From an uncultured Gammaproteobacteria bacterium (GTDB lineage: Bacteria > Patescibacteriota > Microgenomatia > Daviesbacterales > UBA10151), in contig CAZWRN010000005.1 in the NCBI GenBank assembly GCA_964636275.1, forward strand, positions 1 through 60,494: a DNA stretch of 60,494 nucleotides. The letters run 5' to 3'. Shown one piece after another: positions 1 to 60,494 of this stretch. Numbering within the stretch: the first letter of the stretch is position 1; each line of letters begins with the position of its first letter. The notes beneath the pieces are model-generated. The model worked only from the letters and a program-made list of their open reading frames with translations, had not been told where the DNA came from and made no database searches. A program made the position numbers and the translations under genes.

Positions 1-14
1 GTTTAGGGAGTATT

Positions 15-728
15 ATGCCTAGAAAAAATTATATTATTTGTTATCATAGCTTTTCTCGAGTGGGAAATAGTTATTCAATTGCCCCAAGTATATTTAAGCA
101 GCAAATTTTGTCTTTGTCTTCAAAATTTAACTTTGTAAGTTTGGATGAAATTTTAAAAACTAATAAAAAAAATTGTATCGCACTGACAGTCGATGATGGA
201 TATGAAGATGTTTTAGCTATAATGCCATTTATTGAAAAGTATAAAATCCCCTTAACGCTCTTTGTCTTAGGAAATCCACAACAGGCCAACCGAGTGGAGC
301 TATCTCATCCGGGCAAACTTTTAAATTTTTCGCAGTTAAAGTTGCTTCATAAGAAAGGTGTCACAATCGGATGTCATAGCATGACTCATGCCAATTTTGG
401 CTCTTTGAATAGCAAACAACTACGTGAAGAGATAGTGGATTCGAAAAAAATACTTGAAAACAAACTTGGTATCAAAATCCAATATTTTGCTTTTCCTAAA
501 GGAATATATACCAAAGAAGCATTAAAATATGTCAAACAATCAGGCTATAAAGCCGCCTTTACAGTCAATTCGGGCGCAGTAAAAGGTATCGATTTTTTAA
601 CTCCTCGCACCATTATTGATCAATTTTATTCGGTTGATGAAATTCATTCTTTATTAAACCCTATGATAATTGAAGTTAAAAACTTTTTAAGCAAAATGCA
701 ACTTTGGAGGGTGATGCCAAATATATGA
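15..728 (+). CDS. Polysaccharide deacetylase (NodB/CE4 family)
   Basis: LTVDDGY, GCHSMTH and FAFPKG motifs; stop overlaps the next ATG (ATGA at 725-728). Confidence 0.88.
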   Translation: MPRKNYIICYHSFSRVGNSYSIAPSIFKQQILSLSSKFNFVSLDEILKTNKKNCIALTVDDGYEDVLAIMPFIEKYKIPLTLFVLGNPQQANRVELSHPGKLLNFSQLKLLHKKGVTIGCHSMTHANFGSLNSKQLREEIVDSKKILENKLGIKIQYFAFPKGIYTKEALKYVKQSGYKAAFTVNSGAVKGIDFLTPRTIIDQFYSVDEIHSLLNPMIIEVKNFLSKMQLWRVMPNI

Positions 729-1723
729 AAAAACCTACTATTTCGGTTGGAATTAGTGCATACAATGAACAACTCAATATTGCCAATGTAATTACTTCTT
801 TATTATACCAAAAAGAGACTAATTTTATCTTAAAAGAGATAATAGTAATATCTGATGGAAGTACAGATAAAACAGTAGAGTTAATTGAGCAATTTGGTGA
901 TGATCGGTTACATTTGATTGCTCATTCTGATCGGGTTGGAAAAGCGAGAAGGCTCAACGAAATAATTTCACTTTTTTCGGGAGATTTTTTATTACTCACA
1001 GATGCCGATGTTTTGCCTGACGATCAGTTTGTATTTGAAAAAATAGTCGATAAGTTTCTGAAAGACAGCAAAACTGATATGGTTTTGGCAAATGTTCGGC
1101 CTCTTCCTGCGATGACTTTTTTTGAAAAAGCAATTAACAATTTCTTTTATGCTAGGGAAGACCAGAAAAGACAGTTTGATTTTTATTCAACTATTCATGG
1201 GGCCAGAGGTGCCGGACTGGCTTTAACGCGAAAAGTGGCTAAAAAGCTTATTTTCCCAGACAACCTAATTATTGACGATGCTTTTATATATTTATTTATT
1301 AAACAGTCTGGATATAAAGTAGTTGCAGCTAAAGAAGCAATTATTTGGTTTCGCTCAGTCCAAACAATTGCAGATTTTAAAAAACAGATAATGAGATACA
1401 TGAGAGGTGGCGAACAGCTTCATAACTTTTACAATGCAGAGTTGATATATACCACATCCTATATTCCAAAACATATAATGATTAGAGTCCTTGTAAGTCA
1501 GCTAAAGAGGGACACTTTGGGATATCTACTTCTAAAGGCAGTATTCACTTACTGTCGTTTTTATCTGCGATACAATAAATATCGAACTACCACCAGATGG
1601 CTTGTATCAAAATCATCTAAAAATCTGCAGGTGCAAGCAAATATACAGACTTCCATTTCCCATCCAAGGGTTGATAGACTTGGTCTGTTGAAAGGACTGC
1701 TTTTTGTATGGTTCACAAACTAA
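725..1723 (+). CDS. Glycosyltransferase family 2
   Basis: ISAYNEQ, SDGSTD and TDAD (DxD) motifs; start moved from 704 to the ATGA-coupled ATG at 725. Confidence 0.9.
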   Translation: MKKPTISVGISAYNEQLNIANVITSLLYQKETNFILKEIIVISDGSTDKTVELIEQFGDDRLHLIAHSDRVGKARRLNEIISLFSGDFLLLTDADVLPDDQFVFEKIVDKFLKDSKTDMVLANVRPLPAMTFFEKAINNFFYAREDQKRQFDFYSTIHGARGAGLALTRKVAKKLIFPDNLIIDDAFIYLFIKQSGYKVVAAKEAIIWFRSVQTIADFKKQIMRYMRGGEQLHNFYNAELIYTTSYIPKHIMIRVLVSQLKRDTLGYLLLKAVFTYCRFYLRYNKYRTTTRWLVSKSSKNLQVQANIQTSISHPRVDRLGLLKGLLFVWFTN

Positions 1724-2640
1724 AACCTCTATTAACGGTTGGTGTCCCAGCTTATAATGAGGAACGAAATATCGCAAATTTGATAGCATCAATCATCAAA
1801 CAAACTTCTATAAAGTTTGAACTAAAGCAGATATTGGTTGTCTGCGATGGTTGTACTGATAAAACTGTTCCTATAGTTAAAAAGTTGGCAAAGAAATATA
1901 AAAATATTCGTTTGATTGAAAGAAGTATCAGGTCAGGGAAAGCGGCGGCATTAAACTTGATATATGAAAAATCAAATACTGACTTTCTAATGACTATTGA
2001 TGCAGATGTGGCATTTGCAAACAAAAGTAGTATTGACTTGCTTGTTTCAACACTGATTCAAAATCCTAAATTGAATATGACTGGCCCCCGTCACATACCA
2101 GCGCATTCCAATACTTTATTTGGTAATTTTGCGAGAGTTTCTTATCAAAGTTTTGAAGATGCTTTTTTAAAAATTAACCAAGGCAATAATTTTTATGCCG
2201 TAATGACAACTGAAATGATGAGAAAAAGTTTTTATAAATCTTTTGTTTTTCCACAAGGAACTGTCTCTGACCAATGTTTTGTTTATGCGAAATCAATTGA
2301 GAAGAATAGAGAAGGCTTTAAACTTGTAAAAGAATCTAAAGTAGTGTTTGGAACTGCCAAAACTTTTCACGATTGGAGAATACTCTCTGCGCGTTCCGTT
2401 GTAGGAGATAAAGAAGATGTTTTGAAACACTTTGGTGACTGGATTTTGAAATATTATAGTATGCCCAAGAAAATATATTTTCAGTCCCTTCTAAAATGGT
2501 TATTTAAAGAACCTTTTTACCTCATAGGTGCTCTAATTATGAACATTTATATTAGGAAGTTTCCTTATAAAAAAAATATTGTTAGAAATGGAATTTGGGA
2601 GCTTGTGAGTTCCTCAAAGGATTTAATATATGTCAATTAA
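1708..2640 (+). CDS. Glycosyltransferase family 2
   Basis: VPAYNEE, CDGCTD, GKAAALN and IDAD motifs. Confidence 0.9.
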   Translation: MVHKLKPLLTVGVPAYNEERNIANLIASIIKQTSIKFELKQILVVCDGCTDKTVPIVKKLAKKYKNIRLIERSIRSGKAAALNLIYEKSNTDFLMTIDADVAFANKSSIDLLVSTLIQNPKLNMTGPRHIPAHSNTLFGNFARVSYQSFEDAFLKINQGNNFYAVMTTEMMRKSFYKSFVFPQGTVSDQCFVYAKSIEKNREGFKLVKESKVVFGTAKTFHDWRILSARSVVGDKEDVLKHFGDWILKYYSMPKKIYFQSLLKWLFKEPFYLIGALIMNIYIRKFPYKKNIVRNGIWELVSSSKDLIYVN

Positions 2641-3556
2641 TATTAAGAAATCTACTCTAACCATAGGTATACCGGCATTTAATGAGGCAAACAATATAGG
2701 CCATTTGCTTTTAGATCTCAACAAACAAAAAGTTGCGAATGCAAGATTGAAAGAGATTATTGTAATCTCTGATGGAAGTACTGATGAGACGGTAGCTATA
2801 GCCAGACAACATAACACTCACAGGGGTGTTTCGTTGAAGGTAATTCAACATAAAGTAAGAAAAGGTCGAGCTGAAAGACAAAATGAAATTATGAAACTTG
2901 TACAAACCGATGTACTAGTATTACTTGATGCAGATGTGATGCTGAAGAAAAGTAATTTTATTGATGAGCTGATTAAACCAGTTGTTTTAAAGAAAGCTGA
3001 ATTAACATCGGCTCGAGTTCAGGAGATAGAGGAAACAAGTTTAATCGGAAAAATATTGCAAGCAAGTATGAAATTCAAAAAAAACTTGTTTGAATCCATC
3101 AATAATGGACATAATCTTTATACCTGCCATGGCAGATCACGTGCATTTGCAAAAAAATTGTATAAGCAGATTGTTTTTCGCGAAAGTGTAGGAGAAGACG
3201 CATACTCATACTTATATACAGTTTCTTGTGGACTTCGTTACCATTTTGTCAGACAAGCTGAAGTTTTTTATAAACTTCCTGTAACCTTTGCAGATCATGA
3301 GAAGCAGAGTATCCGTTTTTATAACACGCAGAAAATGTTTGAAAAAGAGTTTGGCAGAGATTTTATTTCTAAAGAAAACTACCTAAGTACAGCTTTTATT
3401 TTAAAGCATTTTTTTGCTGAAATATTTAAAAATCCATATTTACTAATGTATATACCAATGGCTGCATTTTTAAAATTTAAATCACTTTTTAGTGCTAACT
3501 TTGCGAATGACTGGATAGTTTCACAGACATCGAAAAATTTTAGGAGGACTATTTAA
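2630..3556 (+). CDS. Glycosyltransferase family 2
   Basis: IPAFNEA, SDGSTD and LDAD motifs. Confidence 0.9.
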   Translation: MSINIKKSTLTIGIPAFNEANNIGHLLLDLNKQKVANARLKEIIVISDGSTDETVAIARQHNTHRGVSLKVIQHKVRKGRAERQNEIMKLVQTDVLVLLDADVMLKKSNFIDELIKPVVLKKAELTSARVQEIEETSLIGKILQASMKFKKNLFESINNGHNLYTCHGRSRAFAKKLYKQIVFRESVGEDAYSYLYTVSCGLRYHFVRQAEVFYKLPVTFADHEKQSIRFYNTQKMFEKEFGRDFISKENYLSTAFILKHFFAEIFKNPYLLMYIPMAAFLKFKSLFSANFANDWIVSQTSKNFRRTI

Positions 3557-4699
3557 ATGGTCAAAAACAAAAATGAATTAACAATATGTTTTTTTGGGAC
3601 ATATGACAACACATATACTTCGAACAAGATGGTACTACAGGGTCTTAAAGATAATGGGGTAAAAGTCGTTGAAGTTAATTCTCATACCAAAGTAACAAGA
3701 CTTGATAAAAAAGCTGAGATGAATTGGTTAAATTTGCTTGCCAGAGTGTTTAGTAAAGTTAAAATTATTCAAGAGATAATTAAATATTGGTCTGCTATCA
3801 AACAATCGGATGCCATATATGTAGGGTATCCGGGTCATGTTGATGTATTCCCAGCATTTGTAATAGCAAAAATATTAAGCAAGAAATTAATATTTAATCC
3901 GTTACTTATTATATATATTGGTTTTGCTGAAGAGCAGGGGATTTTAAATAAACAATCACTGATGGGTTGGGTTATTAAGCAATCTGAAAGCTTGGTTTAC
4001 AAAATGTGTGATTTAGTTTTTGCGGATACTCCTTTTCAGGAGCAATTTTTACGTAAAGATTTTGGTGTGCCATCTCATAAACTCAAAGTATTACCAATTG
4101 GAGCTGATGATAGGTTTTATTCCTATACACCATATACCAATAAATCTAAAAAAATTAATTGTTGCTACTATGGTTTATATAGTCCAGTTCATGGAGTTGA
4201 ACATATTATCGAAGCCGCGAAAATACTAAAGAGTAATAAGAATATCACTTTTAGCATGATTGGGAATGGTAATACTTTTGAAGTAAATTACCAAAAAGCC
4301 AAAAGATTGGGTTTATCGAATATAACTTTTTATCATGATACACCTGAATCAGAGCACCCTAAAATAATGGCTAAATCAGATTTATTTTTTGGTTTTTTAG
4401 CCAATACCCCCACCGTTGACCGAGTAATTCCAAATAAAGTTTATCAGGGAATGGCACAAGGAAAATTGGTTGTTACAGCAGATGCTCCTGTGACAAGAAG
4501 TGTGTTTAAAAATGATGAAAATATGGTATTAGTGAAGCCAGCCGATCCTAATGCTTTAGCTCAAGCCATAGCTGATCTATCCGAGAATCCTCAAAAAAGG
4601 GTTAAAATGATAAATCAATCATATCAGTTATTTAAAAGTAAATTTACACCAAAAGCTGTGGGCAAACAAATAAAAGAGGATGTTTTGGAGATATTATAA
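3557..4699 (+). CDS. Glycosyltransferase family 4 (GT-B fold)
   Basis: C-terminal YYGLYSPVHGVEHII and PNKVYQGMAQGK..V..D, LVKPADPNALAQAI segments. Confidence 0.85.
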   Translation: MVKNKNELTICFFGTYDNTYTSNKMVLQGLKDNGVKVVEVNSHTKVTRLDKKAEMNWLNLLARVFSKVKIIQEIIKYWSAIKQSDAIYVGYPGHVDVFPAFVIAKILSKKLIFNPLLIIYIGFAEEQGILNKQSLMGWVIKQSESLVYKMCDLVFADTPFQEQFLRKDFGVPSHKLKVLPIGADDRFYSYTPYTNKSKKINCCYYGLYSPVHGVEHIIEAAKILKSNKNITFSMIGNGNTFEVNYQKAKRLGLSNITFYHDTPESEHPKIMAKSDLFFGFLANTPTVDRVIPNKVYQGMAQGKLVVTADAPVTRSVFKNDENMVLVKPADPNALAQAIADLSENPQKRVKMINQSYQLFKSKFTPKAVGKQIKEDVLEIL

Positions 4700-4707
4700 A
4701 AAGAATT

Positions 4708-6444
4708 ATGAATTTTTTATCATACATACATAAATACTTTCCCTTGAATTGGTTGAAGAGTTCTTTTGGCATGGGTTTATTTGTCCTTTTTATTGTTGTG
4801 TTGTTGATGGGGGTTTTTAAAGGGCAACCAGGCGATCCTTTGGCTTTTCAATACAGCTATCAAACTAGTGTTGGTTCTCCATTCGAAGGAACCAATAGCA
4901 CGTCAAGATATGCTTTAACCCAAGCAATAGTAGACAATGGCAGGTTTTATTTTGATGAAACACAGGCTAGATTTTCTAGTCCGGATACATCTTTTTATAA
5001 CGGAAAATATTTTTCTTTATTTACACCAGGTGTTTCCTTTTTGGCTGCTCCTTTGTATTTTGTAGGTAAATTTTTTGGATTACCTCAATTTTATACATTC
5101 CTAACAAATATTGTTTTTGCCGTGATAAACGTATATTTAGTTTATCGGGTAACTAGAAAACTTGGTGTAAATACTTATCTGGCTTTACTATCTGGCGTGG
5201 TTTTTTTATTTGGATCAAATGCATTGGCTTACTCTTTAACATTGACTCAACATCATATTGCAGCAGCTCTTGTTTTAACAGCCATTTTATTAGCACTTGA
5301 AAGGGTAAGTACTCTGAATAATTTCTTATTTGGAGCATTGTATGGGTTTGGATTATTGGTTGATATCCCTGTTGGGTTTTTGATGATGCCATTAGGATTT
5401 TATTTTGTATACAAAAATTTTGAAAAAATAGAGACGGCACAAAATGTATTGATTAAAGTACGTTATGCGATGATAGCACTTTTGATAGGGGCTATTCCTT
5501 TGTTAGCTATCTTTGGATGGTACAATCACCAACTAACTGGGAGTTATACCAAGCTTGCTCAGTTGATTGGCCGAGTTGATGTACCAGATAATAATCCTGA
5601 TGTTCAAAACCAACTAAGAGAGGAGATTCCCGTACCTGGCCCTAAAGAATTTAAAATATTCGAAACACCTTTTAATACTAGAAACTCATTAGATGGTTTT
5701 TATGTGTTGCTGATAAGTGATGAAAGAGGTTGGTATTATTTTAGTCCTGTTTTAATTCTTGCGACGATAGGAATCTATCTTAGTATTAAAAGGCCGGTTA
5801 CCAGGAGATTGGGTTTGTTATTAGGTACTGTCGGAGTTGGTAATCTGCTTTTATATTCAATGTTTGGAGATCCATATGGCGGATGGTCTTTTGGTCCTCG
5901 ATATTTAATTCCGGCGACGGCTGTGATCGCTCCTGGAATTGGGGTATTTCTTCAAAGATGGGGTAAAAATAGTGTGGCACTTCTGGTGTTTTATGGGTTA
6001 GTAGTATACAGCGTTTGGTTGGCTACCATAGGAGCTATGACTACCAATTCAATACCTCCAAAACAGGAAGCGATGTATCTTTCAACACCGATTCCGTACA
6101 CATACCAGTATAATTTGGATTTTATACAAAGTAATTTTTCAAGTTCATTGATTTTTAATATGTTTTTGAAAAATCAGATTACTGTTGACTCATATGTAAA
6201 AATTTATATCGGATTAGTTATGGTATTAATAACAATTCTGTATGGAGCTCACCTTTATTCTGACTCAAAAAGAAAAATTAAAATAAATTTCAAGGAATGG
6301 AATATTAAATTTCCACGAATTAAATTGCCTGTTTTCATAAAGAAAAGTTCAAACCAGACTACAGATCAATCAGCTGTGACCCCTTTGCCAGTACAACCAT
6401 CAGTTAGAACAATTATAAAAAGGACAAGGAGAAATAAAAAATGA
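4708..6444 (+). CDS. Polytopic membrane protein, probable GT-C glycosyltransferase
   Basis: Many TM segments, SRYALT..IV near the N-terminus, GGWSFGPRYLIP motif. Confidence 0.6.
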   Translation: MNFLSYIHKYFPLNWLKSSFGMGLFVLFIVVLLMGVFKGQPGDPLAFQYSYQTSVGSPFEGTNSTSRYALTQAIVDNGRFYFDETQARFSSPDTSFYNGKYFSLFTPGVSFLAAPLYFVGKFFGLPQFYTFLTNIVFAVINVYLVYRVTRKLGVNTYLALLSGVVFLFGSNALAYSLTLTQHHIAAALVLTAILLALERVSTLNNFLFGALYGFGLLVDIPVGFLMMPLGFYFVYKNFEKIETAQNVLIKVRYAMIALLIGAIPLLAIFGWYNHQLTGSYTKLAQLIGRVDVPDNNPDVQNQLREEIPVPGPKEFKIFETPFNTRNSLDGFYVLLISDERGWYYFSPVLILATIGIYLSIKRPVTRRLGLLLGTVGVGNLLLYSMFGDPYGGWSFGPRYLIPATAVIAPGIGVFLQRWGKNSVALLVFYGLVVYSVWLATIGAMTTNSIPPKQEAMYLSTPIPYTYQYNLDFIQSNFSSSLIFNMFLKNQITVDSYVKIYIGLVMVLITILYGAHLYSDSKRKIKINFKEWNIKFPRIKLPVFIKKSSNQTTDQSAVTPLPVQPSVRTIIKRTRRNKK

Positions 6445-8150
6445 ATAATATGGGAATGACTCTAAGGTTCAATAAAAATATAGGATCGCAGCTATATCAA
6501 TATTTTAATAAAAATCTTTTTCTTTTACTAACTATTTTTTTGATAGGTTTTTCTATTGTTCATTTTCTTTTCTTTTATTGGAATGGCTTGGGTTTGGCCT
6601 ACAATGATGCCCGATCTCATTTGGATATCGCCCGCCGAGTAGTTGAAGGATTGAAACCCGGTTTAGCACAGATCGGTTCAGTTTGGCTGCCTTTGCCCCA
6701 TTTACTTATGGTGCCATTTGTCTGGCATGATTTTTTCTGGCACACAGGTTTAGCAGGAGCTATCACTTCAATGATCGCATATGTGATAACAGGAATACTC
6801 ATGTATAAGTTTATGTTAGAGTTAAAAGTTGGTTTATTAGGGCGATTAATCGGGGTGGTAGTTTTTGCAACCAATATTAATGTTTTGTATCTGCAATCAA
6901 CAGCTATGACGGAACTGTTATTAATTGCAACAACATTGGCTGCTGTGTATTACCTTTTGCTCTGGAGTAAGAAAGAAGAAGCGATCAATTTAATTAAAGC
7001 AGCATTTTGGACAATGATGGCGACACTGGCACGATATGATGGTTGGTTTTTACTTGCCACTATGACTGGATTGATCGGGTTGCATTTTTTGGCTAAAAGA
7101 TTGGGTGATGAAAAGTTGGAGACAAAAAACCGTGTTGTCAATTTTCTACCAATCAAATTTATTGTTTTATTTTTTAAATCATTTTTCAAGGAATACAGTA
7201 AAATTGAAGGCACCTTGGTGCTATTTTTAACCATGGGATCTTTGGGCGTAGCCTTATGGTTTTTATGGAATTTATTGATCTTTGGTGATCCGCTCTTTTT
7301 TGCATTTGGTCCTTATTCTGCCCACTCACAACAACTTCAGCTGGAAAGTGCCGGGGACCTGATCACTAAATACAATTTAATTCAGTCGATTGAAACATAC
7401 AGTTATGCGATGTTTTTTAATATAAATGCTTTCACGGGGTTTGTAGGTCTATTCGCTGGTTTATTTATGCTCTTTGATAGAAGTATAAAATTATCGATGA
7501 GACTTGTGAGTTTAGCCTTGTTATCACCGTTACTTTTTAATATTATCGCGCTTTTCTTTGGGCATTCAGTTTTGTTTGTTCAAGGCATCAATGGTAATAC
7601 TTGGTTTAATGTTCGTTACGGTATTATGATGATTGCTTCGATTGGTATATATCTGGGTGTTTTGATCGATCGGGTTAAACCAATACGAGCTCCTTTAATC
7701 GGATTACTAATTTTTGTCATAGTGTTTAATTTCTTAAACTTTGACGCTGTAACTATCGATGATGCACGGGTTGGATCAAGTCAAAAAAATGTTTCAGAAG
7801 TGTCTGGCTATTTGAAAACTCATGCGAAAGATCAAGAAGGTTTTATTCTGATTTCTGCTGCATCACATGACGCGATTATATTTTCATCAACTTTGCCAAT
7901 GAAACGATTTATCCATGAGGGTACTGGGGATTATTGGAAATCAGCAACGTCATCTCCAGATCGTTGGGCCAGATGGATAGTCATGCGGACATATGATGAT
8001 AATGACAGTACCTGGAGATTGGTTAAAGCAAGTGATGGTTTGGCGAAATATACTTTAGTTGCGAAATATCCGTTTGCCGATGTCTATCAGCTCAACGATC
8101 AATACATACATGAACTCAATACTAAGCCGATTTTGCCAAAACAAAAATAA
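6441..8150 (+). CDS. GT-C (ArnT/PMT-like) membrane glycosyltransferase
   Basis: YNDARSHL..ARR, WLPLPH, STAMTE, RYDGW and NVRYG motifs in a polytopic protein. Confidence 0.65.
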   Translation: MNNMGMTLRFNKNIGSQLYQYFNKNLFLLLTIFLIGFSIVHFLFFYWNGLGLAYNDARSHLDIARRVVEGLKPGLAQIGSVWLPLPHLLMVPFVWHDFFWHTGLAGAITSMIAYVITGILMYKFMLELKVGLLGRLIGVVVFATNINVLYLQSTAMTELLLIATTLAAVYYLLLWSKKEEAINLIKAAFWTMMATLARYDGWFLLATMTGLIGLHFLAKRLGDEKLETKNRVVNFLPIKFIVLFFKSFFKEYSKIEGTLVLFLTMGSLGVALWFLWNLLIFGDPLFFAFGPYSAHSQQLQLESAGDLITKYNLIQSIETYSYAMFFNINAFTGFVGLFAGLFMLFDRSIKLSMRLVSLALLSPLLFNIIALFFGHSVLFVQGINGNTWFNVRYGIMMIASIGIYLGVLIDRVKPIRAPLIGLLIFVIVFNFLNFDAVTIDDARVGSSQKNVSEVSGYLKTHAKDQEGFILISAASHDAIIFSSTLPMKRFIHEGTGDYWKSATSSPDRWARWIVMRTYDDNDSTWRLVKASDGLAKYTLVAKYPFADVYQLNDQYIHELNTKPILPKQK

Positions 8151-8162
8151 ATATATTGTAGG

Positions 8163-8191
8163 TTGATATATTACACACTATAAGTTAAAAT
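8163..8191 (+). promoter_or_regulatory. Sigma70-type promoter, probably giving a leaderless mRNA
   Basis: TTGATA-N17-TAAAAT; ATG 7 nt after the -10. Confidence 0.6.
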
Positions 8192-8198
8192 TCGCATT

Positions 8199-9494
8199 AT
8201 GGATCAAGTTATTCAACAAGCTATTTCAAAACGCCAAAAGCCAGTAGATGTAATTGTGGTGGGTTTGGGTTTTATGGGTTTAGGATTTATTTCAGGAGTA
8301 GGTCACATTGAGGGTATGAGAATTGTCATGATAATTTCTCGACGTCCGGATGAAGCTGTCAAACAACTCAAAAAGAAGGGTCTGAAGAGTAAAGTAATAA
8401 AGTCGGTTCAGGAAGTATCAAAGAATATCCAGAAAAATATTATCTCCATTTCAGATAATTTAGAATTTATTCATGAAGCGCCAGCTGATGCGGTCTTGGA
8501 AGTGACAGGTACGGTCTCGTACGGAGTTGAAGCTTCATTAGCGGCGTTAAAAGGGAAAAAACATCTGATAACTATGAATCCAGAGCTTCAGGCGACTGTT
8601 GGTACTGAACTTAAAAAATTGGCCGATGAAGTTGGGGTTGTTATATCTGATGTTGCTGGAGATCAACCTGGTAGCCTGTCAAATTTGATTGCTCGGGCTA
8701 AACTGATGGGTTTTAATATTTTAATCGCAGGTAATATGAAGCGTTTTCTAAATCGTTATGCAACTCAAGAGGAGATGGCTGCCTGGGCAAAAGACAAAGG
8801 CTTGGCAGTGAGACAAACAACTTCATTTACAGATGGTACAAAACAGTCAATTGAAATGAATCTAGTAGCAAATTATTTTGGTTTAAATATTTTAAAAACT
8901 GGTATGGAGGGACCTCAGGTGGAGGAGGTTCATGGTTCAATTATAGCCTTTGATCTGGAAAAAATTCCTGCAGGAGGAGTTGTTGATTACGTAATAGGAA
9001 GAACACTTTTCCCCGGGGTTTTTTTGATTGCAACGCACCCTGATCCCAATCAAAAACAATATTTAAGATATCTTGGATTGGGTGAGGGTCCGTATTATGT
9101 GTTGTTTGAGCCATATCATCTGTGTCACCTGGAAGTTCCAAGTACTATATTTAAAGCAGTGTTGTTTAATACCGAAACTATAAATAATGGCCTTAATCCA
9201 GTAGTAAGAACGGCTAGTTTTGCAAAAAGAAATTTAAAAAAAGGTGAGACATTGGATGGTATCGGAGGAAATTGTGTTTATGGCAACATTGAAAAATATG
9301 AAAAAGCGAGTGATTTGTTACCAGTTGGTTTGTCAGAGGGAGCTATACTGAAGAAAAGTATTAAAAAAGATCAGCCGATAAAAATTTCCGATGTGATCTT
9401 ACCAGAAAATGCGGCAACCCGACTTTTGGGGTTAGTAAAAGATAAGAAAAAAGTTGTTTCTGATATTCATGACTACCTTTTTTTAACTAAATAA
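8199..9494 (+). CDS. NAD(P)-dependent oxidoreductase with C-terminal SAF domain (homoserine-dehydrogenase-like)
   Basis: VVGLGFMG Rossmann motif, MNPELQATVG, GDQPG, DGTK, C-terminal LDGIGG/LLPVGL SAF segment. Confidence 0.8.
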   Translation: MDQVIQQAISKRQKPVDVIVVGLGFMGLGFISGVGHIEGMRIVMIISRRPDEAVKQLKKKGLKSKVIKSVQEVSKNIQKNIISISDNLEFIHEAPADAVLEVTGTVSYGVEASLAALKGKKHLITMNPELQATVGTELKKLADEVGVVISDVAGDQPGSLSNLIARAKLMGFNILIAGNMKRFLNRYATQEEMAAWAKDKGLAVRQTTSFTDGTKQSIEMNLVANYFGLNILKTGMEGPQVEEVHGSIIAFDLEKIPAGGVVDYVIGRTLFPGVFLIATHPDPNQKQYLRYLGLGEGPYYVLFEPYHLCHLEVPSTIFKAVLFNTETINNGLNPVVRTASFAKRNLKKGETLDGIGGNCVYGNIEKYEKASDLLPVGLSEGAILKKSIKKDQPIKISDVILPENAATRLLGLVKDKKKVVSDIHDYLFLTK

Positions 9495-9548
9495 TTTAAC
9501 CAAATTTAGTGTAGATTGTTTTTCAATTTAAATAGGAGAAATAGTACA

Positions 9549-10829
9549 ATGAAGAGAAGTTCATACCCGATGAATACAACTATTAAACTGCTAATTATTT
9601 TATTTGTAGTAATTTTATTTGGGTTTTTATTTGCAATTTTGACTCGACCTCAGCTTTTTGAACCAGAACCTTTGGTAAATCCTTGGCAATTTCGAGCCAT
9701 AGATACGATGAAATATTCGCGAGATGTGGCGGGTGAAAAGCTTAATGATCCTTCCTATGATCAAGAAATCGAAACAGAAGTAAAAAATATCGCTGCTACT
9801 GGTGCAACTCATGTGGCAATTGCGACACCTTATGATGAACAATTTCTTCCCTTTTTAAAACGTTGGGTTGAAGCAGCAAGAAGACATCATCTAAAAGTCT
9901 GGTTCCGCGGTAATTGGTCAAACTGGGAAGGATGGTTTGGCAGAGAAAGAAAGATGACTTTTGATGAACATACTCGGAAAACTGTTGAGTTTATCAAAAA
10001 TCACCCTGAACTTTTTGAAAATGGTGATGCTTTTACTGGCTGTCCGGAGTGTGAAAATGGTGCTCAGGGAGATCCTCGAATGACAGGTAAAGTTAATGAA
10101 TACAGAAAATTTTTGATTGAGCAGCATGTTGAAAGTGAAAAAGCATTTCAATCAATTGGAAAAACCGTCAATACCTCACTAATGTCAATGAATAAAGATG
10201 TGGCTGATCTGATAATGGATGAAGCTACGGCTAAAGGTGTAGGAGGCTTTGTCACTATCGATCATTATGTTGGGGAAGCAAAGAGGGTGGCTCGGGATGT
10301 TAATCAGATTGGTGAAAAAACTAAAGCAAAAGTTGTTTTAGGTGAATTCGGGGCACCTATTCCGGATTTAAACGGAGAGATGACAGAAGACCAGCAGGCC
10401 GCTTGGATCGACGAGGCGCTGGCTGATTTACAAAAAAGCCCATACTTGTATGGAATATCATATTGGGTAAATAAGGGTGGAAGTACTGCGATTTGGAACG
10501 ATAACAATACTCCCAAAAAGGCGGTTAATACGCTGACAAAATATTTTCAACCAATGCAGCTTTATGGTTCACTGACAGATGAGCTTGGGTTTAAAGTATC
10601 TGATGTACTGATTGATGCAAATGGTAAACATTATCGATCCGAGAATGGCGAATATTTGATACCACTTTATGGTTATCAGACGGTGAAGTTTATTAAAGAG
10701 GGATATTTTATGGAGACAGTTGAAGTCAGCGCTGCGCCCAATGGGAGACACAATATTAAGATGAAACCTCAAAGTCCAAGTGTATTTTATTCGTTTTGGG
10801 TCAGTATGAGAAGAGCGATTTTTAAATAA
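9549..10829 (+). CDS. Membrane-anchored glycoside-hydrolase-like (clan GH-A-like) protein with small C-terminal beta domain
   Basis: N-terminal TM; ECENG and LGEFG candidate catalytic glutamates; start at ATG 9549 behind AGGAG. Confidence 0.5.
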   Translation: MKRSSYPMNTTIKLLIILFVVILFGFLFAILTRPQLFEPEPLVNPWQFRAIDTMKYSRDVAGEKLNDPSYDQEIETEVKNIAATGATHVAIATPYDEQFLPFLKRWVEAARRHHLKVWFRGNWSNWEGWFGRERKMTFDEHTRKTVEFIKNHPELFENGDAFTGCPECENGAQGDPRMTGKVNEYRKFLIEQHVESEKAFQSIGKTVNTSLMSMNKDVADLIMDEATAKGVGGFVTIDHYVGEAKRVARDVNQIGEKTKAKVVLGEFGAPIPDLNGEMTEDQQAAWIDEALADLQKSPYLYGISYWVNKGGSTAIWNDNNTPKKAVNTLTKYFQPMQLYGSLTDELGFKVSDVLIDANGKHYRSENGEYLIPLYGYQTVKFIKEGYFMETVEVSAAPNGRHNIKMKPQSPSVFYSFWVSMRRAIFK

Positions 10830-11913
10830 ATTTCTGCAGTATTTTTTTTGTCACATTTTGTAAGACATAAGCCAAAAATAAAAATTCGATCAAATAAATA
10901 AGAGTAGCTATTGATGCTGGTAGATATTGATAAAATACATCATAACGAACAAGAAGTGGCCAGTGTAATAGATAAATTTCGTAGGAATACTTTCCAAAAA
11001 TACTGAAAAGTTTAAATTTAATATTTTTAGCTATAAATATAAATATTATTGAAAACATAGTAATCAAAGAAATTGTTTGTTCAATCTCTTTTTCAAGTCC
11101 GACTCCTGAGTTGATAGATGTATAAGCGAAAACCCCAAGAAAAAGTGGTATTAAAATAAATATTAAATTTGATCTCAGAAAAATATTTTTAAAATGAAAT
11201 CTAAGTAATCCCAGGCTTTTATCCTGGATAATTAGAGAAAATAAGACACCTAGAGGAAATGACACAAAATGAACTTTATATAGATTTAGAACATCCTTAG
11301 TGACTGGCAGATCAAATTTAAATAGAATAAATGGGATCACTAGTAATAATAATGGTGCTAGATAGGCAATTTTTTTATGAAATACCAGCGGATAGAGCAG
11401 GTAGTAGAATAAAATCATAGTGAAATACCAGAGGGGAGAATTAACATCTAAAAACAGATCCGCTCTGGGGGAAAAACCAAGAAAATTTTCTAAGGTGATA
11501 TTTAAAGGGTAAGTACGACGTAAAAATATCCAGTCCATCAATAAATAAATTCCCAAAACCACCCACATTGGGATAAAAAGGCGGGGTAATCTTTTTAGGT
11601 AAAATGTAAAAATAGGAACGGACTGTTTAAGAGATGAAAAAGTCAGACCCATTCCTGATAAAAATAAAAATAAATTTACTCCGACTCCGGCGATAGTTGA
11701 GAGAGGAAATAGAAAACGATGATCAGATATTAAAAAATAACCAATATGGGAGAAAATGACCGCAAGTATAGCCAATCCTTTTAGTTCTTCAGTCAGTTGA
11801 GGAGTAAAGGAATGATTGGTTTGAAATTTTTTAGTAGAAAGTATTAATGCGAGCAGAAAAATATTAATAAATATTAAGTTTTCTGCAGGACCGTTGATGA
11901 TATCAATTTGCAT
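10822..11913 (-). CDS. Acyltransferase family 3 (OafA-like)
   Basis: ELKGLAILAVIFSH, GVNLFLFLSG, RLPRLFIP and SYEIYLLH motifs. Confidence 0.88.
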   Translation of the reverse strand: MQIDIINGPAENLIFINIFLLALILSTKKFQTNHSFTPQLTEELKGLAILAVIFSHIGYFLISDHRFLFPLSTIAGVGVNLFLFLSGMGLTFSSLKQSVPIFTFYLKRLPRLFIPMWVVLGIYLLMDWIFLRRTYPLNITLENFLGFSPRADLFLDVNSPLWYFTMILFYYLLYPLVFHKKIAYLAPLLLLVIPFILFKFDLPVTKDVLNLYKVHFVSFPLGVLFSLIIQDKSLGLLRFHFKNIFLRSNLIFILIPLFLGVFAYTSINSGVGLEKEIEQTISLITMFSIIFIFIAKNIKFKLFSIFGKYSYEIYLLHWPLLVRYDVFYQYLPASIATLIYLIEFLFLAYVLQNVTKKILQKFI

Positions 11914-11930
11914 ATAAAAGTGTTGCTATT

Positions 11931-12698
11931 TTACCATTGTGGTAGGATGGTATCTGCCCAGAGGCGATACCCTTTGTCAGAAGGATGAAATTGGTCAATT
12001 GAGTACAAATCGGAACTTTTGATAAATTGATTTTTTGTCGCAGTATAAAGATCGATAACTTTAATATTTCTTTTTTTAGCTACCTCTTGAATAATTTTGT
12101 TAAAATCTTGCATTCGCCAATCTAAAATAGTATTCCATGGCGAAAGCAAGATTTGATCAGATCCGATAAAAGGTATATTTACTACGGTAATTTCCGCTCT
12201 GGTTTTATTGTTTAATTCATCAAGCATCTTGGAGTATTGCTGTTTAAACTCCCAGGGAGTAATTGGGTTGTGAATATCGTTTGTGCCAATCATAATTAAA
12301 ATATAATCAGGATATAAATCTATGGCTTCAGGAACTTGGTTGGTTATGACATCTTTTGTGGTAGCACCTGCTTGAGCAAGCTTGGTTAAGGTTCCCGATT
12401 TCTGTTGATTTTGTAAATGTCCGGCAAAGATAGCGGGTAAAGTTGCTCCAGGATCGATATTCCCTACGCCATCCATCAGGCTGTCACCTAATAAAACATA
12501 GTTAAGTTCGCCAGCTTCACGAGTGCCAAAATTATAGACTTTTTGACTGACAGGTGAGAGGTGGTGAGCTTTTAAGAAGTTAAAAAAATGAGCATAGGAC
12601 GCATGAAGATTCAGGAAGAGGAATGTGAGTAAGAGTACGGTTAGGCAAGTAATTAAAAAGATGATATAAGACTTTTTACTTTTGATGGCTTTCTTCAT
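11931..12698 (-). CDS. SGNH/GDSL hydrolase, N-terminally anchored
   Basis: LGDSL, IGTND and DQFHPS blocks. Confidence 0.9.
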   Translation of the reverse strand: MKKAIKSKKSYIIFLITCLTVLLLTFLFLNLHASYAHFFNFLKAHHLSPVSQKVYNFGTREAGELNYVLLGDSLMDGVGNIDPGATLPAIFAGHLQNQQKSGTLTKLAQAGATTKDVITNQVPEAIDLYPDYILIMIGTNDIHNPITPWEFKQQYSKMLDELNNKTRAEITVVNIPFIGSDQILLSPWNTILDWRMQDFNKIIQEVAKKRNIKVIDLYTATKNQFIKSSDLYSIDQFHPSDKGYRLWADTILPQW

Positions 12699-12725
12699 AT
12701 ATTTACTATACTATAGCTTGGGAGA

Positions 12726-13238
12726 ATGGAAAAACGATCAGTATTATTTATAGGTAGATTTCAGCCGTTTCATAAGGGGCATCTAGGAACCATCAAAAAA
12801 ATTGTGGATTCAGGCGAGGTAGCTTCTTTATTAATAGGGATCGGTTCTTGCGAGCAGTTCCATACTGCTTACAATCCCTTCACTGCCCAAGAACGGGAGG
12901 AGATGATTCGCGCCAGTTTAAAACTAAATATACCATATGAAATCAAGCTGATTCCGGATAATCCAGACAACGACATTTGGACGAAAGACTTACTTGCTAA
13001 ATACTTTAAAGGTGATTTAGTTTATTCAGGAAATTCATTGGTTCAAGAGTTGCTTACAGCCGCTGGTCTGGAAGTCAGAATTCCACCACCAATTGAAAAT
13101 CCTAGTGGAACACAGATAAGAGAAATGATGAGAAAAGGGGAGAAATGGGAGGATTTTGTGCCTAAAGGAACTCTGCAAATGTTGTATAAAATCCGTGGTC
13201 AAGATCGGGTTAAGCGAATTCTGGTCAATGCTTTTTAA
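12726..13238 (+). CDS. Nicotinamide-nucleotide adenylyltransferase (NadM-like)
   Basis: FIGRFQPFHKGH, NPFTAQER and SGTQIRE motifs. Confidence 0.85.
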   Translation: MEKRSVLFIGRFQPFHKGHLGTIKKIVDSGEVASLLIGIGSCEQFHTAYNPFTAQEREEMIRASLKLNIPYEIKLIPDNPDNDIWTKDLLAKYFKGDLVYSGNSLVQELLTAAGLEVRIPPPIENPSGTQIREMMRKGEKWEDFVPKGTLQMLYKIRGQDRVKRILVNAF

Positions 13239-13263
13239 GTAATAAAAGGGTATTAATTAGGTG

Positions 13264-13292
13264 TTGACTATCGGCTGGATTTCTGGTATATT
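13264..13292 (+). promoter_or_regulatory. rpoB promoter
   Basis: TTGACT-N17-TATATT with extended -10 TG. Confidence 0.7.
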
Positions 13293-13486
13293 TGCACTTA
13301 ACTGAATAAAATATTTTGGTATTAAAGTATCAAGATATTCATGGTAGGCATGCTACTGGAGTATGCGTACCTTTTTTGCGTAATACCGTTTTTGAAGCTA
13401 GCCAGATCAAAAATGAAATAAATACAAAGTATTGGTCGCTTTGTAAATAAGTTTAAAAGTTAATAAAAAGAGCAGGAACTCACCTA

Positions 13487-16400
13487 ATGCAGGCAGCACA
13501 ACAACCTAACACTATCAATAAACGAGTATATTGGGGTAAAAACCGCAATATTTTGAGTAATGTTCAACTCACAAAACAGGATCTAACTCGTTTGCAAAAA
13601 GAATCTTATCAGCGTTTTCTTACTGAGGGTATCGGTGAATTACTAAATGAAATTTCTCCGGTCACTGATTTTACTGGAAAAAATTGGAAATTAGAGTTCG
13701 GTGATTTTTTCTTTGGAAAAACCCGTTTTACTCCAGAGCAGTGCCATGTTAAAGGGATCTCTTATGATGCACCGTTACGAGTTAGAGTGACCTTAACCAA
13801 TCTTCAGACCAACCAAGAATACAAGCAAGAGGCTTTTTTTGGTGATATCCCCCAGATGACAGATAAAGGCACCTTTATTATTAATGGTGTTGAAAGAGTA
13901 ATAATCAATCAGATAGTGCGCTCACCAGGAGCGTTTTTTTCTGCCTCAGATGATCCTATCACTGGACGAAAATTATTTGGTGCTGAAATCCGCCCCCAAC
14001 ATGGTTCATGGCTCGAATTTGGTGTGTCTAGATCAGATGTGTTAACCGTTAAAATTGATCGCCGACGAAAATTTGCCGCTACTACTTTGCTTCGCGCATT
14101 GGGTTATTCAGAAGAGCAGATGCGAGAAGAGTTTAAATCAGTTGATAACAATGATGATCATCAATACATTGAATCTACTCTGGCTAAAGACACTACTAAA
14201 GATCAGAATGAAGCCTTACTTGAGATTTTCCGAAAAATGCGACCAGGTGATCCAGTTGTATTAGAAACAGCTAAATCTTTATTACAAAATATGTTCTTTA
14301 ATGCCAGAAGATACAATTTGACTCGAGTTGGTCGTTTTAAAATGAATAAACGACTTGGTTTGGATGTGCCAAATACTCCTGAAAATTGGACTTTGTCAAA
14401 AGAAGATATCATCTCTACCTTGAAATATTTGATCAGTTTGGCTAATGGTAAAGGTCGAGTAGATGATATTGATCATTTGGCCAATCGTCGAGTTCGAATG
14501 GTTGGTGAATTGGTAGCTCAAAATGCTTTCTGGATCGGTTTGCAGCGACTTGAAAGAGTTATTAAAGAAAGAATGAGTCTGTTATCTCTGGATCAGGAGA
14601 TTACCGCTGCTGGTTTGGTTAATGCTCGTCCAGTTATTGCCGCTATTAATGAATTCTTCCGATCTTCCCAGTTATCGCAGATCTTGGATCAAACTAATCC
14701 ACTATCTGAAATCGATCATTTGAGACGACTTTCAGTAACGGGTACTGGTGGTATTTCCCGAGATCGAGCTTCATTTTCGATTCGTGATATCAACCACTCT
14801 CAGTATGGTCGGATTGATCCGATCCGCTCTCCTGAAGGTCCAAATATTGGTTTGGTGACCTATTTAGCTTTATTTGCAAGAGTAAATGAGTATGGATTTT
14901 TAGAAACTCCGTACAGAAAAGTTGTTGCTGAAGGTAATAAAATGAAGATTACTGATGAAGTAGTGTATCTGACAGCTGATGATGAAGAGGATACCTATAT
15001 TACTGAAGCAAGTATTGCGGTAGATGAAAAAGGTTATATTACTGCCAATCGGGTGCCTGTTCGTTTCCAGGGCAGTTTCTTTGAGACAGATGTTAAAAAT
15101 GTCCAGATGATTGATGTGTCTCCTCAGCAGATTGTTGGAACTTCAGCTTCTTTGATTCCATTTTTGGCTCATGATGATGCGAACCGAGCTTTGATGGGTA
15201 CTCACATGCAATGTCAGGCTGTTCCATTGTTGCTTCCAAAAGCTCCAGTTGTTGGGACTGGTATGGAGGAGTTAATTGCGGATTCAATGGCTCGGGTTGT
15301 CCGCTCTCCATTGGAAGGTACAGTAACTTTGGTAGATGGTGATCGGGTAGTTGTGGAAGGTAAAGAAGGTAAACACGAATTTAAAGTTAATAAATTTGTA
15401 AATTCACCCAACATGACTTGCTATTCTCAGAAACCAGTTGTAAAACTCAATCAAAAAATTAAAGTTGGTGATCTTTTGATCGAAGGTACCTCTTCCGACG
15501 GAGGAGAGCTAGCTTTGGGTACCAACCTTTTGATCGCTTACATGTCTTATGATGGTTTGGGGTACGAGGACGCTATCGTGATCTCAGATCGATTGGTTAA
15601 AGACGATGTGCTGTCTTCTATTCATATTGAAGAGTACTCCACCGATGTAGTTGAAACTAAATTGGGCCCAGATGAGGTTACTCCGGATATTCCAAATGTA
15701 TCCGAAGAAGCTTTAGCAAATCTGGATGATCGAGGTATTGTTCGAATTGGTGCTGAAGTCGCACCTGGTGATATTTTAGTTGGTAAAGTTCAACCAAAAG
15801 GGGAGACTGAACTGACAGCAGAGGAACGACTTTTGAGAGCTATCTTTGGTGAAAAAGCTAAAGAAGTTCGAGATACTTCTTTGCGAATGCCTCATGGTGA
15901 GAGGGGCACAGTTATTGGTATTGAAATCTTATCACGAGAAGCTGGTGATGATTTGGGCGCAGGTGTATTGCAGAGGATTAAAGTTAAAGTAGCTCAGCTT
16001 CGAAAAGTCACCGCTGGAGACAAGTTGGCTGGCCGACATGGAAACAAAGGTGTTATCTCAAAGATAGTTCCAGAGCATGACATGCCACATTTGGAAGACG
16101 GTACCCCAGTGGATATCATTATCTCCTCTGTGACGGTGTTGTCTCGTATGAATTTGGGACAGTTGCTGGAAGCTCACTTGGGTTTTGCAGCTAAGAAGCT
16201 TGGTTATAAAGTCGCTGCTCCAGTTTTTGAAAAGATTCCTGAAGATATTATTGTTGATCAATTTAGAAATGCTGGTATGCAGGATAGTGCTAAAAGCCGA
16301 TTGATTGATGGTCGAACAGGTGAGTATTTCAAACAAGATGTTGTAGTAGGGTATTCTCATTTCTTGAAATTGATTCACATGGTTGAAGATAAAACTCATG

Positions 16401-16951
16401 CTAGATCAACAGGTCCATACTCTTTGGTTACCCAACAGCCTTTGGGTGGTAAAGCTCAGATGGGTGGTCAGAGACTTGGAGAGATGGAGGTATGGGCACT
16501 GGAAGCATACGGTGCAGCGAATATCTTGCAGGAGATGTTAACTATCAAATCAGATGATGTAGTAGGGCGAGCAAAAGCTTTTGAAGCAATCATTAAAGGA
16601 ACGGAGATCCCACAAGCTTTGATCCCAGAATCATTTAAAGTGTTGGTTAAAGAGTTGCAATCTCTGGGTATTTCAGTTGATCCAATTGGTGTTAAAGAAG
16701 CTGTTGAAGAAGAGCCAACTGAAGAAGTTTCTAAAGAGCAAGAACAGATGATTAACCAAGCTAAAGAGGCCTTGGATGTTGAAAATGTCGGTGTTGAGCA
16801 GGAATTGACTGCAGAAGATGGTGCCATGGAGGTAGTTGACCCTGCGGTTGAAGTCGAGGATAATATGGACGCTTTAGCTGATGAAGCTGCCGCAGCTATG
16901 GAAAGTGGCGATCTGGAAGAAATGGAAGAAAAAGAGGAGGAATTAAGTTAA
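13487..16951 (+). CDS. rpoB: RNA polymerase beta subunit with long acidic C-terminal tail
   Basis: INGVERV, TPEGPNIG-like, GDKLAGRHGNKG and GQRLGEMEVWALEAYGA motifs. Confidence 0.99.
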   Translation: MQAAQQPNTINKRVYWGKNRNILSNVQLTKQDLTRLQKESYQRFLTEGIGELLNEISPVTDFTGKNWKLEFGDFFFGKTRFTPEQCHVKGISYDAPLRVRVTLTNLQTNQEYKQEAFFGDIPQMTDKGTFIINGVERVIINQIVRSPGAFFSASDDPITGRKLFGAEIRPQHGSWLEFGVSRSDVLTVKIDRRRKFAATTLLRALGYSEEQMREEFKSVDNNDDHQYIESTLAKDTTKDQNEALLEIFRKMRPGDPVVLETAKSLLQNMFFNARRYNLTRVGRFKMNKRLGLDVPNTPENWTLSKEDIISTLKYLISLANGKGRVDDIDHLANRRVRMVGELVAQNAFWIGLQRLERVIKERMSLLSLDQEITAAGLVNARPVIAAINEFFRSSQLSQILDQTNPLSEIDHLRRLSVTGTGGISRDRASFSIRDINHSQYGRIDPIRSPEGPNIGLVTYLALFARVNEYGFLETPYRKVVAEGNKMKITDEVVYLTADDEEDTYITEASIAVDEKGYITANRVPVRFQGSFFETDVKNVQMIDVSPQQIVGTSASLIPFLAHDDANRALMGTHMQCQAVPLLLPKAPVVGTGMEELIADSMARVVRSPLEGTVTLVDGDRVVVEGKEGKHEFKVNKFVNSPNMTCYSQKPVVKLNQKIKVGDLLIEGTSSDGGELALGTNLLIAYMSYDGLGYEDAIVISDRLVKDDVLSSIHIEEYSTDVVETKLGPDEVTPDIPNVSEEALANLDDRGIVRIGAEVAPGDILVGKVQPKGETELTAEERLLRAIFGEKAKEVRDTSLRMPHGERGTVIGIEILSREAGDDLGAGVLQRIKVKVAQLRKVTAGDKLAGRHGNKGVISKIVPEHDMPHLEDGTPVDIIISSVTVLSRMNLGQLLEAHLGFAAKKLGYKVAAPVFEKIPEDIIVDQFRNAGMQDSAKSRLIDGRTGEYFKQDVVVGYSHFLKLIHMVEDKTHARSTGPYSLVTQQPLGGKAQMGGQRLGEMEVWALEAYGAANILQEMLTIKSDDVVGRAKAFEAIIKGTEIPQALIPESFKVLVKELQSLGISVDPIGVKEAVEEEPTEEVSKEQEQMINQAKEALDVENVGVEQELTAEDGAMEVVDPAVEVEDNMDALADEAAAAMESGDLEEMEEKEEELS

Positions 16952-17026
16952 AAATAATCAAGTTACAAGATAACAAGAAACAAATAATTTGTATCTTGGT
17001 TATTGTATCTTAAAACTTAAATATAT
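16952..17026 (+). repeat. Heptamer-periodic hairpin spacer (CAAG/CTTG type)
   Basis: aatcaag ttacaag ataacaag ... ttgtat cttggtta ttgtat ctt. Confidence 0.75.
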
Positions 17027-20000
17027 ATGCAAAACAATTTAGTTGATTTTAATGCACTACAAGTACTGATTGCTTCACCAGAGCAGGTACGCTCATGGTC
17101 TTTTGGTGAGGTTACCAGACCAGAGACTATCAATTACCGAACTTTGAAAGCTGAAAAAGATGGGCTGTTTGCCGAGAATATTTTTGGTCCAACTAAAGAT
17201 TGGGAATGTTATTGCGGTAAATACAAAAGAATTCGTTATCGAGGTGTGATCTGTGATAAATGTGGTGTTGAAGTTACTCAGTCAAAAGTGCGACGAGAAA
17301 GAATGGGTCACATCACTTTGGCTACTCCAGTTGCTCATATTTGGTTTGTTAAAGGTGCTCCATCAAAACTGTCTTTGATTTTGGATTTGACTATGAAAAA
17401 CTTAGAAGCAGTTATTTACTTTGCTTCTTACCTGGTCATCTCTGTTGATGCTGATGCTAAAGCTAAAGCTATCGAATCTTTACAGAAACAACTTGATGCT
17501 AAACAAGAAGAATCCAAGAAAAACCTGGAAAAACAGATTGCTGAACTCGAAAAAACTCAAGAGGATGCCTCAAAAGAGCTAAAGAAAAAGATCACTGATA
17601 ATGAAAAGTTTGAATTAGCAGCATCTGAATCTCAGTTGCAAAGCCGAATGCAGATCGCTAAATTGCGAGAACAAAATCAAGTTGAACAGGGTCAGTTGGA
17701 AGAGATTTATAAAACAGTTACTGAGCTGGTCAAATCAATAGCTCCATCCAAGCTGATTTCTGAAGACGAATATAGTAAATTGTTTGAATACGATGTAGCC
17801 GAATTTTTGAAAGTTGGTATGGGTGCTGAAAGTTTGTTAGAAGTACTTTCTACCATTGATCTTGATAAATTGGCAGCTGATCTGCGACTTGAAGTATCTA
17901 AATCTTCTGGCCAGCGACATATCAAAGCAACTAAAAGACTTCGACTGATCGAAGGAATGAGAAGTGCTAAAGTCAATCCAGCCTGGATGATCATGAGCGT
18001 GCTTCCCGTCTTGCCACCAGATTTGCGACCAATGGTTCAATTACCTGGAGGTCGATTTGCTACCTCTGATTTGAACGATCTGTATCGACGAGTGATTAAC
18101 CGTAACAATCGATTGAAGAGACTGATCAACTTGGGTGCCCCAGAGATCATTTTGCGCAATGAAAAACGTATGTTGCAGGAAGCAGTTGATTCTTTGATCG
18201 ACACTACCAACCGCACAACTAGACGAGCAGGCACACACCAATTGCGATCTTTGTCTGAAATGTTGCGAGGAAAACAGGGCCGATTCCGACAAAACTTGTT
18301 GGGTAAGCGTGTGGATTACTCTGGTCGATCCGTTATCATCGTTGGTCCAAAACTCAAACTTCACCAAGTTGGTTTACCAAAAGAGATGGCTTTGGAGATG
18401 TTCAAACCATTTGTATTGCGGGAATTAATTTCCCGAGGTTTGGCTTCCAATGTTAAAGGAGCTAAAAATGTGCTGGAATTCCGACCACCAGAAGTTTGGG
18501 ATATTTTGGAAGAAGTTATCAAAGACCATCCAGTATTGATCAATCGTGCTCCAACTTTGCATAGATTGGGTATTCAGGCTTTCTTCCCTGTTTTGATTGA
18601 TGGAAATGCTATTCAAATCCACCCATGTATTTGTGCTGGATTTAATGCTGACTTTGATGGAGATCAGATGGCTGTTCACGTCCCATTGTCTGAAAAAGCT
18701 AAAGAAGAAGCTAAGAACTTGATGATGGCAAAAGAAAATATTTTACGACCATCAAACTCTAGTCCAATCAACGTTCCAAACCGAGAAATGGCGTTGGGTT
18801 CTTACTATGTCACTTCAGTTGATAAAACATTTGAACTTGGTGAAAAAGTTTATGGTGAGCAGGATGCAGTTTTTGCTTATCAGATGGGTGAACTAAATCT
18901 TCGAGCTCTTATTAAGGTCGCTATGAAGGGTGACGTAGTTGAAACGACTGTTGGACGAATTATCTTTAATAGTTTCCTCCCTGAACAGTTGCGATTTGTT
19001 AATGAAACTATCAACAACTCAGGAATTGCTAAGATCATCATGAAAGCTTTTAAACAGTTCCCTAAAGATGAAGTGGCGAAACTGATTGATGATATTAAAG
19101 AGTTTGGTTTCTGGGGTGCTACTATCTCAGGTTTGTCAGTTGGGATATTTGATAATAATATTATCTCGGAAAAAAGAGATTTGATCGCCAATGGTGATAA
19201 AGAGATTTTGGAGATTGAAGAAAATCTAGCCAAAGGTTTGATCACTGATGAAGAACGACGAGCCTTGGCTCAAGAGGTTTGGACCAGAGTTGGTGATGAA
19301 ATCGTGCGAAAGACAATCGCAGCTATCCCAAGTGATTCTCCAATTGAGATCATTATGAGATCTGGAGGTGCTCGTGCAACTACCGCCCAGATCGCGCAGA
19401 CTGCTGGTATGCGAGGATTCTCAGTTGATCCAACTGGTAAGATCGTAGAATTGCCTACCAAGTCTAACTACCGAGAAGGATTGGGTGTGTTTGAGTACTT
19501 TACCTCTTGTCGAGGTGCTAGAAAAGGTGTGGCTGACCGTGCTATCCGAACTGCTGATGCTGGTTATCTGACTCGAAGATTGGTTGATGTGTCTCACGAT
19601 GTCATCATTCGAATTGAAGATTGTAACACTACAAATGGGACTGTTCTGGAAGTTCCTAAAAACAATCCAGGTCAGGTATCTACTCGATTCTTGGGTCGAA
19701 AAGTGGTTGGTAAAGTAGTTGATGCTAAGACCAAAAAGACCATTATTGAAGATGGAGCATTTATTGAAGAAGCTGAAGTAGATGTGTTGGCTTCTGCTGA
19801 TGTTGAAGAGATCACTGTTCGAACTCCTTTGACTTGTGATTCTAAGTATGGACTTTGTGCAGCTTGTTACGGTTTGGATCTATCAAGTCGAAAACCAGTG
19901 GAACTTGGTACGCCAGTAGGTGTTATTGCTGCTCAAGCTATTGGTGAGCCAGGTACTCAGCTGACTATGCGTACCTTCCACTCAGGAGGTGTTGTTGGTG

Positions 20001-20719
20001 CGGATATTACACAGGGTTTGCCACGTGTTGAAGAGCTGTATGAGGCACGGGTACCAAAAGCAGTGGCCCCAATTGCTGAAATTGCAGGTAAAGTAACCAT
20101 CTCAGAAACTGAAGAAGGTACAGTAGTTCGGGTTCGCACAACATCTAAACCTCATACTGAGAGAGAATACGCTATTCCAAAAAATGCGACCTTACTGGTA
20201 AATGATGGTGACACTATCGAAGCTGGTACTCAAATAATTGGTGGTCATTTGGATATTAGAGAAGTTTTGCGAATTCAGGGGCTACGAGCAGCTCAGCGAT
20301 ATATCGTTGATGCAACTCGTGAAGTGTATGAATCTCAGGGTGTGCAGATCAACGAAAAGCATTTTGAAGTGATCGTACGAAAGATGTCTGATAAAGTTCG
20401 TGTTGAGTCACAAGGTGATACAGTATTGCTTCCAGGTGAAGTAATCAACCGAACCAAATTTGAAGAAGAAAACACTCGGATTTTGGCTGAAGGTGGTGAA
20501 CCAGCAACTGCTGCAGTGATCATCTTGGGTATTACCAGAGCTTCACTTCAGACTGAAAGCTTCTTGTCAGCTGCCTCATTCGTTGAGACAACTACAGTCC
20601 TTTCAGAGGCTGCAACTACTGGAAAGATTGATAAGTTGCTTGGATTGAAAGAAAATGTTATTATAGGACGTCTGATACCTACGAGCGAAGATAGAGCGAA
20701 GCTCAACCAAGTTGCTTAG
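17027..20719 (+). CDS. rpoC: RNA polymerase beta-prime subunit
   Basis: Zn-finger [33 protein letters not shown]. Confidence 0.99.
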
Positions 20720-20828
20720 GTATTAGATCAGACGTCCTTAACCTTGAGGTTTGTAAAAACCGAAAGGAGTTATAGGTCGACTAATTCCAACAAGTGAAGA
20801 TCGAGCAAAGCTCAATCAAGTAGCTTAA
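20661..20828 (+). other. 109-nt insert with synonymously recoded duplicate of the last 18 rpoC codons
   Basis: TTATAGG direct repeat (20661/20770); [18 protein letters not shown] encoded twice; 12-bp antisense arm. Confidence 0.9.
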
Positions 20829-20957
20829 TGGTTTAGAACACTGCAAAGTTTTTTAACTTTGTAGAGTAATCGCCTAAAAGCGATGAAGGGTTTTTTAGAA
20901 TTACTTTTGTATTCTTCAGATCCTTCATTTGCTTTCAGAAAATTAGGAAATTATAAA

Positions 20958-21380
20958 ATGCCGACGATTAATCAATTAGTTAAAAAAGGACGATCAAAAG
21001 TAGTCAAGAAAGTGAAGGCTACCGCTTTGCGACGTTCTTACAACGGATTACACCGGGTTTATAGCAGTACATCAAATCCTCAAAAACGGGGAGTTGTGAC
21101 ATTGGTTCGAACTATGACTCCAAAGAAACCTAACTCAGCTTTGCGAAAAGTGGCTAGAGTCCGACTTTCCAACCGTACTGAGGTAACAGCCTACATTCAG
21201 GGGATTGGGCATGATTTAGCTGAGCACGGTATCGTTTTAGTTCGAGGCGGACGTGTTAAAGATTTGCCAGGTGTGAAATACCATTTAGTACGAGGCAAGC
21301 TCGATTTGGGTGGAGTTCAAAAACGAACAACCTCCAGATCAAAATATGGTGCTAAAAAACCAATGGCTAAAGCAGCCTAA
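20958..21380 (+). CDS. rpsL: 30S ribosomal protein S12
   Basis: [28 protein letters not shown]; start moved to ATG 20958. Confidence 0.99.
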
Positions 21381-21507
21381 AAGAAAGGAATAACCAAGAA
21401 ACAAGATACAAGTACCAAACAAAAACCATTTAATCAATTAAATAATTATTAAATTGAAAATTGTTTGGAGAACTTGAATAATTGGAAACTTGATTAATTA
21501 ACTAAAA
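21381..21507 (+). repeat. Heptamer-periodic hairpin spacer (CAAG/CTTG type)
   Basis: aaccaag aaacaag atacaag ... gaacttg aataattg gaaacttg; preceded by AAGAAAGGAA. Confidence 0.7.
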
Positions 21508-21981
21508 ATGCGAGGAAGAAAAGCAATCAAACGAATAGCTCTGCCAGATCCGATCTATAACAGTCGGGTTTTGACCAAGCTGATAAATAAAATTATGTTG
21601 GATGGTAAAAAAACCATTGCGCAATCTTTGGTTTATAAAGCTATGGCCGAGATTGAAAAATCTGGTAAAAATCCTATGACTGTCTTTGATACAGCCATGG
21701 CTAATATCTCTCCAAAAATGGAAGTTCGACCACGACGAGTTGGTGGTGCTTCTTATCAGGTACCAGTTGAAGTAAGAGGAGATCGAAAAGAATCGTTAGC
21801 AATTCGATGGTTGGTAGACGCTGCTCGAAAAAGAGGTAATGGTCAGTACAAAACATTTGCCGCTAAGCTGGCAGCTGAGATCCAAGATGCAGCAAATGGT
21901 GCAGGAGCTGCTGTACGAAAGAAAGAAGATACATTGAGAATGGCGGAGGCGAATAAAGCTTTTGCCCACTTCAGATGGTAA
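21508..21981 (+). CDS. rpsG: 30S ribosomal protein S7
   Basis: [24 protein letters not shown]. Confidence 0.99.
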
Positions 21982-22049
21982 GCTAGTGGTGCAAAACCTT
22001 TGATTTCTCCTTCGTCGAAATTAAAGCCTTCGCGCATTTCCGCTGGTAA
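21954..22049 (+). other. 68-nt insert with synonymously recoded duplicate of the last 8 rpsG codons
   Basis: TAAAGC direct repeat (21954/22022); KAFAHFRW* encoded twice; antisense arm plus 10-bp hairpin. Confidence 0.88.
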
Positions 22050-22078
22050 ATTTCTTTTACAACTGGATCAAGTATCCT

Positions 22079-22104
22079 AAGCCTCCTTGTGGGGCTTTTT
22101 ATTT
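22079..22104 (+). terminator. Intrinsic terminator after rpsG and its duplicate end
   Basis: AAGCCTC-CTTGT-GGGGCTT followed by a T-rich tract. Confidence 0.7.
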
Positions 22105-22182
22105 GTTCAAACAAGTCAGGTTGGTGTCCGGACATTCCAAGATTTATACTATAAAATGTAAGATATAATTCTGGTTTATAAG

Positions 22183-22211
22183 TTGACTTTTTTTGAAGCA
22201 CAAGGTAAGAT
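22183..22211 (+). promoter_or_regulatory. Promoter of the GreA-N gene
   Basis: TTGACT-N17-TAAGAT. Confidence 0.7.
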
Positions 22212-22276
22212 TTACATTCCTAAACAGGTTACTGAGACCCCGAATAGGGGTTTTTGCTTGTTAGGACAATCTAATT

Positions 22277-22537
22277 ATGACTAAGCCAATTGACGAAAAA
22301 TTACTCCGACAAAAGCTGGAGATGTGGACAAAAAAAGTTAACGATCTAGAAAAAGAATATGAAGTAACCATGGTTGCTCGAGGTGAAGCGGCTCGTGAAG
22401 GTGATTTGCGAGAAAATGCCGCTTATCAGATGTTGACTGAAAAAGGTGAATTCATTTCAGCTCAAATTGGAAACACTAAAAAGATTATTGTCGAATTAAA
22501 ATCCCAGCTAGGTGAAGAGTTGTCCGAAGTCGCTTAG
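22277..22537 (+). CDS. GreA/GreB N-terminal coiled-coil domain protein (no C-terminal domain)
   Basis: ARGEAAREGDLRENAAYQ matches the Gre acidic tip; only 86 aa. Confidence 0.8.
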   Translation: MTKPIDEKLLRQKLEMWTKKVNDLEKEYEVTMVARGEAAREGDLRENAAYQMLTEKGEFISAQIGNTKKIIVELKSQLGEELSEVA

Positions 22538-22553
22538 CTGATATAGTTTGTGA

Positions 22554-22582
22554 TTGACTTGAAGCTAAATTTAGGTTAATAT
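22554..22582 (+). promoter_or_regulatory. fusA promoter
   Basis: TTGACT-N17-TAATAT. Confidence 0.65.
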
Positions 22583-22625
22583 ACCCGTATAAGTCCTCTG
22601 AGGAGGATTTTTTTATAATCAAGAT

Positions 22626-24767
22626 ATGGCATCACAAAATAAAACAAAAAGAGATTTTCCATTAAATCAAATCCGCAATATCGGTATTATTGCGCATATT
22701 GACGCCGGTAAAACAACTACGACTGAACGAATCCTTTTCTACACTGGTCGAACCTACAAAATTGGGGATATTGACGATGGTACAACTACTACTGACTGGA
22801 TGGAGCAAGAAAAAGAACGAGGTATTACTATCGTATCAGCGGCTATCACTACATTTTGGACTCCAAAGAGTGGTCCTTTTAAAGATCAAGAATTTCGAAT
22901 CAATTTGATCGATACTCCAGGTCACGTCGATTTTACTGTTGAAGTAGAGCGATCACTCCGTGTACTTGATGGGGGTGTAATCGTTTTGGATTCAGCTTCA
23001 GGTGTTCAGTCACAGACTGAAACTGTCTGGAGGCAAGCTGATAAATATGGAGTTCCTCTGATTGCTTTTTCCAACAAAATGGACGTTTTGGGTGCTGACT
23101 TTTTAGGAACTATTCAATCTGCTCGTGATCGGCTTGGTGCAAATGCATTAGCTTACAACTTACCAATTGGATCTGAAAATGATTTTAAAGGAATTGTTGA
23201 CCTTTTGACTAAGAAGGCCTTTATTTGGCTGGGGGATGAAACCGGCGCTAAATTTGAGGAACGAGAAATTCCTGAAGATATGGTTTCAGAAGTTGAAAAA
23301 CACCGAGAAAAATTAGTTGAAGAAATTGCTGCAACCGATGAAGGTTTGATGGAAAAATATCTTAATGGGGAAGAGCTTTCGATCGATGAATTAAAAGCAG
23401 CTTTGCGACAAGCAGTAATCTCTAAAAAGATAGTCCCTGTTTTGGCTGGATCTTCTCTACGTAACAAAGGTGTTCAACCGATGCTTGATGCAGTTATGGA
23501 GTTTTTACCTTCTCCACAAGATATTCCAAGTGTAAAAGGTGTTATTCCTGAGACTGGTGAAGAAAGAACGCAAGAAAATACTAAAGATGCACCTTTGGGG
23601 GCTTTAGCCTTTAAAATTCAGATTGATCCACACGTTGGACGACTTACCTATGTTCGTGTTTATTCCGGAACCCTAAAAGCAGGATCAACTATTTATAACT
23701 CGACTAAACAGGTTAAAGAGCGAGTAGGTCGTGTGCTTTTAATGCACGCTAATGAACGGGAAGAGATTGATGAAGCCTACGCAGGAGAAATTGTGGCAGT
23801 GGTTGGTTTGAAAGATACTATCACTGGGGATTCATTGGTAAACGAAGGAAATCCATTAGTTTTGGAATCCATTACTTTTGCTGAGCCGGTGATTTCCCTG
23901 GCTATTGAACCAAAAACCAAATCTGATCAGGAAAAGTTGGCTTTAGCTTTACAACGACTGGCCGAAGAAGATCCAACATTCCGGGTTAAGGCTAACGCCG
24001 AGACCGGTCAAACCATCATTTCTGGAATGGGTGAGTTGCATCTGGAAATTATCGTGGATCGCATGAAGCGAGAGTTTAAAGTGGAAGCAAATATTGGTGA
24101 ACCACAAGTCGCTTATAAAGAGACGATTACCATGCCAGCTCAGGGTGAGGGTAAATACATCCGACAAACTGGTGGTCGAGGTCAATATGGTCACGCTATG
24201 ATTAAAATTGAGCCACTGCCACGAGGGACAGGACGTGAATTCATTTCCGAAGTTGTTGGGGGTAGGATCCCACGTGAATTTATCGCACCTATAGGCAAAG
24301 GTATTGAAGAAAAAGAGGATAGTGGATTGTTGGCTGGTTTCCCTGTTGTTGATGTCAAAGCGACTGTATATGATGGTTCATTCCATGATGTTGATTCTTC
24401 AGAGGTAGCCTTTAAGATCGCGGGAAGTATGGCTTTGGCTGATGCTGCGCAAAGAGCGGGATTGATCCTGCTTGAGCCAATTATGAAGGTTGAGGTTTCA
24501 ACACCTGAAGAGTTTATGGGGGACTTGATCGGTGACCTATCTTCAAAAAGAGCTCAAATTTTGGGGACTGAAAAACACGGAAATTCATCGATTATTAACG
24601 CTTTGGTTCCGTTAGCTGAATTGGGTGGGTATATAACGGCAATTAGATCGATGTCCCAAGGAAGAGCAACCGCTTATATTGAGCCATCTCATTATGAAGA
24701 GGTTCCCGCCAACATTACTCAAAAAGTTGTAGCTGCTTCTGGTTTTACGGGCCGAGTTGAACACTAG
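22626..24767 (+). CDS. fusA: Elongation factor G
   Basis: [31 protein letters not shown]. Confidence 0.99.
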
Positions 24768-24922
24768 TACTATAGTATTTATTTAGATTATCCCCAAAAT
24801 AAGATTTTTAATATTTCTTTTTAAAACCAGTCTATTGCATTTTAATTAAAGCTATAGTATATTTACTAAATCAGCTTGTATTTTGAGCTGTTTTTTCTTC
24901 GGACGTAGCTTAAAATAACCTA

Positions 24923-24951
24923 TTGACAAGCTAAGAAGAATACGGTAAATT
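24923..24951 (+). promoter_or_regulatory. tuf proximal promoter (second candidate TTGCAT-N17-TATATT at 24835-24863)
   Basis: TTGACA-N17-TAAATT. Confidence 0.7.
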
Positions 24952-24978
24952 ATCAGAACCTAACAAGGTAATAAAATT

Positions 24979-26154
24979 ATGGCAACATTTGATAGATCAA
25001 AACCACACGTAAACGTCGGAACCATGGGTCACGTTGATCATGGAAAGACAACATTAACTTCAGCTATCACTAAAGTATTGGCTGATAAAGGAAAAGCAAC
25101 CTTCCGCGCTTATGAAGATATCGACGGTGCGCCTGAAGAAAAGGCTCGCGGTATTACCATCAACATTTCTCACCAAGAATACGAAACAGAAAAAAGACAT
25201 TATGCTCACATTGATATGCCTGGTCACGCTGACTATATCAAGAACATGATTACTGGTGCAGCTCAAACTGACGGTGCTATCTTGGTTGTATCAGCTCCAG
25301 ATGGACCAATGCCTCAGACCCGTGAGCATTTGCTTTTGGCTAAACAGGTTGGTGTACCAGCTATCGTTGTATACCTCAACAAGTGTGACATGGTTGATGA
25401 TGCTGAGCTTTTGGATTTGGTTGAAGAAGAAGTCCGAGATCTTTTGAAGAAATATGAATATGATCCAAATTCTCCTATTATCCGAGGATCAGCCAAAAAA
25501 GCTCTTGAAGGTGATGCAGATGCCGTAAAATCTATCGAAGATTTGATGAACGCTGTTGACGAATGGATTCCAACACCGGCTCGAGAAAAAGATAAACCAT
25601 TCCTGATGGCTGTTGAAGATGTTTTCTCTATTAAAGGCCGAGGAACAGTTGTTACTGGAAGAATTGAAAGAGGCGTTGTTAAAATCAACGAAGAAATTGA
25701 AATCGTTGGAATTAAACCTACTACTAAATCGGTTGTAACTGGTATTGAAATGTTCCACAAACAGCTTGATCAAGGTGAAGCTGGAGACAATGCAGGTGTA
25801 TTGCTTCGAGGTATTGAGAAAGATGATGTAGAAAGAGGACAGGTATTAGCAAAGCCAGGATCTATCACTCCTCACTCTGAATTTGAATCAGAAGTCTACA
25901 TTCTTTCTAAAGAAGAGGGTGGAAGACATACTCCATTCTTTAAAGGATACAGACCACAATTCTATATTCGAACAACAGATGTAACTGGTGAAGTAACTTT
26001 GCCAGAGGGTGTTGAAATGGCTATGCCAGGTGATACAGCTAAGTTTAATGTTAAGCTGATCACCCCAGTGGCTATGGAAGAAGGACTTCGATTTGCTATC
26101 CGCGAAGGTGGAAAAACAGTCGGAGCTGGAGTTATTACCAAAGTTGTAAAATAA
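24979..26154 (+). CDS. tuf: Elongation factor Tu
   Basis: [32 protein letters not shown]. Confidence 0.99.
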
Positions 26155-26171
26155 ATTTGGTAGTCTTCAAT

Positions 26172-26196
26172 AAGGGGCCCGAAAGGCCCTTTTTTT
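26172..26196 (+). terminator. Intrinsic terminator after tuf
   Basis: GGGCC/GGCCC stem plus T7. Confidence 0.85.
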
Positions 26197-26277
26197 GTGA
26201 ATATAGCAATTTTGTGCCTAAGTGTGTTAGAATACATGCAGTTAAGAAGGCAGCACGTTAAAAGGAAGTGATTTTAT

Positions 26278-26586
26278 ATGGCAAAAGGACGAATTAGAGT
26301 ACGACTTAAATCATACGACTATAGAGTACTAGACGCTACTTGTGAGCAGTTGCTTGATACTGCTTTACGAACAGGTGCTAAAATTGCCGGACCTATCCCA
26401 CTTCCAACTAAAAGATCTACAATAACAGTTCCTAAATCTCCATTTACAGATAAAAACTCACAAGAAACTTTTGAAATAAGAGTTCATAAAAGAATCGTGG
26501 AAATCATTGAACCAACGGATAAGACTATTGATTCTCTCATGCACCTAGAGCTTCCAGCCGGTGTAGACATCGAAGTTAAGATGTAA
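26278..26586 (+). CDS. rpsJ: 30S ribosomal protein S10
   Basis: [29 protein letters not shown]. Confidence 0.99.
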
Positions 26587-26613
26587 TTTTATTTACGAAA
26601 AGAAATTAGTTGC

Positions 26614-26635
26614 AACCACCGAAAGGTGGTTTTTT
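26614..26635 (+). terminator. Intrinsic terminator after rpsJ
   Basis: AACCACC-GAAA-GGTGGTT plus T tract. Confidence 0.85.
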
Positions 26636-26643
26636 ATTGCCTA

Positions 26644-27025
26644 CGTCATTTTGAGGAGCGAAGCGATGTAAGAATCTTAATCAATTATGTCTCTATAAAG
26701 GTCAGTGAGTGAAGGATTAAATTTTTTGATTAGCTGCGCTTTCTTTTTACGAGAATACTTCTTTAACTGTTGTTCCCTTTCGACCATTGAATGAGCTGAA
26801 CCAATGATTTCATAATATAGTAGATCATGACATTTGTATCTTTTCGTAAATCCTTCGAATTGTTCATTTTTGTGTTGCCAAATCTGCCTGCCAAGTTGCT
26901 TGATGATCCAACGCAAAGAACTGTTCTAGTGAAATTGCTAACAATGTAAACTGAATAAATTTTGTTTTTCATGTTTTAATTAGATCATGACGCGTATATA
27001 CTTTGTAAGTTCGCTCATGATGACG
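26644..27025. mobile_element. REP-like (CGTCAT...ATGACG) cassette enclosing a GIY-YIG gene
   Basis: Left arm CGTCATTTTGAGGAGCGAAGCGATGTAAGAATCT; right arm AGATC...CGCTCATGATGACG; terminal 6-bp inverted repeat. Confidence 0.5.
26677..26972 (-). pseudogene. Frameshifted GIY-YIG nuclease (UPF0213/YhbQ-like)
   Basis: YSVYIV..LCVG in one frame joins WQHK..GFTKRY..LLYYE..REQQLK in another; one base missing near 26883. Confidence 0.8.
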
Positions 27026-27085
27026 GTTGAGGGTTTATTATATAAACTAACTTGATGCATGCCGGCCGGCTGATTGCATTGTTAA

Positions 27086-27343
27086 TTAGGCTGCTGCCTG
27101 TTCCTGAAGAAATCCAGTGATTTCACTCATACGAGACTGAAAATTTTGAACTTCTTCTGGAAATAAAACAACTGAATTTCTTTTAGCAGGCTGCCCAGTC
27201 TCAACTAAACGAGATTCAGTTATTTTTAAGTATCGTTTGTTGTTGGAAGCTTCTCTGATGTCAAAGAAATATGTTTTCTTACCGCAGTTTAAAACTGAAG
27301 ATTTAATAGCTTTTTTTGGTTCTGTTTGATCCAATTCACTCAC
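27086..27343 (-). CDS. DUF3276/PUR-like single-stranded nucleic-acid-binding protein
   Basis: KTYFFDIREASNNKRYLKITESR...RNSVVLFPEE. Confidence 0.8.
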   Translation of the reverse strand: MSELDQTEPKKAIKSSVLNCGKKTYFFDIREASNNKRYLKITESRLVETGQPAKRNSVVLFPEEVQNFQSRMSEITGFLQEQAAA

Positions 27344-27622
27344 CCCCTTTCCTTAAATGTCGTTACCCTTGAGTTCTAAAAGTTAAACCTGACCAATCAA
27401 TGCTTACTTGATGAGTTTTCTCGAATTTTATTCTTTGGCTTAACCCTTGAATATGTAACTCGCTTGAAAATTGTAGCGAGTTACATGCATCTGTCAAACT
27501 TGATTTGTAGTTAAATCTGAATATGACAGCTGTAGTGAACTCTCCATTAAAATACCCGAATAAAACCCTACTGTCAAGAGATTAATTTGAATTTGTTTTT
27601 ATGAAGATATATACTGCTCCTG

Positions 27623-28387
27623 ATGGAAATATTTTGGATTGTCTTAGCGGTGTTAGCTATATTCCTATTTTTTTCTTCGGTGCGGATTGTACAAGAGTAT
27701 GAGCGGGCGGTTATTTTCTTTTTAGGCCGATGTACAGGTGTCAGGGGTCCAGGGTTGATTCTTTTAATTCCTATATTGGAGTCGATGCAAAAAGTGACAT
27801 TGAGAACAATCACGATGGATATTCCTGCTCAGAAGATTATTACCAAAGATAATGTTTCGATTGATATCTCTGCTGTGGCTTACTATCACATTATTGATCC
27901 TAAAAAATCTGTGATTGCAATTGAAGATGTTTATGACGCTGCCAATCAAATTAGTCAAACAACGGTTCGTAATGTGGTTGGTCAATTTACACTTGATCAA
28001 TTACTTTCGGATCGGACTAAAGTAAATGAGCAGATTCGGAAGGTGATTGATGTTCATACAGAGCCTTGGGGTATTCAGGTAAGCATTGTTGAAATTAAGG
28101 ATATAGTTTTACCGGAAAATATGCAGAGGGCGATGGCTAAAGAAGCGGAGGCTGAAAGAGAGAGAAGAGCTAAAATCGTGGCTGCTGAAGGTGAATTACA
28201 GGCTGCAGAAAAGCTAGGTTTGGCTGCTGATGTGATGCAGAAACATCCAGTGGCTTTGCAGCTTCGAACTTTGCAAACAATGGCTGAAATATCGGTGGAA
28301 AAGAATTCAACAATTATATTTCCGGCTCAATTTATGACTACGGTCCAAGAAGCTATTAAAATGTTGAAAACTGATTCTATTAAGTAA
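27623..28387 (+). CDS. SPFH/stomatin (band 7) family protein
   Basis: ERAVIFFLGR, TKDNVSI, AMAKEAEAERERRAK, ALQLRTLQT. Confidence 0.93.
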   Translation: MEIFWIVLAVLAIFLFFSSVRIVQEYERAVIFFLGRCTGVRGPGLILLIPILESMQKVTLRTITMDIPAQKIITKDNVSIDISAVAYYHIIDPKKSVIAIEDVYDAANQISQTTVRNVVGQFTLDQLLSDRTKVNEQIRKVIDVHTEPWGIQVSIVEIKDIVLPENMQRAMAKEAEAERERRAKIVAAEGELQAAEKLGLAADVMQKHPVALQLRTLQTMAEISVEKNSTIIFPAQFMTTVQEAIKMLKTDSIK

Positions 28388-28408
28388 TCTCTTTAAAATA
28401 CCTATAGC

Positions 28409-28593
28409 TTGCAATTAGCTTCAATTCTGTGTTAAAATTACGAAAGAACTGAATGATTACGTCAGGATAGTTTTTACAGTTTTAAAAAAATCAGTAAGTT
28501 GTGCGTCCTCCGATGGGATACGACAATTGAAACAGGCACATTTTACTGAGTGAGAGCCCGCAAGGCCTCACTTTTTTTGTTGTTAAAGGCATT
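28409..28593 (+). promoter_or_regulatory. rplC promoter and structured leader with terminator-like hairpin
   Basis: TTGCAA-N18-TAAAAT (extended -10); AGTGAG..GCC/GGC..CTCACT plus T7 at 28549-28578. Confidence 0.6.
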
Positions 28594-29421
28594 ATGATCA
28601 ATACATTAATTGGTATTAAAAAAGATATGACTTCAGGTTATGACCAGCGTGGTAGACGTGTGGGTGTAACTAAAATTTCTGTGCCTTCAAATTTCATTAC
28701 TCAGGTAAAGACTTCTGACAAAGATGGCTACAACGCTGTACAGATTGCGACAGGTAGTAAAAAGAGTGTTCTCAAACCACAACGTGGTCATTTTAAAAAA
28801 GCCGGTGTCGCAGAGACTATGCGTTACATCGCTGAAGTACGAACTGAGGAAGTAGCAGATTTTACAGGAGGCCAGGAGATAAAACCGGCCTCTGTTTTTA
28901 AAGTTGGGGATATTGTCAAAGTTACCGGAGTTAGTAAAGGAAAAGGGTTTCAGGGTGGAGTAAAACGACACGGTTTTCATGGCGGACCAAAAACTCACGG
29001 TCAGTCAGATCGACATCGAGCTCCCGGATCTATTGGTTCTGGTACCACTCCAGGTCGAGTTTATAAAGGTAAAAAGATGGCTGGTCACATGGGTTCTGAG
29101 ACAGCAACTGTTCGTAATCTGGAAGTGATTGCGGTAGATCGAAAAGAAGGTGTTTTAGTTGTTAAGGGTGGTGTTCCAGGACATATTGGTTCAGAGCTTC
29201 GAATTACTAAACTAGGTGTTTTGAAGGGATATACTCCACCACCTGAGCCAGAAGAGGAAGAAGAAACTCCTTCTGATGTTGAACAGATGGCCGGAGTAAC
29301 TGAAGAGCAGGCTCAAGAAGAAGTACCAGCAGCTGAAATCGTAGAAGCCGTTGAGGCTGCAGATACTCCTGCTGAAGAAGTAAAAGCAGAAGATACTTCA
29401 GTCGAAGAGGAGGCTAAATAA
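28594..29421 (+). CDS. rplC: 50S ribosomal protein L3
   Basis: KGKGFQGGVKRHGF, GRVYKGKKMAGHMG; acidic tail. Confidence 0.99.
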   Translation: MINTLIGIKKDMTSGYDQRGRRVGVTKISVPSNFITQVKTSDKDGYNAVQIATGSKKSVLKPQRGHFKKAGVAETMRYIAEVRTEEVADFTGGQEIKPASVFKVGDIVKVTGVSKGKGFQGGVKRHGFHGGPKTHGQSDRHRAPGSIGSGTTPGRVYKGKKMAGHMGSETATVRNLEVIAVDRKEGVLVVKGGVPGHIGSELRITKLGVLKGYTPPPEPEEEEETPSDVEQMAGVTEEQAQEEVPAAEIVEAVEAADTPAEEVKAEDTSVEEEAK

Positions 29422-29426
29422 TAGCT

Positions 29427-30155
29427 ATGGCAACTAAACAAGTAAAGACAGAAAAAGTTGAAGTAAAAGCAGAAGCTCCTAAAGTTGCTGTAAAAACAGC
29501 AAAAACTGCTGGCCTGACAGTTACTACTTATTCTGTTGGTGGTAAAGAAGCTGGCAATTTGGAATTGCCGAAAAGTATTTTTGAAGGTCCAGTAAATAGT
29601 GCATTAATTGCTCAAGCCATGCGAGTGTATATCAATAATGAAAAAGGTCATTATTCAAATACTAAAACTCGAGGTGAGGTAACTGGTTCAACTAGAAAGA
29701 TTTACAAACAAAAAGGGACTGGTAGAGCTAGACATGGAAGTATTATGGCACCAATCTTTGTAGGGGGAGGTATCGCTTTGGGGCCTAAATCTAGAATTAC
29801 CAATATGGAGTTACCAAAAAAGATGAAAAAAGCTGCGCTGGTCGCTGCTTTACGGGAGAAATTGAATACAAATGAGTTGAGTGGGGTTGATTTGGGTAAA
29901 TTGACCGGTAAAACCAAAGAAGTGGGTAATTTCTTAAAGGGAGTTAATAAAAAAACAGCTTTGGTTGTGGTTGATGGATTGAATGAAATGGTTCAAAGAG
30001 CTACCCGAAATGTTCAGGGTTTGTCAGTAATGACTGCTACTGAGATAAATGTTTTTGAAGTTATAAAGCACCAGAGTGTGTTTATGACTCAAGAAGCCGT
30101 TGTAAAGTTGGAAGAAAGAATGGCCGGTAAGAAAGTTGAGGAATCAAAAAAATGA
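29427..30155 (+). CDS. rplD: 50S ribosomal protein L4
   Basis: KQKGTGRARHGS, GGGIALGPK. Confidence 0.98.
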   Translation: MATKQVKTEKVEVKAEAPKVAVKTAKTAGLTVTTYSVGGKEAGNLELPKSIFEGPVNSALIAQAMRVYINNEKGHYSNTKTRGEVTGSTRKIYKQKGTGRARHGSIMAPIFVGGGIALGPKSRITNMELPKKMKKAALVAALREKLNTNELSGVDLGKLTGKTKEVGNFLKGVNKKTALVVVDGLNEMVQRATRNVQGLSVMTATEINVFEVIKHQSVFMTQEAVVKLEERMAGKKVEESKK

Positions 30156-30637
30156 GAGCTGTTATCTTAAAACCTTTAATTAATGAGAAATCAATGACTT
30201 TGGCTAAAACAGATTTTTATACTTTTTTGATCGATCTTTCAGCATCAAAAGATCAGGTGGCGAAAATAGTTCGTGAAAAATTTGGAGTAACTGTGTTATC
30301 AGTTAAAACTGTTACTATTCAACCAAAAACTAAAAACCAGAGAACTCGTCGAGGCACTTATACGACAGCTAAAACAAAAAAAGCGATCGTTCAGGTTGGT
30401 AAAGGTCAGCGAATTGCTTTGTTTGAAGAAGCTACAAAAGAGCCTGAGGAAGAAGTAGAAGTGAGAACTGCAGAGGGTGAGAAAGTAACTGAAGTAAAAG
30501 AGAAAAAAAGTTTACTGAAAGGTACTAAAGTAAAAATTGAAAAAGCTGCGACAGGTAAAGTGGCAGATAAAGCTGAAGTAGCAAAAGAAGAGACTCGGAA
30601 GCAATCGCAGAAACAATCAGAGAAAGGTGGAAAATAA
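30152..30637 (+). CDS. rplW: 50S ribosomal protein L23
   Basis: KPLINEKS, KKAIVQV; long Lys/Glu tail. Confidence 0.96.
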   Translation: MRAVILKPLINEKSMTLAKTDFYTFLIDLSASKDQVAKIVREKFGVTVLSVKTVTIQPKTKNQRTRRGTYTTAKTKKAIVQVGKGQRIALFEEATKEPEEEVEVRTAEGEKVTEVKEKKSLLKGTKVKIEKAATGKVADKAEVAKEETRKQSQKQSEKGGK

Positions 30638-30649
30638 GAGTAAGGTAGT

Positions 30650-30711
30650 GCTTCGACTCGCTACGCTCGCTCAGCATGACAAATTGAATGAAAATTATAT
30701 TCAATTTGTCA
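30650..30711. repeat. REP-like half element plus perfect 13-bp inverted repeat
   Basis: GCTTCGACTCGCTACGCTCGCTCAGCATGAC; TGACAAATTGAAT (30677-89) / ATTCAATTTGTCA (30699-711). Confidence 0.65.
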
Positions 30712-30727
30712 AAAAGCAAAAGATAAT

Positions 30728-31549
30728 ATGGCATTAATAGAGTACAAAGAGAAAACCAATACTAGAAGATTTAGCTCTCGAATTGAGAAGCCAAAAAAGA
30801 CTGGTAAAAAGATTAAAGCGTTGCAGACTTTGCTGAAAAAGCACGCTGGTCGTTCTAAAGGTCGGGTTACCGTGAGACATCAGGGTGGACGACACAAAAG
30901 ACAGTATCGATTGATCGATTTTAAGCGAAATAAGTCAGGTGTAGAAGGTAAAATTGAGGCCGTAGAATATGATCCAAATCGAAATGTTGATATCGCTTTG
31001 ATCAACTATAGTGACGGCGAAAAAAGATATATTTTGTTGCCAGGTGGAATGAAAAAAGGCGATACTGTAGTAGCTGGTGACCGGGTTGAAGTACGAACTG
31101 GAAATGCGATGAAACTGAAAAGTATGCCAGTTGGTACTTTGGTTCACAATGTTGAACTAACACCAGGTCGAGGTGGTCAGATTGGAAGAAGTGCGGGAAC
31201 TAGTTTGATTATTCAGGCTAAAGAAAGTGGCTATGCACACTTGAAAATGCCTTCAGGAGAGATTAGAATGGTCTCTTTGGAAGCTATGGGTACGGTTGGG
31301 GTACTTGGTAATGAAGAATGGAAAAATGTCGTATTGGGTAAAGCTGGAAGATCACGACATATGGGTATTAGACCAGCTGTTCGGGGTGTAGCTCAGGATC
31401 CTCGCTCACACGCTCATGGTGGAGGTGAAGCGAAATCTGGAGTTGGTCGAAAGAGTCCAATGACTAAATACGGCAAGAAAGCTGTTGGAAAGACTCGAAA
31501 TAAGACTAAATGGACAAATAGATATATTGTTAAAAGGAGAAAGGCATAA
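30728..31549 (+). CDS. rplB: 50S ribosomal protein L2
   Basis: YRLIDFKR, EYDPNR, GKAGRSRH, HGGGE. Confidence 0.99.
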   Translation: MALIEYKEKTNTRRFSSRIEKPKKTGKKIKALQTLLKKHAGRSKGRVTVRHQGGRHKRQYRLIDFKRNKSGVEGKIEAVEYDPNRNVDIALINYSDGEKRYILLPGGMKKGDTVVAGDRVEVRTGNAMKLKSMPVGTLVHNVELTPGRGGQIGRSAGTSLIIQAKESGYAHLKMPSGEIRMVSLEAMGTVGVLGNEEWKNVVLGKAGRSRHMGIRPAVRGVAQDPRSHAHGGGEAKSGVGRKSPMTKYGKKAVGKTRNKTKWTNRYIVKRRKA

Positions 31550-31552
31550 ATT

Positions 31553-31837
31553 ATGGCAAGAAGCTCGTATAAAGGTCCATATGTGGACGAAAAATTGATG
31601 AAAAAAGTTATGGCACAGAAAAATGGTGCTCCAAAAGTGTCCATCAAAACATGGGCTCGAAGAAGTACTATTCCGCCTGAGTTTGTGGGGCATACTTTTA
31701 TGGTTCATCAAGGTAAAAACTTTATTACTGTCTATGTTTCTGAAGCCATGGTAGGACACAAACTCGGTGAGTTTGCTCCAACCAGAACTTTCAAAGGACA
31801 TGGAAAGATGACTGATAAATCAACATCAAAGACATAA
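31553..31837 (+). CDS. rpsS: 30S ribosomal protein S19
   Basis: [23 protein letters not shown]. Confidence 0.99.
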
Positions 31838-31913
31838 AAGGAATGATAAGTCGCAAGTGACTAGAGTCTAGGAAGACAACCTTGATTCTTGACTCTTGCC
31901 ACTAGAAACTAAA
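31838..31913 (+). repeat. Heptamer-periodic hairpin spacer
   Basis: tgataag tcgcaag tgactag agtctag ... cttgatt cttgact cttgcca ctagaaa cta. Confidence 0.8.
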
Positions 31914-32351
31914 ATGGAATATATAACGATACAGAAGAATATTACACAGTCACCTCGAAAGGTGCGACTAGTGGCTGATATGGTCAGAAAAATGGATCCA
32001 TATCGAGCATTGGATGTTTTGCAGTTTACAAACAAAGCTGCTGCACTTCCTTTGGCTAAAGCGATTAAATCTGTTTTGGCAAATGCAGGTAATGCTGAAG
32101 GTTTGAGTTTTGTCAGTATTCAGGTAAATGAAGGTCTGAAGATGAAAAGATATCGAGCAGGTACTGCTGGTCGAGGTCGTGGTCGTCCATACAGACGTCG
32201 AATGAGTCATATCAAGATTGTGGTTTCTGATGAGGGAATGGTAAATGTACCAGTTACTATGCCAGCACCTAAAGTAGAAACTTTTGAAAAAGTTGAAGCA
32301 ATTGAAGCAGCTGAAATTAAAGAAGTAAAGGAGGATAAAGCTAAGAAATAA
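31914..32351 (+). CDS. rplV: 50S ribosomal protein L22
   Basis: QSPRKVRLVAD, RRRMSHIKIVV; start moved to ATG 31914. Confidence 0.97.
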   Translation: MEYITIQKNITQSPRKVRLVADMVRKMDPYRALDVLQFTNKAAALPLAKAIKSVLANAGNAEGLSFVSIQVNEGLKMKRYRAGTAGRGRGRPYRRRMSHIKIVVSDEGMVNVPVTMPAPKVETFEKVEAIEAAEIKEVKEDKAKK

Positions 32352-32395
32352 TAATTGGAATACTTGATTATTGTTTCTTGGATACTTAATTAAAA
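32352..32395 (+). repeat. Partial heptamer spacer (3' arm type)
   Basis: taattgg aatacttg attattg tttcttg gatactt. Confidence 0.5.
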
Positions 32396-33037
32396 ATGGG
32401 ACAAAAGATACATCCAATTGGTTTTAGACTTGGTGTGGGTTCTCCTTGGGAAGCCAGATGGTTTGCTCCTGGGAAAAAATATCAGCAAAATCTGATGGAA
32501 GATATTAAAATCAGAAATTTGTTGATGAAAAAATTGCGACCGGCTGGTATTTCAAAAATTGAAATTGAACGAGCTGTAAGCAAGTTAAAAGTTATTTTGC
32601 ATGTTTCACGCCCTGGTGTTTTGATTGGTCGGGGTGGAAGTGGTTTGACTGATTTGAAGAAATACCTGATGAAACAGTTGGGTGTCAAAGAAGAAAGTAA
32701 TCTAGAGATTGCTCCAATGGATGTTAAAAATCCAGATATGTCAGCTTATTTGGTTGCGCAGTCAGTTGCTGAACAGCTAGTTCGACGAATGCCTGCGGCT
32801 CGAGTGATGAATCAGACTTTGGATCGTGTTATGCACGCCGGGGCTAAAGGTGTGAAAGTAGTGTTGTCTGGACGAATTGGTGGAGCTGAGATTGCTCGAC
32901 GAGAATCAAAGTTTGCTGGAAGCATTCCACTTCATACTTTGAGAACAGATATCGACTTTGCGGTATATCCAGCGTTGACTAAATCTGGTTATGTTGGTGT
33001 GAAAGTTTGGATCAATAGAGGGGAGAATAAGATATAG
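32396..33037 (+). CDS. rpsC: 30S ribosomal protein S3
   Basis: MGQKIHPIGFRLG, SGRIGGAEIAR, GVKVWI. Confidence 0.99.
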   Translation: MGQKIHPIGFRLGVGSPWEARWFAPGKKYQQNLMEDIKIRNLLMKKLRPAGISKIEIERAVSKLKVILHVSRPGVLIGRGGSGLTDLKKYLMKQLGVKEESNLEIAPMDVKNPDMSAYLVAQSVAEQLVRRMPAARVMNQTLDRVMHAGAKGVKVVLSGRIGGAEIARRESKFAGSIPLHTLRTDIDFAVYPALTKSGYVGVKVWINRGENKI

Positions 33038-33080
33038 AGTCTAGTCGCAAGTGACTGGAGTCTAGAAACTAAAAACTAAT
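33038..33080 (+). repeat. Short heptamer spacer
   Basis: agtctag tcgcaag tgactgg agtctag ... ctaaaaa ctaat; shares units with 31838-31913. Confidence 0.7.
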
Positions 33081-33500
33081 ATGCCATTATTAACACCAAA
33101 AAGAGTTAAATTTAGAAAAGCTTTTCGAGGGAAAAGAGGCGGTGTAGCAACTCGAAATAACACTATCTCTTTTGGTACGTTTGGTTTGAAAAGTGAAGAA
33201 GCTGGGTGGGTAACATCACGACAGATTGAAGCTGCTAGACGAGCTATGGCGCGATATACTCAGCGAGGTGGTCGTATTTTTATCCGGATCTTTCCAGATA
33301 AACCGATTACCAAACATCCGGCTGAGGCTCGAATGGGTTCAGGTAAGGGTGACGTGGTGGGATATGTAGCGGTGGTAAAGCCGGGTACTATTATTTTTGA
33401 AATGGGTGCAGTAGCTGAGGATATTGCCAGAGAAGCGATGCGATTGGCTTCGCATAAGATGGCATTAAAAACTAGGTTTATTACGAAAGGAGTAAATTAG
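33081..33500 (+). CDS. rplP: 50S ribosomal protein L16
   Basis: [25 protein letters not shown]. Confidence 0.99.
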
Positions 33501-33574
33501 AGATTAGCAAGTAGAGATTAGAAAATAGTTTAAAAAATCTAATCACTAATTACTAATTACTAATCACTAAAATT
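33501..33574 (+). repeat. Heptamer-periodic hairpin spacer (TAG/CTA type)
   Basis: agattag caagtag agattag aaaatag ... ctaatca ctaatta ctaatta ctaatca cta. Confidence 0.88.
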
Positions 33575-33808
33575 ATGGCTGACAAAATGGATGTAACAAC
33601 TATTAAAAATATGGATACTAAATCTGTTCAGGCAACTGCTCAAAAACTAAGAGGAGAGATTTCTGATCTAATGGTTGATAAAAACTTAAATAAATTAAAA
33701 GATTTAAAATCTATTGATAAAAAAAGAAAAGATTTGGCTAGAGTTTTGACTATCTTAAATCAAAAACAAGTTCTGGAAAAACTTGAAGCTGGAAAGGAGG
33801 CTAAATAA
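33575..33808 (+). CDS. rpmC: 50S ribosomal protein L29
   Basis: Position between rplP and rpsQ; RKDLARVLTILNQK. Confidence 0.92.
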   Translation: MADKMDVTTIKNMDTKSVQATAQKLRGEISDLMVDKNLNKLKDLKSIDKKRKDLARVLTILNQKQVLEKLEAGKEAK

Positions 33809-33810
33809 TT

Positions 33811-34200
33811 ATGATCGGACGAGTTGTTTCAAATAAAACTGCAAAGACAGTGACTGTTTTGGTAGAAAGCCGAAAAAGCCATCCTTTGTACAAAAAAACC
33901 TTTGCATGGAGTAAAAAATATTTAGTTCATGATGAAATAGGTGCTCAGATGGGTGATATCGTTGACATTAAAAAGAGTCGGCCATTTTCTAAAAGGAAAC
34001 ATTGGATGGTAGCAAAAATTGTTGGTCGAGATATTGTACCGATGAATGAAGAAGCTTTGAAAGAAGTCTCTCAGGATGTGATCGAAGAAGTAATGCCGGT
34101 TGAAGTAGAAACTGAAAATGTTGAAGCTGAAGTGATAGTTGAAGATAAAGCTGATGAAAAACCAGCTAAAAAAACTAAAAAAGCGAAGGAGACTAAATAA
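33811..34200 (+). CDS. rpsQ: 30S ribosomal protein S17
   Basis: GRVVSNK, HPLYKK, SRPFSKRKHW; Glu/Lys tail. Confidence 0.98.
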   Translation: MIGRVVSNKTAKTVTVLVESRKSHPLYKKTFAWSKKYLVHDEIGAQMGDIVDIKKSRPFSKRKHWMVAKIVGRDIVPMNEEALKEVSQDVIEEVMPVEVETENVEAEVIVEDKADEKPAKKTKKAKETK

Positions 34201-34203
34201 ACA

Positions 34204-34572
34204 ATGGTACAACACAGATCAGTTTTAAATGTGGCAGACAATAGTGGTGCTAAGAAATTGCAGGTTATCCAGGTTTTGGGTGGATCAGCGAAAAAGAAAG
34301 CTACTTTAGGTCAGTTGGTTGTCGCTGTTGTTAAAGGGGCTGACCCAAATGGTCAGGTTAAAGATCATGAAGTAGTCAGAGCAGTGATTGTACGAACCAG
34401 AAAAGAAGTTGGTCGGACTGATGGTTCTCATATCAAATTTGATGACAATGCCGGAGTAGTAGTTGGTAATGATGGTAATATGCGAGCTACTCGTATCTTT
34501 GGGCCGATTGCCCGGGAAGTTCGAGATGCTGGTTATACTAAGATTGTTTCTTTAGCAAAGGAGGTTTGGTAA
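34204..34572 (+). CDS. rplN: 50S ribosomal protein L14
   Basis: [20 protein letters not shown]. Confidence 0.99.
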
Positions 34573-34576
34573 ACAT

Positions 34577-34885
34577 ATGAACAAAATACGAAAAGACGAT
34601 AATGTGATTGTTTTAACTGGTAAAGACCGTGGTAAAACGGGAAAAGTTTTGCGAGTGATGACTAAAAAAGATCAGGTTTTGGTTGAAGGTGTGAATACCT
34701 ATAAAAGACATGTCAAAGGTCAGGCGCAGATAGAGGGGGGTATTATCGATTTGGTAAAGCCAATCCATATTTCCAATGTGTCGTTGGTCGATCCCAAAAC
34801 AAAAAAGGCTGCTCGAGTGGGCTTTAAAATGAAAGATGGTAAAAAGATGCGGGTTTTTACCAAATCCGGGGAGGAAGTTAAATAA
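34577..34885 (+). CDS. rplX: 50S ribosomal protein L24
   Basis: VIVLTGKDRGKTGKV, IHISNV. Confidence 0.99.
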   Translation: MNKIRKDDNVIVLTGKDRGKTGKVLRVMTKKDQVLVEGVNTYKRHVKGQAQIEGGIIDLVKPIHISNVSLVDPKTKKAARVGFKMKDGKKMRVFTKSGEEVK

Positions 34886-34887
34886 AT

Positions 34888-35433
34888 ATGAATAGACTAA
34901 AACAGAAATATACTGATGAAGTAAAAAACAAACTGCAGGAAGAGTTTGGCATTAAAAATGTCCACGCTTTGCCAAAACTGACTAAAGTTGTTATCAATAT
35001 GGGACTTGCCGAAGCGAAAGATTCTGATTCAGTGCTTGATAAATCAGTAACCAACCTAACAGCAATAGCCGGACAAAAACCTGTTGTGACAAAAGCTAAA
35101 AAATCGATTGCGGCTTTTAAAGTTACTCAAGGGCAGACTATTGGTGTAATGGTGACATTGCGAGGAGAAAGAATGTACGCTTTCTTAGATAAACTGATTA
35201 ACATCGTTTTGCCTAAAGTTAGAGATTTTCGTGGTGTTTCGCCGACTGCTTTTGATGCACAGGGTAATTACAATTTGGGTATGAGAGAACAGGTGTTGTT
35301 CCCAGAAGTTGATTATAAAAATGTCGATAAAATTCGTGGGATGCAGATCACTATCAACACCAATTCTCAGAATGTCGAGCAAGGTCGACGATTTCTGGAG
35401 TTGATGGGTATGCCTTTCATGAAGGTTGCTTAG
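34888..35433 (+). CDS. rplE: 50S ribosomal protein L5
   Basis: VTLRGERMY, RDFRGV, FDAQGNY, GMPF. Confidence 0.99.
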   Translation: MNRLKQKYTDEVKNKLQEEFGIKNVHALPKLTKVVINMGLAEAKDSDSVLDKSVTNLTAIAGQKPVVTKAKKSIAAFKVTQGQTIGVMVTLRGERMYAFLDKLINIVLPKVRDFRGVSPTAFDAQGNYNLGMREQVLFPEVDYKNVDKIRGMQITINTNSQNVEQGRRFLELMGMPFMKVA

Positions 35434-35490
35434 TGAGTGCAATTTGAGATAGTTTGATCTATAATTATAGGTCGGAAGGATAAAGAATAG
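35421..35490 (+). other. 54-nt insert creating an alternative rplE 3' end
   Basis: GAAGG direct repeat (35421/35475); precise removal gives ...MPFMKDKE*. Confidence 0.6.
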
Positions 35491-35564
35491 AGATTAGCAA
35501 ATAGCGATTAGATAATAGTTAATTAATTTAGAAATCTAATCACTAATCACTATTCACTGATAAA
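35491..35564 (+). repeat. Heptamer-periodic hairpin spacer (TAG/CTA type)
   Basis: agattag caaatag cgattag ataatag ... ctaatca ctaatca ctattca ctga. Confidence 0.85.
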
Positions 35565-35744
35565 ATGGCAAAAACATCGAATGTAGTAAAAAAGAAATTT
35601 AAATTTGAAGTTCAGAAAGTGAACATTTGTTCTCAGTGCGGACGTTCAAAAGGTTATTTAAGAAGATTTGGTATTTGCCGAATTTGTTTTAGAGAATTCG
35701 TTTACAAGGGATATCTTCCTGGTGTTAAAAAAGCATCTTGGTAA
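35565..35744 (+). CDS. rpsN: 30S ribosomal protein S14, zinc-binding type Z (59 aa, not in the ORF track)
   Basis: MAKTS...[23 protein letters not shown]...LPGVKKASW. Confidence 0.97.
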
Positions 35745-35823
35745 AGCTTCTAGCTTCGTCTAGAAAGAAAGGAAAACTAAATATATTTCGGATTTCGAAA
35801 TTCGGATTTAGAGTTTATTAATT
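35745..35823 (+). repeat. Small hairpin plus heptamer run
   Basis: TTCTAG-CTTCGT-CTAGAA; AAGAAAGGAA; tcggatt tcgaaat tcggatt tagagtt. Confidence 0.6.
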
Positions 35824-36219
35824 ATGGATATCGTAGCTGATGCATTAATTAGAATTAAAAATGGTTACTTGGCTCAAAAAGATGAGGTGTTGTTGCCTTA
35901 TTCTAAATTGATCAGTTCAATTTGTGATGTATTGAAAAAAGAGGGATACATTGCGGGTTGGAGTGAGAAAAAAGCTGAAAAAAGTAAAGTAAATATGGGT
36001 GTTACTGTCACTTTGCAATACAATGATCGAAAACCAGCTATGACGGAGGTTCGAAGAATCTCAAAACCTGGTCTGCGAGTATACAAAGGTGCAAGTGCTT
36101 TGCCCTATGTATTAAGTGGTGTTGGAATGGCATTGATTTCTACACCAAAAGGTGTGATGACGGATAAAGCAGCCCGCAAAGCCAAATTGGGCGGAGAGGT
36201 AATGGCTTACGTTTGGTAA
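35824..36219 (+). CDS. rpsH: 30S ribosomal protein S8
   Basis: DALIRIKNG, RISKPGLRVY, STPKGVMTD. Confidence 0.99.
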   Translation: MDIVADALIRIKNGYLAQKDEVLLPYSKLISSICDVLKKEGYIAGWSEKKAEKSKVNMGVTVTLQYNDRKPAMTEVRRISKPGLRVYKGASALPYVLSGVGMALISTPKGVMTDKAARKAKLGGEVMAYVW

Positions 36220-36297
36220 GAAAGGAATAAACCAAGAAATAATATAACAAGAAACAAATAATTGTATCTTGAATATTGTCTCTTGGAAAACTTAATT
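36220..36297 (+). repeat. Heptamer-periodic hairpin spacer (CAAG/CTTG type)
   Basis: aaccaag ... aacaag aaacaa ... ttgtat cttgaata ttgtct cttgg; preceded by GAAAGGAA. Confidence 0.75.
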
Positions 36298-36849
36298 ATG
36301 AGTAGAATCGGTAACAATCCAATAGTTTTGCCACAAGGAGTTGAAGTAACTCTAAGTGATGATATGGTAGCTGTTAAAGGGCCAAAAGGTGCTTTGGAGA
36401 TGCCACTTCATAAATCCATTAAGGTTGAGCAGGAGGATGGTAAATTGATTATAAAAAGAAAAAGAGGCAATCAAGAAGGTCGTTCCATGCATGGTCTGAT
36501 GAGAACATTGGTAAATAATATGGTTGTTGGTGTAACTACTGGTTGGACCAAAAATTTAGAAATGGTTGGTGTGGGGTATCGGGCTCAGGGTGGTGGAAAT
36601 GCGTTGATATTAAATGTAGGATACTCTCATCCGGTGAAGATGGAAGCGCCTGAAGGGATCACATTTGCAGTTGCGGAGAATACAAAATTATCAGTGACTG
36701 GAATTGATAAAGCCTTGGTTGGACAGATTGCTGCCAATATTCGGGCTGTAAAACCACCTGAGGTATATAAAGGTAAAGGTATTCGTTATGTTGGTGAATA
36801 TGTCAGAAAGAAAGCTGGTAAAGCTGGAAAGGCCGCCGGAGGAAAATAA
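36298..36849 (+). CDS. rplF: 50S ribosomal protein L6
   Basis: MSRIGNNPI, GVGYRA, PEVYKGKGIRY; start moved to ATG 36298. Confidence 0.99.
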   Translation: MSRIGNNPIVLPQGVEVTLSDDMVAVKGPKGALEMPLHKSIKVEQEDGKLIIKRKRGNQEGRSMHGLMRTLVNNMVVGVTTGWTKNLEMVGVGYRAQGGGNALILNVGYSHPVKMEAPEGITFAVAENTKLSVTGIDKALVGQIAANIRAVKPPEVYKGKGIRYVGEYVRKKAGKAGKAAGGK

Positions 36850-36919
36850 ATAGGCAGTAGTAAGTAGGATTTGATACATTCCTACTAACTACCACCTACA
36901 GCCTACTAACTAAATATAT
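36850..36919 (+). repeat. Heptamer-periodic hairpin spacer (TAG/CTA type)
   Basis: taggcag tagtaag tagga ... ctactaa ctaccac ctacagc ctactaa cta. Confidence 0.8.
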
Positions 36920-37255
36920 ATGTTTAAAGCTAAAAGAATACATCGACATACAAAAGTACGAAAAAAGATCTCTGGTAATGGAGAAAGACCTCGAGTGGCT
37001 ATTTTTAGATCAACTCAACATATTTATGCTCAGATCATTGATGATATGCAGCATAAAACACTGGTTTCTGAGTCAGATCTGAAAATTAAATCTGGAAATA
37101 AAACGGATAAAGCTACTCAGGTGGGGGAAGCTTTAGCCAAAAAAGCGGTCGCTCAAAAGATCAGTAAAGTAGTATTTGATCGAGGAGGTTTTTTGTATCA
37201 CGGTAGAGTGAAAGCTCTCGCTGAAGGTTTGCGAAAAGGAGGGTTAGATTTCTAA
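36920..37255 (+). CDS. rplR: 50S ribosomal protein L18
   Basis: RPRVAIFRS, VFDRGGFLYHGRVKALA. Confidence 0.99.
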   Translation: MFKAKRIHRHTKVRKKISGNGERPRVAIFRSTQHIYAQIIDDMQHKTLVSESDLKIKSGNKTDKATQVGEALAKKAVAQKISKVVFDRGGFLYHGRVKALAEGLRKGGLDF

Positions 37256-37256
37256 T

Positions 37257-37883
37257 ATGGATCGAAATATGGACAATCAGAATAATCGAGGAAATAGGCC
37301 AGGTGGAAATCGTCCGGGTGGTCAGAGACCAGGTGGTCGTTTCCAAAGAGGACAAAATGCTACCCCATCTGAATTTTTTGAAAAAGTAGTTCAGGTCAAT
37401 CGAGTTTCTAAAAAGACTAAAGGTGGAGATAAACGAGGGCTATCTGTCTTGGTTGTCGTTGGTGATCGAAAAGGTCGAGTTGGTGTTGGTTTGGGTAAAG
37501 CTGCCGATGTACAGTCTGCGGTTCGAAAAGGAACCTTATATGCTAAAAAACATTTGATCCGAGTCCCTTTAAAAGCTGATCGGACTATCCCGCATGAGAT
37601 TTATTTGAAGTATGGTGCAGCTAAATTGATCATGAAACCAGCTCCAGAAGGTACTGGTGTGATTGCGGGTGGTCCTGTACGTGTAGTTGTTGAGGCTGCT
37701 GGTATTAAAGATATCGTGACCAAGCTGTTGGGAACAAAAAACAAAGCTTCCAATGTCTATGTCGCTTTGGAATCTTTGCGACGAATTAAAGCTGGTTCCG
37801 GAGATGCTCCAAAAGTTGAAGTAAAAACTGAAACAAAAGAAGAGCCTAAAGTTGAAACTAAAGAGAAAGCAGAGGAGAAATAA
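37257..37883 (+). CDS. rpsE: 30S ribosomal protein S5
   Basis: VNRVSKKTKGG, PAPEGTGVIAGG. Confidence 0.99.
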   Translation: MDRNMDNQNNRGNRPGGNRPGGQRPGGRFQRGQNATPSEFFEKVVQVNRVSKKTKGGDKRGLSVLVVVGDRKGRVGVGLGKAADVQSAVRKGTLYAKKHLIRVPLKADRTIPHEIYLKYGAAKLIMKPAPEGTGVIAGGPVRVVVEAAGIKDIVTKLLGTKNKASNVYVALESLRRIKAGSGDAPKVEVKTETKEEPKVETKEKAEEK

Positions 37884-38317
37884 TGCAAATTAATTCATTA
37901 CAAAAAGTTACAACCAGGACAGCTAAACGAGTTGGACGTGGTATTGGATCTGGAAAAGGAAAGACCTCTGGACGCGGTATGAAAGGTCAGAAATCCCGTG
38001 GTAAAATTCCGGCGGCCAACGTTGGAGCTGGTTTAATTTATTTTAAAAAGCTGCCATATCGAAGAGGTTGGGGTAATACCAAAGTTTCTGCCAAACCTGC
38101 TTTAGTTAAAGTCGACCAGCTTAATGTATTTGCTGCAGGAGCGGTTGTTACAATTGCGTCCCTTTTGGAGCATAAAGTTATTAATGAAACATCATCTAAA
38201 AAAGGTGTTAAAATAGTTAACGGAGGAGCTTTGACTGTGAAAAACTTGAGTGTTGAACTGCCAGTTACTCAATCAGCCAAATCAGCTATAGAGTCCTCCG
38301 GAGGTAAAGTTGTCTGA
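37883..38317 (+). CDS. rplO: 50S ribosomal protein L15
   Basis: [24 protein letters not shown]; follows rpsE directly (no L30). Confidence 0.98.
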
Positions 38318-39599
38318 GTTATTAAAACCGATCACACAAGCACTTAAAATCCCTGAACTTCGACGTAAACTTATTATTACTGCAGTTATACTAGTTATTT
38401 TTCGTATTATTGCGCACGTTCCTTTAGGAGGTATTGATCTAGTTGGGTTGAGAGCAATCTTTGAAGGCAACCAACTATTGGGGTTGTTGAATATTTTCTC
38501 AGGAGGCACTTTAGCAAACTTTTCTATTTTAGCAATTGGTCTTAATCCATATATTAATGCATCGATTATTATTCAGCTGCTAACTATTGTTTTTCCTAAA
38601 CTTGAAGCTTTAGCCAAGGAGGGTGAGTATGGGAAACAAAAAATTAACCAATATACTCGCTATTTGACGGTACCCTTGGCGTTGCTGCAGGCAATAGGGG
38701 TGTATACTTTGCTCAAAAATCAGGGGTTGGTTACTGTGGAGTCACCAATGCAAATAATAGCAATTGTTTTGGGTATGGTAGCAGGTACCATGATTGAAGT
38801 ATGGCTGGGTGAATTACTGACAGAGTATGGTATTGGTAACGGTATTTCGGTTTTAATTTTTGCGGGTATTATTGCTAGCGCTCCGGCATTGCTGCTTCAG
38901 ACAGCTTCTATTTTAGATCAGCAGCAAGTACTTAATTTACTGATTTTTGGGGCCCTGGCCTTTGCTGTAACTTATGCAATTGTTTTTGTAAATGAAGGTA
39001 GAAGACAAATAGCGGTCAACTATGCCAAAAGATTTGCTAACAATAAAGGCAGTGGACCAGTTCAAACATATCTGCCATTGCGAGTAAATCAGGCCGGAGT
39101 AATTCCGATTATTTTTGCAGTATCTTTAGTTTTGATACCTTCGTTTGGTGGACAATTTTTAACCACTGTTAATCAACCTCAAGTGCAGGATCTAGGACGC
39201 TGGTTGGCAGCCAATTTTAATCCTAATTCAATAGCATATAATCTGACGTACTTCTTGTTGGTAATGGGTTTTACTTTTTTCTATACTGCTGTTATTTTCA
39301 ATCCAACTAAGATTGCTGATGAGATTAAAAAGTACGGAGGATTTATTCCGGGTATTCGACCTGGGGCAGCGACAGCGGCTTATTTAAATTATATCTTGAT
39401 AAGAATTACACTCGCTGGAGGTATTTTCCTGGGATTAATTGCAATTTTACCATCATTAGTGTCTAGCTTTACTGGTGTGACCACTTTGGCAATTGGAGGA
39501 ACATCCCTTTTGATTGTTGTATCGGTGGTTTTGGATACAGCTAAACAATTTGAAAGTAAGCTGATTGAACGTAATTACGATAAATTCCTGCAAAGATAA
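38310..39599 (+). CDS. secY: Preprotein translocase SecY
   Basis: [42 protein letters not shown]; TTG start. Confidence 0.99.
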
Positions 39600-39613
39600 T
39601 GGAGAAATAAAAC

Positions 39614-40138
39614 ATGAAAGTTTTAGTATTAGGATTACCAGGCAGCGGGAAAAGTACTCAAGTTGATAAATTAGCTGAATATTTGCAGGTGCCAACTCTG
39701 AAAATGGGAGCTATTTTGCGAGATATTGTTCATCAAAATGGTGAGTTGGGGCAGAAAATTAGTTCGGTCATGTTGCAAGGGCATTTGGTTGAGGATGAGA
39801 TTGTTGAAGAGATCATGCGGGAAAAGGTAAATTCTATAGGTGTTGACGGCTTTGTAATGGAAGGATATCCTAGAACTCTTCACCAAATAGAAAGCTACGA
39901 TCCGGGATTTGAAAAGGTATTTTACTTAAAATTGGACACTGAGCTAGCTCATCAGCGAATGGTGTCTAGAGCCAGAGAGGATGATAATAAAGAGGCAATT
40001 GAAAACCGGTTTAATGAACAGATGAAGGATTTGGATAAAATCTTAGAACATTATCAAGCGATCTTAACTACGGTTGATGCAACAAAAGGAATCGATGAGA
40101 TATTTGAAGAGTTAGTTAGTAACTTGCCAAAGATGTGA
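39614..40138 (+). CDS. adk: Adenylate kinase (short, LID-less type)
   Basis: GLPGSGKST P-loop, EGYPRT, REDDN; position after secY. Confidence 0.88.
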   Translation: MKVLVLGLPGSGKSTQVDKLAEYLQVPTLKMGAILRDIVHQNGELGQKISSVMLQGHLVEDEIVEEIMREKVNSIGVDGFVMEGYPRTLHQIESYDPGFEKVFYLKLDTELAHQRMVSRAREDDNKEAIENRFNEQMKDLDKILEHYQAILTTVDATKGIDEIFEELVSNLPKM

Positions 40139-40252
40139 GAAGTTTGATGTGCGAAGCTAGAGAAAGAAGTGAGAGGTGGGATTATTCACACTTCAAAAAT
40201 TCAACAATCCATCTTCACATTTCCCAAATCTCACAACCAAAAGAATAAAAAT
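40139..40252 (+). repeat. Heptamer-periodic hairpin spacer (GA/TC type)
   Basis: tgtgaga agtttga tgtgcga agctaga ... tccatct tcacatt tcccaaa tctcaca. Confidence 0.7.
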
Positions 40253-41032
40253 ATGGGATTAATACCAGTAAACAAAGATCAGTTGGAGCTAATGCGCAAA
40301 AGTGGAGTCATCAGTGCAAAAGCTCTAAAAAAAGCCTTAGAAACCGCGCAAGTCGGGGTTTCTGAGCTCGAGTTGGATAAAGCAGCCGGAGATGAGATCT
40401 ATAAACGAGGTGGTGATTGGTCGTATAAAACGGTTCCTGATTATCATTGGGCAACTTGTGTAACGGTCAATCAAGAAGTAGTTCATGGCATCCCCAAAGA
40501 GAGAAAAATTCAAAATGGGGATTTAGTGAGTGTAGATTTGGCGGCTATGTATAAAGGATGGCACACTGATAATGCCTGGACGATATTGGTGGGTCAGGAG
40601 ACATCTGACAAGAGTCAAGAATGGGAAGAGAAGAAACGATTTTTACAGGTTGGAGAAGAAGCTCTATTTTTGGGTATCAAGCAGGCAGTGGCAGGAAACC
40701 GAGTGGGTGACATTTCAGCAGCTATTCAGAAAAAGGTTGAAGGAGCTGGATACCATGTAGTTAGAGCATTAGTAGGACATGGGGTAGGAAGAGAGATGCA
40801 TGAGGAGCCAGAAGTGCCGGGTTATGGTCGTCCGGGGACTGGACCTGTATTAAAAGAAGGTATGACGCTGGCAATTGAAGTGATATACGCGGCCGGGACT
40901 TCCGAAGTAGTTATTGCCGATGACAACTGGACATATGAGAGTGAAGATGGATCAATGTCTGGACTTTTTGAAATGAGTATTGTGGTAGGCAAAAAGAAGG
41001 CTGAAATACTGACTGATTGGCGCAATGTGTAA
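40253..41032 (+). CDS. map: Methionine aminopeptidase type I
   Basis: VVHGIP, SVDL, HTDNA, GHGVG..MHEEP, AIE; start moved to ATG 40253. Confidence 0.97.
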   Translation: MGLIPVNKDQLELMRKSGVISAKALKKALETAQVGVSELELDKAAGDEIYKRGGDWSYKTVPDYHWATCVTVNQEVVHGIPKERKIQNGDLVSVDLAAMYKGWHTDNAWTILVGQETSDKSQEWEEKKRFLQVGEEALFLGIKQAVAGNRVGDISAAIQKKVEGAGYHVVRALVGHGVGREMHEEPEVPGYGRPGTGPVLKEGMTLAIEVIYAAGTSEVVIADDNWTYESEDGSMSGLFEMSIVVGKKKAEILTDWRNV

Positions 41033-41197
41033 AATCGGTTAGCAGTTTTCTGTTGTCGGATATCAGATTTGAGTTTGCCTGGTTTCAGTTATCTGTAATA
41101 AGTGTTTTTTGATTTAACAGAATTGACCGAAAACGGATCAACTTTTTTCAGATACCTGAGAACGGAAAACCGATAACTGCCTTTATAGGCTTCTACC

Positions 41198-41226
41198 TTG
41201 TAAATCTGTGCGTAGTTTGTTACAAT
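41198..41226 (+). promoter_or_regulatory. infA promoter
   Basis: TTGTAA-N17-TACAAT with extended -10 TG. Confidence 0.6.
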
Positions 41227-41284
41227 AACCAAAGTCCTTTTTAAGGCCCAATTATTTTGTGCTAAAAAGGAGTAGAAAAGTGTC

Positions 41285-41536
41285 ATGGATCAGATACCAG
41301 ATGAGATTGAAGTCGAGGGAGTAGTGCTAGAGGTGTTACCAAATACCTTATTTCGGGTGGAGATTACTGCTTCCCGAACTATCCCTGAACTGGTAAAAAG
41401 GGTGATTTTATGCCACATTTCTGGTAAGATGCGCAGACATTACATCAGGTTGCTACAAGGTGATCGAGTAGTTGCTGAAATGAGTCCGAAATATGATTTG
41501 GACAAAGGACGCATCAAGCTGAGATTGAGATCTTAG
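41285..41536 (+). CDS. infA: Translation initiation factor IF-1
   Basis: [36 protein letters not shown]. Confidence 0.97.
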
Positions 41537-41613
41537 AAGTGACAAGAGTCTAGAGTCAAGAGTCTAGGCAGAAAGGGTCACTAGTCACTAGACTCTAGCG
41601 ACTAGTTACTAAT
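41537..41613 (+). repeat. Heptamer-periodic hairpin spacer
   Basis: tgacaag agtctag agtcaag agtctag ... ctagtca ctagact ctagcga ctagtta cta. Confidence 0.88.
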
Positions 41614-41730
41614 ATGAAAGTAGCAGCAAGTATTAAAACAAGATGTACTGGATGTAAAGTTGTTAAACGCGAAGGTGTTTTGTTCGTGATCTGTTCACGT
41701 GATCCAAAACACAAACAGAGACAAGGATAA
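41614..41730 (+). CDS. rpmJ: 50S ribosomal protein L36 (38 aa, not in the ORF track)
   Basis: [38 protein letters not shown]. Confidence 0.98.
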
Positions 41731-41830
41731 GAAAGGAAAAAATTATAAAGTCAAAATTATAAATGATAAAACAAGGTTAACTTCGTTCAAGTTTTATAAT
41801 TTATACTTTATAATTTGAAATTTAAATTAA
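41731..41830 (+). repeat. Heptamer-periodic hairpin spacer (AAA/TTT type)
   Basis: aaattat aaagtca aaattat aaatgat ... ataattt atacttt ataattt gaaattt; preceded by GAAAGGAA. Confidence 0.75.
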
Positions 41831-42205
41831 ATGGCTAGACTTGCAGGAATTGATATACCAAATGATAAAAGAGCTGATATTGGATTGACCTACATTTTTG
41901 GTGTGGGCAGATCCAATGTGCGCCAACTTTTGGAAAAAGCTAAAGTTGAAGGATCAAAAAGAGTTAAAGATTTATCTGAGGAAGAAGTTAATAGATTGCA
42001 GAAAGCTTTGGAAGGTTGGGTTGTTGAAGGTGATTTAAATCGAGAGATCGCGCAGAATATTAAAAGATTGGAAGAGATCGGTTCATATCGAGGTTTGAGA
42101 CACCGAAAAGGTTTACCAGCCAGAGGTCAGAATACCAGACGTAATTCACGAACTAAAAAAGGTAAGAGAAAAACAGTCGGTACAGTAAAGAAGGAGACGA
42201 AATAG
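41831..42205 (+). CDS. rpsM: 30S ribosomal protein S13
   Basis: [28 protein letters not shown]. Confidence 0.99.
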
Positions 42206-42282
42206 CTTATAGTTGTTAGCTTCCAGCTTTTAGTCTAATCACTAGAAGCTACAAGCTTAAAGCTGAAAGCAAAAAAATAAAT
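42206..42282 (+). repeat. Heptamer-periodic hairpin spacer (AGC/GCT type)
   Basis: ttatagt tgttagc ttccagc ttttagt ... ctagaag ctacaag cttaaag ctgaaag. Confidence 0.8.
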
Positions 42283-42681
42283 ATGGCTAAAAAAGTTCAG
42301 ATTAAAACTAAGAAAAAAGCAGTAGAGCAAAAAACTATTGAAAAAGGTCGAATTTATGTTACAGCGACTTTTAACAATACTTTAGTAACTCTGACTGATA
42401 CAGCGGGAGCTGCTTTGACCTGGAGTTCATCCGGAAATGTTGGATTTAAAGGCGCCAGAAGGGCAACTCCATTTGCTGCAATTACGGCAGTTGAAAAAGT
42501 TGCGGCTAAAGCCAAACAAATGGGAATGAATTCAATGGAGGTCTATATTAAAGGACCTGGTCCTGGACGAGATGCATCTATCCGGGCTTTGAAAAATGTT
42601 GGTATGGGTATTACTATGATCGCCGATATGACACCGGTTCCACACAATGGCCCACGGGCTAAGAAAAGGAGAAGAGTATAA
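42283..42681 (+). CDS. rpsK: 30S ribosomal protein S11
   Basis: ATFNNT, GFKGARRATPFAA, TPVPHNG. Confidence 0.99.
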   Translation: MAKKVQIKTKKKAVEQKTIEKGRIYVTATFNNTLVTLTDTAGAALTWSSSGNVGFKGARRATPFAAITAVEKVAAKAKQMGMNSMEVYIKGPGPGRDASIRALKNVGMGITMIADMTPVPHNGPRAKKRRRV

Positions 42682-42760
42682 GTAGAGAATAGCAATTAGA
42701 GATTAGTAATTAGTTTTGAAACTATTTACTATTTGCTATTTACTAATTACTAAATCAAAT
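42682..42760 (+). repeat. Heptamer-periodic hairpin spacer (TAG/CTA type)
   Basis: agaatag caattag agattag taattag ... ctattta ctatttg ctattta ctaatta cta. Confidence 0.88.
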
Positions 42761-43363
42761 ATGGGTAAATATAACGGACCAAAACGAAGATTATCACGCC
42801 GAGAAGGTGTAGCATTATTTAAGAAAGATCTTAAAGCAATTGAAAGAAAAGGAGCAGTCCCTCCAGGTATGCGAGGCACTAAAACTCGTTCACGAGTTAC
42901 AGAATATGGTACTCAGTTGCGAGAAAAACAAAAAGCCAAACGGATGTTTGGTATGACAGAAAAGCAATTTAGAAAAACCTATGAAGAGGCTGCTCGAGTA
43001 AAAACAGCAACTGGTAAGAAAATGTTGGAATTGCTGGAAACTCGTTTGGATAATGTTGTCTATCGTCTTGGTTTTGCTGCTTCTCGAGCCCAGGCTAGAC
43101 AGTTGGTAGGTCACGGACATGTGGTTGTGGATTCTAAAAAACTCAACATTCCTTCCGCACAAATACGGGTAAATTCAGTAGTTGCAATTTCTCCAAAAAT
43201 AGTAGATAATACACAGATCAAAAAGAATTTGGATGAGAATCCAGATGTTCCTGCATGGCTTGAAAGAAAAGGCCTGTCAGGAAAAATTGTGCGTCTCCCA
43301 GAAAGAGATGAGATGGAGAAAGGTGTATCTGAACAGTTGATCGTTGAGTTCTACTCTCGATAA
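42761..43363 (+). CDS. rpsD: 30S ribosomal protein S4
   Basis: EYGTQLREKQK, LETRLDNVVYRLGF, IVEFYSR; start moved to ATG 42761. Confidence 0.99.
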   Translation: MGKYNGPKRRLSRREGVALFKKDLKAIERKGAVPPGMRGTKTRSRVTEYGTQLREKQKAKRMFGMTEKQFRKTYEEAARVKTATGKKMLELLETRLDNVVYRLGFAASRAQARQLVGHGHVVVDSKKLNIPSAQIRVNSVVAISPKIVDNTQIKKNLDENPDVPAWLERKGLSGKIVRLPERDEMEKGVSEQLIVEFYSR

Positions 43364-43397
43364 AACTATAATAAAGAGATACTGTTAAATAAAATAT

Positions 43398-44312
43398 ATG
43401 AAATTTAAAGTAAAAGTTGAATCAGAAAATAAAAACACCGCAACTATTGCGATCGAGCCATTAGAAGCTGGATACGGTTATACCCTTGGAAATGGTTTAA
43501 GAAGAACTTTACTTTCTTCTTTGCAGGGAGCTGCTATTACTTCAGTTAAAATCAGTGGTGTATCTCATCAATTTTCAACAATTCCAGGAGTGATTGAAGA
43601 TGTTATTCAAGTGATATTAAATCTTAAAAAAGTTAGAGTTAAACTTTATGGTGATAAACCAGTTAAAATGAGACTTACATCAACTGGTTTGGGTGAAGTA
43701 AAAGCTGGTGATATTGACACATTGGGTCAGGCAGAAATTACAAATCCAGAACAACCAATTGCAACTGTTTCAGACGCTAAAGCCAAACTAACTATGGAGC
43801 TTTCAGTAGAGCCAGGAGTTGGTTATATGATAGCTGATGAAAGAAAAAGTACTGAGATCGGTGTTATTCCAGTCGATGCTATTTTCTCTCCAGTATCAGC
43901 TGTGAACTACACAGTAGATCAGACTCGAGTTGGTCGAAGAACCGATTTTGATAAATTGACTTTGGAAGTTACAACCGATGGTAGTTTAACTCCTTTAGAA
44001 GCTGTAAATAAAGCTGCAAGTATTTTAAGTGGATACTTTCACCAGATTTATGAACCAGTAGCTGATGATGAAGTTGAAGAGGTAAAGGCTCCTTCTTTTA
44101 TGGCTAATGATATGATGAAGGCCTCAATCGAAGAACTGGATCTACCTGTTCGTATAAGTAATGCTTTGAAAGCTATTGATATTGACACTATTGGTAAATT
44201 GACGACTACTCAACCAACTTTGTTGATGAAAGCTAAAAACTTGGGAGCAAAATCTTTAACTCTTATATCAGAAAAGTTAGCAGAGAGGGGGCTGTCTTTA
44301 GGTGAGGCATAA
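43398..44312 (+). CDS. rpoA: RNA polymerase alpha subunit
   Basis: EPLEAGYGYTLGNGLRR, TRVGRRTDFDKL, alpha-CTD. Confidence 0.99.
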   Translation: MKFKVKVESENKNTATIAIEPLEAGYGYTLGNGLRRTLLSSLQGAAITSVKISGVSHQFSTIPGVIEDVIQVILNLKKVRVKLYGDKPVKMRLTSTGLGEVKAGDIDTLGQAEITNPEQPIATVSDAKAKLTMELSVEPGVGYMIADERKSTEIGVIPVDAIFSPVSAVNYTVDQTRVGRRTDFDKLTLEVTTDGSLTPLEAVNKAASILSGYFHQIYEPVADDEVEEVKAPSFMANDMMKASIEELDLPVRISNALKAIDIDTIGKLTTTQPTLLMKAKNLGAKSLTLISEKLAERGLSLGEA

Positions 44313-44727
44313 TGTTTATGGCGCACATCTTGGTCGAAATAAAAATCAACGGACAGCTCTTTTTAAAAGCTTAGTCCAATCTCTTTTTTTATCCGAATCG
44401 ATTCAGACCACAGAAACCAAAGCCAAAGCTGTTAAAGGTTTAGTTGATAAAATTATCAATCAAGCCAAAGATACATCTTCCCGGAGACTAGTGTCTCAGT
44501 TTTTGACAGCAAAAACTACTCAGGATAAATTAATCAAAGACTTGCTACCTCGTTTGAAAGATCGAAATAGCGGATATACCAGTACTGTTCGATTGGGTGC
44601 TAGACAGGGTGATGGCGCTGTTATGGTGAAAATGAGTTTATTACTGTCGGAAGCAAAAAAGGAAGCTAAAGCTGCAAAAGAAGAAAAAGCTGAAGTTCAA
44701 GAAGAGGTAAAGGAGAAGAGTAAATAA
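44302..44727 (+). CDS. rplQ: 50S ribosomal protein L17
   Basis: MRH..LGR, TTETKAK, GYTS..RQGDGA; GTG start overlapping rpoA. Confidence 0.97.
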   Translation: MRHNVYGAHLGRNKNQRTALFKSLVQSLFLSESIQTTETKAKAVKGLVDKIINQAKDTSSRRLVSQFLTAKTTQDKLIKDLLPRLKDRNSGYTSTVRLGARQGDGAVMVKMSLLLSEAKKEAKAAKEEKAEVQEEVKEKSK

Positions 44728-45179
44728 TGTCGACAAACACAGTATCAGCTAAAAGTGTTAAAAGAGCTTGGTATCATATTGATGCCAAAGGTCAGGTTTT
44801 AGGTCGATTGGCTGTACAAGCAGCTGACAAACTTCGAGGTAAATCCAAAGTTAATTTTGTTCCTTATTTGGACATGGGTGACTATGTGGTAGTGACCAAT
44901 GCTGCCTTGGTAAAAGTCACTGGTAAAAAAGCGACAGATAAAAAATATGCCCGACACTCTGGTTTCCCAGGCGGTTTGAGAGTTGAGACTTTTAATCAGA
45001 TGATTGAGACCAAACCAGAAAGAGTAGTAGAGCATGCGATCAAAGGAATGTTGCCAAAGGGAAAATTAGGTGACCAGCTTTTTACCAAACTGCATGTATT
45101 TGCTGGCAATGATCATCCATATAAAAAACAGCTCAAAGTAGAGAAAGTTGAAGAAGTTACTGAGGAGGTCGCTCAATAA
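44727..45179 (+). CDS. rplM: 50S ribosomal protein L13
   Basis: IDAKGQVLGRLA, DMGDYVVV, HSGFPGG. Confidence 0.99.
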   Translation: MSTNTVSAKSVKRAWYHIDAKGQVLGRLAVQAADKLRGKSKVNFVPYLDMGDYVVVTNAALVKVTGKKATDKKYARHSGFPGGLRVETFNQMIETKPERVVEHAIKGMLPKGKLGDQLFTKLHVFAGNDHPYKKQLKVEKVEEVTEEVAQ

Positions 45180-45586
45180 TGGCAACTGTACAAGACAATC
45201 ATCATCAAGCAGTCGGACGCAGAAAGTCTGCGGTAGCACGAGTTCGTCTTTTTCCAGGCCAATCCCAGATGACCGTTAATGGTAAGCCGATTTCCGATTA
45301 TTTTAAAGGCCCAGTAGCTCAGAAAGCTTATCAAAAACCATTTGAACTGACTAAAACACTTGGTAAAATGACTGGGACCGTTAAGATCATCGGTGGTGGC
45401 CCAAAAGCTCAATTGGATGCATTAGTGCACGGTATAGCAAAAGTATTAGAATCAGCTGATTCAGCTTCTCACAGGAAACCACTTAAATCAGCGGGTTTAT
45501 TAACTCGTGATGCGAGAGTCCGTGAACGACGTAAATTTGGTCGAGCTGGTAAAGCCCGAGCTCTCAAGTCATCTCCAAAACGATAA
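45179..45586 (+). CDS. rpsI: 30S ribosomal protein S9
   Basis: GRRKSAVARV, GGG..Q, RDARVRERRKFG, SPKR. Confidence 0.99.
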   Translation: MATVQDNHHQAVGRRKSAVARVRLFPGQSQMTVNGKPISDYFKGPVAQKAYQKPFELTKTLGKMTGTVKIIGGGPKAQLDALVHGIAKVLESADSASHRKPLKSAGLLTRDARVRERRKFGRAGKARALKSSPKR

Positions 45587-45623
45587 GTTTCGATAGATTA
45601 TTCTTTGATATAATTCTTCTCAA

Positions 45624-46394
45624 ATGCAAAATAAAGTTAGTTTACGGAACATTCAATTACTAAGAGAGGATCTCTTTGGTTGGAAAAAATATCCGTTTAA
45701 TATTCCCGTAATTAAAAATTTAGACAGATTGGATATAAAAAGCCGAGTATGTTTTTTTATTGGCGAGAATGGAACTGGTAAATCAACTTTACTAGAAGCC
45801 ATAGCTGCGGTTTATGGATTTGGCAAAGAAGGAGGCAGCAAGAATATCGGATTCTCGACTGCTGATAAAGACACCAATGATTTGGCCGATCATATTCGAT
45901 TAAGCTGGTCTAAAAAGTTATTAGGGGGATATTTTTTTAGAGCTGAGAGTTTTTTTAATTTGGCAACTTATCTGGATGATATGAAAAACACTTTGGGAGG
46001 AGAGAGAGCTTACGATTCCTATGGTGGAGAGTCGCTACATATTAAGTCCCATGGGCAATCATTATTAGCACTATTTAATAATCGTTTCTCAGGGGAAGGC
46101 TTTTATCTATTAGATGAACCGGAAGCAGCACTGTCCCCTCAGAGACAATTGTCATTGCTGATTATTATCCGAGATATATTAAAGCATTTCCCTGATTCTC
46201 AGTTTATTATTGCGACGCATTCGCCGATATTATTAGCTTTTCCTGATGCTCAAATAATGACCTTTGATGGTAAAACCATTGAAGAAATTCAGTATGAGGA
46301 TACAGCTATCTATCAGATTTCAAAGGCTTTTTTAGCTTCTCCGGAAAATTTTATCGAAAAACTTTTTGTTCAAGACTCCAAAAAAAACCGCTAA
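45624..46394 (+). CDS. ABC/SMC-like ATPase (COG3910-like)
   Basis: GENGTGKS, SHGQS signature variant, LLDEPE, IATHS. Confidence 0.88.
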   Translation: MQNKVSLRNIQLLREDLFGWKKYPFNIPVIKNLDRLDIKSRVCFFIGENGTGKSTLLEAIAAVYGFGKEGGSKNIGFSTADKDTNDLADHIRLSWSKKLLGGYFFRAESFFNLATYLDDMKNTLGGERAYDSYGGESLHIKSHGQSLLALFNNRFSGEGFYLLDEPEAALSPQRQLSLLIIIRDILKHFPDSQFIIATHSPILLAFPDAQIMTFDGKTIEEIQYEDTAIYQISKAFLASPENFIEKLFVQDSKKNR

Positions 46395-46415
46395 CTTGCG
46401 TTAACGGTTTTTTTT
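46381..46415. terminator. Bidirectional terminator between the convergent ATPase and pilin genes
   Basis: A7-CCG-C-TAAC-TTGC-GTTA-A-CGG-T8. Confidence 0.8.
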
Positions 46416-46437
46416 GTTACCTTGATGTAACTTAAGA

Positions 46438-46995
46438 TCAGTTTATGATAGTGTAATCTGATCCGACTTCGTAAACGTTGTCGTTATCTCCACCATCATT
46501 TGCCATCTTTGTTTGGTATTTTTGTGATTCCAAGATAGCATTGATCTCCCATTTATCACCAGCAGAGTTGGTTGTATAGGTATAATGATAGGTTGCATCA
46601 TTAACAGGATCAGCTGGTAGAGTTGGAACTGTAACACTTCTTTGTCCACTTAAATTCACCTTAACCCAGCCAGTACCATCGGCTTTACGAGTAGTACTTT
46701 GAGGTAAAGTGTTGGATGTGCCAGTACATGGAGCAGTGGCAGGTGGATTACAAAGTGTGCCTGAGTTCGAAGCCTCCTGGACAGCTACATTTAGTGCGTT
46801 GTTTAAGCTGGTCAAATCACTCATACGAGCGGTATCCCGGCTTTGTTTTGTCAATTCCATAGGATTAATGATCAAAATTACAACAGCTGCCAGAACAGCG
46901 ATGATTGCGATAACTACTAAAAGTTCCACCAAAGTGAAACCATTTGATTTAGAACGAAGCAATGAGCTTCGTGAATATTGGGCAGTTTTTCTCAA
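46438..46995 (-). CDS. Type IV pilin
   Basis: G|FTLVELLVVIAII class III signal; TTG start 46995 behind a perfect AAGGAGGTGA SD. Confidence 0.92.
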   Translation of the reverse strand: MRKTAQYSRSSLLRSKSNGFTLVELLVVIAIIAVLAAVVILIINPMELTKQSRDTARMSDLTSLNNALNVAVQEASNSGTLCNPPATAPCTGTSNTLPQSTTRKADGTGWVKVNLSGQRSVTVPTLPADPVNDATYHYTYTTNSAGDKWEINAILESQKYQTKMANDGGDNDNVYEVGSDYTIIN

Positions 46996-47140
46996 CAGTC
47001 TCACCTCCTTAAGGTTTTAGATTTAATTCTAGCAGTTTGATTAAATACTAGATGATTTACTGCAGAGGATATAAACGTCCAAGGCAGTAAACGTACATTC
47101 ATTGTACACATAGGATAGATGGTAACGTCAAGTCGCAATC

Positions 47141-47713
47141 TTACAAAACTTTAGGCAGAAGATCCGCCAATTTTTGGAAATCACTAGACAAAACCTCTTT
47201 AAATTGTCGTCTACGCAGGGCAGCAGCTGGATGATAAAGAGGAAAAACTATGATACTGAGACCATTGAATGTTATAGGGTGAGGAATCCCGTGAACTTGA
47301 GAGATTTTGACATCCGGCAAAAATTTATTCAACGAAAATCTACCCAGAGTGGCGATGATTTTAGGTTTTAAGATAGCTATTTCTTTGTCAACATAGGGTT
47401 TAAAAGCCGCTATTTCGTCTGGTTTTGGGTCGCGATTTTTGGGAGGCCGATAACGCAAGACACTGGTAATATAGACCTCTTCTCGTTGAAGACCAATTTG
47501 TTCAAGCATAAGGTTGAGTAATTTGCCTGCCTGTCCGACAAATGGAAGCCCAGACAGATCTTCGTGTCTACCGGGAGCCTCACCCAGAAAATAAACTTTT
47601 GGATCAGTGCTGCCTTCACCGAATACCAGATTGGTAGCGCTGTCACGTAAAGGGAGGGTCAAATCGTTGGCCATTTCTTGTCTGAGAAGTTCTAACAGTT
47701 GTCTTTTAGTCAT
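47141..47713 (-). CDS. Uracil-DNA glycosylase, family 4-like, cysteine-free
   Basis: GEAPG, PFVGQAGKLL, RPPKNRDP, YHPAA; start at ATG 47713. Confidence 0.9.
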   Translation of the reverse strand: MTKRQLLELLRQEMANDLTLPLRDSATNLVFGEGSTDPKVYFLGEAPGRHEDLSGLPFVGQAGKLLNLMLEQIGLQREEVYITSVLRYRPPKNRDPKPDEIAAFKPYVDKEIAILKPKIIATLGRFSLNKFLPDVKISQVHGIPHPITFNGLSIIVFPLYHPAAALRRRQFKEVLSSDFQKLADLLPKVL

Positions 47714-48416
47714 CTTTATAATTGCCAAAAAAATAAGGAACTTTATTGGCTAGTTTAAACTGATTGGTAGAAAAAAGAAATGACAAAACCAGATATTGAA
47801 TGACAGTATATAGTATTCCCTGTTTGTAAAATCGGCGAGGGGAAACTTTAATCCAAAAAGGTAGTATGCGATAAGAATGGTCTCGGCTGAGTCTTCTGAT
47901 CAGCTCGATATCTTCAAATTTATAGTTCAAAGAAAATCCGGCAGAGGTGATAAAGACATTTTTTTTAATGATCAGGCAGGTACTAGCGCCAGAAGGTACA
48001 ATTTTTTGCAGGAGCCAAAACATCGAATTAAAAAATAAGTAGATCCCCAAAATGAGGGGATTATAACTCATTGGTATAAACCACGGACAACCTAACTGGG
48101 TGGGATTTTTTGAAAAATACTGGTCAACTTTTTGCAGGAATTGTCTGGGGATTGTCGTATCAGCATCTAAAAATACCAGTAACTTACCGGATGCTTTTTG
48201 AGCACCGATATTTCTTTGGAGTGCTACAGAAGGTTTAGAGTAGAAAAGTTTGGTTTTTTTAAATTTGCTTACTATTTGGACAGTATTATCCTTTGAATGA
48301 GCGTCAACAACTATTATTTCCAAGGCTGCTTTAGTTTGATTTTGCAGTGACTCGAGAAGAGGCCCGATATACTGCGCTTCATTTAGGGTTGGAATAATAA
48401 CTGAGATTGAGCTCAT
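47706..48416 (-). CDS. Glycosyltransferase family 2
   Basis: IIPTLNEA, QRNIGA, FLDAD, SPRRF. Confidence 0.88.
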   Translation of the reverse strand: MSSISVIIPTLNEAQYIGPLLESLQNQTKAALEIIVVDAHSKDNTVQIVSKFKKTKLFYSKPSVALQRNIGAQKASGKLLVFLDADTTIPRQFLQKVDQYFSKNPTQLGCPWFIPMSYNPLILGIYLFFNSMFWLLQKIVPSGASTCLIIKKNVFITSAGFSLNYKFEDIELIRRLSRDHSYRILPFWIKVSPRRFYKQGILYTVIQYLVLSFLFSTNQFKLANKVPYFFGNYKDD

Positions 48417-49252
48417 ATTTTTTCCAGTACTACTAAGATAAAGAGAAGAAACCCTAGCAGATTGTTGAGCCAGGGAAAATACCAGTAAATTCTACTCAGA
48501 GAAATCTTATTATTAAATACGGCTATAAGAGGTATTAAAGGATATAACATTGTTAGTAGGGAATAAGGATACAGCTGGGATATCTGTAAAGTTATGCCGG
48601 CAAAAATAATCCATAGTAATGAGCACAAAAGGAGTGATGGGGTTTGTCCAAAAAAAATTGCTGAGGTTTTCAGCTGAGCTTTTTTATCGGCTTCAATATC
48701 GGGAATAGCGGAGAAAAGATGCATGGCGACAGCCCAGCAAGAGATTGCCAGCATGATTGGCCAACTCAGCTGATTGGCTGTCAGTTGATATCCAATAAGT
48801 CCCGGCAAGATATATAGCACATTGGAGGCAGAATCTATAATTGGTTTAGATTTAAATCGGAGTGGGGGGGCTGAATAAAATGCAGCTAAAAAGATGAACA
48901 GAATAAAAAAAATTCGAGCAATCAAAGAAGGTAACAATAAAAAGGCCGGTAGTGCCAGTAAGAGTGAAAGCAAAAGGAATAATACTAATTTGGTTGATTC
49001 GGTTTTTTGAAGTCGATGTTCCTGCTGGCCTTTTTTACTATTATACTGATCGGTGTCTTGGTCGAATAAGTCATTTATGCCATATAAGAAAAAATTAGCT
49101 GGTAATAGGAAAAAAAAGAGCAGATAAAAAAAGGTGAGTGTGTAAAATTCAGTTAAGTCTTGGATCCCGATGGTATAACCGACTAAAAACGTCCCGCCAA
49201 GATAGCCCCAAAATTTTGGTCGGGATATTTCAATCAAGGTTGAGATCTTCAT
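48413..49252 (-). CDS. UbiA-family prenyltransferase, lycopene elongase (CrtEb/LyeJ)-like
   Basis: ISRPKFW, YGINDLFDQDTD, YSAPPLRFK, IPDIEAD; next to crtI/crtB. Confidence 0.7.
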   Translation of the reverse strand: MKISTLIEISRPKFWGYLGGTFLVGYTIGIQDLTEFYTLTFFYLLFFFLLPANFFLYGINDLFDQDTDQYNSKKGQQEHRLQKTESTKLVLFLLLSLLLALPAFLLLPSLIARIFFILFIFLAAFYSAPPLRFKSKPIIDSASNVLYILPGLIGYQLTANQLSWPIMLAISCWAVAMHLFSAIPDIEADKKAQLKTSAIFFGQTPSLLLCSLLWIIFAGITLQISQLYPYSLLTMLYPLIPLIAVFNNKISLSRIYWYFPWLNNLLGFLLFILVVLEKI

Positions 49253-49707
49253 AGTGATAAAGAGTTGCGTCCCAGCTGATATAAAATATGAGAGACTGGT
49301 GGTTTGACTTTAGTCCGATAGACGATAAACGGGTCCCGATAAATCTGCTCTGCTGTCCATTCATACATATTGGTGGCGGTTTTGACTGGTATTAATAATT
49401 CAGTTGGTAAATAAGCAAATCCAATTTTGCCTTGTTGATTGATCTGCCGGTATTTTTTTACTTGATGGCGGATAAATTTTTTAAATTGTTCTGGTTGTTT
49501 TTGGGCTGTTTCATAATGAAGTTCTTTGTTAAACTGGTAAAACTGTTTTTTTTGCTGAGGAATGATATCGACATAGTTGTCTGCAGTTCTGACAAAGCTA
49601 TAAAAACTAAATACATCATCGCGAATAGAGGCTGGGAAAAATAAACTCGAGTAAAAAAAAGTCTTGCTACCTTTTCTGAAAATATTAAAAATCTTACTAT
49701 TTATCAT
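49249..49707 (-). pseudogene. Phytoene/squalene synthase (CrtB-like) with apparent large in-frame internal deletion
   Basis: GSKTF...FVRTADNYVD N-terminus joined to the ...IPVKTA..Y.W...I...P..VY C-terminus; 152 aa; second Asp-rich motif missing. Confidence 0.6.
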
Positions 49708-51172
49708 TTTTTAATATCTCTTCAGCGACAATTTGCGAAGAGATCATGACCATAGGGACTCCGGTGCCAGGATGATTGTAGAGTCCAGTGTAGTATAAAT
49801 TTTTAACTTTTTTACTTTGATGACCTGGTCTAAAAAAGGCCGACTGAAAAAATGTTGGAGCCATTCCCAGAGCCGTTCCTTTAAAGGCGTGATAATCTTT
49901 AATAAAATCACGTTGAGAGTATATTCTTTTGACTACGATATCTTGTTCAAATTCATCACCAATATTTTTTTGTAAATCTTTAATAATTTTTTGATAATAT
50001 TTTTCTCTGACTAAGTCTGTATCACGCAAACCAGGAGCAACTGGTACGAGTATAAAGATATTCTCCATCCCTTTTGGCGCAACGCTGGGATCTGTTTTAG
50101 AGGGACAGCTGATATAGTAAGAGGGATTTGAGTGCCAGGATGGCTGATCAAAAATTGCGTTAAAATGCTGATTCCAGTCATTGGCCAATACCAGGTTGTG
50201 ATGTTGTAAATTTTTAACTTTTCTCTTGACACCCAAATAAATAATAAAAGCAGAGGGGGAGATGATCTTTTTATTCCAATATGCATCAGGATAGGATTGA
50301 GAGGATTTTGGTAAAAGCTTTGTTTCGGTAAACTGCATATCGGCATTGGATATGACTACATCGGCCATATATTGGCCTTTGGTTGTTTGAACTCCGACAA
50401 CCTGGTTGTTATCTAGCAGGATTTTTTTAACTTCATTATTATATAGGTACGATACCTGATATTTTTTACCTAAATCGACCATTTTTTCAACTATTGCACC
50501 AAATCCCCCCATCGGATACCAAACACCTAGATTCATATCCATATGTGCCATAATGGCGTACATGCCGGGAGTGTTTTTGGGTGACCCCCCAAGAAAGACC
50601 ATAGTATATGACACTATTTTTCTGGCTTTATCTGATGAAAAAAATCTGGCTGTAAATTTTTCCATGGTATCAAAGACATTTAATTTAGGACCTTCTTTAA
50701 GAAGTCTTTTATTTACAAAGCTGAAAATGTTTTTATACTCCTTATAAATAAAATGCTCCATTGAAACATCGTACTGATATTTAGATTGAGCCAAATATTT
50801 TTTTAATTTTTCGGCACCATTTTCTTCTAGACTGTCAAACAACTGATAAACTTGGTTTAGATCGGGTGAAATATCTAGTTTGTCCTCTGGAGAGAAAAAT
50901 ATTCTGTAAGCCGGATCGAGTCTTTTAAGTTGGTATAAATCAGTTGGTTTAAGACCAAATTCAGCAAAGTATTTTGCAAAGATCTCTGGCCCGAGATACC
51001 AGGAAGGCCCCATGTCAAAAGTAAAGCCTTTTGTTTTCCAGACTTGCGCTCTTCCCCCGGCCATTTTATTTTTTTCAATCACCTGAACTTTGTAGCCTTG
51101 TTTGGCTAGTAGGGGTGCAAGAGAGAGTCCTCCGAAACCTGCGCCGATAATAATAGCTTTCTTTTGTTTCAT
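49697..51172 (-). CDS. crtI: Phytoene desaturase family protein
   Basis: IIGAGFGGL, GFTFDMGPSW, YPMGG, SNAD, HPGTGVPMV. Confidence 0.85.
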   Translation of the reverse strand: MKQKKAIIIGAGFGGLSLAPLLAKQGYKVQVIEKNKMAGGRAQVWKTKGFTFDMGPSWYLGPEIFAKYFAEFGLKPTDLYQLKRLDPAYRIFFSPEDKLDISPDLNQVYQLFDSLEENGAEKLKKYLAQSKYQYDVSMEHFIYKEYKNIFSFVNKRLLKEGPKLNVFDTMEKFTARFFSSDKARKIVSYTMVFLGGSPKNTPGMYAIMAHMDMNLGVWYPMGGFGAIVEKMVDLGKKYQVSYLYNNEVKKILLDNNQVVGVQTTKGQYMADVVISNADMQFTETKLLPKSSQSYPDAYWNKKIISPSAFIIYLGVKRKVKNLQHHNLVLANDWNQHFNAIFDQPSWHSNPSYYISCPSKTDPSVAPKGMENIFILVPVAPGLRDTDLVREKYYQKIIKDLQKNIGDEFEQDIVVKRIYSQRDFIKDYHAFKGTALGMAPTFFQSAFFRPGHQSKKVKNLYYTGLYNHPGTGVPMVMISSQIVAEEILKNDK

Positions 51173-51768
51173 AGTTTTGAAATTTTATAGTCTCCTTCTC
51201 TGATTAATTCAAAATTTTCATCTAGCAATTTAATTATAGTAGATGAACGACCAGTTTTATCCCCATCATCCAGATAAAAATCAATCTGGTTTTCAAAATA
51301 TTGTTCAGCCTCTTCAATATTTGATGCCGGCTTTTCACCCTCAAAATTGGCGCTTGGTGCGACCAATGGGCCCGATATTTTTAACAGTTGAATCAGCCAG
51401 TTAGTTTTTGGTAATCGAAAAGCTAAAGAGTTTTTTCCCCGATGCAGATAAGCTAAATTTTTACCAATAGCTGGAACTATAATGCTGACTGGATTAGGCC
51501 AGAGTTTTTTTAAAATTATTTCTTGCTTTGGGTCAATTATGATTCCAAAATTTTTTATATCCTGGAGGGTAGGTATTAATACAATTAATGGCTTATCACT
51601 TGATCTTTTTCGAAGTTGATAGACCTTTTCGACTGATTGTTGGTTGAGAGCTGAGGTAACAATTCCATATTGAGTGTCAGTAGGAATTATTGCGATTGCG
51701 CCACTTTTTAACTTATTCCCCAGATCTTGTATTTGAATATTTGTCAGATTTTTCAACTGATATTTCAT
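51169..51768 (-). CDS. L-threonylcarbamoyladenylate synthase (TsaC/Sua5/YrdC)
   Basis: PTDTQYG, KRSSDKPL, WPNP, APSAN, SSTII. Confidence 0.9.
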   Translation of the reverse strand: MKYQLKNLTNIQIQDLGNKLKSGAIAIIPTDTQYGIVTSALNQQSVEKVYQLRKRSSDKPLIVLIPTLQDIKNFGIIIDPKQEIILKKLWPNPVSIIVPAIGKNLAYLHRGKNSLAFRLPKTNWLIQLLKISGPLVAPSANFEGEKPASNIEEAEQYFENQIDFYLDDGDKTGRSSTIIKLLDENFELIREGDYKISKL

Positions 51769-51790
51769 GCTTGAATACTAACATTGAAAA

Positions 51791-52099
51791 TCAGAAGTTA
51801 AAAGAGCGAAATTTGATCAAAATACCAGCCAGATCGGGGATTGTTAAAAATAAAATCAGTCCAAAAACAACTAAGCCGAGGACTGTTATAAAAAAACTGG
51901 TACTTTTGCTTTTACCCAGCAAAATCTCTAAACCAGAAAATATCAGTAAAACTGGCCAAAAAGGAGATAACTGCTTCCATATACTCCAAGGAATAATATT
52001 AAAGTTGTTTAGTAAAAAGATAAATCCTACGATTACTAAAAATAGCGGCCAGAAAATACTGACTGATTGTTTGGAGGAAGAATTAGTGTCTTCGGTCAT
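51791..52099 (-). CDS. DUF5668/LiaF-like small membrane protein
   Basis: LVIVGFIFLLNNF...WKQLSPFWPVLLIFSGL. Confidence 0.65.
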   Translation of the reverse strand: MTEDTNSSSKQSVSIFWPLFLVIVGFIFLLNNFNIIPWSIWKQLSPFWPVLLIFSGLEILLGKSKSTSFFITVLGLVVFGLILFLTIPDLAGILIKFRSFNF

Positions 52100-52560
52100 T
52101 TTTTTATTAAAAAGATTAGTCCGGCAATTATTAAAATGATTGGCCAGAAACGGCCAAGGTCAAGATTGTCAAAAACGCCAAAGTTTTTAAACAAAAAGAA
52201 AAACCCTGCTGAAATTATCAATACAGCCCACCAAAAGCGAGAATTTTCTTTTGATGATTTATTCAAACCCAATGTATGTGTAAATGATTTGGCGCGGTCT
52301 TTTATCTCTTCTAGATTGGACTGGACACGGCTATTTGGTTCTTTATCAATTTGAGATTTTGTTGGTATCAGCAGCCACATGACTAAATAGATTATCGCCC
52401 CAACCCCATTTAATAATGTGAGTAAAATAAAACCAATCCGAATAATAGTGGGATCAATATTGAGATATTCACCCAAACCCCCGGCAACTCCCCCAATCAT
52501 TCGATTGGCTGTTGAACGGTAAAGTTGGTTTGAAGTTGGGAGATTGGCGGCTTTTTTCAT
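52096..52560 (-). CDS. PspC-domain membrane protein with C-terminal DUF5668-like segment
   Basis: LYRSTANRMIGGVAGGLGEYLNIDPTIIR. Confidence 0.9.
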   Translation of the reverse strand: MKKAANLPTSNQLYRSTANRMIGGVAGGLGEYLNIDPTIIRIGFILLTLLNGVGAIIYLVMWLLIPTKSQIDKEPNSRVQSNLEEIKDRAKSFTHTLGLNKSSKENSRFWWAVLIISAGFFFLFKNFGVFDNLDLGRFWPIILIIAGLIFLIKK

Positions 52561-52599
52561 GTCTGTATTTTAACAAATGTTGTCAAACAAAGTATAATT

Positions 52600-52691
52600 A
52601 ATTAGTTAGTAGGTGATAGTTGGTAGTTTGTAGGATAGCTACAATTGATTTATTTCTACTAACTACAACCTACTGACTACTTACTAACTAC
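52600..52691 (+). repeat. Heptamer-periodic hairpin (TAG/CTA type) outside the ribosomal operons
   Basis: gtgatag ttggtag tttgtag ... ctactaa ctacaac ctactga ctactta cta, ending at the ATG. Confidence 0.8.
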
Positions 52692-53810
52692 ATGAAAGAA
52701 TTTATTATTCCATTTATCATCCTATTGGTTGGTTTTGGGGCCTATTTTTTATTTATTGGTAAAGGTGTTTTTTTCTTGCCTACCAAAGAGATGGTTGCCC
52801 ACCAAAAAGCTCAACCGGCCTATTATCCGCCGGCAAGTGGTTTGCCTGCAGCAACTGTACCTCCACAGACTTTGACACTTGAGTCAATTTTTAAATCAAC
52901 CCACGTCTTACCCGTCAGGAGCGGATTACCTGTTATTACTTTGGTTGCAACTGGAGATGTGATACCAGCTAGAAGTGTCAATTATCAGGTGATCACTAGA
53001 AAAGATTTTACCTGGCCTTATTTAAAAACGGCGGACAAGCTTAAAGAAGCAGATATTACCTTTATCAACTTGGAAACTCCGCTGATCAAAAATTGCCCGG
53101 TGACTCAGGAAGGGATGAATTTTTGTGGAGATGCCAGAAATATTGAGGGGCTGATATATGCCGGAGTAGATGTAGCCAATCTGGCCAACAACCATCTTGG
53201 TAACAAAGGCAAAGCTGGAGTTGATGAGACAATAGCCGGACTGAAAAAAGCCGGAATTCAAACGACCGGTAGTGGCGACAATCTAGCTATATTAGAAGTT
53301 AGAGGGATCAAGTTTGCTTTTTTGGGATACAACGATATTGAGAAAACTCCTTTAGTGACTTCAGCCGATGAAAAATTGGTGGAAAAAGAGGTGTCAGAAG
53401 CCAAAAAGAAAGCGGATGTGGTGGTGGTGCAGTTTCACTGGGGGACAGAGTATAAAACTGAAGTTGAAGACAGGCAAAAAGCGTTGGGTAGACTAGCGAT
53501 AGATAGTGGAGCCGATCTAGTAATTGGTAATCATCCGCATTGGATAAAGCCGATTGAGCTCTACAAGGATAAATTGATCACCTATGCTCATGGTAATTTT
53601 GTCTTTGATCAGGAATGGTCACAAAAGACCAAAGAGGGAGTTGTAGGAAGATATGTTTTTATTGGCAAAAATCTGGTTGATGTGGAGTTTTTGCCGGTTG
53701 AGATCAAAGATTATGGACAACCTTATTTTCTGGAGGGTGATGCTAAGCAAAAGATTTTGGATGAGATGTATGAAGCTAGTAAACAGATGAGATCGGATGA
53801 GATCAGATAG
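52692..53810 (+). CDS. CapA/PGA_cap family metallophosphoesterase-like protein
   Basis: ATGDV, NLETP, ANNH, HWGTEY, GNHPH, HGNFVFDQ. Confidence 0.9.
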   Translation: MKEFIIPFIILLVGFGAYFLFIGKGVFFLPTKEMVAHQKAQPAYYPPASGLPAATVPPQTLTLESIFKSTHVLPVRSGLPVITLVATGDVIPARSVNYQVITRKDFTWPYLKTADKLKEADITFINLETPLIKNCPVTQEGMNFCGDARNIEGLIYAGVDVANLANNHLGNKGKAGVDETIAGLKKAGIQTTGSGDNLAILEVRGIKFAFLGYNDIEKTPLVTSADEKLVEKEVSEAKKKADVVVVQFHWGTEYKTEVEDRQKALGRLAIDSGADLVIGNHPHWIKPIELYKDKLITYAHGNFVFDQEWSQKTKEGVVGRYVFIGKNLVDVEFLPVEIKDYGQPYFLEGDAKQKILDEMYEASKQMRSDEIR

Positions 53811-53946
53811 ATCGGATGAGATCGGATAGATCGGATAGATCGGATAGATCGGATAGATCGGATAGATCGGATGAGATCAGATAGATCGGATGAGATCAGA
53901 TAGATCGGATGAGATCAGATAAATCGGATGAAATCGGATAAATCAG
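53787..53946 (+). repeat. Tandem array of 17 9/10-bp units (ATAGATCGG / ATGAGATCRG)
   Basis: Hand-parsed: eight 9-mers, six 10-mers, three degenerate units; overlaps the capA stop. Confidence 0.95.
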
Positions 53947-54025
53947 ATAAGTAAACTTGAAGCATCGCATTAGATCGGATTTATCTGTAATTGACTTCAG
54001 CTTATAAAAGTGTAATTATAGGGTT

Positions 54026-54556
54026 ATGCCGGAGCAATCTTCGCCAAGTAGTACACGAGGAATACTGACAGCAATTGTAGTTATTTTACTACTGGCTGGT
54101 GGGTATTTTTTCTACAACAAATCTCAGCCCAAATCCCTGCCGGTGCCAGCTCCTACTCCCGAACAATCGGTGACTATTGAGCCATCACCTTCGATGGCAG
54201 CTATGGAAGCCACACCTTCTGTCAAACCGGGTGAACAGATGACTATCACTTTGCTTGAGCAGAACAAATCTAAACAAGCAGGGATTGCAACTATCACTGA
54301 GCTGGGGGATAAAGTTAGTGTTAAATTGCAGATAGCGGGAGCCTCTTCTTCAGCTGAACCGGCTCATATTCATCTGGGCAAATGTCCTAAGCCAGGTGAG
54401 GTCAAGTATCCTTTGACCGACGTTGTCGGGGGGATTTCGGAAACTATGCTGAATGTCTCGATGTCGACATTGAAGTCGATGTTACCACTGTCGATCAACG
54501 TGCATAAATCTAAAGCAGAGATTGGTGTTTATGTCGCCTGCGGCGACCTTAAGTAA
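54026..54556 (+). CDS. Membrane-anchored protein with CHRD-like domain
   Basis: N-terminal TM, Pro/Ser linker, PAHIH..C, INVHKS, VACGD. Confidence 0.5.
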   Translation: MPEQSSPSSTRGILTAIVVILLLAGGYFFYNKSQPKSLPVPAPTPEQSVTIEPSPSMAAMEATPSVKPGEQMTITLLEQNKSKQAGIATITELGDKVSVKLQIAGASSSAEPAHIHLGKCPKPGEVKYPLTDVVGGISETMLNVSMSTLKSMLPLSINVHKSKAEIGVYVACGDLK

Positions 54557-54564
54557 CCGCGTAT

Positions 54565-54687
54565 CTTGTCATCCCGAACTTGTTTCGGGATCTTCCAATT
54601 CAGTTTTCAACTAAAGATTAATGTTTATCATTTAAAGATCATTTTTTACTAACTTGGAAGATGCTGAAACGAGTTCAGCATGACAAG
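54565..54687. repeat. REPIN-like inverted doublet of GTCAT-tagged palindromes between convergent genes
   Basis: CTTGTCATCCCGAACTTGTTTCGGGATCTTCCAA ... TTGGAAGATGCTGAAACGAGTTCAGCATGACAAG. Confidence 0.8.
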
Positions 54688-54695
54688 AAGGGAGA

Positions 54696-55247
54696 TCAGC
54701 TGTTGTTGTGGATTTGGTCCATGGTTTTGCCAGAGTAAGCTGAGATATCATCTTTCTTGGCGTCATAGTCTGGGATGACGTGATCGTCTTTGTGTTTGAT
54801 CATTAGCCAATTGTCTTTGGTGGAGCCTGGAGGGAAGTTTTTGGTTTTGATCAGAGCGAAAGAGCCATGGAGTTTTTTGCCGTGCAAAGTAAATTTGAGT
54901 TCGCCTTTTTTTAGCCCCTCTTGCATGACTTTTTGTCCTTCGTCATGATCTTTAATCAACTGTCTTTCACCAGGAGCAGTTTCTATTTCAGGAATATAAT
55001 AGCCTTCGTCCCATCTCATGACAGGGCCAGCGCCTTCGCTACCTTCTTTTAAGTTACCTTCAAATTCGCGGTAAGCTAGTTTGTGATCATCCATTCTGAC
55101 AGACAGTCTTTTTTGAGTGGGATCCATTGTCGGACCTTTGGGGATAGCCCAAGACGGCATGACTTTGCCGATCTGAAGTCTGAGATCAAAATGCAAAGCT
55201 GTGGCATGATGTTTGTGAATCACAAAAACTAGATGTTTATCAGCCAT
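54696..55247 (-). CDS. Stand-alone LigD 3'-phosphoesterase domain protein
   Basis: FVIHKHHATALHFDLRL, SWAIPKGP, DHKLAY, WDEG, LHGKKLHG, WLMIK. Confidence 0.9.
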   Translation of the reverse strand: MADKHLVFVIHKHHATALHFDLRLQIGKVMPSWAIPKGPTMDPTQKRLSVRMDDHKLAYREFEGNLKEGSEGAGPVMRWDEGYYIPEIETAPGERQLIKDHDEGQKVMQEGLKKGELKFTLHGKKLHGSFALIKTKNFPPGSTKDNWLMIKHKDDHVIPDYDAKKDDISAYSGKTMDQIHNNS

Positions 55248-55281
55248 GCGATTATTTTAACACTTTGGTACAATAGCTATC

Positions 55282-55629
55282 ATGCCAAAGGTCGTAATAG
55301 TTTTGGAAAATCTAGCAATTTTTCTGTTTGCTGTTTATATGTTTCATGTTTTTGGATCCAGTTGGTTGCTATTTGCGGCTTTATTTATGGTACCCGATCT
55401 ATCAATGGTGGGGTATTTGATTAATCCAAAAATTGGTTCTTATCTATACAATGCTATCCACAACTATGCTCTGGCGGCTGGACTTTTAATATTGGCGTCA
55501 ATTTTTCACTGGGATATGGTGGCACAGATAGCATTTATATTAACTGCCCATGTGGCATTAGACAGAGTGCTTGGTTTTGGACTCAAATACCACACCCATT
55601 TCAAAGACACCCATATTCAACATCTGTAG
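55282..55629 (+). CDS. DUF4260 family membrane protein
   Basis: PDLSMVGY, YNAIH, HVALDRVLGFGLKY. Confidence 0.85.
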   Translation: MPKVVIVLENLAIFLFAVYMFHVFGSSWLLFAALFMVPDLSMVGYLINPKIGSYLYNAIHNYALAAGLLILASIFHWDMVAQIAFILTAHVALDRVLGFGLKYHTHFKDTHIQHL

Positions 55630-55681
55630 AGTTGTGACAGAGATCACATTCATATTTACTCTCACTGATTAAAATCTTGCT

Positions 55682-56293
55682 ATGTTAGAAATAGCAGGAG
55701 GAGCTGTTCAGCCTAATAGAAGATTAACCGAATTGGGTTATGTTCAGCCGGATTTTATGCGGCGGTTTACTTATGACCGTCGGATTGATTATGGCAATGT
55801 AGTAGTAGAATTGGTTAGAGACCCGCGATTTAACAGCTTAAATGTCTTTATTGCGCCTCATGATGAGACTGCTGGTTTACGAAGGATGGTTTTGATCAAT
55901 CCAACTCGATATTCAGATCAGGCACATGCTCAAGAAGGATTTGAAAAATTTGGAGTTTTTCCTTTAGGTGTTCATCCCTGTGAAGGGGTGATGGCCGAGA
56001 TAGAGATCAGGACAGATGCACCAGAGGGTTATCCGGCGTATTTAGTATTACCCGAATTTAAAATAAAAGGTGAGCATGATGATATGACGGAGTATTTACA
56101 GCGGGGACTTAGACGTCACAGTGAATATTGTCGAACGCATCGGATGGCTCAGTTAGAAGACCAGCATATCGTATTGGAAGATCCAGAGCAAAGATATGCG
56201 GCTTTAGCGCATGAGCATGCAACGGCCTTTTTAAATTCTCCGGATATTTTTAGAGATGCTCCGATTTTGAAAATGCCGGCTGTAGTCCGTTAA
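55682..56293 (+). CDS. Hypothetical protein
   Basis: 203-aa ORF with a -10 box 6 nt before the ATG; no family recognised. Confidence 0.6.
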   Translation: MLEIAGGAVQPNRRLTELGYVQPDFMRRFTYDRRIDYGNVVVELVRDPRFNSLNVFIAPHDETAGLRRMVLINPTRYSDQAHAQEGFEKFGVFPLGVHPCEGVMAEIEIRTDAPEGYPAYLVLPEFKIKGEHDDMTEYLQRGLRRHSEYCRTHRMAQLEDQHIVLEDPEQRYAALAHEHATAFLNSPDIFRDAPILKMPAVVR

Positions 56294-56337
56294 TAATTCT
56301 CAATTCAGACTCAATTGTGTTATTCTACTTTTTACTT

Positions 56338-56979
56338 ATGAGTCAAAAAATCCTCACTCATTTTCAGACAGCGGATCCGGTTTTATATCAAGTACTTTTA
56401 TTAGTCCACCAGGAACATGGGGACAAACTGTTTGAATTAAAAAAGGCAGACAATCTGTTTGAGACTTTATGTGAATCAATTGTCTCTCAGCAGCTATCTG
56501 TCAAAGCCGGGGACACTATTTTTGGCAGAGTACTGGATTTATTACCCAACAGAAAATTAACTCCGGAAAGTATTTTAAAACTTAAAGATCAGGATTTGAG
56601 GGATGCTGGATTGTCTTGGGGAAAGGTCAGCTATTTAAAAGATCTGTCGCAAAAAATCAAAGACAAAGAAGTGATACTTGAAGATCTGGATCAACTGTCG
56701 GAAGAGGATGCGATCAAGGAATTAACGAAGATTAAAGGGATTGGTAAATGGACTGCAGAAATGTTTTTAATGTTTGCACTAGGTAGGGAGGATGTTTTTT
56801 CACACGGAGACGTCGGACTGCAAAATGCGATCAAGAAAATTTACAAAGACAGGTTGCCTTTTGATAAAGATGGGAAATGGAAATATGATCCGCAGCTTGT
56901 TGAGGAAATAATTATTAAATGGAGCCCTTTCAGGACAATAGCGGCGAGGATACTGTGGCGAAGTTTGAGTTTGAAATGA
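56338..56979 (+). CDS. DNA-3-methyladenine glycosylase 2 (AlkA-like, HhH-GPD)
   Basis: SIVSQQLS, GLSWGK, IKGIGKWTAEMFL, DVG, WSPFR; start ATG 56338. Confidence 0.92.
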   Translation: MSQKILTHFQTADPVLYQVLLLVHQEHGDKLFELKKADNLFETLCESIVSQQLSVKAGDTIFGRVLDLLPNRKLTPESILKLKDQDLRDAGLSWGKVSYLKDLSQKIKDKEVILEDLDQLSEEDAIKELTKIKGIGKWTAEMFLMFALGREDVFSHGDVGLQNAIKKIYKDRLPFDKDGKWKYDPQLVEEIIIKWSPFRTIAARILWRSLSLK

Positions 56980-57134
56980 GTGAAGAGATTTAAGATTCAA
57001 GATATTGTTACTTATTTCTTTTTCATTTATTACTACTTCAATAAGATTACAAATTATAATGTGCGTCATATGAAATGGTTGATGGCGTTTATTTTGTTTT
57101 ACTGTTTACTTTTTACAATTGTCAGTGTGAGTTA

Positions 57135-57854
57135 TCAGGGTTGAGATATTTTAAGCCAGTGTTTTAAAGTAAAAATCCAGTCGTCATTGTCTTTGTCATT
57201 TTGTTCCATTGAACTTAGTAACCAGACTAAATATTCTTTGTCTTTGTAATACACATCTTTGACTAGCTGATCTCTGTATTTACCAAAATTAAATCTTTTG
57301 ACCAAAAATGGATTTTTGGAAACATCGATCATCTTCTCGATAGCGGTATCTTCACTGCCAGTGATCTGCATCATGTGGTCAAGCAATTTTTTAAATACTC
57401 CTTCCAGTACCATCACATCACTTTTAGCATCATGGGCCAAAGCCTCAATTTCCAGTTCATGGTGATAGCGCAGGTACTGCAAATTGTACTCAGGAATCAC
57501 TCCATCTTCATCAAGGTACCGCGCAACTTTCAAAGTGCAAATATATTCTTTCGTCTCAACATCTTCTTTCGCCAACATCGCAATATCAAACTTCGCATTG
57601 TGTGCTACCAGCACATGCGATTGCAAAAGATTTTGCAAATCTTTCTTCATTTGTGAATCCGCAAAGGCAGGTTTGTCCGCCACCATTTTGTTGGTCACAT
57701 GAGTGATAGATTGAGCTTTGACAGAAATAGCAACCGGCGGCTTAAAAAGCTCCTGATAAATTTCTCCACCAGTAGAATAGCAAACTTCAAACAGGTGATC
57801 TGTGAGTAAATTGTTGCCGGTAGTCTCGGTATCTAAAAAGACTAACTTTTTCAT
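57135..57854 (-). CDS. DEDDh 3'-5' exonuclease (ExoX-like) with C-terminal FGKY-type domain
   Basis: FLDTETTG, AHNAKFD, AHDAKSD, FNFGKYRDQ. Confidence 0.88.
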   Translation of the reverse strand: MKKLVFLDTETTGNNLLTDHLFEVCYSTGGEIYQELFKPPVAISVKAQSITHVTNKMVADKPAFADSQMKKDLQNLLQSHVLVAHNAKFDIAMLAKEDVETKEYICTLKVARYLDEDGVIPEYNLQYLRYHHELEIEALAHDAKSDVMVLEGVFKKLLDHMMQITGSEDTAIEKMIDVSKNPFLVKRFNFGKYRDQLVKDVYYKDKEYLVWLLSSMEQNDKDNDDWIFTLKHWLKISQP

Positions 57855-57892
57855 AAAGGTATTTTAGCTGTTTAAGATTTAGAATGACAGTC

Positions 57893-59149
57893 TTAATAAA
57901 ACCAATCATATTCTGGCTCAATAACTTCTTTTATGCTGCTTTTGAGCATTTTATAGATGCCGTCTTCCAAAATGGTTTGCCAGGTTCCTTCGTAATAGTG
58001 ATAGGACACCTCTTGTCCATCCCAAATTTTGGTTGAAAATTTTACGAAAACAGTATCATCAGTATTGTTATATATGCTGGTTTCTAAAATTTCTACATCT
58101 AAAACATCTCTAAAACGATGAGTCCACTCTTCGTAATTGGTTTTTTTGAGATATTCAGTACTTAGAAGTTTAAATCCTTCGGACATATTTCTGGCTTTTA
58201 AATAGGTGTAAAAGGCTTTAACTGACTCCTCGGGAGAGAGGGATGGATTCACAACAATTTTTTTTATATTTTGATCGGAAAATCCGGGAAGTACATGGTT
58301 AGCCTGGTATCCTGATACAAATAATGACAACCCAGCTAAAGATTGGGTGTTAATGCCAACTACTTTACCACACTGATCAGTCAGAGGCCCACCGCTCATA
58401 CCACTCACGACACTGATATTTGTCTGAATGTATACGATCCCATCTTTTTTTGACTGACGAAAATCAATAAAGTTTCCCCTCACTGTAGTTGCCCGCCCTG
58501 TGAGACTGGTTCCCAATGGATAACCGGTTGAAAGAAGTGGTTCATCTTTAGTGATCAGATCTTCATTTGGTAGGGGTAAAACATATTCAGGAAAATTTTT
58601 ATCCGTATAAAGCAGTGCCAGATCCACTTCTTTAGTACCAGTTATTTTGACTGGTGTAATAAATGTACCATCGGGGAAGATAATTTTCGGACTTGGTTCA
58701 CCATCGATAACATGAAAATTGGTAATTACCTGATCCGGTTTGATAAAAAATCCAGATCCCTCCGAATTTCCACCTACAATTCTGACTACAGAATCCTGTA
58801 CTTTGTCTTTGGCACCGTAAGCACAGAAAAATTTGCCAATATATCCGTACTGGCTGCTAAGATAGTCGATCATGACGAAAAGAGATACCGGGATATATAA
58901 AACCAAAAAAATAATAAACAGGCTTTTTAAAAAGTTTTTTAAACTTCTAAAGGGGAAAAATAGACATTCAAAAAAGATTTTTATCAGCGAAAAAACCAGA
59001 CCAATCAAAAATTTTAACAAATAATATAGAGAGTAGGTGACAAGTTTGAGTGGAAATAAATGAAGAGGAAAAAGCAGTCTTTTGAAATAAGCTTTTAGTC
59101 TATTTTTTAGTTCTCTTATTTTAGATTTAGCGCGATTCAACAGCGTCAT
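57893..59149 (-). CDS. Membrane-anchored trypsin-like (S1) serine protease
   Basis: TNFHV (His), DLALL (Asp), GMSGGP (Ser); start probably ATG 59149 (ORF track gives 59176). Confidence 0.85.
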   Translation of the reverse strand: MTLLNRAKSKIRELKNRLKAYFKRLLFPLHLFPLKLVTYSLYYLLKFLIGLVFSLIKIFFECLFFPFRSLKNFLKSLFIIFLVLYIPVSLFVMIDYLSSQYGYIGKFFCAYGAKDKVQDSVVRIVGGNSEGSGFFIKPDQVITNFHVIDGEPSPKIIFPDGTFITPVKITGTKEVDLALLYTDKNFPEYVLPLPNEDLITKDEPLLSTGYPLGTSLTGRATTVRGNFIDFRQSKKDGIVYIQTNISVVSGMSGGPLTDQCGKVVGINTQSLAGLSLFVSGYQANHVLPGFSDQNIKKIVVNPSLSPEESVKAFYTYLKARNMSEGFKLLSTEYLKKTNYEEWTHRFRDVLDVEILETSIYNNTDDTVFVKFSTKIWDGQEVSYHYYEGTWQTILEDGIYKMLKSSIKEVIEPEYDWFY

Positions 59150-59255
59150 TATGGTTGAGTATATCAAAAGAAACACAAAATAGAATACCGCTATGTAAAT
59201 GGATTCCTAGCATGACGAAGATATGGTGTGCATCCAGTATATACCTAGATTGGAT

Positions 59256-60494
59256 CTACATTCCTTCAATAAAGGTTTGAATAAATTCGTTTATTCTGTT
59301 TGCTACTCTTTTAATTATAGAGCCTCGTTCCAATATTCTAGGTTTTTCATTGAGCGTACTTACTAATTCGTCATTTCTAAGTTTTCTTCCGCTAAAAATA
59401 TACTCATCAAGAAGATTTTTTAGTTTTTCTTGATTGATTCCTTCGTCATGGCAAAGCGTGTTAAATGCTTCGAGTTCTTCTGTTTTCCAAAATGAGTTAA
59501 ATTCAGTCTCAACGTCATCAGAATTATCAATATATGGGATATTTTGATCTATAAATTTCAAAATTAGCTCTTTTTTGCTTCTTAAAACAGAATCTGAAGA
59601 TACAGCATCCGTTATTCTTTTGATGATTTTTCTTGAGTCTTCAATATCCGCATTTACCAATTTAGCCAGAAGTCGGAGGATATAGTCAACATTTATGTTG
59701 TCTATTCGGATTAACTCAAGTTCAAAGTCGACATCATCAAGAATTGAAACTTTTTCTTTTTCATTATTACTCTTTACCTTACTGTATAAATCTAAATATT
59801 TACTGGTAAAATCAACAAAAGTTTGTTCGTTAATAAGTGTGTCACTATACTTAAAATCAGCAAAAGTAATCAAAATATTTCTTAATCTCATTAACTCTCG
59901 AAAGGCCTTAACGAATGCAAGTTCAGATTCTTCTCCGAATAAGTTATCTACATCTGAAGGAGTAGGAGTAATCTCAAACAAATTTTGAACCGCATCATTA
60001 AACATCTGAACATAATCTTCGTATGGTTTTATGAAAATAATCTCTTTGGCTTCTTTATTACTAAATAAGGCAACCGCATCATCTGTCGCTTTTTTCAAAT
60101 TTCTGAAAACAACAATATTACCTTGAGATTTTCTTTCATCAAGTATTCTATTTGTTCTTGAATAAGCTTGTAATAAACCATGATATCTGAGGTTTTTATC
60201 AACATAGAGAGTATTTATTTTTTTAGCATCAAAGCCAGTTAAGAACATATTTACAACTAGAAGAATATCTATTCTGTTTTCTGGTAAATCAGCTGCTTTC
60301 TCTCTATTTTTTAGTTTTTCACCAATATCTCGATAATAGTTATAAAAACTCTTAGTATCTTTTGTTGTGAAGTTAGTACCAAACATTTTGTTGTAATCGG
60401 AGATATAGGAGTCTAACTTGTCGCGTGAGTGTTCGTTTATTGGGCCTTTTTCTGAAATATCAATATCATCATCTAAAAGTCCATTTGCATCTTT
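59256..60494 (-). CDS. hsdR: Type I restriction enzyme subunit R, C-terminal part (5' end outside the window)
   Basis: VVNMFLTGFDAK..NTLYVDKNL..HGLLQAYSRTNR; frame stays open to the window edge. Confidence 0.93.
   Translation of the reverse strand, partial: KDANGLLDDDIDISEKGPINEHSRDKLDSYISDYNKMFGTNFTTKDTKSFYNYYRDIGEKLKNREKAADLPENRIDILLVVNMFLTGFDAKKINTLYVDKNLRYHGLLQAYSRTNRILDERKSQGNIVVFRNLKKATDDAVALFSNKEAKEIIFIKPYEDYVQMFNDAVQNLFEITPTPSDVDNLFGEESELAFVKAFRELMRLRNILITFADFKYSDTLINEQTFVDFTSKYLDLYSKVKSNNEKEKVSILDDVDFELELIRIDNINVDYILRLLAKLVNADIEDSRKIIKRITDAVSSDSVLRSKKELILKFIDQNIPYIDNSDDVETEFNSFWKTEELEAFNTLCHDEGINQEKLKNLLDEYIFSGRKLRNDELVSTLNEKPRILERGSIIKRVANRINEFIQTFIEGM

Follow-up and report, generated by a model that had tools for sequence, protein, structure and literature searches.

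The window, the whole 60,494-nt stretch of DNA analysed here, comes from an uncultured, Daviesbacteria-like bacterium of the CPR and carries an RNAP/ribosomal-protein gene cluster. Small AT-rich hairpins made of heptamers occupy roughly half the spacers between its ribosomal-protein genes (Table 1). Elements occur at 16 of 37 junctions in the cluster and 0 of 21 elsewhere in the window (p = 2e-4), and relatives likewise have 1.41 arrays per 10 kb in the cluster versus 0.58 elsewhere (p = 0.003), in keeping with the enrichment in highly expressed operons that the initial annotation had proposed. The elements lie between the upstream stop codon, with its adjacent Shine-Dalgarno sequence (SD), and the downstream ATG, in operons that are tight in relatives, where the median spacer is 0–6 nt at every junction and expansion is sporadic. 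As first described, they begin at the stop and end a few nucleotides before the ATG, leaving A/T-rich 3′ tails of 3–15 nt. Outside the ribosomal cluster just one clear copy is present, and it precedes a capA-like gene (Pfam PGA_cap). A PUR-like DUF3276 gene is also present in the window.

Table 1. Heptamer elements in the window, with period and folding scores for each spacer
Feature	Position	Strand	Element	Lag-7 z	MFE z	Other features
rpoB-rpoC spacer	16952–17026	+	F1 (CAAG / CTTG) fold-back	3.6	−3.0	Base pairs rpoB stop region with AACTTAA, ~10 nt upstream of ATG; SD GAGGAGG upstream of rpoB stop; local alignment to rpsH-rplF z 19
rpsL-rpsG spacer	21381–21507	+	F1 arms ACCAAGA AACAAGA TACAAGT ... 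CTTG	2.2	−3.2	Arms enclose nested non-heptamer hairpin; non-coding SD GAAAGGA immediately 3′ of stop
rpsS-rplV spacer	31838–31913	+	F3: AGTGACT AGAGTCT ... CTTGACT CTTGCCA CTAGAAA CTAAA	5.0	−2.2	SD AAGGA after stop
rplV 3′ end and rplV-rpsC spacer	32330–32395	+	18-bp hairpin		−5.2 (with rplV 3′ end; MFE −15.6, 0/200)	5′ arm, last rplV codons; 3′ arm, F1-type CTTG array; alignment to rpsH-rplF z 12
rpsC-rplP spacer	33038–33080	+	Short F3 copy (AGTCGCAAGTGACTGGAGTCTAG), then CTA units to ATG	4.2	−1.5	Alignment to rpsS-rplV z 10
rplP-rpmC spacer	33501–33574	+	F2: AGATTAG CAAGTAG AGATTAG AAAATAG / CTAATCA ×4–5	4.6	−2.6	Array in phase with rplP TAG stop
rplE-rpsN spacer, second half	35470–35564	+	F2 copy, unit order same as rplP-rpmC	5.1 (whole spacer, 35434–35564)	−2.2 (whole spacer)	SD-like GGAAGGA 5′ of copy; small unrelated hairpin at 35453–35476
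rpsN-rpsH spacer	35745–35823	+	ATTTCGG/ATTTCGA array, self-complementary core	3.4	+0.2	3′ of SD GAAAGGA; small hairpins only
rpsH-rplF spacer	36220–36297	+	F1 fold-back	2.1	−5.4	Non-coding SD GAAAGGA directly 3′ of TAA; folded x + y = 14 versus 69 linear
rplF-rplR spacer	36850–36919	+	F4: TAGGCAG TAGTAAG TAGGATT / CCTACTA ACTACCA CCTACAG CCTACTA	4.2	−3.8	
adk-map spacer	40139–40249	+	GAAGNNN units, then NNNCTTC/TTCANNN units	4.4	−0.8	Clear period 7, weak pairing; map start ~40250–40253
map-infA spacer, first part	41033–41180	+	148-nt hairpin, ~9 heptamers per arm	4.2 (whole spacer, 41033–41284)	−4.1 (whole spacer)	3′ of hairpin: promoter-like match 41198–41226 and normal SD AAGGAG for infA
infA-rpmJ spacer	41537–41613	+	F3 fold-back: AAGTGAC AAGAGTC TAGAGTC AAGAGTC / GGTCACT AGTCACT AGACTCT AGCGACT AGTTACT	6.1	−3.0	24–26 nt perfect matches at different junctions in other genomes
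rpmJ-rpsM spacer	41731–41830	+	AATTATA / TTTATAA fold-back	3.6	−3.9	3′ of non-coding SD GAAAGGA; folded x + y = 14 versus 91 linear
rpsM-rpsK spacer	42206–42282	+	AGCTT-core fold-back	5.0	−3.9	
rpsK-rpsD spacer	42682–42760	+	F2: TAGAGAA TAGCAAT TAGAGAT TAGTAAT / ACTATTT ×3 ACTAATT ACTAAAT	6.2	−2.9	
Upstream of capA-like PGA_cap gene	52595–52691	+	F4 copy abutting ATG, divergent intergenic region	4.1 (region 52561–52691)	−3.8 (region)	Alignment to rplF-rplR z 11.7

Among short periods, only seven is strong in the non-coding DNA of the window. When a 21-position lag test was slid along the whole window, 31 lag-7 segments had at least 17 of 21 matches; block dinucleotide shuffles gave none, nor did lags 4, 5, 8, 10, 11 or 12, and the signal at lag 9 is one unrelated tandem repeat (53784–53949). 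Each lag-7 segment is either non-coding or falls within the wrongly extended 5′ part of a TTG-start ORF. An independent tool agrees, finding 34 matches to TAG-N4-TAG-N4-TAG (0.28 expected), with + strand matches always 5′ of − strand matches within one spacer; CAAG-N3-CAAG-N3-CAAG has 7 matches (0.29 expected). Four starts were corrected before the per-spacer tests (rpsL 20958, rplV 31914, rplF 36298, rpsD 42761), and the 3′ arms at rpsH-rplF and rpsK-rpsD had previously been hidden inside TTG-start ORFs. Thirteen junctions then gave lag-7 z of 3.4–6.2 (at most 2/200 shuffles), and most of these had minimum free energy (MFE) z between about −2.2 and −5.4; both the period-7 excess and the arm complementarity read from the sequence are confirmed. 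The original count was about 16 spacers; we tally 13 robust hairpins, four weaker ones and map-infA, which had been overlooked. Pairing is weak at rpsN-rpsH, adk-map and rpsC-rplP. The rpsL-rpsG hairpin is clear, and heptameric in its basal part only. Identical spacers occur in independent public assemblies, and the elements are therefore not assembly artefacts.

In each element a degenerate tandem heptamer array forms the 5′ arm, and its reverse complement forms the 3′ arm. The stems are AU-rich and imperfect (20–28 bp, mean 24 bp per hairpin), typically reaching −11 to −25 kcal/mol for 70–100 nt, and the start regions are unpaired in MFE folds. Of the structural code of periodic short helices that had been suggested, the short helices are real (mostly 2–6 bp, interrupted by symmetric 1×1, 2×2 and 3×3 mismatches), but the hairpins have no sharp helix-length peak, the mark of a strict code. 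Nothing in the folds points to selection on the RNA strand: the sense and antisense structures do not differ in stability, and there is no excess of G-U pairs. One family alignment held only two compensatory pairs. Arm complementarity probably originates in the DNA itself, through inverted copying or template switching together with slippage, rather than being honed as RNA.

Hairpins in ribosomal operons could be intrinsic terminators, attenuators or known r-protein autoregulatory leaders, and the rpsL-rpsG spacer of E. coli is the target of S7. Yet no hairpin here has a T-run on its 3′ side, a GC-stem with a T-run occurring only after tuf (26172) and rpsJ (26614); Rfam gave no match at the gathering threshold or at E ≤ 1; and the same families at many junctions would need different r-protein ligands. 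These three results largely refute that reading, to which we give almost no credence. REP stabilisers segment and stabilise enterobacterial mRNAs, and stems such as these might similarly act on ribosomal polycistrons as RNase III-type sites or 3′–5′ exonuclease barriers. Their length and position at cistron boundaries suit such a role, as does a copy between tRNA genes, a site of necessary processing, and transcript stability has been proposed as a function of cyanobacterial STRR hairpins (PMC2670836); but AU-rich stems of low stability, broken every few base pairs, would be poor exonuclease barriers, and the missing proximal SD described below is left unexplained. We consider processing or stabilisation unlikely.

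The differing unit sequences, first described as several types, did not arise independently; they resolve into four dispersed families of paralogous copies (F1–F4) plus singletons. Copies at different junctions keep their degenerate units in conserved order and align through loop and tails, so that copying from site to site counts for as much as slippage in place. In other Daviesbacteria genomes F3 is found again at junctions that are not orthologous, with perfect matches of 24–26 nt between genomes whose S3 is only ~76% identical. The spacers are copies of a few families of small (~45–150 nt) AT-rich fold-back repeats, and the alignments show that whole elements have been copied from one stop-start junction of this genome to another, with F3 at different junctions in relatives. 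The window contains no transposase and no evident target-site duplication.

Across three families, cores such as TAG/CTA and CAAG/CTTG are spaced exactly 7 nt apart and could be read, in RNA or DNA, by a protein contacting 3–4 nt every 7 nt, such as a post-transcriptional regulator or a TRAP-like multimer. The arrays adjoin RBS-less start codons, as do the TAACTGA repeats of Beggiatoaceae, for which a post-transcriptional regulator (S1, Csp or CsrA-like) has been proposed (PMC4679880), and the PUR-like gene is circumstantial support. Against this, the many unrelated heptamers in use within this genome and others are too varied for one protein, single-strand binding leaves the obligatory complementary arm unexplained, and the statistical evidence that some positions of a unit are better conserved than others is weak (mean z 0.2). 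We regard protein-binding arrays as quite improbable.

Arrays grow by 7-nt units: strains 99.2% identical show two clean +7-nt indels, one an extra unit at rplP-rpmC (strain L083) and the other in the 5′ arm of rplF-rplR (L177/L178; MFE −19.8 to −23.9). In strain L174 the rpsK-rpsD spacer has been rewritten yet still folds, between conserved flanks. These indels support the repeat-generating process put forward in the initial annotation, acting in units of 7 nt. One 99.2%-identical strain pair has 38 coding substitutions versus 0 in the spacers, which differ by one single-nt deletion and one +7 unit. Expanded spacers in relatives had 7 as the best lag in 58 of 126 cases, and MFE z ≤ −2 in 38 of the 49 with lag-7 z ≥ 3; non-heptamer ones (lag-7 z < 2) are hairpin-like too (median MFE z −2.1). 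Period-7 arrays in relatives occur even within coding regions. Similar heptamer fold-backs are found at some other CPR and Acidobacteriota loci, sporadically by lineage, and the stop-(SD)-hairpin-ATG layout recurs in one Acidobacteriota locus and in Zambryskiibacteria. The elements are not confined to translational junctions, since a Terriglobia locus has a heptamer fold-back between two tRNA genes and one copy in the window lies in a 5′ UTR.

The feature that says most about function is a displaced SD, which the initial annotation did not mention. A proximal SD is present at 0 of 15 hairpin junctions in the window versus 11 of 16 tight junctions (p = 7e-5), and at 5/47 versus 507/845 in relatives (p = 1e-11). 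At hairpin junctions the SD instead accompanies the upstream stop, on the 5′ side of the hairpin, and in relatives 30 of 47 such junctions have an SD at that position alone; no SD is recognisable on either side in 5/15 window and 12/47 relative junctions. Among 62 heptamer spacers, 12 have a non-coding SD directly 3′ of the stop (for example, TAA-GAAAGGA at rpsH-rplF), and a proximal SD has almost never been gained anew (5). At rpsH-rplF the window and the relative L088 carry different heptamer families, both in the stop-SD-hairpin layout; where this junction is tight in relatives, it lacks an SD. Folding brings the median SD-AUG distance from 83 nt to 14 nt (IQR 7–17), somewhat longer than at tight junctions (median 8, 10–90% range 4–18). 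Any insertion between stop and ATG would leave an SD behind at the stop, and part of the SD statistic therefore needs no function.

Our best explanation, held at about even odds (0.5), is that these are STRR-like, slippage-prone, copy-dispersed fold-back repeats that are tolerated, and possibly used, through looping out that keeps the stop and SD near the AUG. Judged from geometry only, the transcript would fold back on itself so that the hairpin loops out ~60–90 nt, placing the SD and the terminating ribosome at the stem's 5′ base and the unpaired A/U-rich start region at its 3′ base, ~14 nt from the SD. The result would be a 'split' ribosome-binding site with translational coupling preserved. 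Insertions unable to fold would break the coupling of essential ribosomal cistrons and be eliminated, which would account for almost every expanded spacer in these operons being a hairpin.

It is possible, though we think it rather unlikely, that the elements are instead selfish or neutral DNA, small palindromic repeats (REP/MITE-like, or made by slippage plus template switching) that accumulate wherever harmless. The hairpin would then be a by-product of origin and the SD a relic, with translation proceeding by SD-independent reinitiation or from A/U-rich leaders. Dispersed families that occupy different junctions in different genomes fit this, as do symmetric DNA-level complementarity without G-U excess, the copies located in a 5′ UTR or flanked by tRNA genes, the arrays within coding regions and the sporadic lineage distribution. 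It sits poorly with the 12 spacers that retain a non-coding SD immediately 5′ of the hairpin and the rarity of proximal SD gain, with enrichment in operons under the highest expression and tightest constraint instead of slack DNA, and with the lack of a transposase or target-site duplication; the unsubstituted spacers of the strain pair are a weak hint of constraint.

The precedent of cyanobacterial STRR repeats and tRNA-Leu introns, cited from the outset, is real, and cyanobacterial STRR heptamer hairpins are the same in kind as the window elements; they occur in operon spacers, where a role in translational coupling or in stability has been proposed for them (PMC2670836). Whereas the split ribosome-binding site of the window is inferred, a hairpin-bridged SD has been shown by experiment in phage T4 genes 25 and 38 (PMC3014915).

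Spacers that join a 7-nt periodicity to a fold-back layout are real in this DNA, as seen from their lag-7 excess over shuffles, the complementarity of their arms and the recurrence of the same sequences in independent assemblies. The initial annotation had described about 16 such imperfect hairpins between genes and had read them as the product of a repeat-generating process or as a structural code; its observation is confirmed, and its interpretation is partly supported. A lag-match scan along the whole window gave 31 scan windows with at least 17/21 matches at lag 7, against 0 in block dinucleotide shuffles, and lags 4, 5, 8, 10, 11 and 12 gave 0 at the same threshold. All lag-7 segments of the window are non-coding, and the tandem 7-nt arrays are dispersed over 17 sites within the 60 kb. 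Pattern searches of the window found TAG-N4-TAG-N4-TAG 34 times (0.28 expected) and CAAG-N3-CAAG-N3-CAAG seven times (0.29 expected); within each spacer the + strand matches to the TAG pattern lie 5′ of the − strand matches, which is the fold-back layout itself. A lag-9 signal in the window is due to an unrelated tandem repeat, whose start falls within the final 27 nt of the PGA_cap (capA-like) gene and which extends 140 nt past the stop of that gene.

Four apparent 'half hairpins' arose because ORF calling had put 3′ arms into false TTG or ATG extensions; true starts were set from conserved N-termini. After this boundary correction 13 spacers have a lag-7 z of 3.4 to 6.2, and in most of them the folding energy has a z of −2.2 to −5.4 relative to dinucleotide shuffles. 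The spacers rpsN-rpsH, adk-map and rpsC-rplP are periodic and fold weakly, while rpsL-rpsG folds well and is heptameric at its base only. The map-infA spacer holds a period-7 hairpin absent from the initial list. In every heptamer spacer all three forward frames are closed. Five ORF calls in the window, for rpsL, rplV, rplF, map and rpsD, start upstream of the true start and swallow hairpin 3′ arms as false N-terminal extensions, and similar extensions appear in the public gene calls for related contigs.

The + strand at 13.5-46.4 kb carries rpoB-rpoC, rpsL-rpsG-fusA-tuf-rpsJ and then the S10/spc/alpha string of ribosomal-protein genes, flanked by glycosyltransferase and cell-envelope genes. 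L30 is missing between rpsE and rplO, rpoC is unsplit, G+C is about 38%, and a tRNA scan of the window found no tRNA genes. EF-Tu is at most 75% identical to that of any species-representative genome, with phyla of the Candidate Phyla Radiation (CPR) as top matches, and S3 shares 74-82% identity with proteins named Candidatus Daviesbacteria. Judged by these identities, the source organism is a Daviesbacteria-like CPR member and not a cyanobacterium; it is present in groundwater samples (SRR16481182/86, JGI 3300046786). The S10 operon is split between rpsJ and rplC, and an ORF with a weak match to the GreA/GreB N-terminal domain lies directly upstream of fusA; a related contig (L089, from GCA_016184225.1) has a similar 74-aa gene ahead of fusA.

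Positions and make-up of features in the window and in contigs of relatives and other phyla
Feature	Sequence	Position	Strand	Details
Family F1	window			core CAAG / CTTG; rpoB-rpoC, rpsH-rplF, rplV-rpsC, rpsL-rpsG
Family F2	window			core GATTAG / CTAATC; rplP-rpmC, rplE-rpsN, rpsK-rpsD
Family F3	window			core AGAGTC / GACTCT; rpsS-rplV, rpsC-rplP, infA-rpmJ
Family F4	window			core TAGTAGG / CCTACTA; rplF-rplR, upstream of PGA_cap gene
Singletons	window			various cores; five further spacers
Period-7 hairpin in map-infA spacer	window	41033-41180		148 nt
rpoC-rpsL spacer	window	20720-20957		238 nt with true rpsL start
Called starts of rpsL, rplV, rplF, map, rpsD	window	20883, 31896, 36262, 40169, 42716		TTG, GTG or ATG
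True starts of rpsL, rplV, rplF, rpsD	window	20958, 31914, 36298, 42761
TAG stops of rpsC, rplP, rplE, infA, rpsM	window	33037, 33500, 35433, 41536, 42205		all at junctions with TAG-containing arrays
GreA/GreB-like ORF	window	22277-22537		86 aa
rpsJ-rplC interruption	window	26587-28593		~2 kb
Short GIY-YIG-like remnant	window	26763-26972		no Pfam match; relative L088 has a GIY-YIG gene at the same place
DUF3276 (PUR-like nucleic-acid-binding) ORF	window	27086-27343	minus	within rpsJ-rplC interruption
SPFH/Band 7 gene	window	27623-28387		within rpsJ-rplC interruption
Tandem repeat, 9-nt / 19-nt	window	53784-53949		[A/G]GAT[A/G]AGATC; ~17 short units, 86-93% matches, not heptameric
Period-7 arrays inside gene calls	L089	6742-6782, 7771-7815, 9888-9925, 11661-11856
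Period-7 array inside gene call	L153	12162-12330
CTACTAA array	L111	17534-17573
CTATGAA array	L099	10363-10397
Common infA-rpmJ hairpin	L088	18720-18830		non-heptamer
Common infA-rpmJ hairpin	L106			non-heptamer
Common infA-rpmJ hairpin	L112	9364-9483		non-heptamer
Common infA-rpmJ hairpin	L114	6248-6304		non-heptamer
Common infA-rpmJ hairpin	L155	9372-9454		non-heptamer
Common infA-rpmJ hairpin	L149	9288-9397		non-heptamer
Fold-back in tRNA-Tyr / tRNA-Gly spacer	L020	9449-9537		AGTGGTT AGTGGAT AGTGGTA ... GCTAGCC ACTAGCC ACTAGCA ACTAACC

The mean hairpin has 24 bp and 29% G+C, and its stem is interrupted mainly by symmetric mismatches (1x1, 81; 2x2, 28; 3x3, 16). A strict structural code of short helices is not supported: every helix length from 2 to 6 bp is common, which makes for regular stems that lack a sharp structural unit. 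A conserved core of 3-4 nt per unit is a weak effect (mean z 0.2, p=0.012). Intrinsic termination was considered and rejected, since a terminator scan flagged no heptamer spacer as a G+C-rich stem with a T-run; the true terminators of the window, GC stems each with a T-run, follow tuf and rpsJ. Rfam, including its ribosomal-protein leaders, gave 0 matches at gathering and a single unrelated weak match at E<=1. Folding is as good on the antisense as on the sense strand, with no excess of G-U pairs; the arm complementarity therefore looks DNA-made (inverted copying, template switching) and not RNA-tuned. In F2, the one alignable family, covariation amounts to two compensatory pairs, which is slight and not decisive. 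A strict partner-array test (at least two copies of the reverse-complement consensus, at most one mismatch) gave only about 4-6x enrichment; it is underpowered for degenerate arms, so local complementarity z-scores were used instead. Outside the heptamer class, the rpoC-rpsL spacer folds well (MFE −67.1, z −5.6, 0/200 shuffles), has neither period 7 nor an Rfam match, and is a candidate leader for the rpsL-rpsG-fusA unit.

Families were defined by local alignment z-scores between spacers of the window. The several sequence types noticed initially are real, but they are four families of paralogous copies (F1-F4) plus singletons, not independent types. Within-family alignments extend through the loop and the 3′ tail, and the degenerate units stand in the same order in each copy, as in all three F2 copies (TAGAGATTAG-CAAnTAG-nGATTAG-nAAnTAGTT). 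Independent slippage does not account for such an order, so heptamer elements have been copied from junction to junction. When every window spacer was searched with blastn-short against about 2 Mb of compared loci, F3 alone crossed genomes at E<=1e-3; an F1 likeness to contigs L147 and L094 is visible in alignment only. F3 is present at other junctions in Daviesbacteria-like contigs L089, L107, L112, L147, L153 and L170, with perfect matches over 24-26 nt although the S3 of L089 is only 76% identical, and some of these copies are partly translated as C-terminal extensions of ribosomal proteins. The extensions, lysine-rich and read through F3 arms, are on L22 and S17, with the Shine-Dalgarno (SD) motif in the 'loop' and the stop within the 3′ arm.

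There were 0 matches to the F3 core in viral contigs, no transposase, RAYT or integrase by Pfam among 30 non-ribosomal ORFs of the window, and no clear target-site duplication when filled and empty junctions were compared. The five TAG stops listed in the table are all those among the ribosomal-protein and infA genes of the window; that of rplP is in phase with its array, and the other TAG stops of the region (rpoC, the GreA_N-like ORF, fusA) are not at TAG-array junctions. This arrangement suggests that arrays were seeded from a stop-containing heptamer, or that the stop was replaced by the element.

Contigs encoding identical L16, S8 or S11 are 97.8-100% identical to the window, and their copy-number steps of +7 nt bear out a repeat-generating process that works in 7-nt units. 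One strain (L083) has an additional CTAATNA unit in the 3′ arm of rplP-rpmC. Two others (L177 and L178) have 7 nt more in the 5′ arm of rplF-rplR, where the added unit pairs with a pre-existing extra 3′-arm unit and takes the energy from −19.8 to −23.9 kcal/mol. In L174 the rpsK-rpsD spacer is almost wholly rewritten with folding kept (−17.4 vs −18.8), and its flanking genes have only six substitutions and one 1-nt insertion.

EF-Tu was too conserved to find close relatives, so these were taken from S3 and S11 searches, giving 85 loci (the window, three contigs via S3 and 80 metagenome contigs via S11). Their median spacer is 0-6 nt at every ribosomal junction, with map-infA, an operon boundary, longer. 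Expansion is sporadic: the share of loci with a spacer of at least 40 nt runs from zero to roughly one third according to junction, and in the window genome about 15 junctions are expanded. The period-7 excess extends to these relatives, with 79 arrays at lag 7 and 2-20 at each other lag. Lag 7 is best in 58 of 126 expanded intra-operon spacers and has z>=3 in 49, 38 of which have an MFE z<=−2; expanded spacers whose lag-7 z is <2 are likewise more strongly folded than expected by chance (median z −2.1). Depending on the genome, one and the same junction can be occupied by heptamers of different families.

Some relatives carry period-7 arrays inside gene calls (L089, L153), such as GGCAACA x3 in L3 and TCGTCAG x4 in L4. 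Two genomes (L111, L099) have different heptamers at the same position within an apparent enolase-type gene, directly before a conserved S/LxEDPFAEDD motif. Several relatives share a common infA-rpmJ hairpin, AAGGACCTGC...GCAGAACCTTG(CC)TTTTTAA, with a normal SD 3′ of it; this hairpin is possibly a conserved leader of rpmJ/rpsM.

As a cross-phylum control we used 80 EF-Tu loci. Multiple heptamer arrays with a significantly complementary partner were found in loci labelled Campbellbacteria, Zambryskiibacteria, Saccharibacteria, Acidobacteriaceae, Acidobacteriota and Terriglobia, and not in most other EF-Tu loci, including other Acidobacteriota and Saccharibacteria. Such a partner accompanies 26/62 heptamer arrays in this set and almost none at other lags (lag 6, 1/51; lag 9, 1/65). 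In the Terriglobia contig (L020) a heptamer fold-back fills the spacer between two tRNA genes, and a second array lies 3′ of tRNA-Gly.

The position of the hairpins relative to the SD is the property most suggestive of function. At tight junctions an AAGGAGG-type motif lies in the 25 nt ahead of the ATG, in the order SD (in the end of the upstream gene), stop, ATG. In the window an SD within 23 nt of the start was found at 0/15 hairpin junctions and 11/16 tight ones (p=7e-5); at 10 of the 15 the sole SD is the one at the upstream stop, 5′ to the hairpin, and the other five have a recognisable SD on neither side. Relatives agree: a proximal SD is present at 5/47 heptamer spacers and 507/845 tight junctions (p=1e-11), and 30 of the 47 have an SD at the stop only. 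This displacement is in part just what insertion between stop and ATG would leave behind. A non-coding SD directly follows the stop in 12/62 heptamer spacers (GAAAGGA, AAAGGAG, GGAGGT), and SD 5-mers are four times as dense in the first 18 nt of a spacer as in the last 23 nt. In relatives whose rpsH-rplF junction is tight, that junction lacks any SD; the window and L088 carry two unrelated heptamer families there, each with an SD at its beginning and an A/T-rich end at the ATG.

The linear SD-AUG distance at hairpin junctions has a median of 83 nt, beyond the roughly 20 nt that sets a split site apart. Closing the predicted hairpin brings the aligned distance down to a median of 14 nt (IQR 7-17), compared with 8 (10-90%: 4-18) at ordinary junctions; in the predicted folds neither the 3′ tails nor the start codons are paired. 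This predicted geometry is that of the 'split' ribosome-binding sites (RBS) of T4 genes 38 and 25. The descriptive and evolutionary statements on the heptamer hairpins rest on computed results; from geometry and statistics we infer that the hairpins may be looped out as parts of split RBS. Heptamer elements are also present in a 5′ UTR of the window, between tRNAs in the Terriglobia contig and, in relatives, within coding regions.

CPR bacteria have tiny genomes, and here repeat hairpins occupy about 1.4 kb of the most constrained operons. If the hairpins need only loop out, they illustrate how essential operons with translational coupling can be entered by a mutation-prone repeat and take no harm. 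If the split SD-hairpin-AUG layout is functional, a mechanism of two phage T4 genes would extend to a whole ribosomal regulon, and heptamer repeats (STRR, LSSR, TAACTGA) would gain a testable role after 35 years without one. We consider it improbable that the fold-backs are a cross-phylum self-propagating class (CPR, Acidobacteriota, perhaps cyanobacteria), specific colonisers of stop-start junctions that are now obligatory RBS parts and make ribosome synthesis hairpin-dependent and tunable. Were this so, about half of the ribosomal-protein cistrons would be translated via a weak AU-rich hairpin folding between SD and AUG, a built-in control of ribosome synthesis tunable by ±7 nt and sensitive to temperature or helicases. 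On the practical side, gene callers regularly take hairpin arms as false TTG/GTG N-terminal extensions, heptamer repeats can break short-read assemblies, and the ±7-nt polymorphisms are ready-made strain markers.

Heptamer repeats, their dispersal, 7-nt indels and operon-internal position are already known. Distinctive here are the CPR host, the unit sequences, the obligatory complementary arm, the density in the ribosomal super-operon and the SD-hairpin-AUG layout, of which we found no description in the literature searched. The canonical cyanobacterial STRR units are CCCCAGT (STRR1), TTGGTCA (STRR2) and CAACAGT (STRR3), and no tandems of these consensus units were found in the window, even with two mismatches.

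The cyanobacterial precedent named in the initial annotation does exist. In Nostoc, Anabaena and Lyngbya, the hupS-hupL spacer contains STRR heptamers that form hairpins, for which a role in transcript stability or translational coupling was proposed (PMC2670836). They share with our elements the tandem 7-nt units, the many dispersed intergenic sites and the hairpins between co-transcribed genes (PMC2670836). Our host, however, is a non-photosynthetic CPR bacterium with unrelated units, extreme density in the ribosomal super-operon, an SD 5′ of the hairpin, and families by whole-element paralogy. In the Nostoc tRNA-Leu intron, degenerate heptamers likewise pair as two arms, forming the P6b hairpin, and variants differ in repeat copy number (PMC3488679), but this is a single locus in a group I intron, with no link to translation initiation, as against dozens of stop-start junctions.

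The TAACTGA direct repeats of marine Beggiatoaceae, some cyanobacteria and Bacteroidetes lie directly upstream of start codons that have no canonical RBS, including internal junctions of ribosomal-protein operons, with indels in 7-nt steps and a sporadic phylogenetic distribution (MacGregor 2015, PMC4679880). Unit length, position, indels and distribution are thus alike; that system has a single, direct heptamer and no partner arm (one inverted case in 170), whereas ours has many heptamers and an obligatory complementary arm. The window has no perfect TAACTGA tandems and, with up to two mismatches, 0 on the plus and 2 on the minus strand. Heptanucleotides are cited as the commonest long-unit class among prokaryotic LSSRs, with slippage proposed (Mrazek 2007 via PMC4679880); LSSRs share our unit length and sporadic lineage distribution, and in that secondary account they are direct arrays, with fold-back and junction specificity not part of the description.

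REP, BIME, REPIN and MITE elements are also small imperfect palindromes, extragenic in operons and in families within one genome. Some REPs are described with a GTAG head (PMC3733652, PMC3116915); in our elements GTAG recurs within the units of F2 and F4 and does not form one terminal head. Our elements are 45-150 nt long, against 20-40 nt with a conserved GTAG or CGTC head for a REP/REPIN palindrome, and their arms are longer and 7-nt periodic. REP/REPIN systems have a cognate RAYT (Y1 transposase) gene with REPs on its flanks; Pfam detected no RAYT or transposase in the window. MITEs are marked by terminal inverted repeats and a target-site duplication; the arms here act as inverted repeats, and filled as against empty junctions showed no clear duplication.

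A possible functional parallel is with T4 genes 38 and 25. Efficient initiation of these genes needs an intervening hairpin, which cuts the SD-AUG distance of the split ('accommodated') RBS from 22 to 5 nt and from 27 to 11 nt (PMC3014915). The gene 26-25 case is an intercistronic junction, and the T4 hairpins were tested by mutation (PMC3014915). In both systems the linear distance is too long; an intervening hairpin restores a functional distance in T4 and is predicted to do so here; the T4 hairpins are short and unique, whereas here 45-100 nt of repeat DNA would be looped out at about 15 junctions.

Follow-up and report, generated by a model that had tools for sequence, protein, structure and literature searches.

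Two-hairpin inserts carrying recoded gene ends at rpoC and rpsG of a Microgenomates bacterium

Integrative elements that target gene 3' ends include the islands at tRNA and tmRNA genes, the streptococcal ICE and IME found at fda, rpsI and rplL, and cis-mobilizable CIME derivatives. In fungal mitochondrial genes, free-standing endonuclease ORFs duplicate C-terminal codons. Programmed bypassing is known from the 'byp' elements of Magnusiomyces mitochondria as well as from T4 gene 60, and hairpin-based small mobile DNA comprises IS200/IS605 derivatives (PATEs), REP/BIME sequences with their RAYT transposases, and integron attC sites. The T4 MobA cassette, with the gene 60 insert, has an insert-derived divergent homology region, and its endonuclease has been progressively lost (10.1101/2022.08.31.505936).

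The window analysed here is the whole stretch of 60,494 nt of contig CAZWRN010000005.1 (assembly GCA_964636275.1), from an uncultured bacterium that is labelled in GenBank as an uncultured Gammaproteobacteria bacterium and placed by GTDB in Patescibacteriota; Microgenomatia; Daviesbacterales; UBA10151. The host is a candidate-phyla (Microgenomates) bacterium. Its rpoC and rpsG genes each contain a small two-hairpin insert bearing synonymously recoded last codons and a stop, by which the original gene end has been displaced downstream. Both inserts run from a gene-end copy (copy A) through an antisense arm and a second hairpin to the displaced native end (copy B); the arm pairs back to close copy A in a hairpin that has the stop codon in its loop, and the repeated codons form the foot of the second hairpin. 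The rpsG version recurs in several related phyla, sometimes as arrays. We found no published description of such gene-end insert modules in the literature.

Anatomy of the inserts

The rpoC insert consists of the following features.

20661..20719 (+): rpoC copy A, with the repeat TTATAGG, the last 18 codons and a TAG stop
20717..20738 (+): rpoC antisense arm, folding back onto copy A
20742..20767 (+): rpoC second hairpin, CCTT GA GGTTT GTAA AAACC GA AAGG
20770..20838 (+): rpoC copy B, with TTATAGG, the 18 codons again with TAA as their stop, then roughly 10 nt of homologous 3' flank

Copy A is the end actually used by the rpoC ORF (17027-20719), and the insertion boundary is Ile-Ile|Gly. The coding part of copy B spans 20770-20828, and the two copies start 109 nt apart. 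They differ by 12 nucleotides, each change being silent with TAG/TAA included (P ~4e-8), and by hand count are about 42% identical at third positions, as different as distant relatives. Within the arm, 20727-20738 pairs with 20665-20676 (12/12) and 20717-20727 with 20671-20681, and these pairings jointly enclose the recoded end and its stop in a single long hairpin. The 146-nt fold of this region reaches -43.3 kcal/mol with a z of -4.09, equalled by none of 200 shuffles. The second hairpin occurs once in the window, and its 3' end, AAAGGAG, lies 2 nt upstream of the second repeat. In the relative L087, whose site at the same codon boundary is empty, the only rpoC end and the region after it align to copy B and its following sequence, and this alignment identifies copy B as the displaced native end. 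Since the copies are highly divergent and the module was seen only in the window species, a single foreign insertion is simpler than an ancient local duplication that all relatives have lost.

The rpsG insert is shorter.

21955..21981 (+): rpsG copy A, AAAGCTTTTGCCCACTTCAGATGGTAA, the final 8 codons of the S7 ORF (21508-21981) with their stop
21985..22001 (+): rpsG antisense arm, AGTGGTGCAAAACCTTT, pairing with copy A from the Lys codon onward
21998..22026 (+): rpsG second hairpin, CTTTGATTTC...GAAATTAAAG, with the copy B Lys codon as its 3' foot
22023..22049 (+): rpsG copy B, AAAGCCTTCGCGCATTTCCGCTGGTAA, the displaced native end
22079..22097 (+): terminator-like hairpin and T run, 30 nt past copy B, marking the native 3' flank

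Here the insertion boundary is Asn|Lys-Ala in S7. Both copies encode KAFAHFRW* at a spacing of 68 nt, and all six of their nucleotide differences are silent (P ~1e-5). An earlier sequence-only reading of this DNA had counted 18 silent differences at the two genes together, which our recount (12 + 6) reproduced; differences that are all silent indicate that the two ends diverged while each was a working gene end. Copy B is out of frame with copy A, and no start codon precedes it in its own frame. The arm leaves the stop codon of copy A in the loop and covaries with synonymous copy A changes in the relatives L086 and L088, and the CTTT of the second hairpin can pair with the AAAG of either copy. 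A similar hairpin and T run was read by eye in the sequence after the last rpsG copy of L086.

That reading had described three inserts of one layout. The direct repeats (TTATAGG at rpoC, TAAAGC at rpsG), antisense arms and second hairpins were all found at these two genes; rplE, which has no peptide copy and chance-level repeat scores, had to be removed.

35425..35480 (+): rplE end and downstream hairpin, a conserved intergenic sequence with no peptide duplication, outside the phenomenon

The proposed rplE 'copy B' reads KDKE* against KVA*, only the 5-bp GAAGG is common, and the direct and inverted repeat scores lie at chance (z -0.3 and 0.7). Its hairpin AGTGCAATTTGAGAYAGTTTGATCTATAATTATAGGTCG is kept in relatives in which L5 ends in MKIS* and the GAAGG repeat is lacking, so it is native intergenic sequence and not an insert.

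Occurrence and conservation of the rpsG modules

Modules at rpsG have a patchy distribution among Daviesbacteria-, Woykebacteria- and Curtissbacteria-like lineages and occupy roughly a tenth of the sampled S7 loci, in 1-4 copies that always start at the same Lys/Arg codon. The unit measures 109 nt (rpoC) and 68 nt (rpsG) in the window and about 60-110 nt elsewhere. Empty alleles, which the earlier reading had suggested looking for, exist at the same codon boundary, for rpoC in L087 and for rpsG in L093, L217, L228 and L231; L006 and L007 likewise have a single rpsG end. The working S7 end of L215 is the sequence that serves as copy B in L086 and is followed by the same hairpin as the second spacer of L086, so that L086 is an L215-like allele with one more proximal unit. 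Arrays with different spacers occur in L086 (3 copies) and in L106/L172 (4 copies, two samples), and L105, L106 and L116 have spacers in a nested arrangement.

The state of the displaced copies varies from intact to heavy decay. When the window clade was sampled without bias, damaging changes numbered 0 in the window, copy B of L086 and L094, 1 in copy C of L086 and in L229, 3 in L216 and many in L088; L123, L167 and L180 have further decayed copies. Seven metagenome cases were found with a codon-degenerate pattern, which required an intact copy B. Copies A and B differ at 4-9 of 27 nt (hand count), near the expectation for random synonymous encodings. In L106 two distal copies are perfect and a more proximal one is truncated, which is awkward for simple neutral decay.

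The inserts had been called unrelated in sequence, which does not apply to the rpsG spacers of distant lineages: these have the hairpin feet GCYTTGCGA ... TCTAAAG in common and are detected by one covariance model. In this family 86.7% of cells are paired, 7 pairs are changed on both sides, and the covariation score was reached by none of 500 shuffles. Across about 0.95 Mb, every covariance-model match with E < 0.01 sits immediately downstream of rpsG, L229 being an independent sequence among them (45.9 bits). The hairpin is strand-specific: one U.G pair is invariant, and the reverse strand scores much lower. Neither an Rfam family nor a ribozyme matched the modules. Hairpins and arms are intact and covarying in L088, L123 and L167 despite decayed copies B, so they appear to be kept by selection in the host after insertion, probably because they shape the mRNA 3' end of an essential gene; this also fits a functional RNA element. 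As hairpin similarity roughly tracks host phylogeny, vertical descent with constraint is possible.

Judged by identity, the non-coding rpsG module is more conserved than the neighbouring essential gene. Between L106 and L116 the spacer and copy B match at 74 of 80 positions (92.5%), against 75% for S7, with unalignable flanks (P 5e-5), and between L086 and L215 the module matches at 66 of 71 positions, against 82% for S7 (P 0.007). Since spacer types are very diverse overall, such identity argues for recent sharing over tight constraint.

Origin of the modules

We consider the chances about even that the modules are miniature, non-autonomous, gene-end-specific integrative or homing insertion cassettes. 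Each module stands at one fixed boundary between codons, close to the 3' end of a highly conserved, universal gene, and brings a recoded copy of the remaining codons with a stop, so that the essential protein stays unchanged. Its arm, complementary to the recoded copy, puts the stop codon in a hairpin loop, and its second sense-strand hairpin has at its foot the complement of the short repeat (AARGC or TTATAGG). The original gene end of the host is moved downstream, goes unread and eventually decays. A cassette would enter through recombination at this repeat of 5-7 bp, with a putative enzyme acting in trans as the catalyst; repeated entry at the same site would give tandem arrays, and clean loss between repeats would be possible. 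Mobility, its direction and the enzyme are inferred, and a double-stranded DNA circle of 68-109 nt as an intermediate is physically implausible. Neither the window nor the surroundings of modules at other loci contained a recombinase, transposase, homing endonuclease or reverse transcriptase, in line with the earlier statement that no insert encodes a mobilising enzyme, and both inserts are single-copy and not dispersed in the window. The longer alleles with a nuclease or recombinase that had been anticipated did not appear: no allele with cargo or an ORF between the copies was found at about 140 S7 loci (573 kb downstream of S7 genes). The non-autonomous or minimal gene-end-targeting element of the sequence-only reading nevertheless agrees best with the comparative data, with rplE left outside it, because of the empty sites, the relation of L215 to L086, the arrays of varied spacers, the decay series and the similarity of modules exceeding that of host genes.

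Somewhat unlikely, in our estimate, is a locus-specific RNA structure of local origin, born by an old direct and inverted duplication at the palindromic Lys-Ala-Phe codons AAAGCTTT (rpsG) or at GGACGTC (rpoC), whose hairpins were kept as serving the mRNA, for example by stabilising or processing its 3' end, in termination or coupling, or in S7 autoregulation. Hairpins between repeats would often undergo precise deletion, and descendants losing the insert would depend on copy B, which would place it under second-order purifying selection until the second repeat mutates. The 4-9 differences per 27 nt are what long co-existence under selection predicts, and where copies have decayed the second repeat is indeed damaged (absent from L088 and L216, with an adjoining 1-nt indel in L123 and L167), whereas copy B of L229 retains an intact repeat yet has TGG changed to TGA. 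Hairpins that covary and persist beside a decayed copy B, their strand-specific structure, their confinement to the rpsG locus, their rough agreement with host phylogeny and the perfect distal copies of L106 all suit a local origin. The rpoC module, however, would have to predate the split from L087, L088, L094, L217, L229 and L231 and to have been lost in all of them; moreover, modules occupy a minority of S7 loci, arrays hold different rather than duplicated spacer types, and a spacer of otherwise very variable type is 92.5% identical between hosts with 75% identical S7.

The modules are improbable as scars of full-size integrative or free-standing homing-endonuclease cassettes with a recoded gene end, whose body was deleted to leave attL, a terminator-like hairpin and attR. 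It is well established that integrative and homing elements supply a replacement 3' end or recoded homology, and direct repeats, a recoded proximal end, a native distal end and tandem arrays would all fit. Full elements, however, numbered zero at the S7 loci surveyed, against short modules in about a tenth, and independent random deletions would not leave the same compact two-hairpin layout, conserved feet and covariation time after time.

More doubtful still is that both endings are decoded, by bypass from the repeated Lys/Ala or Ile codon to the second repeat or by transcript excision, with both copies translated and hence under coding selection. Both borders have matching repeated codons, the first repeat is exactly where a stable hairpin begins, the two adjacent hairpins bring the borders together, and AAAGGAG precedes the second rpoC repeat by 2 nt. 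Variation in copy B is codon-structured (CGC to AGA included), only the repeat-less copy of L106 decayed, and the copy B stop of L214 lies 6 nt before the fusA start. Against this, copy A read to its own stop already gives the same protein, copy B falls in a random frame with respect to copy A, and no stop, hungry or rare codon follows the putative take-off codon. At rpsG, no SD-like element precedes the landing site of the modules, the first repeated codon of L125 is CGA against AGG, and the hairpins persist in several lineages whose copy B is decayed or frameshifted. The borders, as read from sequence, are unlike those of group I/II introns or the bulge-helix-bulge motif, and the lack of Rfam or ribozyme matches points the same way. 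An RNA structure permitting either ending, the other option of the sequence-only reading, thus fared poorly.

Chance or a chimeric assembly has almost no probability as an explanation and would suit rplE only, with its 5-bp repeat, chance scores and hairpin kept in relatives: a window-wide scan of gene ends returned rpoC and rpsG (direct-repeat z 22.5 and 5.3) plus an unrelated tandem repeat at 53784-53949, a control of 1.2 Mb of ribosomal-operon loci from other bacteria gave 1 match in 7,882 ORFs, the rpsG case recurs in many lineages, and the identical rpsG structure is present in five other assemblies (one JGI sample and four SRA runs, two strain variants), of which the two extending to rpoC both carry the rpoC structure.

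Comparison with known systems

The modules resemble gene-end integrative elements in having a short identical core at both borders, empty and occupied alleles, an insert-borne proximal gene end that keeps the gene intact with the native end at the far border, tandem accretion at one site, and non-autonomous forms. Those elements, however, measure kilobases against 60-110 nt and have near-identical att repeats, whereas the module copies differ at nearly every synonymous site. The modules have no integrase, cargo or arm-type sites, and the whole insert is two sense-strand hairpins, one of them built from the recoded gene end.

Like the bypassing elements of T4 gene 60 and byp, they have matched border codons, a short untranslated insert and a compact fold with a stem-loop starting at the first border; the SD-like AAAGGAG near the landing site is a likeness of the rpoC module, rpsG having no such element. 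The modules do not need bypassing, however, since the protein already ends correctly in copy A; the take-off codon is not followed by a stop or hungry codon, and copy B has decayed in several lineages with the hairpins kept.

Like PATEs, REP/BIME and attC sites, the modules have imperfect, strand-specific hairpins in which the feet are conserved and the middle varies; they too lack terminal inverted repeats, are inserted beside a short specific sequence, and are enzyme-less, with action in trans. Those sequences are dispersed and multi-copy, whereas a module sits at one gene end per genome, and they do not duplicate tens of target nucleotides; the modules, for their part, have no attC R/L box consensus (GTTRRRY), and no Y1 or IntI gene was seen.

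Homing-endonuclease cassettes differ in that no endonuclease ORF was seen in any module allele, the gene is not split, and the end that is preserved duplicates the peptide exactly and has a stop of its own; the modules reside in cellular CPR genomes instead of phages or organelles. As in the modules, the target is a very conserved stretch of a conserved gene, the insert brings divergent homology that preserves the protein, independent insertions recur at one position, and the endonuclease can be lost while a small insert remains.

Duplicated gene ends and their setting in the window

The window comes from the chromosome of a Microgenomates (CPR) bacterium, with Candidatus Daviesbacteria as the nearest named relatives. 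Its forward strand carries the gene order rpoB-rpoC-rpsL-rpsG-(small GreA_N-like ORF)-fusA-tuf, and also the S10/spc ribosomal cluster. Copy A denotes the recoded proximal gene end read by the ORF, and copy B the displaced native end downstream.

20661-20719, + strand: rpoC copy A, the last 59 nt of the ORF
20770-20828, + strand: rpoC copy B, with an identical 18 residues and stop
21955-21981, + strand: rpsG copy A, the last 27 nt of the ORF
22023-22049, + strand: rpsG copy B
35425-35480: end of rplE, a third case claimed by the sequence-only reading

Both the rpoC and the rpsG duplication, proposed from sequence alone, are real. The copies differ at 12 nt in rpoC and at 6 nt in rpsG, and every difference is silent (12/12 and 6/6). 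Silent changes make up 24% and 17%, respectively, of the possible single changes, and the probability of all-silent differences is ~4e-8 for rpoC and ~1e-5 for rpsG. Both copies must have been working gene ends during their divergence. A gene-end scan of the whole window returned these two duplications alone, besides a simple tandem repeat after 53810, and the control gave one such match in 7,882 ORFs (ribosomal loci of unrelated bacteria, 1.2 Mb). The gene-end scan, control ORFs and repeat scores reject chance for rpoC and rpsG. Folding confirmed the antisense arm and second hairpin described at both genes, the rpoC region reaching -43.3 kcal/mol (z -4.09). The rpsG structure is identical in five other assemblies from different samples, comprising two strain variants; two of the five extend to rpoC and have the same structure there. 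An assembly chimera, one suggested ground for doubt, is rejected because the structure is repeated in five independent assemblies.

The rplE case fared differently: there is no peptide copy, its direct and inverted repeat scores are at chance level, and chance is accepted for it. The hairpin described there is conserved in relatives whose L5 (the rplE product) ends differently and which lack the 5-bp repeat; these relatives keep TTATAGGTCG in the hairpin and do not keep GTTGCTTAG. Each of these two sequences occurs exactly twice in the window, once per locus and in the same order (20711-20779; 35425-35474), at the end of copy A and start of copy B in rpoC, and at the gene end and downstream hairpin in rplE. 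Their sharing is probably a coincidence, though an unexplained one.

The tandem repeat (53784-53949) consists of 8.7 copies of the 19-nt unit CAGATAGATCGGATGAGAT, a 9-nt unit being another possible reading. It begins inside the last codons of a PGA_cap-family gene (52692-53810), so that ...RSDEIR and its stop are repeated downstream in other frames. It is a simple-repeat phenomenon, unlike the rpoC and rpsG modules.

Homology with MPTINQL... places the true start of rpsL at 20958. Public gene calls give S12, its product, as 165 aa from 20883 (window 20883-21380; also contig L001, 2412-2909), and the first 25 codons of the called protein are thus translated intergenic sequence; exact look-up of the 140-aa S12 gave no record. 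The corrected start leaves 238 nt of non-coding DNA 3' of rpoC, compared with gaps of 4-16 nt in relatives. Both gaps, rpsG-fusA and rpoC-rpsL, are hotspots where small lineage-specific ORFs without known function occur (113 aa in L087, 106 aa in L088, 107 aa in L093). Between rpsG and fusA, an ORF of ~80-90 aa (window 22277-22537), weakly similar to the GreA/GreB N-terminal coiled coil, is present in many Microgenomates lineages (L006, L007, L088, L105, L106, L116, L217).

Other features of the region were recorded. The S10 operon is interrupted between rpsJ and rplC (26587-28387) by an SPFH/Band-7 gene (27623-28387) preceded by ~1 kb that has no gene on the + strand. Ribosomal protein L3 (28594-29421; 275 aa) has a Glu-rich C-terminal extension (PEPEEEEE, TEEQAQEE), and similar acidic tails occur in L006-L008. 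An unusual cluster for a reduced CPR genome lies on the - strand (48413-51172): a UbiA prenyltransferase together with an amine oxidase resembling phytoene desaturase and a short SQS_PSY fragment. The ORF at the window edge (59256-60386, - strand) matches a type I restriction R subunit in its C-terminal parts only. In the relative L228 rpoC (1-1440) is split into five short ORFs, probably through assembly frameshift errors rather than biology.

Structure and distribution of the rpsG module

The rpsG insert is a pair of adjacent hairpins placed exactly between Asn and Lys codons. In all lineages the duplicated segment starts at one constant Lys/Arg codon. The arm after the copy A stop pairs with the copy A of the same lineage, which puts the stop in the hairpin loop; it is followed by GCYTTGCGA, a variable hairpin, TCTA and the next copy's AARGC. 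The palindromic AAAGCTTT allows GCYTT to pair with either of the repeats. In five sequences drawn from two clades, the second hairpin has 86.7% of cells paired and seven pairs changed on both sides; none of 500 shuffles reaches its covariation score, and slid registers collapse. A covariance model from four sequences detects the fifth, L229, at 45.9 bits, along with Curtissbacteria-type hairpins. In ~0.95 Mb all matches with E < 0.01 lie downstream of rpsG, with nothing elsewhere. The + strand far outscores the - strand and one U.G pair is invariant, which places the structure on the sense strand, in RNA or in single-stranded DNA. No Rfam 15 model, ribosomal-protein leaders and ribozymes included, matched 20000-36500 on either strand up to E = 1. 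A stop-in-loop hairpin as a general feature of S7 (rpsG product) genes was rejected: of 121 S7 ends, 5% form stems of >=6 bp, compared with 1% of shuffles, and roughly half of these stem-forming ends belong to module-bearing loci.

Two samples of relatives were compared. S7 homologues of the window clade and their contigs form the only unbiased one. A degenerate DNA pattern search of metagenomes gave mostly in-gene false positives (TGGTGG inside S7), with true duplications in 7 of 120 loci listed, hence at least 7; its pattern demanded an intact second copy, so these cases are a biased sample.

State of the rpsG end in relatives and metagenome loci (L-numbers are contigs or loci compared with the window)
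L086: S7 90% identical; three copies, A and B KAFAHFRW plus stop, C KVFAHFRW plus stop
L094: two copies, with a different spacer
L215: working end of B-type sequence, then the same hairpin as L086 spacer 2
L229/L230: L215-type hairpin and a copy with TGG changed to TGA
L216: copy with three damaging changes
L088: arm and spacer kept, copy heavily decayed
L093, L217, L228, L231, L006, L007: single rpsG end
L106/L172: four copies
L105, L106/L172, L107, L116, L125, L214: true duplications in distant lineages, among the metagenome matches listed
L123, L167, L180: decayed versions of the module

By S7 similarity the carriers belong to Daviesbacteria-, Woykebacteria- and Curtissbacteria-like clades and two others. 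The displaced copies hold 0, 0, 0, 1, 1, 3 and many damaging changes, a decay series that fits relics of different ages. Beyond the first module, L123 (4020-4330, - strand) and L107 (past copy B) have a conserved structured stretch of ~100 nt (...TAGCTAATCTTCGGAGAAGATATAGC...CTATAGCTACGAGTGGATT). Half a copy of the S7 end (ATTTYMGWTGGTAG) comes next, and in L123 a further hairpin module comes after that; these distal layers look like older parts of the array.

Proposed insertion and the competing explanations

At rpoC, window copy B and the sequence after it align with the single gene end and downstream sequence of L087, and the 109 nt are the insertion. Copy B matches the L088 rpoC end at 23/24 positions over its first 24 nt; copy A agrees at 1/8 third positions. 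The duplicated unit extends ~10 nt beyond the stop. The rpoC module was found in the window species only and its copies differ as much as distant relatives do, so that a single insertion is the simplest explanation. A short identical core stands at both junctions (TTATAGG in rpoC, TAAAGC/AARGC in rpsG), with the replacement end proximal and the native end distal. Downstream of the last rpsG copy comes a terminator-like hairpin and T run, in the window and, by sequence reading, also in L086. The empty alleles that had been anticipated exist: L087 (rpoC) and L093, L217, L228 and L231 (rpsG) are empty at the same position. L088 and L093 encode identical S7 proteins at 96% DNA identity, with 6 of 18 differences in the last 30 nt and unrelated downstream regions: a sharp recombination boundary at the Asn/Lys codons.

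The best explanation, about as likely as not, is that the modules are one family of miniature insertion cassettes, non-autonomous and specific for gene ends. Each would carry in two sense-strand hairpins along with a recoded spare ending, and would be mobilised in trans by some activity outside the module. Insertion of foreign cassettes is favoured by arrays that hold different spacers, nested among L105/L106/L116, and by L086, which is an L215-type allele with one more proximal unit. It is also favoured by spacers and copies B that are more alike than the S7 genes beside them: in L106 and L116 they are 74/80 identical, against 75% for S7 (third positions 55%) and unalignable flanks (P 5e-5), and the module of L086 and L215 is 66/71 identical against 82% for S7. 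Accretion is in tandem, with three copies in L086, four in L106/L172 and a difference of one unit between L215 and L086.

Several observations count against a simple mobile element. Pfam scans of the window ORFs and of ORFs adjoining modules in other loci revealed no integrase, transposase or nuclease, though an enzyme may act in trans, and no allele bearing cargo was found. The inserts are not dispersed, each being unique in the 60-kb window; hairpin similarity roughly follows host phylogeny; and in L106 the distal copies are perfect and a proximal one is truncated. Arms and hairpins are intact and covarying where copy B has decayed, which indicates selection for them by the host. An RNA structure that arose locally and is specific to the locus, its spare end kept by second-order selection, is a real though clearly lesser possibility.

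That the modules are scars of larger integrative or homing elements is unlikely. The junction cores and tandem accretion are shared with such elements. The longer alleles expected to carry a nuclease or recombinase between the copies were absent from 573 kb downstream of ~140 S7 genes, in which no second gene-end copy lay beyond 700 nt, and hence no cargo-bearing allele was found.

We consider it similarly doubtful that the downstream copy is in use rather than a relic, the two-hairpin insert being skipped by ribosomes or an RNA-level process, or acting as a reversible switch. Under skipping both endings would be decoded, and the system would be a chromosomal counterpart, in cells, of gene 60 bypassing, with a fail-safe built in; under switching, frequent precise deletion of the insert would keep the spare end under selection. 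Either would explain the perfect KAFAHFRW plus stop in copies whose displacement predates deep splits among lineages (L105/L106/L116). As an account of the modules at large, it is very improbable that both ends are decoded through bypass or splicing. Readthrough or frameshifting into copy B is rejected, since spacer lengths set copy B at a frame offset of 0, 1 or 2 from stop A depending on lineage, and its frame has no start codon.

If mobile, the modules would rank with the smallest known site-specific insertion elements, and a recoded spare ending would let DNA lodge without cost inside the coding ends of the most highly conserved essential genes. The literature searched contained no description of such a miniature, enzyme-less, hairpin-only form in essential CPR genes. 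With the displaced ends as a dated fossil series, the turnover of elements in uncultured CPR bacteria can be studied, and the search for a trans-acting enzyme can be posed as a phylogenetic-profile problem. If the modules are instead a regulatory structure or bypass signal, the str-operon mRNA of a large bacterial radiation would have a new cis-element in them. Software for gene calling and phylogenomics should allow for rpsG and rpoC 3' ends, and downstream 'intergenic' DNA, that can be mosaic.

Comparison with known systems

IS200/IS605-derived PATEs, REPs and dispersed MITEs are rejected since the inserts are single-copy and locus-specific in the 60-kb window and in ~0.95 Mb, and PATEs and REPs have many copies scattered through a genome, each beside a target of 4-5 nt; the Thiomargarita MITEs are unrelated to this arrangement. 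A diversity-generating retroelement VR/TR pair is rejected because mismatches are not adenine-specific: with copy B as template, 7/12 mismatch positions in rpoC and 0/6 in rpsG are A, and with rpsG copy A as template 2/6; the window has no reverse transcriptase. An integron attC site is rejected because the feet of the module hairpin are GCYTTGCGA ... TCTAAAG(C), without GTTRRRY, in place of the expected RYYYAAC ... GTTRRRY. Sequence reading gave no fit to group I/II intron borders or a bulge-helix-bulge.

Compared with T4 gene 60 bypassing, the codons at the two sites are ATA/ATA in rpoC and AAR/AAR in rpsG except in L125 (CGA vs AGG), and the next Ala codon is matched everywhere except in copy C of L086. 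A stem-loop stands at the putative take-off site in all cases. The take-off codon is followed by ordinary sense codons (GGA CGT..., GCT TTT...) where bypassing would call for a stop or a poorly decoded codon, and the stop comes 8 or 18 codons later; an SD-like AAAGGAG occurs at rpoC only, and in rpsG modules TCTA or ATT precedes the landing codon.

Integrative elements also repair the gene ends they interrupt, and the principle is already known. Site-specific elements of this kind use a tyrosine or serine recombinase, CIME-like forms included; Pfam scans found no recombinase gene inside or beside the modules. They share with such elements core repeats at both junctions, replacement and native ends, empty and occupied alleles, and tandem accretion.

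A homing cassette that repairs the gene end it interrupts is exemplified by MobA (10.1101/2022.08.31.505936). Unlike homing-endonuclease cassettes, the modules have no endonuclease ORF (LAGLIDADG, HNH, GIY-YIG etc.) in the 573 kb downstream of ~140 S7 genes, and no nuclease domain near them. The two are alike in highly conserved targets (the invariant KAFAHFRW; a 10-residue region), in recoded homology and in copies that differ at silent sites only.

Follow-up and report, generated by a model that had tools for sequence, protein, structure and literature searches.

The end of rpoC, the gene for the beta' subunit of RNA polymerase, is present twice at the locus described here, and only the upstream copy belongs to the rpoC reading frame. 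When the end of an essential gene has a short duplicate that seems not to be translated, the duplicate is expected to decay fast; the second copy studied here is codon-perfect across species. The question raised by the locus is what has kept this copy intact.

The window, meaning the whole stretch of 60,494 nucleotides that was analysed, has a low GC content (37.7%) and carries rpoB, rpoC, rpsL, rpsG, fusA and tuf together with ribosomal-protein operons. The gene that ends in the upstream copy was identified as rpoC from homologs named beta' in Candidatus Microgenomates and from Pfam RNA_pol_Rpb1 domains on the same gene of another strain of the species (L244). Among the matches listed, the closest beta' proteins carried Candidatus Microgenomates or Patescibacteria annotation. 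The upstream and downstream tails are referred to as copy A and copy B, the spacer between them is 49–52 nt long, and the two hairpins of the region are referred to as H1 and H2. The start of rpsL was placed at 20958, and gene callers use an upstream ATG at 20883. The features are as follows, all on the forward strand.

17027..20719, forward: rpoC (RNA polymerase beta'), 1230 codons, taken from the open reading frame list, ending with copy A and TAG
From 20661, forward: direct repeat TTATAGG of copy A
20663..20719, forward: copy A, the translated rpoC tail, 18 codons and TAG, derived and recoded
20665..20681, forward: 5' arm of H1, within the codons for (I)GRLIPT
20717..20738, forward: 3' arm of H1, made up of TAGGT, in which the stop codon lies, followed by ATTAG as an internal loop and by ATCAGACGTCCT
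20742..20767, forward: hairpin H2, CCUU-GA-GGUUU-GUAA-AAACC-GA-AAGG
20762..20769, forward: Shine-Dalgarno-like GAAAGGAG, so named by analogy with the unduplicated genomes L113 and L135
20772..20828, forward: copy B, the second rpoC tail, 18 codons and TAA, with ancestral-like codons and without a canonical start codon
20829..20957, forward: rpsL leader, with the motif CUGG-hairpin-UUAG-AGUAAUC-hairpin-GAUGAAGG...CCUUCAU
20958..21380, forward: rpsL (ribosomal protein S12, MPTINQL...)

The two rpoC tails and their evolution

Copies A and B encode the same 18 residues followed by a stop codon. Of the 57 nt, 12 are not the same in the two copies; each of these 12 changes is synonymous, the exchange of TAG and TAA among them, and the first seven codons after TTATAGG all differ between the copies. 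Silent changes make up 26% of the possible single substitutions in copy B, and the chance that 12 of 12 differences would be silent if changes were unconstrained is approximately 1e-7. The coordinates, the identical 18-residue product, the 12 synonymous differences and the seven changed codons were all as first described in an earlier account of the locus made without database searches (hereafter the sequence-only reading).

That account had allowed for a chimera assembled from two strains. Four further, independent assemblies of the same species (JGI 3300046786; Logan SRR16481182, SRR12022136 and SRR8893623; sample SRR16481186 holds the species as well) were reached via proteins encoded near the site (S10, S7, a 165-aa S12 and L14), and look-ups with the full RpoC and a 140-aa S12 returned no record. 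One is a JGI metagenome contig (L244) and three are Logan contigs from different runs (L249, L253 and L254). The JGI strain is approximately 98% identical to the window at the nucleotide level, and its rpoC differs by 0–3% per 500-nt block; the region from copy A through the spacer to copy B is identical in all four assemblies, with zero differences. The arrangement is not an assembly artefact, because four other assemblies of the species carry it identically. With the window, five assemblies agree base for base, which largely refutes the two-strain chimera, and an allele without the spacer was found in none of the five. Within the window no antisense open reading frame covers copy B, and no promoter or terminator consensus was detected in 20660–20830.

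The same arrangement was found in other Microgenomates. When one genome per species was scanned, two stretches coding for IIGRLI and lying 80–110 nt apart were detected at four loci, only in Microgenomates, and a second tail copy within 400 nt was found for at least six of the 140 distinct CPR rpoC ends listed. Besides the window, the duplicated cases are L001, the Daviesbacteria L104 and L124, and the Curtissbacteria L105, L106 and L172. A metagenome scan (22 loci) and the top protein matches contained no relative above about 86% and no extra duplicated case, and a literature search on rpoC and Microgenomates returned no description of the arrangement.

In all seven cases the repeat starts at the Ile-Ile-Gly codons of a conserved rpoC motif. 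The duplicated tail is 16–19 codons long and the spacer measures 31–71 nt in the other species. Copy B equals copy A in codon count and stop position in six of six intact cases; copy B of L001 has an internal 33-nt deletion. Tails are matched within each genome and different between lineages, and in the window, L104 and L106 even the poorly conserved, lineage-specific tail end is identical in A and B. Codon differences between the copies, counted as silent against replacement, were 12 : 0 in the window, 5 : 0 in L104, 10 : 0 in L106, about 11 : 2 in L105, about 12 : 2–3 in L124 and about 14 : 1 in L172 (including a TCG/AGC serine switch), in a small sample of six intact pairs of 16–19 codons, not all from unrelated lineages.

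In five of the six pairs the A–B comparison is saturated at silent sites (pS 0.72–1.07), at a pN of 0.02–0.17. Pooled over the six genomes, the A–B comparison gives a pS of 0.75 and a pN of 0.070, which is not distinguishable from real rpoC compared between the sister species L106 and L172 (pS 0.76, pN 0.079). No other genome is closer to either of these two than they are to each other (their last 207 residues are 88% identical), and both have the duplication, with the same junction (CTGAT joined to ATAATTGG) and alignable spacers. Between them the B copies differ with a pS of 0.85 and a pN of 0.055 (ratio 0.065) and the A copies with a pN/pS of 0.135, and the spacers measure 56 vs 31 nt and are separated by three indels. 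Ten of the B–B changes are synonymous and two non-synonymous; had copy B been freed from constraint before the two species split, about three quarters of the changes would be expected to alter the peptide, as against the 2/12 observed.

Copy B appears to be still under selection as coding sequence, because it changes almost only synonymously while the adjoining spacer gains indels; dating this selection to after the duplication presumes that the duplication was already present in the common ancestor of L106 and L172 and passed down to both. The cross-species comparison (B–B pN/pS 0.065) backs the earlier proposal of selection on both copies. A decay of copy B through non-synonymous changes in relatives, which the same proposal had named as the contrary outcome, was not seen between L106 and L172 (2/12). 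Two possibilities follow: purifying selection acts on copy B as coding sequence, or the duplications are far more recent than their divergence suggests, in which case copy A would have been imported. A further candidate, in which copy B is kept by the hazard of gene conversion from B to A or of deletion, was judged too weak, since uninterrupted repeat identity would amount to approximately 10 nt or less.

Copy A is the derived, rewritten copy, because it is atypical in codon usage and carries the changes that are A-specific against an unduplicated ortholog; copy B is the conservative one, with ancestral codons, length and stop. The codon-usage log-likelihood of copy A in the window is −29.0, under the minimum of all 18-codon windows of rpoC, and that of copy B is an ordinary −21.6. 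Measured by host codon usage, B scored better than A in five of five testable genomes (total −63.8 vs −81.8), and at 32 of the 47 silent differences in these five genomes the commoner codon was that of B. When the unduplicated ortholog of L004 is set beside the two copies of L104, copy B is the nearer one, and four of the five differences in L104 are A-specific; three of these four create a perfect 5-bp hairpin, CGGCU-AUGG-AGCCG. The two copies of L104 are identical over 38 nt, with shared lineage-specific codons. Both the likelihoods in the window (−21.6 vs −29.0) and the comparison of tails between L104 and L004 agree with the earlier view that copy B is typical of local codon usage and seems ancestral.

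The hairpins and the origin of the spacer

The 12-nt inverted repeat formed by AGGACGTCTGAT (20665–76) and ATCAGACGTCCT (20727–38) is perfect and was equalled in none of 300 shuffles, and ACCTA/TAGGT lengthens the H1 stem across the rpoC stop codon. These elements, the hairpin at 20742–67 and the Shine-Dalgarno-like GAAAGGAG at 20762–69 were all recovered as they had been described. Folding of 20655–20780 gave a minimum free energy of −42.5 kcal/mol (z = −5.0 against 200 dinucleotide shuffles), in line with the strongly structured spacer that had been predicted. Across all seven duplicated cases the z-scores were −3.1 to −6.2, compared with a mean of −1.27 in 22 unduplicated controls. Eight of the 12 A/B differences in the window fall on paired positions, and at seven of these eight the B base would break the pair; the stem therefore goes with copy A, as the sequence-only reading had it.

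The arms of H1 were significant against shuffles in five of seven duplicated genomes (p ≤ 0.01). A collinear inverted complement of the IGRLI codons lies at or just after the copy A stop in the window, L105, L106, L124 and L172, and the same inverted complement, with compensatory changes, is found in the unduplicated L113 and L135. The test for covariation that had been suggested for the stem returned seven H1 positions with 2–4 Watson-Crick pair types across genomes, all at synonymous sites of the IGRLI codons (third positions, or first positions of Arg and Leu codons). Since the pair types vary at silent sites, copy A has co-evolved at these sites with the non-coding arm. H1 has the look of a hairpin that serves coupling or processing where rpoC ends, because unduplicated relatives also have it, with the rpsL Shine-Dalgarno sequence directly after. 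Its distribution is limited to the duplicated lineages and a few relatives; H1 as a general trait of Microgenomates rpoC ends was rejected, as 92 unduplicated genomes gave 5.25 pairs against 5.36 in shuffled sequence (p = 0.56).

A hairpin at the position of H2 precedes copy B in six of seven duplicated genomes and pairs with the start of B in several. The sequence and internal loop of H2 are not conserved among the duplicated species. The tandem G.A/GNRA form described in the sequence-only reading is present in the window and L001 and not kept in L104, L105, L106 and L172. Further copies at unrelated sites, as MITEs or repeated palindromic elements have them, were looked for: no second copy of the window hairpin was found in the 60-kb window at up to three mismatches, and the exact spacer had no match in species-representative genomes. 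Rfam searches of the whole window at the gathering score gave no relevant match (including group I/II introns, self-cleaving ribozymes and leader families), and at E ≤ 10 only chance-level matches were obtained in 20500–21000.

The sequence-only reading had taken the spacer for an insert with which copy A had arrived, and had named deliberate recoding as one way to account for the identity of the two tails. Neither is supported, the insert being local sequence by comparison with unduplicated relatives. The rpoC–rpsL spacer of the unduplicated Curtissbacteria genome L113 is GCGGACAATTATATCAGAGGAGCGTACT, followed by the rpsL ATG, and that of the unduplicated L135 is ACGACCAATTCGGAGGATTGAAAATTT, again followed by ATG. 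Directly before rpsL these spacers end in ..ATCAGAGGAGCGTACT-ATG (L113) and ..CGGAGGATTGAAAATTT-ATG (L135), a Shine-Dalgarno sequence and start. The motif GACAATTATATCAGAGGAG, which precedes the rpsL ATG in L113, recurs as the 5' half of the spacer in L105 and in L106, and the spacer arm of L135 is similar to that of L124; a scan for the spacer motif in Curtissbacteria returned only L113, L105 and L106 and chance matches. Because the native spacers of L113 and L135 share the arm and the Shine-Dalgarno sequence, the 49–52 nt between the copies are native junction sequence (the H1 3' arm, a second hairpin and a probable Shine-Dalgarno relic) and not a foreign insert. By analogy with the same two genomes, the relic would be GAAAGGAG, probably what is left of the Shine-Dalgarno sequence that rpsL once had here.

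When the locus was examined for an integrative element, no recombinase gene or cargo was found between the copies, the flanks were rpoB, rpoC, rpsL, rpsG and fusA, and the inter-copy sequence was not foreign to the host lineage. Given the native spacer with H1 in unduplicated relatives, the most likely origin is a local duplication of the junction between rpoC tail and rpsL leader. The duplication would have spanned the rpoC tail, the spacer and perhaps the first rpsL codons; in L105 a sum of 51 + 28 + about 43 agrees with the 122-nt period. The spacers were also aligned as possible relics of each genome's own rpsL 5' end, and this candidate was rejected, the local alignments being no better than shuffles (p 0.27–0.50).

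A mirror image of the arrangement was observed at the 5' end of rpsL in the Microgenomates L083, L092 and L124, where the first 13 nt occur twice, about 56 nt apart and with silent differences. The upstream copy opens a uORF of 7–12 codons, and a new Shine-Dalgarno sequence lies before the downstream copy.

Explanations for the retention of copy B

The explanation ranked first is tentative, at somewhat less than an even chance: an old junction duplication in which copy A serves as the structured, translated tail and copy B as the end of a short relay ORF that is still translated. The junction of rpoC tail and rpsL leader would have been duplicated locally and retained in several Microgenomates lineages. 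Copy A is the tail that beta' receives, and its synonymous sites and stop pair with the post-stop sequence to form H1. Ribosomes would terminate at rpoC and then enter the short relay ORF ending in copy B, which would carry them on towards the rpsL leader.

The distance from A to B is 0, 1 or 2 modulo 3 depending on the species, so read-through cannot reach B. The frame of B is open across the spacer in five of six possible cases, compared with two of seven for the control frame. In L105, L106 and L124 an ATG overlaps the rpoC TGA (ATGA) and leads in frame into B, giving ORFs of 42, 37 and 33 codons. Copy A ends in TGA in 5/7 genomes and in ATGA in 4/7; the corresponding counts for unduplicated tails are 9/92 and 5/92. 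Against a relay ORF, the TGA of copy A itself lies within the H1 3' arm, so that pairing alone may account for the excess of ATGA, the ATGA ORF of L172 is out of frame with B, and the ORFs show no conservation where the spacer encodes them; a database search for homologs of the L105 relay-ORF peptide returned no candidates. The window also speaks against it: ATG, GTG and TTG are all lacking, and the GUAA loop contains an in-frame TAA (20754–56), four codons upstream of B. As the window ORF is without a canonical start, copy B may there be read inefficiently (from the Shine-Dalgarno-like motif and an AUA), or its translation may have been lost only recently. A relay ORF needs openness only, and the conservation of the B peptide is left unexplained by it. 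It was ranked first as the only reading with some direct sequence support.

H1 itself resembles translational-coupling hairpins in that its stem joins a coding 5' arm to the stop region, with covariation, and in that the rpsL Shine-Dalgarno sequence follows directly in L113 and L135. At the sequence level the stem at the stop, the Shine-Dalgarno sequence after it in these two genomes and the seven covarying positions all agree with such a hairpin, with a putative role in coupling. Unlike in coupling hairpins, H1 is separated from rpsL by a second copy of the tail and a long leader, both in the window and in the six other species, which interrupts direct coupling.

An import of copy A is considered unlikely. 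Here a related lineage would be the source of copy A and the hairpin arm, transferred through recombination (homeologous or illegitimate) or on a miniature integrative element that brings its own replacement for the gene end; copy B would be the displaced native tail, undecayed so far, and the synonymous differences would be older than the event. Prophages and islands with a replacement gene end are known, for example e14 and phage 21 at the icd gene of Escherichia coli, where the 3' end of the gene is duplicated, and a gene-end duplication with mostly silent differences is the signature of elements that integrate at 3' ends. As in icd, the frame is kept whole by an upstream, mostly synonymously different copy, and the identical core is short. 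An import would also account for a copy A that is atypical in codon usage beside a copy B that is native-like in every testable genome, for the position of B nearer than A to the unduplicated ortholog (L104 vs L004), and for an A–B divergence that is the same as that between species. Unlike in icd-type elements, however, only 31–71 nt separate the copies, with no integrase and no cargo, the intervening sequence is native (in its 5' half it matches the spacer that belongs to this clade), and the displaced copy is evolving as coding sequence. The duplication is common to the sisters L106 and L172, in which B has remained coding although indels now separate the two spacers. Copies A and B of L104 share lineage-specific codons over 38 nt, the poorly conserved, lineage-specific tail is identical in both copies of the window, L104 and L106, and the 60-kb window holds no second hairpin copy; each of these counts against an import.

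It is less probable again that copy B has been conserved as RNA or DNA. In this case leader or promoter signals of rpsL would have been embedded in the rpoC tail at a time when the genes abutted and would have stayed with B, and copy A, once freed, would have drifted silently. The gap between rpoC and rpsL is 0–15 nt in many relatives, hence signals overlap the tail, and a conserved native leader stands directly after B; the leader motif comprises 15 pairs, six of them with compensatory changes, across five species. The start of B has a specific pairing partner, after B in L106 and L172 and before B in L105, and the Curtissbacteria junction of CTGAT and ATAATTGG reads as an extended −10 box. 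However, the differences between B copies fall on synonymous positions (10 vs 2), and a non-coding element is without such three-base periodicity. In the window the start of B has no significant pairing partner, and the search of 20660–20830 for promoter and terminator consensus sequences was likewise negative.

Still more doubtful is a skipping of the cassette formed by H1 and H2 (82–123 nt, between the repeated Ile-Gly codons), which would occur in some events and independently of frame, either because ribosomes bypass it or because it is cut out of the RNA and the ends are religated. Copy B would be a working alternative C-terminus of beta' and copy A a fail-safe; the same protein would be made, with both copies under purifying selection. 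In the window 109 nt would be lost, joining ...GTTATTATAGG directly to TCGACTAATT. Skipping would fit the varying period modulo 3 and a copy B that needs no start codon, and both copies are equal in length and under the same constraint. In 7/7 cases A and B have a second Ile codon that is identical or served by one tRNA (the first is lost in B in two), and the repeat unit coincides with the bases of H1 and H2. The arrangement is also like programmed bypassing in T4 gene 60 and in the Magnusiomyces mitochondrial 'byp' elements in its matched codons, in a structured and untranslated gap whose length is arbitrary, and in a Shine-Dalgarno-like motif shortly before the landing site. Unlike those systems, the putative gap of 82–123 nt holds a complete in-frame tail and a stop, and the putative take-off codon is followed by GGN CGN sense codons, with no stop or unreadable codon there. 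Gaps of this length have no known bacterial machinery, Rfam gave no ribozyme or intron match, and both outcomes would yield the same protein, with no apparent benefit.

A young, dead tandem duplication or a two-strain chimera is very improbable: copy B of L001 has its 33-nt internal deletion and the copies of L104, alike over 38 nt, are possibly recent, but the five assemblies of the window species agree, the arrangement is present in seven species, and silent sites are saturated in five of six pairs at low pN (0.02–0.17).

Two further systems were compared. Diversity-generating retroelements, which are common in CPR genomes, likewise have two near-identical copies of a gene 3' end within a few hundred bases and a hairpin nearby. 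Unlike in those elements, the differences here are silent and not adenine-specific (among the 12 A/B differences, five positions in copy B and nine in copy A are not A), and the neighbours are rpsL, rpsG and fusA, with no reverse transcriptase. In engineered refactoring, overlapping coding and regulatory functions are separated by duplication and one copy is recoded silently, as here; unlike engineered sequences, the present ones are natural and come from uncultured bacteria of several environments and species. Apart from the generic coupling hairpin, a defining feature is missing for each of the systems that the arrangement resembles, namely gene-end duplications at integration sites, bypassing cassettes and retroelement repeat pairs. 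A junction duplication and a coupling hairpin are known kinds of thing; the unexplained property is purifying selection on the displaced copy, and we know of no mechanism that readily explains a seemingly unused copy evolving as protein-coding sequence.

If copy B is the end of a relay ORF, compact CPR genomes could add regulatory RNA between abutting essential genes with coupling intact, a natural counterpart of synthetic 'refactoring'. If copy B is instead reached by skipping of the cassette, the locus would be a new bacterial case of recoding or RNA processing. The rpoC–rpsL junction of Microgenomates appears as a hotspot, and either way the locus is a clean natural example of RNA structure shaping the silent sites of an essential gene.

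Conserved motif in the rpsL leader

A conserved motif was found in the leader of rpsL, which encodes ribosomal protein S12, in the window and at four other loci, including L104 (Daviesbacteria) and its unduplicated ortholog L004:

window 20838-20925, rpsL leader motif
L001:3985-4080, the same motif
L104:4944-5035, the same motif
L004:3898-3990, the same motif
L081:2831-2935, the same motif

The layout is CUGG-hairpin-UUAG-AGUAAUC-hairpin-GAUGAAGG ... CCUUCAU. Comparison of five species identified compensatory changes at 6 of the 15 predicted pairs, and the motif had no match in Rfam. It is a candidate new ribosomal-protein leader.

Start of rpsL and the S12 N-terminus

In the window, S12 was called by gene callers from an upstream ATG (20883-20957 region), giving 165 aa with 25 extra codons taken from leader sequence; the conserved start MPTINQL lies at 20958. 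In L105 (Curtissbacteria), approximately 100 nt downstream of copy B of the rpoC tail, S12 has an unusual N-terminus (MPRRNLGVSLEINRYTYYPSGQKRGVC...), and the usual TINQLIRKGR...ATAL segment is missing.

The mirror image of the rpoC-tail duplication was detected at the rpsL 5' end in three Microgenomates:

L083:2970-3040, duplicated rpsL start
L092:730-800, duplicated rpsL start
L124:170-310, duplicated rpsL start, with a 35-nt unit present three times in the region

In all three, the opening 13 nt of rpsL (ATGCCNACNATAA) were present twice, at a distance of approximately 56 nt. The two copies differ only by silent changes (CCG/CCT, ACA/ACT; CCG/CCA), and a uORF of 7-12 codons (MPTIS[KR]A*) begins at the upstream copy. 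The spacer, GCA[AG]AGCTTGAAGT..., ends in a new SD and ATG.

Other features and strain variation

Further features of the window were recorded as follows:

22277-22537, 86-codon ORF between rpsG and fusA, no Pfam match on record, with the same gene call made in four further assemblies of this species (L244, L248, L250 and L251)
52005-52234, three diverged copies of a ~51-nt unit spaced 84-95 nt apart, with 63-76% identity to the reference copy, where ORFs overlap on both strands
53771-53948, 19-nt tandem repeat array (AGATCGGATGAGATCAGAT and variants), right after an ORF ending at 53810

The JGI metagenomic contig L244, from a strain of the same species, was compared with the window over 17690-20720, where differences were mosaic and 500-nt blocks of rpoC were 97.0-100% identical; over 447 nt (20600-21046) there were none. 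This pattern suggests that strains of the species have recombined with each other.

Follow-up and report, generated by a model that had tools for sequence, protein, structure and literature searches.

Our analysis identified two sites in a 60,494-nucleotide stretch of DNA (the whole of the sequence analyzed, hereafter the window), at the ends of rpsG and rpoC, where the last codons of the gene are present twice in tandem, in two spellings of the same peptide, around a short spacer. The explanation that we favor, which we hold tentatively and place somewhat short of probable, is that each site contains a cassette that is non-autonomous, brings a recoded gene tail with it and has spread by gene conversion, as in homing. 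Under this explanation, the window would hold two cassettes without a reading frame of their own, each lying just upstream of the resident last codons of rpsG or rpoC. The parts of each would be the last codons and stop in a silently altered spelling, the tail in inverted copy and a second, short hairpin. Through the inverted copy a long hairpin would form that holds the stop codon near its apex, and the gene would end in the tail of the cassette, with the native tail pushed downstream and left untranslated. Comparison with relatives establishes that the upstream copy and the spacer are the newcomer, that the cassette has been gained and lost among close relatives, and that it is able to stack; to judge from sequence comparison, it is also far better conserved than neutral sequence.

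First, the rpsG site comprises the following features:

21508..21981, forward strand: rpsG (ribosomal protein uS7), 157 amino acids, ending in copy A (open reading frame and translation)
21955..21981, forward strand: rpsG copy A, KAFAHFRW plus TAA, translated, within the inserted module
21982..22022, forward strand: spacer ins1, 41 nt, between the two tails
22023..22049, forward strand: rpsG copy B, KAFAHFRW plus TAA, a displaced native-type tail, untranslated in the frame as written
22079..22097, forward strand: intrinsic-terminator-like hairpin and T run, 3' of copy B

A protein identical to the rpsG product of the window carries Pfam domain PF00177. Copy A is spelled AAA GCT TTT GCC CAC TTC AGA TGG TAA (21955-21981) and copy B AAA GCC TTC GCG CAT TTC CGC TGG TAA (22023-22049). 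The original observation that this tail is present twice in silently different spellings stands, with both copies encoding KAFAHFRW and a stop and all 6 base differences, which fall in 5 codons, being silent (P = 4e-5 under free drift of one copy). Both copies start with TAAAGC. Codon usage is typical of the genome in copy A (logL -7.1) and atypical in copy B (logL -11.3, below the 1% quantile); copy B is similar to the native tails of relatives with an empty site, and in relatives it is the upstream tail that is the newcomer. The duplication lies upstream of the sole terminator-like site (22079-22097), as had been proposed, and no promoter or terminator consensus was found between copies A and B; both copies are predicted to be transcribed.

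The second site, at the end of rpoC, was identified through the following features:

20663..20719, forward strand: rpoC copy A, an 18-codon tail plus TAG, translated, at the end of rpoC (17027-20719)
20665..20676, forward strand: 5' arm of the rpoC inverted repeat, AGGACGTCTGAT
20720..20768, forward strand: rpoC spacer, 49 nt, with the 3' arm ATCAGACGTCCT (20727-20738) and a second hairpin
20769..20828, forward strand: rpoC copy B, 19 residues plus TAA, followed by native downstream sequence

The 18-residue tail peptide at 20663-20719 is repeated at 20772-20828 with 11 of its 18 codons and the stop spelled differently and the peptide identical (P = 1e-7 that all differences would be silent under free drift of one copy), and both copies start with TTATAGG. 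The inverted repeat is perfect over 12 bp (20665-76 / 20727-38), and the second hairpin of the spacer is CCTT-GA-GGTTT / AAACC-GA-AAGG. The rpsG site had been described as a second instance of this layout, and we found indeed the same arrangement with no common sequence. Here copy A is built of rare codons (logL -28.5, below the 1% quantile), copy B has typical usage (logL -21.5), and the sequence 3' of copy B is homologous to that of an empty relative, L087. Copy B was also considered as a separate ORF and rejected, as it has no in-frame start codon and the SD-like AAAGGAG upstream has no usable start.

The rpoC pair also supplies evidence against the explanation that we favor. The tail peptide is hypervariable and lineage-specific among relatives, yet identical in both window copies, and its silent sites are saturated, with 11 of 18 codons differing against 10.75 expected for independent back-translation; because of these two features, the pair is not what a foreign donor tail predicts. 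Copy A as a borrowed native tail is likewise a poor fit, the peptide being lineage-specific. That both rpoC tails are still perfect spellings of one fast-evolving peptide hints either at regular loss and regain of the element, with the two tails being used in turn, or at a selective or mechanistic process of recoding.

Chance resemblance or mis-assembly has nothing in its favor except the small size of the repeats, and its probability is negligible. Exact repeats of the rpsG and rpoC types are expected by chance in the window about 6e-9 and 2e-20 times, respectively, so that expected chance occurrences are below 1e-8. In addition, 5 other assemblies have exactly the rpsG arrangement of the window and 4 have its rpoC arrangement, these assemblies coming from different samples and representing two haplotypes, and homologous arrangements occur in six other lineages; the duplication is thus real and reproducible, as claimed originally, both layouts being unchanged in 5-6 independent assemblies and conserved in relatives. 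Across rpoC, the two haplotypes of the window species are 2% apart, but the 448 nt surrounding the cassette there are the same in both, with 0 differences (P = 1e-4), which fits a recent sweep or conversion. The host is an uncultured Microgenomates-type bacterium, and the inserts lie in the last codons of rpsG and rpoC, which are essential genes. No other gene tail in the window is duplicated in the manner of rpsG and rpoC, and the RSDEIR* repeats after 53810, considered as a further case, are a simple tandem array. Similarly, 582 kb of str-operon regions, drawn from 80 genomes that are mostly Firmicutes, yielded no tail duplication of this type; this set served as a negative control, as the GTDB uS7 scan returned, among the matches listed, only relatives of about 60% identity, mostly Firmicutes.

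To describe the spacers, we analyzed pairing and RNA folding at the rpsG site, which yielded the following elements:

21942..21974, forward strand: 5' arm of rpsG hairpin 1, within the coding sequence (minimum-free-energy RNA fold)
21975..21982, forward strand: apical loop of hairpin 1, holding the stop codon (21979-81) (RNA fold)
21983..22016, forward strand: 3' arm of hairpin 1, which repeats the copy-A tail region in inverted, imperfect form (RNA fold)
21998..22026, forward strand: alternative rpsG hairpin 2 (CTTTGATTTC / GAAATTAAAG), which overlaps with hairpin 1 at its end and with copy B at its start

The pairing proposed originally between TTTTGCCCACT (21960-70) and AGTGGTGCAAAA (21985-96) is present, with one bulged T and 4 mismatches to copy B, and copy A pairs at 11 of 11 positions of the arm at 21960-70. 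The fold extends further than had been described, with 21942-21974 paired to 21983-22016; nearly the whole of the 41-nt spacer is therefore an inverted copy of the upstream tail, which places the rpsG stop codon at the apex of a hairpin of about 30 bp. Hairpin 2, also part of the original description (21998-22007 / 22017-26), contains 9 Watson-Crick pairs and 1 G-T pair, and it exists because the complement of the tail start is able to pair with either copy. Likewise, the CCTTG...GAT pattern that the spacers have in common is no independent motif, as it simply complements the K-A codons with which the tail starts. The predicted folds are strong at both sites (z = -4.0 for rpsG and -5.9 for rpoC), none of 200 shuffles folding equally well in either case. 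In relatives, the elements have z values between -2.7 and -5.7 in 5 of 6, the exception being the L117 element, which has no excess structure (z = 0.1); the stop codon is also at or near the hairpin apex in L107, L116 and L086. The intrinsic terminator scan did not call rpsG hairpins 1 and 2, the terminator-like site being separate (22079-97), and no Rfam covariance model matched at E <= 1 in 20400-22700 or in five related loci.

The rpsG-tail module is present in 7 of 18 related lineages and absent from 11, and it falls into at least four sequence families. It had been anticipated that relatives would show both empty and enzyme-carrying alleles; empty alleles were indeed found (L093, L108 and ten more lineages), and no enzyme-carrying allele was found at rpsG or rpoC. 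The near-clonal pair L107 and L108 shows 100% identity across 6766 nt downstream and across 126 nt upstream, the sole difference being an 80-nt block. The downstream tail of the filled allele, L107, is the single native tail of L108, and its upstream tail departs from the native one at 10 of 36 positions, two of these changes being silent and situated immediately to the left of the duplicated part. The event replaced GGCTAA and altered flank bases, and L108 cannot be derived from L107 by deletion. On this point the original account, in which the tail was duplicated in place and then recoded, must be given up, as the upstream copy and spacer are new and the downstream tail is untouched. In this population 7 of 8 contigs are empty, and the sole filled allele, L107, lies at a contig end, which we count against the explanation by homing. 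A second pair, L088 and L093, encodes the same uS7 protein with 18 of 474 nt differing, and the module is present only in L088; 6 of the 18 differences fall within the last 28 nt (Fisher p = 3e-4).

These same alleles bear on a template switch during replication or repair, in which the tail would have been copied in place by a jump to the opposite strand and a return upstream, and the copies would have diverged later. The geometry is exactly direct, inverted, direct, and the stems of L107 and L116 consist wholly of Watson-Crick pairs, as copying predicts. However, such copies are identical at birth, and the L107 upstream copy is not; all A/B differences are silent though copy B is untranslated, and spacers are common to lineages at 91-92% identity. 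As the origin of the L107 allele, a template switch is refuted by this near-clonal comparison; it could have given rise to the first cassette, and as a general explanation we regard it as very unlikely.

The patchy distribution and stacking of the module also speak for the explanation that we favor. The order of tails and spacers is A-ins1-B in the window, B-ins2-C in L094 and A-ins1-B-ins2-C in L086, the last with three rpsG tail copies in a row; further module families are present in L116 and L117/118. Spacers are 91-92% identical across lineages whose four-fold silent sites are only 46-55% identical: ins1 is identical at 31 of 34 positions (91%) between the window and L086, against 46% of the rpsG four-fold silent sites (p = 4e-8), and ins2 at 61 of 66 between lineages with four-fold sites 55% identical (p = 3e-11). 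Displaced tails are mostly intact and differ silently from the upstream copies, which fits a recent arrival at a functional tail. It is plausible that the rpsG A tails were borrowed from native tails, those of L120 and L121 having similar spellings. Neither the window nor about 1 Mb of compared loci yielded a further copy of any spacer, so there is no sign of a genome-wide MITE family in these sequences. Viral contigs showed no match to the copy-A tail patterns, and the loci that a uS7 scan obtained from them were all ordinary and host-like (at L126, rpsG and fusA simply adjoin).

Conservation of this kind could also reflect a benefit to the host. Under this alternative, which we consider unlikely, the module acts at the 3' end of the RNA, where a hairpin that buries the last codons and the stop stabilizes or insulates the rpsG and rpoC messages, and the old tail is a leftover by-product; since tail and complement must travel together, the module would spread by ordinary recombination under positive selection. 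The strength of the folds and the conservation of the spacers far above neutral argue for it, as do fixation in the window species and a compensatory change in hairpin 1 between the window and L086, where AAA to AAG is matched by CCTTT to CCCTT. In addition, the second hairpin of ins2 is retained with different sequences (TATTGAAA/TTTCAATA vs ATTACAA/TTGTAAT), and nearly all silent choices of rpoC copy A add base pairs and use rare codons; because these choices add pairs, selection could have recoded copy A fast while copy B stayed intact. On the other hand, the majority of the 18 lineages lack the module, in one population it has been found in just 1 of 8 contigs, native terminators are already present 3' of both genes, the L117 element lacks excess structure and no Rfam family matches. 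Moreover, displacement of the native tail at one and the same nucleotide in every case, in place of its replacement, does not follow from selection on a hairpin, and this alternative does not account for the stacking in L086 either.

Outside rpsG and rpoC, a case with cargo was identified, and only at the fusA tail. In a Daviesbacteria lineage, two copies of the fusA tail enclose 1.26 kb of cargo; they have a core of 23 nt in common that is identical, and the flanks diverge on both sides. The cargo encodes a Phd/YefM and ParE toxin-antitoxin pair and a 176 amino acid orphan ORF; the latter was rejected as an enzyme, as it has neither homologues nor domains. This case resembles a single reciprocal crossover, and it supports reading the layouts as scars of a site-specific integrative element. 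According to this alternative, a circle with a tail-mimicking attachment site was integrated by a tyrosine or serine recombinase, leaving the new tail at the hybrid left site and the old tail at the right site, and its interior was then deleted until about 40-80 nt were left. The short identical starts of the copies (TAAAGC in rpsG, TTATAGG in rpoC) agree with it, and so does the rpoC site, where similarity to the native tail of L087 lies in the first codons of copy A and in the later ones of copy B, which fits a reciprocal mosaic; moreover, streptococcal ICEs are known to enter the 3' ends of ribosomal-protein genes. Nevertheless, no recombinase gene was found in any case, the cargo-bearing one included. 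L107 does not represent a conservative site-specific exchange, since two bases to the left of its junction changed and copy B is not preceded by native sequence. Furthermore, four independent small remnants of the same layout are unlikely to result from random internal deletions, a 68-bp double-stranded circle is too small as an intermediate, and viral contigs yielded no matching tail pattern. Taken together, we regard the scar as distinctly improbable.

Returning to the cassette, we searched for an enzyme that could mobilize it. No endonuclease, recombinase or transposase is encoded inside or beside any rpsG or rpoC cassette, and the ORFs of 106-113 amino acids beside rpsG or rpsL in relatives have no informative domains. 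A Pfam analysis of 31 window ORFs and the cargo likewise found no endonuclease, recombinase or transposase, with one exception, a pseudogene:

26677..26972, reverse strand: frameshifted small GIY-YIG (UPF0213/YhbQ-like) gene just after rpsJ, in two overlapping ORFs

The two overlapping ORFs match complementary halves of PF01541, relatives of known structure are 1zg2 and 1ywl (PDB), and an intact homologue is present at the same site in L130-L135 and L139 of the Daviesbacteria lineage. This gene is the only nuclease lead and a candidate for a trans-acting enzyme of the cassette, and we count its place in the same gene cluster in favor of the explanation by homing. Two observations argue against such a role: the domain is of the UPF0213 type without a DNA-binding module, and the intact gene is fixed in the population where the rpsG module is rare. 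No tail duplication was found beside the GIY-YIG gene.

If the cassette does spread as we propose, a filled allele would convert an empty one through short-tract gene conversion, in which a break at the native tail is repaired from the filled allele. The recoded tail would keep the gene intact and may resist whatever cuts or pairs with the native sequence, and the displaced native tail would usually be intact because it serves as the right-hand homology arm. Any nuclease involved would act in trans, and the hairpin may also act on the mRNA 3' end. Transformation and homologous recombination among co-existing strains could move the allele without a dedicated nuclease. It should be noted that homing does not explain why every cassette contains an inverted copy of its own tail. 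A broader claim, that these sites belong to an undescribed class of ORF-less CPR elements of about 70-110 nt that home into rpsG, rpoC and fusA tails, with cargo limited to a re-spelled gene end and its reverse complement, is in our view somewhat doubtful.

Should mobility of the cassettes be borne out, few elements known to enter essential genes without harm would be as small, and the mitochondrial strategy of homing with a replacement gene end would exist in bacteria, stripped of its enzyme. Ultra-conserved gene tails would then be hot spots of recombination in the streamlined genomes of CPR bacteria. Such tails have lineage-specific small genes and a toxin-antitoxin pair as neighbors. Recoded tail duplicates also break contigs at rpsG and rpoC, both standard phylogenetic markers, and could mislead gene callers and strain-level analyses. 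Finally, the rpoC pair is a natural case of complete silent recoding of a peptide, for which RNA structure, recombination avoidance and nuclease escape are possible selectors.

Among known systems, several could be set aside. A DDE insertion sequence or MITE was rejected, as the inverted repeat is internal (tail against mid-spacer) and the "duplication" is 27-57 nt long and not identical. Simple IS200/IS605 insertion is excluded, despite two hairpins, since the L107 event replaced bases of the target and its flank, and neither TnpA nor TnpB was found in the window. A diversity-generating retroelement does not fit, as the differing rpoC positions mix A, T, C and G in both copies, and no reverse transcriptase was found in the window. 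Programmed bypass of the T4 gene 60 type was dismissed, because copy A is complete, with its stop 8 (rpsG) or 18 (rpoC) codons after any take-off, and rpsG copy B lies in another frame (68-nt period). Integron attC sites and CRISPR- or casposon-like target duplications were each rejected, as a defining feature is missing from our sites.

Template-switch (quasi-palindrome) mutations create hairpins and identical copies in place. They have in common with our sites the direct-inverted-direct layout and an inverted copy that forms a hairpin with its source, whereas here the upstream copy arrives already diverged. Streptococcal ICEs insert in the 3' ends of rpsI, rplL, rpmG and fda, supply a replacement end and leave decayed CIME derivatives; their length is in the kilobase range, they encode an integrase, and their core repeats are identical. 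As in ICEs, the 3' end of a conserved gene is targeted, the reading frame is restored and direct repeats of the gene end flank the insert, and the fusA case fits this description. In contrast to ICEs, our sites have no recombinase and measure 68-110 nt in total, the silent sites of the copies have reached saturation, and the flank was co-converted in L107. The identical core is only 6-7 nt in rpsG and rpoC, against 23 nt in fusA, and native GAGGCTAA is absent before copy B of L107, which, with the changed bases left of the junction, is not the outcome of conservative site-specific exchange.

Homing in trans offers another parallel. Phage T4 mobE is reported to mobilize an intron that lacks I-TevIII (PMC2790892). 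Likewise, an enzyme-less element can still reach empty sites if a nuclease acts in trans, and in the homing life cycle the enzyme gene decays after fixation, which the frameshifted GIY-YIG gene of the window may match; however, that gene encodes a minimal UPF0213-type domain, which is not a known homing enzyme.

The closest counterpart in layout are the mORFs of fungal mitochondria, found in atp6 of Allomyces macrogynus, in atp6, atp9, cox2 and nad3 of Glomus and in atp6 and cob of Endoconidiophora, whose tail duplicates are 64-81% identical in DNA and nearly identical in protein and whose presence varies among close relatives (PMC3630166; PMC6279837). The differences are that mORFs carry a LAGLIDADG or GIY-YIG gene of about 0.4-1 kb, whereas the spacer here is 41-76 nt long, has no ORF and is mainly an inverted copy of the tail; that rpsG, rpoC and fusA are targeted, in a CPR host; and that the inserted rpoC tail does not encode a foreign peptide. 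No homing endonuclease ORF lies between the copies at rpsG or rpoC, and the fusA cargo is not a nuclease. As in mORFs, however, the 3' end inserted in frame at rpsG and rpoC of the window is divergent in DNA and conserved in protein, and the native 3' end is displaced downstream; it matches that of an insert-free relative in the L107/L108 comparison, and rpsG copy B of the window resembles such native tails.

The window comes from a Candidate Phyla Radiation bacterium of low G+C content (37.7%) that stands close to Daviesbacteria/Microgenomates; proteins named Daviesbacteria by their sources share 70-75% identity with its uS7. The gene order is rpoB-rpoC-rpsL-rpsG, a small GreA_N-only gene and fusA-tuf-rpsJ. 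The small gene (22277-22537) encodes an 86-aa protein with the GreA/GreB N-terminal coiled-coil only (weak Pfam match). The protein is conserved throughout Microgenomates at this site between rpsG and fusA (20 metagenome loci, 46-82% identity). The rpsL ORF (20883-21380) encodes 165 aa versus 140 aa in relatives; the canonical start, MPTINQL, begins with the ATG of position 20959, so that the first 25 codons of the ORF are probably untranslated.

The 3' ends of rpsG and rpoC are each present twice, as copy A (the upstream, translated gene tail) and copy B (the downstream, untranslated tail):

21508-21981, + strand: rpsG, ending in copy A
21955-81: rpsG copy A, AAA GCT TTT GCC CAC TTC AGA TGG TAA
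22023-49: rpsG copy B, after a 41-nt gap, AAA GCC TTC GCG CAT TTC CGC TGG TAA
20663-20719 and 20772-20828: the two copies of the 18-residue rpoC tail
20665-76 and 20727-38: perfect 12-bp inverted repeat in rpoC

Both rpsG copies encode KAFAHFRW and a stop, with six differences, all silent; in rpoC, 11 of 18 codons and the stop are re-spelled. The original prediction gave every rpsG position correctly, down to the two small hairpins and the terminator-like site (22079-97); rpoC, whose layout it had likened to that of rpsG, carries this layout on a larger scale. The tails of all ORFs were compared at the protein level with the 400-500 nt that follow them. Only those of rpsG and rpoC are duplicated in the window, and no case turned up among the matches listed, 582 kb around rpsG in 80 genomes that are mostly of Firmicutes. 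The probability that all differences would be silent if one copy drifted is 4e-5 for rpsG and 1e-7 for rpoC. Chance resemblance is ruled out by an expectation below 1e-8 for such repeats, and mis-assembly by independent assemblies: the rpsG arrangement is base-for-base the same in five others, from other samples, and that of rpoC is identical in four.

In the RNA fold, 21942-21974 pairs with 21983-22016, nearly the entire rpsG spacer (-55 kcal/mol, z = -4.0), with the stop codon in the apical loop; the spacer is thus an imperfect inverted copy of the upstream tail. Its complementarity is better to copy A than to copy B, and because both copies start with the same sequence, the final part of the inverted copy is able to pair with A or B; the second hairpin described earlier proved to be this part pairing with the start of copy B. 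The rpoC unit folds more strongly (z = -5.9), its 12-bp stem being extended by TACCTA/TAGGTA (stop codon included) and AGCGA/TTGCT, with a second hairpin inside the spacer. In both genes, a direct tail is followed by an inverted tail, a short hairpin and a second direct tail. The rpoC G-R-L codons form a 6-bp palindrome that differs between copies (GACGTC in A, 20666-20671; GTCGAC in B, 20775-20780), and either type occurs in relatives (GACGTC in L087, GTCGAC in L116).

Duplicated rpsG tails were found in the following fetched loci of relatives, where ins1 (the window's type) and ins2 denote spacer families, copy C is a third tail, and percentages are uS7 identity to the window:

L086/L087, 90%: three successive tails, A-ins1-B-ins2-C
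L094, 89%: ins2 only
L088-L091, 86%: ins1 and a decayed copy B
L116, 78%: a different spacer of 50 nt
L117/L118, 74%: ins2-type spacer
L107, 65%: 44-nt spacer

Of the empty and enzyme-carrying alleles that had been envisaged among relatives, the empty ones exist (eleven other lineages have a single rpsG tail); enzyme-carrying ones were not found, and spacers of only 41-76 nt leave no room for an enzyme within the element. Every rpsG element has its own tail spelling, an inverted tail with the stop near its apex and a second hairpin, and the resident tail behind it always begins at the same nucleotide (T/TAAAG or T/TAAGG, the slash marking the boundary). The rpsG tail is, across these lineages, a hot spot.

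Two pairs of alleles indicate which copy is the newcomer. L107 and L108 belong to one strain background, without a single difference in 126 nt upstream or 6766 nt downstream. L108 has one rpsG tail, which recurs unchanged as the downstream tail of an additional block in L107; the upstream tail of the block differs from the native one at 10 of 36 positions, including two silent changes (GAG GCT to GAA GCC) immediately left of the duplicated part. Since L107 lacks the native GAGGCTAA ahead of its copy B, L108 cannot have arisen from it by deletion, and L107 is therefore the allele that gained the block. In this population, 7 of the 8 contigs covering the site are empty. The pair L088 (filled) and L093 (empty) points the same way: the uS7 protein is the same, and 6 of the 18 differences in 474 nt fall within the last 28 nt (p = 3e-4). 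Together, these comparisons show that the translated upstream tail and the spacer arrive jointly and displace the native tail. For the L107 and L088 alleles they exclude an in-place duplication followed by recoding.

Several observations point to horizontal spread of the elements. Their distribution does not track the gene tree: ins1 occurs in the window, L086 and L088, and ins2 in L086, L094 and L117, these lineages being roughly equidistant. Between L094 and L086, ins2 is identical at 61 of 66 positions, versus 55% at rpsG four-fold silent sites (p = 3e-11); between the window and L086, ins1 is identical at 31 of 34, versus 46% (p = 4e-8). Intergenic DNA past the last tail is unalignable in both pairs. 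Two haplotypes of the window species, 2% apart through rpoC and fusA, show no differences in 448 nt around the rpoC element. This identical stretch spans 20600-21046; the rpsL-rpsG spacer (21379-21507) has many indels and substitutions between the same haplotypes. Displaced tails mostly retain intact reading frames, which is expected of insertions that are each recent on the time scale of neutral decay; that of L088 and, slightly, those of L117 and copy C of L086 look older. The duplication in the window is real and reproducible, and it belongs to a recurrent, mobile-looking phenomenon seen at the rpsG, rpoC and fusA tails of Microgenomates-type bacteria.

Neither simple cut-and-paste insertion nor conservative site-specific exchange fits L107, where bases left of the junction were changed and six native bases replaced. 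The event fits copying from a filled allele: the left end would pair in the gene body and copy A, the right end in the native tail aligned with donor copy B, and everything between would be copied. The L107 tract hugs the heterology on both sides, as from break repair at the site and not as from random transformation tracts. We infer movement by the logic of endonuclease homing, with break repair copied from the filled allele, a mechanism that is only half resolved.

Thirty-one non-ribosomal ORFs of the window gave sugar, lipid and repair functions; none of them was identified as a transposase or other recombinase, a reverse transcriptase or a homing enzyme of classical type. The sole cargo-bearing relative is a fusA tail in the Daviesbacteria lineage of L107/L108, duplicated with a 23-nt identical core. 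Its cargo consists of an orphan ORF of 176 aa, lying on the opposite strand, and a Phd/YefM-ParE toxin-antitoxin pair, whose ParE gene runs precisely up to the second tail. Between rpsJ and rplC, again on the opposite strand, the same lineage (L130-L135, L139) has an intact 90-aa GIY-YIG gene of the UPF0213/YhbQ type (PDB relatives 1zg2 and 1ywl):

L108 7349-8609 (also L107, L130-L139): 17-residue fusA tail repeated 1.26 kb downstream
26677-26972, - strand: GIY-YIG homologue of the window, directly after rpsJ, the same place as in the L107/L108 lineage

The window homologue is split by a one-base frameshift near 26900 into two overlapping ORFs, and tblastn found no match in any other fetched locus. 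The GIY-YIG gene is only a candidate for the enzyme acting on the tails: it has no DNA-binding domain or adjoining tail duplication, and it is fixed in a population where the rpsG module is rare.

Within the str operon, the gaps after rpsG, rpoC and fusA are a hot spot of accessory genes, with lineage-specific genes that differ in nearly every lineage (L088 2031-2351, L093 492-815, L087 411-752, L097, L099, L106, L117, L119-L121). They include small ORFs lacking any known domain, a histidine phosphatase, a protein resembling the Trp repressor, a 430-aa Trans_reg_C protein and an SPFH protein. Two successive promoter-like sites (TTGACT-17-TAAGAT/TAATAT; 22183-22254 and 22554-22610) each have, no more than about 20 nt downstream, a G+C hairpin with a T run and then a gene (the GreA_N-only gene; fusA), a layout also present in L088, L103, L105 and L109; these hairpins may be conserved leader hairpins or attenuators. 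Numerous C-terminal pieces of Microgenomates RpoC, 200-380 aa in length, are annotated on long contigs as proteins in their own right (P0125, P0137, P0157, P0158, P0183, P0185), the L119 rpoC lies in at least 8 ORFs (locus 350-3019), and fusA is called as two pieces in L130, L131, L138 and L139; split genes, frameshifts or assembly problems may be responsible. A tandem array of 9-10-nt units (GATCGGATA / GATGAGATCA) at 53811-53945 begins at the stop codon of a PGA_cap gene (52692-53810), whose last codons (RSDEIR and stop) it contains three more times; it is of slippage type, another kind than the rpsG duplication.

Homing leaves the inverted tail copy unexplained. It may be a functional RNA 3' structure, as indicated by one compensatory change in the 21942-22016 hairpin, by the second hairpin of ins2 being kept with different sequences, and by rare codons in rpoC copy A, nearly all of which contribute base pairs. 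Alternatively, it may be a hairpin in DNA that an enzyme recognizes, or the trace of a template-switch origin. The rpoC peptide is a further puzzle. The last ten RpoC residues are hypervariable in this group, and none of the other listed RpoC sequences of relatives ends like that of the window, yet both copies spell exactly this end, with 11 codons differing versus 10.75 expected for two independent back-translations. A foreign donor tail should differ in protein, and copy B should have decayed if the duplication were old and made in place. One way out would be fast recoding of copy A under selection for structure; or the element may be lost and regained repeatedly, so that empty alleles renew copy B. 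In rpsG, it is copy B, not copy A, that has codons atypical for the window genome, and its spellings are shared with native tails of relatives, a hint that the native tail is under some constraint at the nucleotide level.

The closest precedent for the rpsG and rpoC elements is the fungal mitochondrial endonuclease "mobile ORF," in which an inserted C-terminal is fused to the gene and the native one displaced (PMC3630166; PMC6279837). The duplicate C-terminals there are 64-81% identical in DNA and nearly identical in protein, and the displaced one matches close relatives without the insert (PMC3630166; PMC6279837). The rpsG, rpoC and fusA elements share the working principle of these homing elements; however, the endonuclease gene that defines the fungal type is absent between their copies, and the bacterial elements add to that type the hairpin of an inverted tail.
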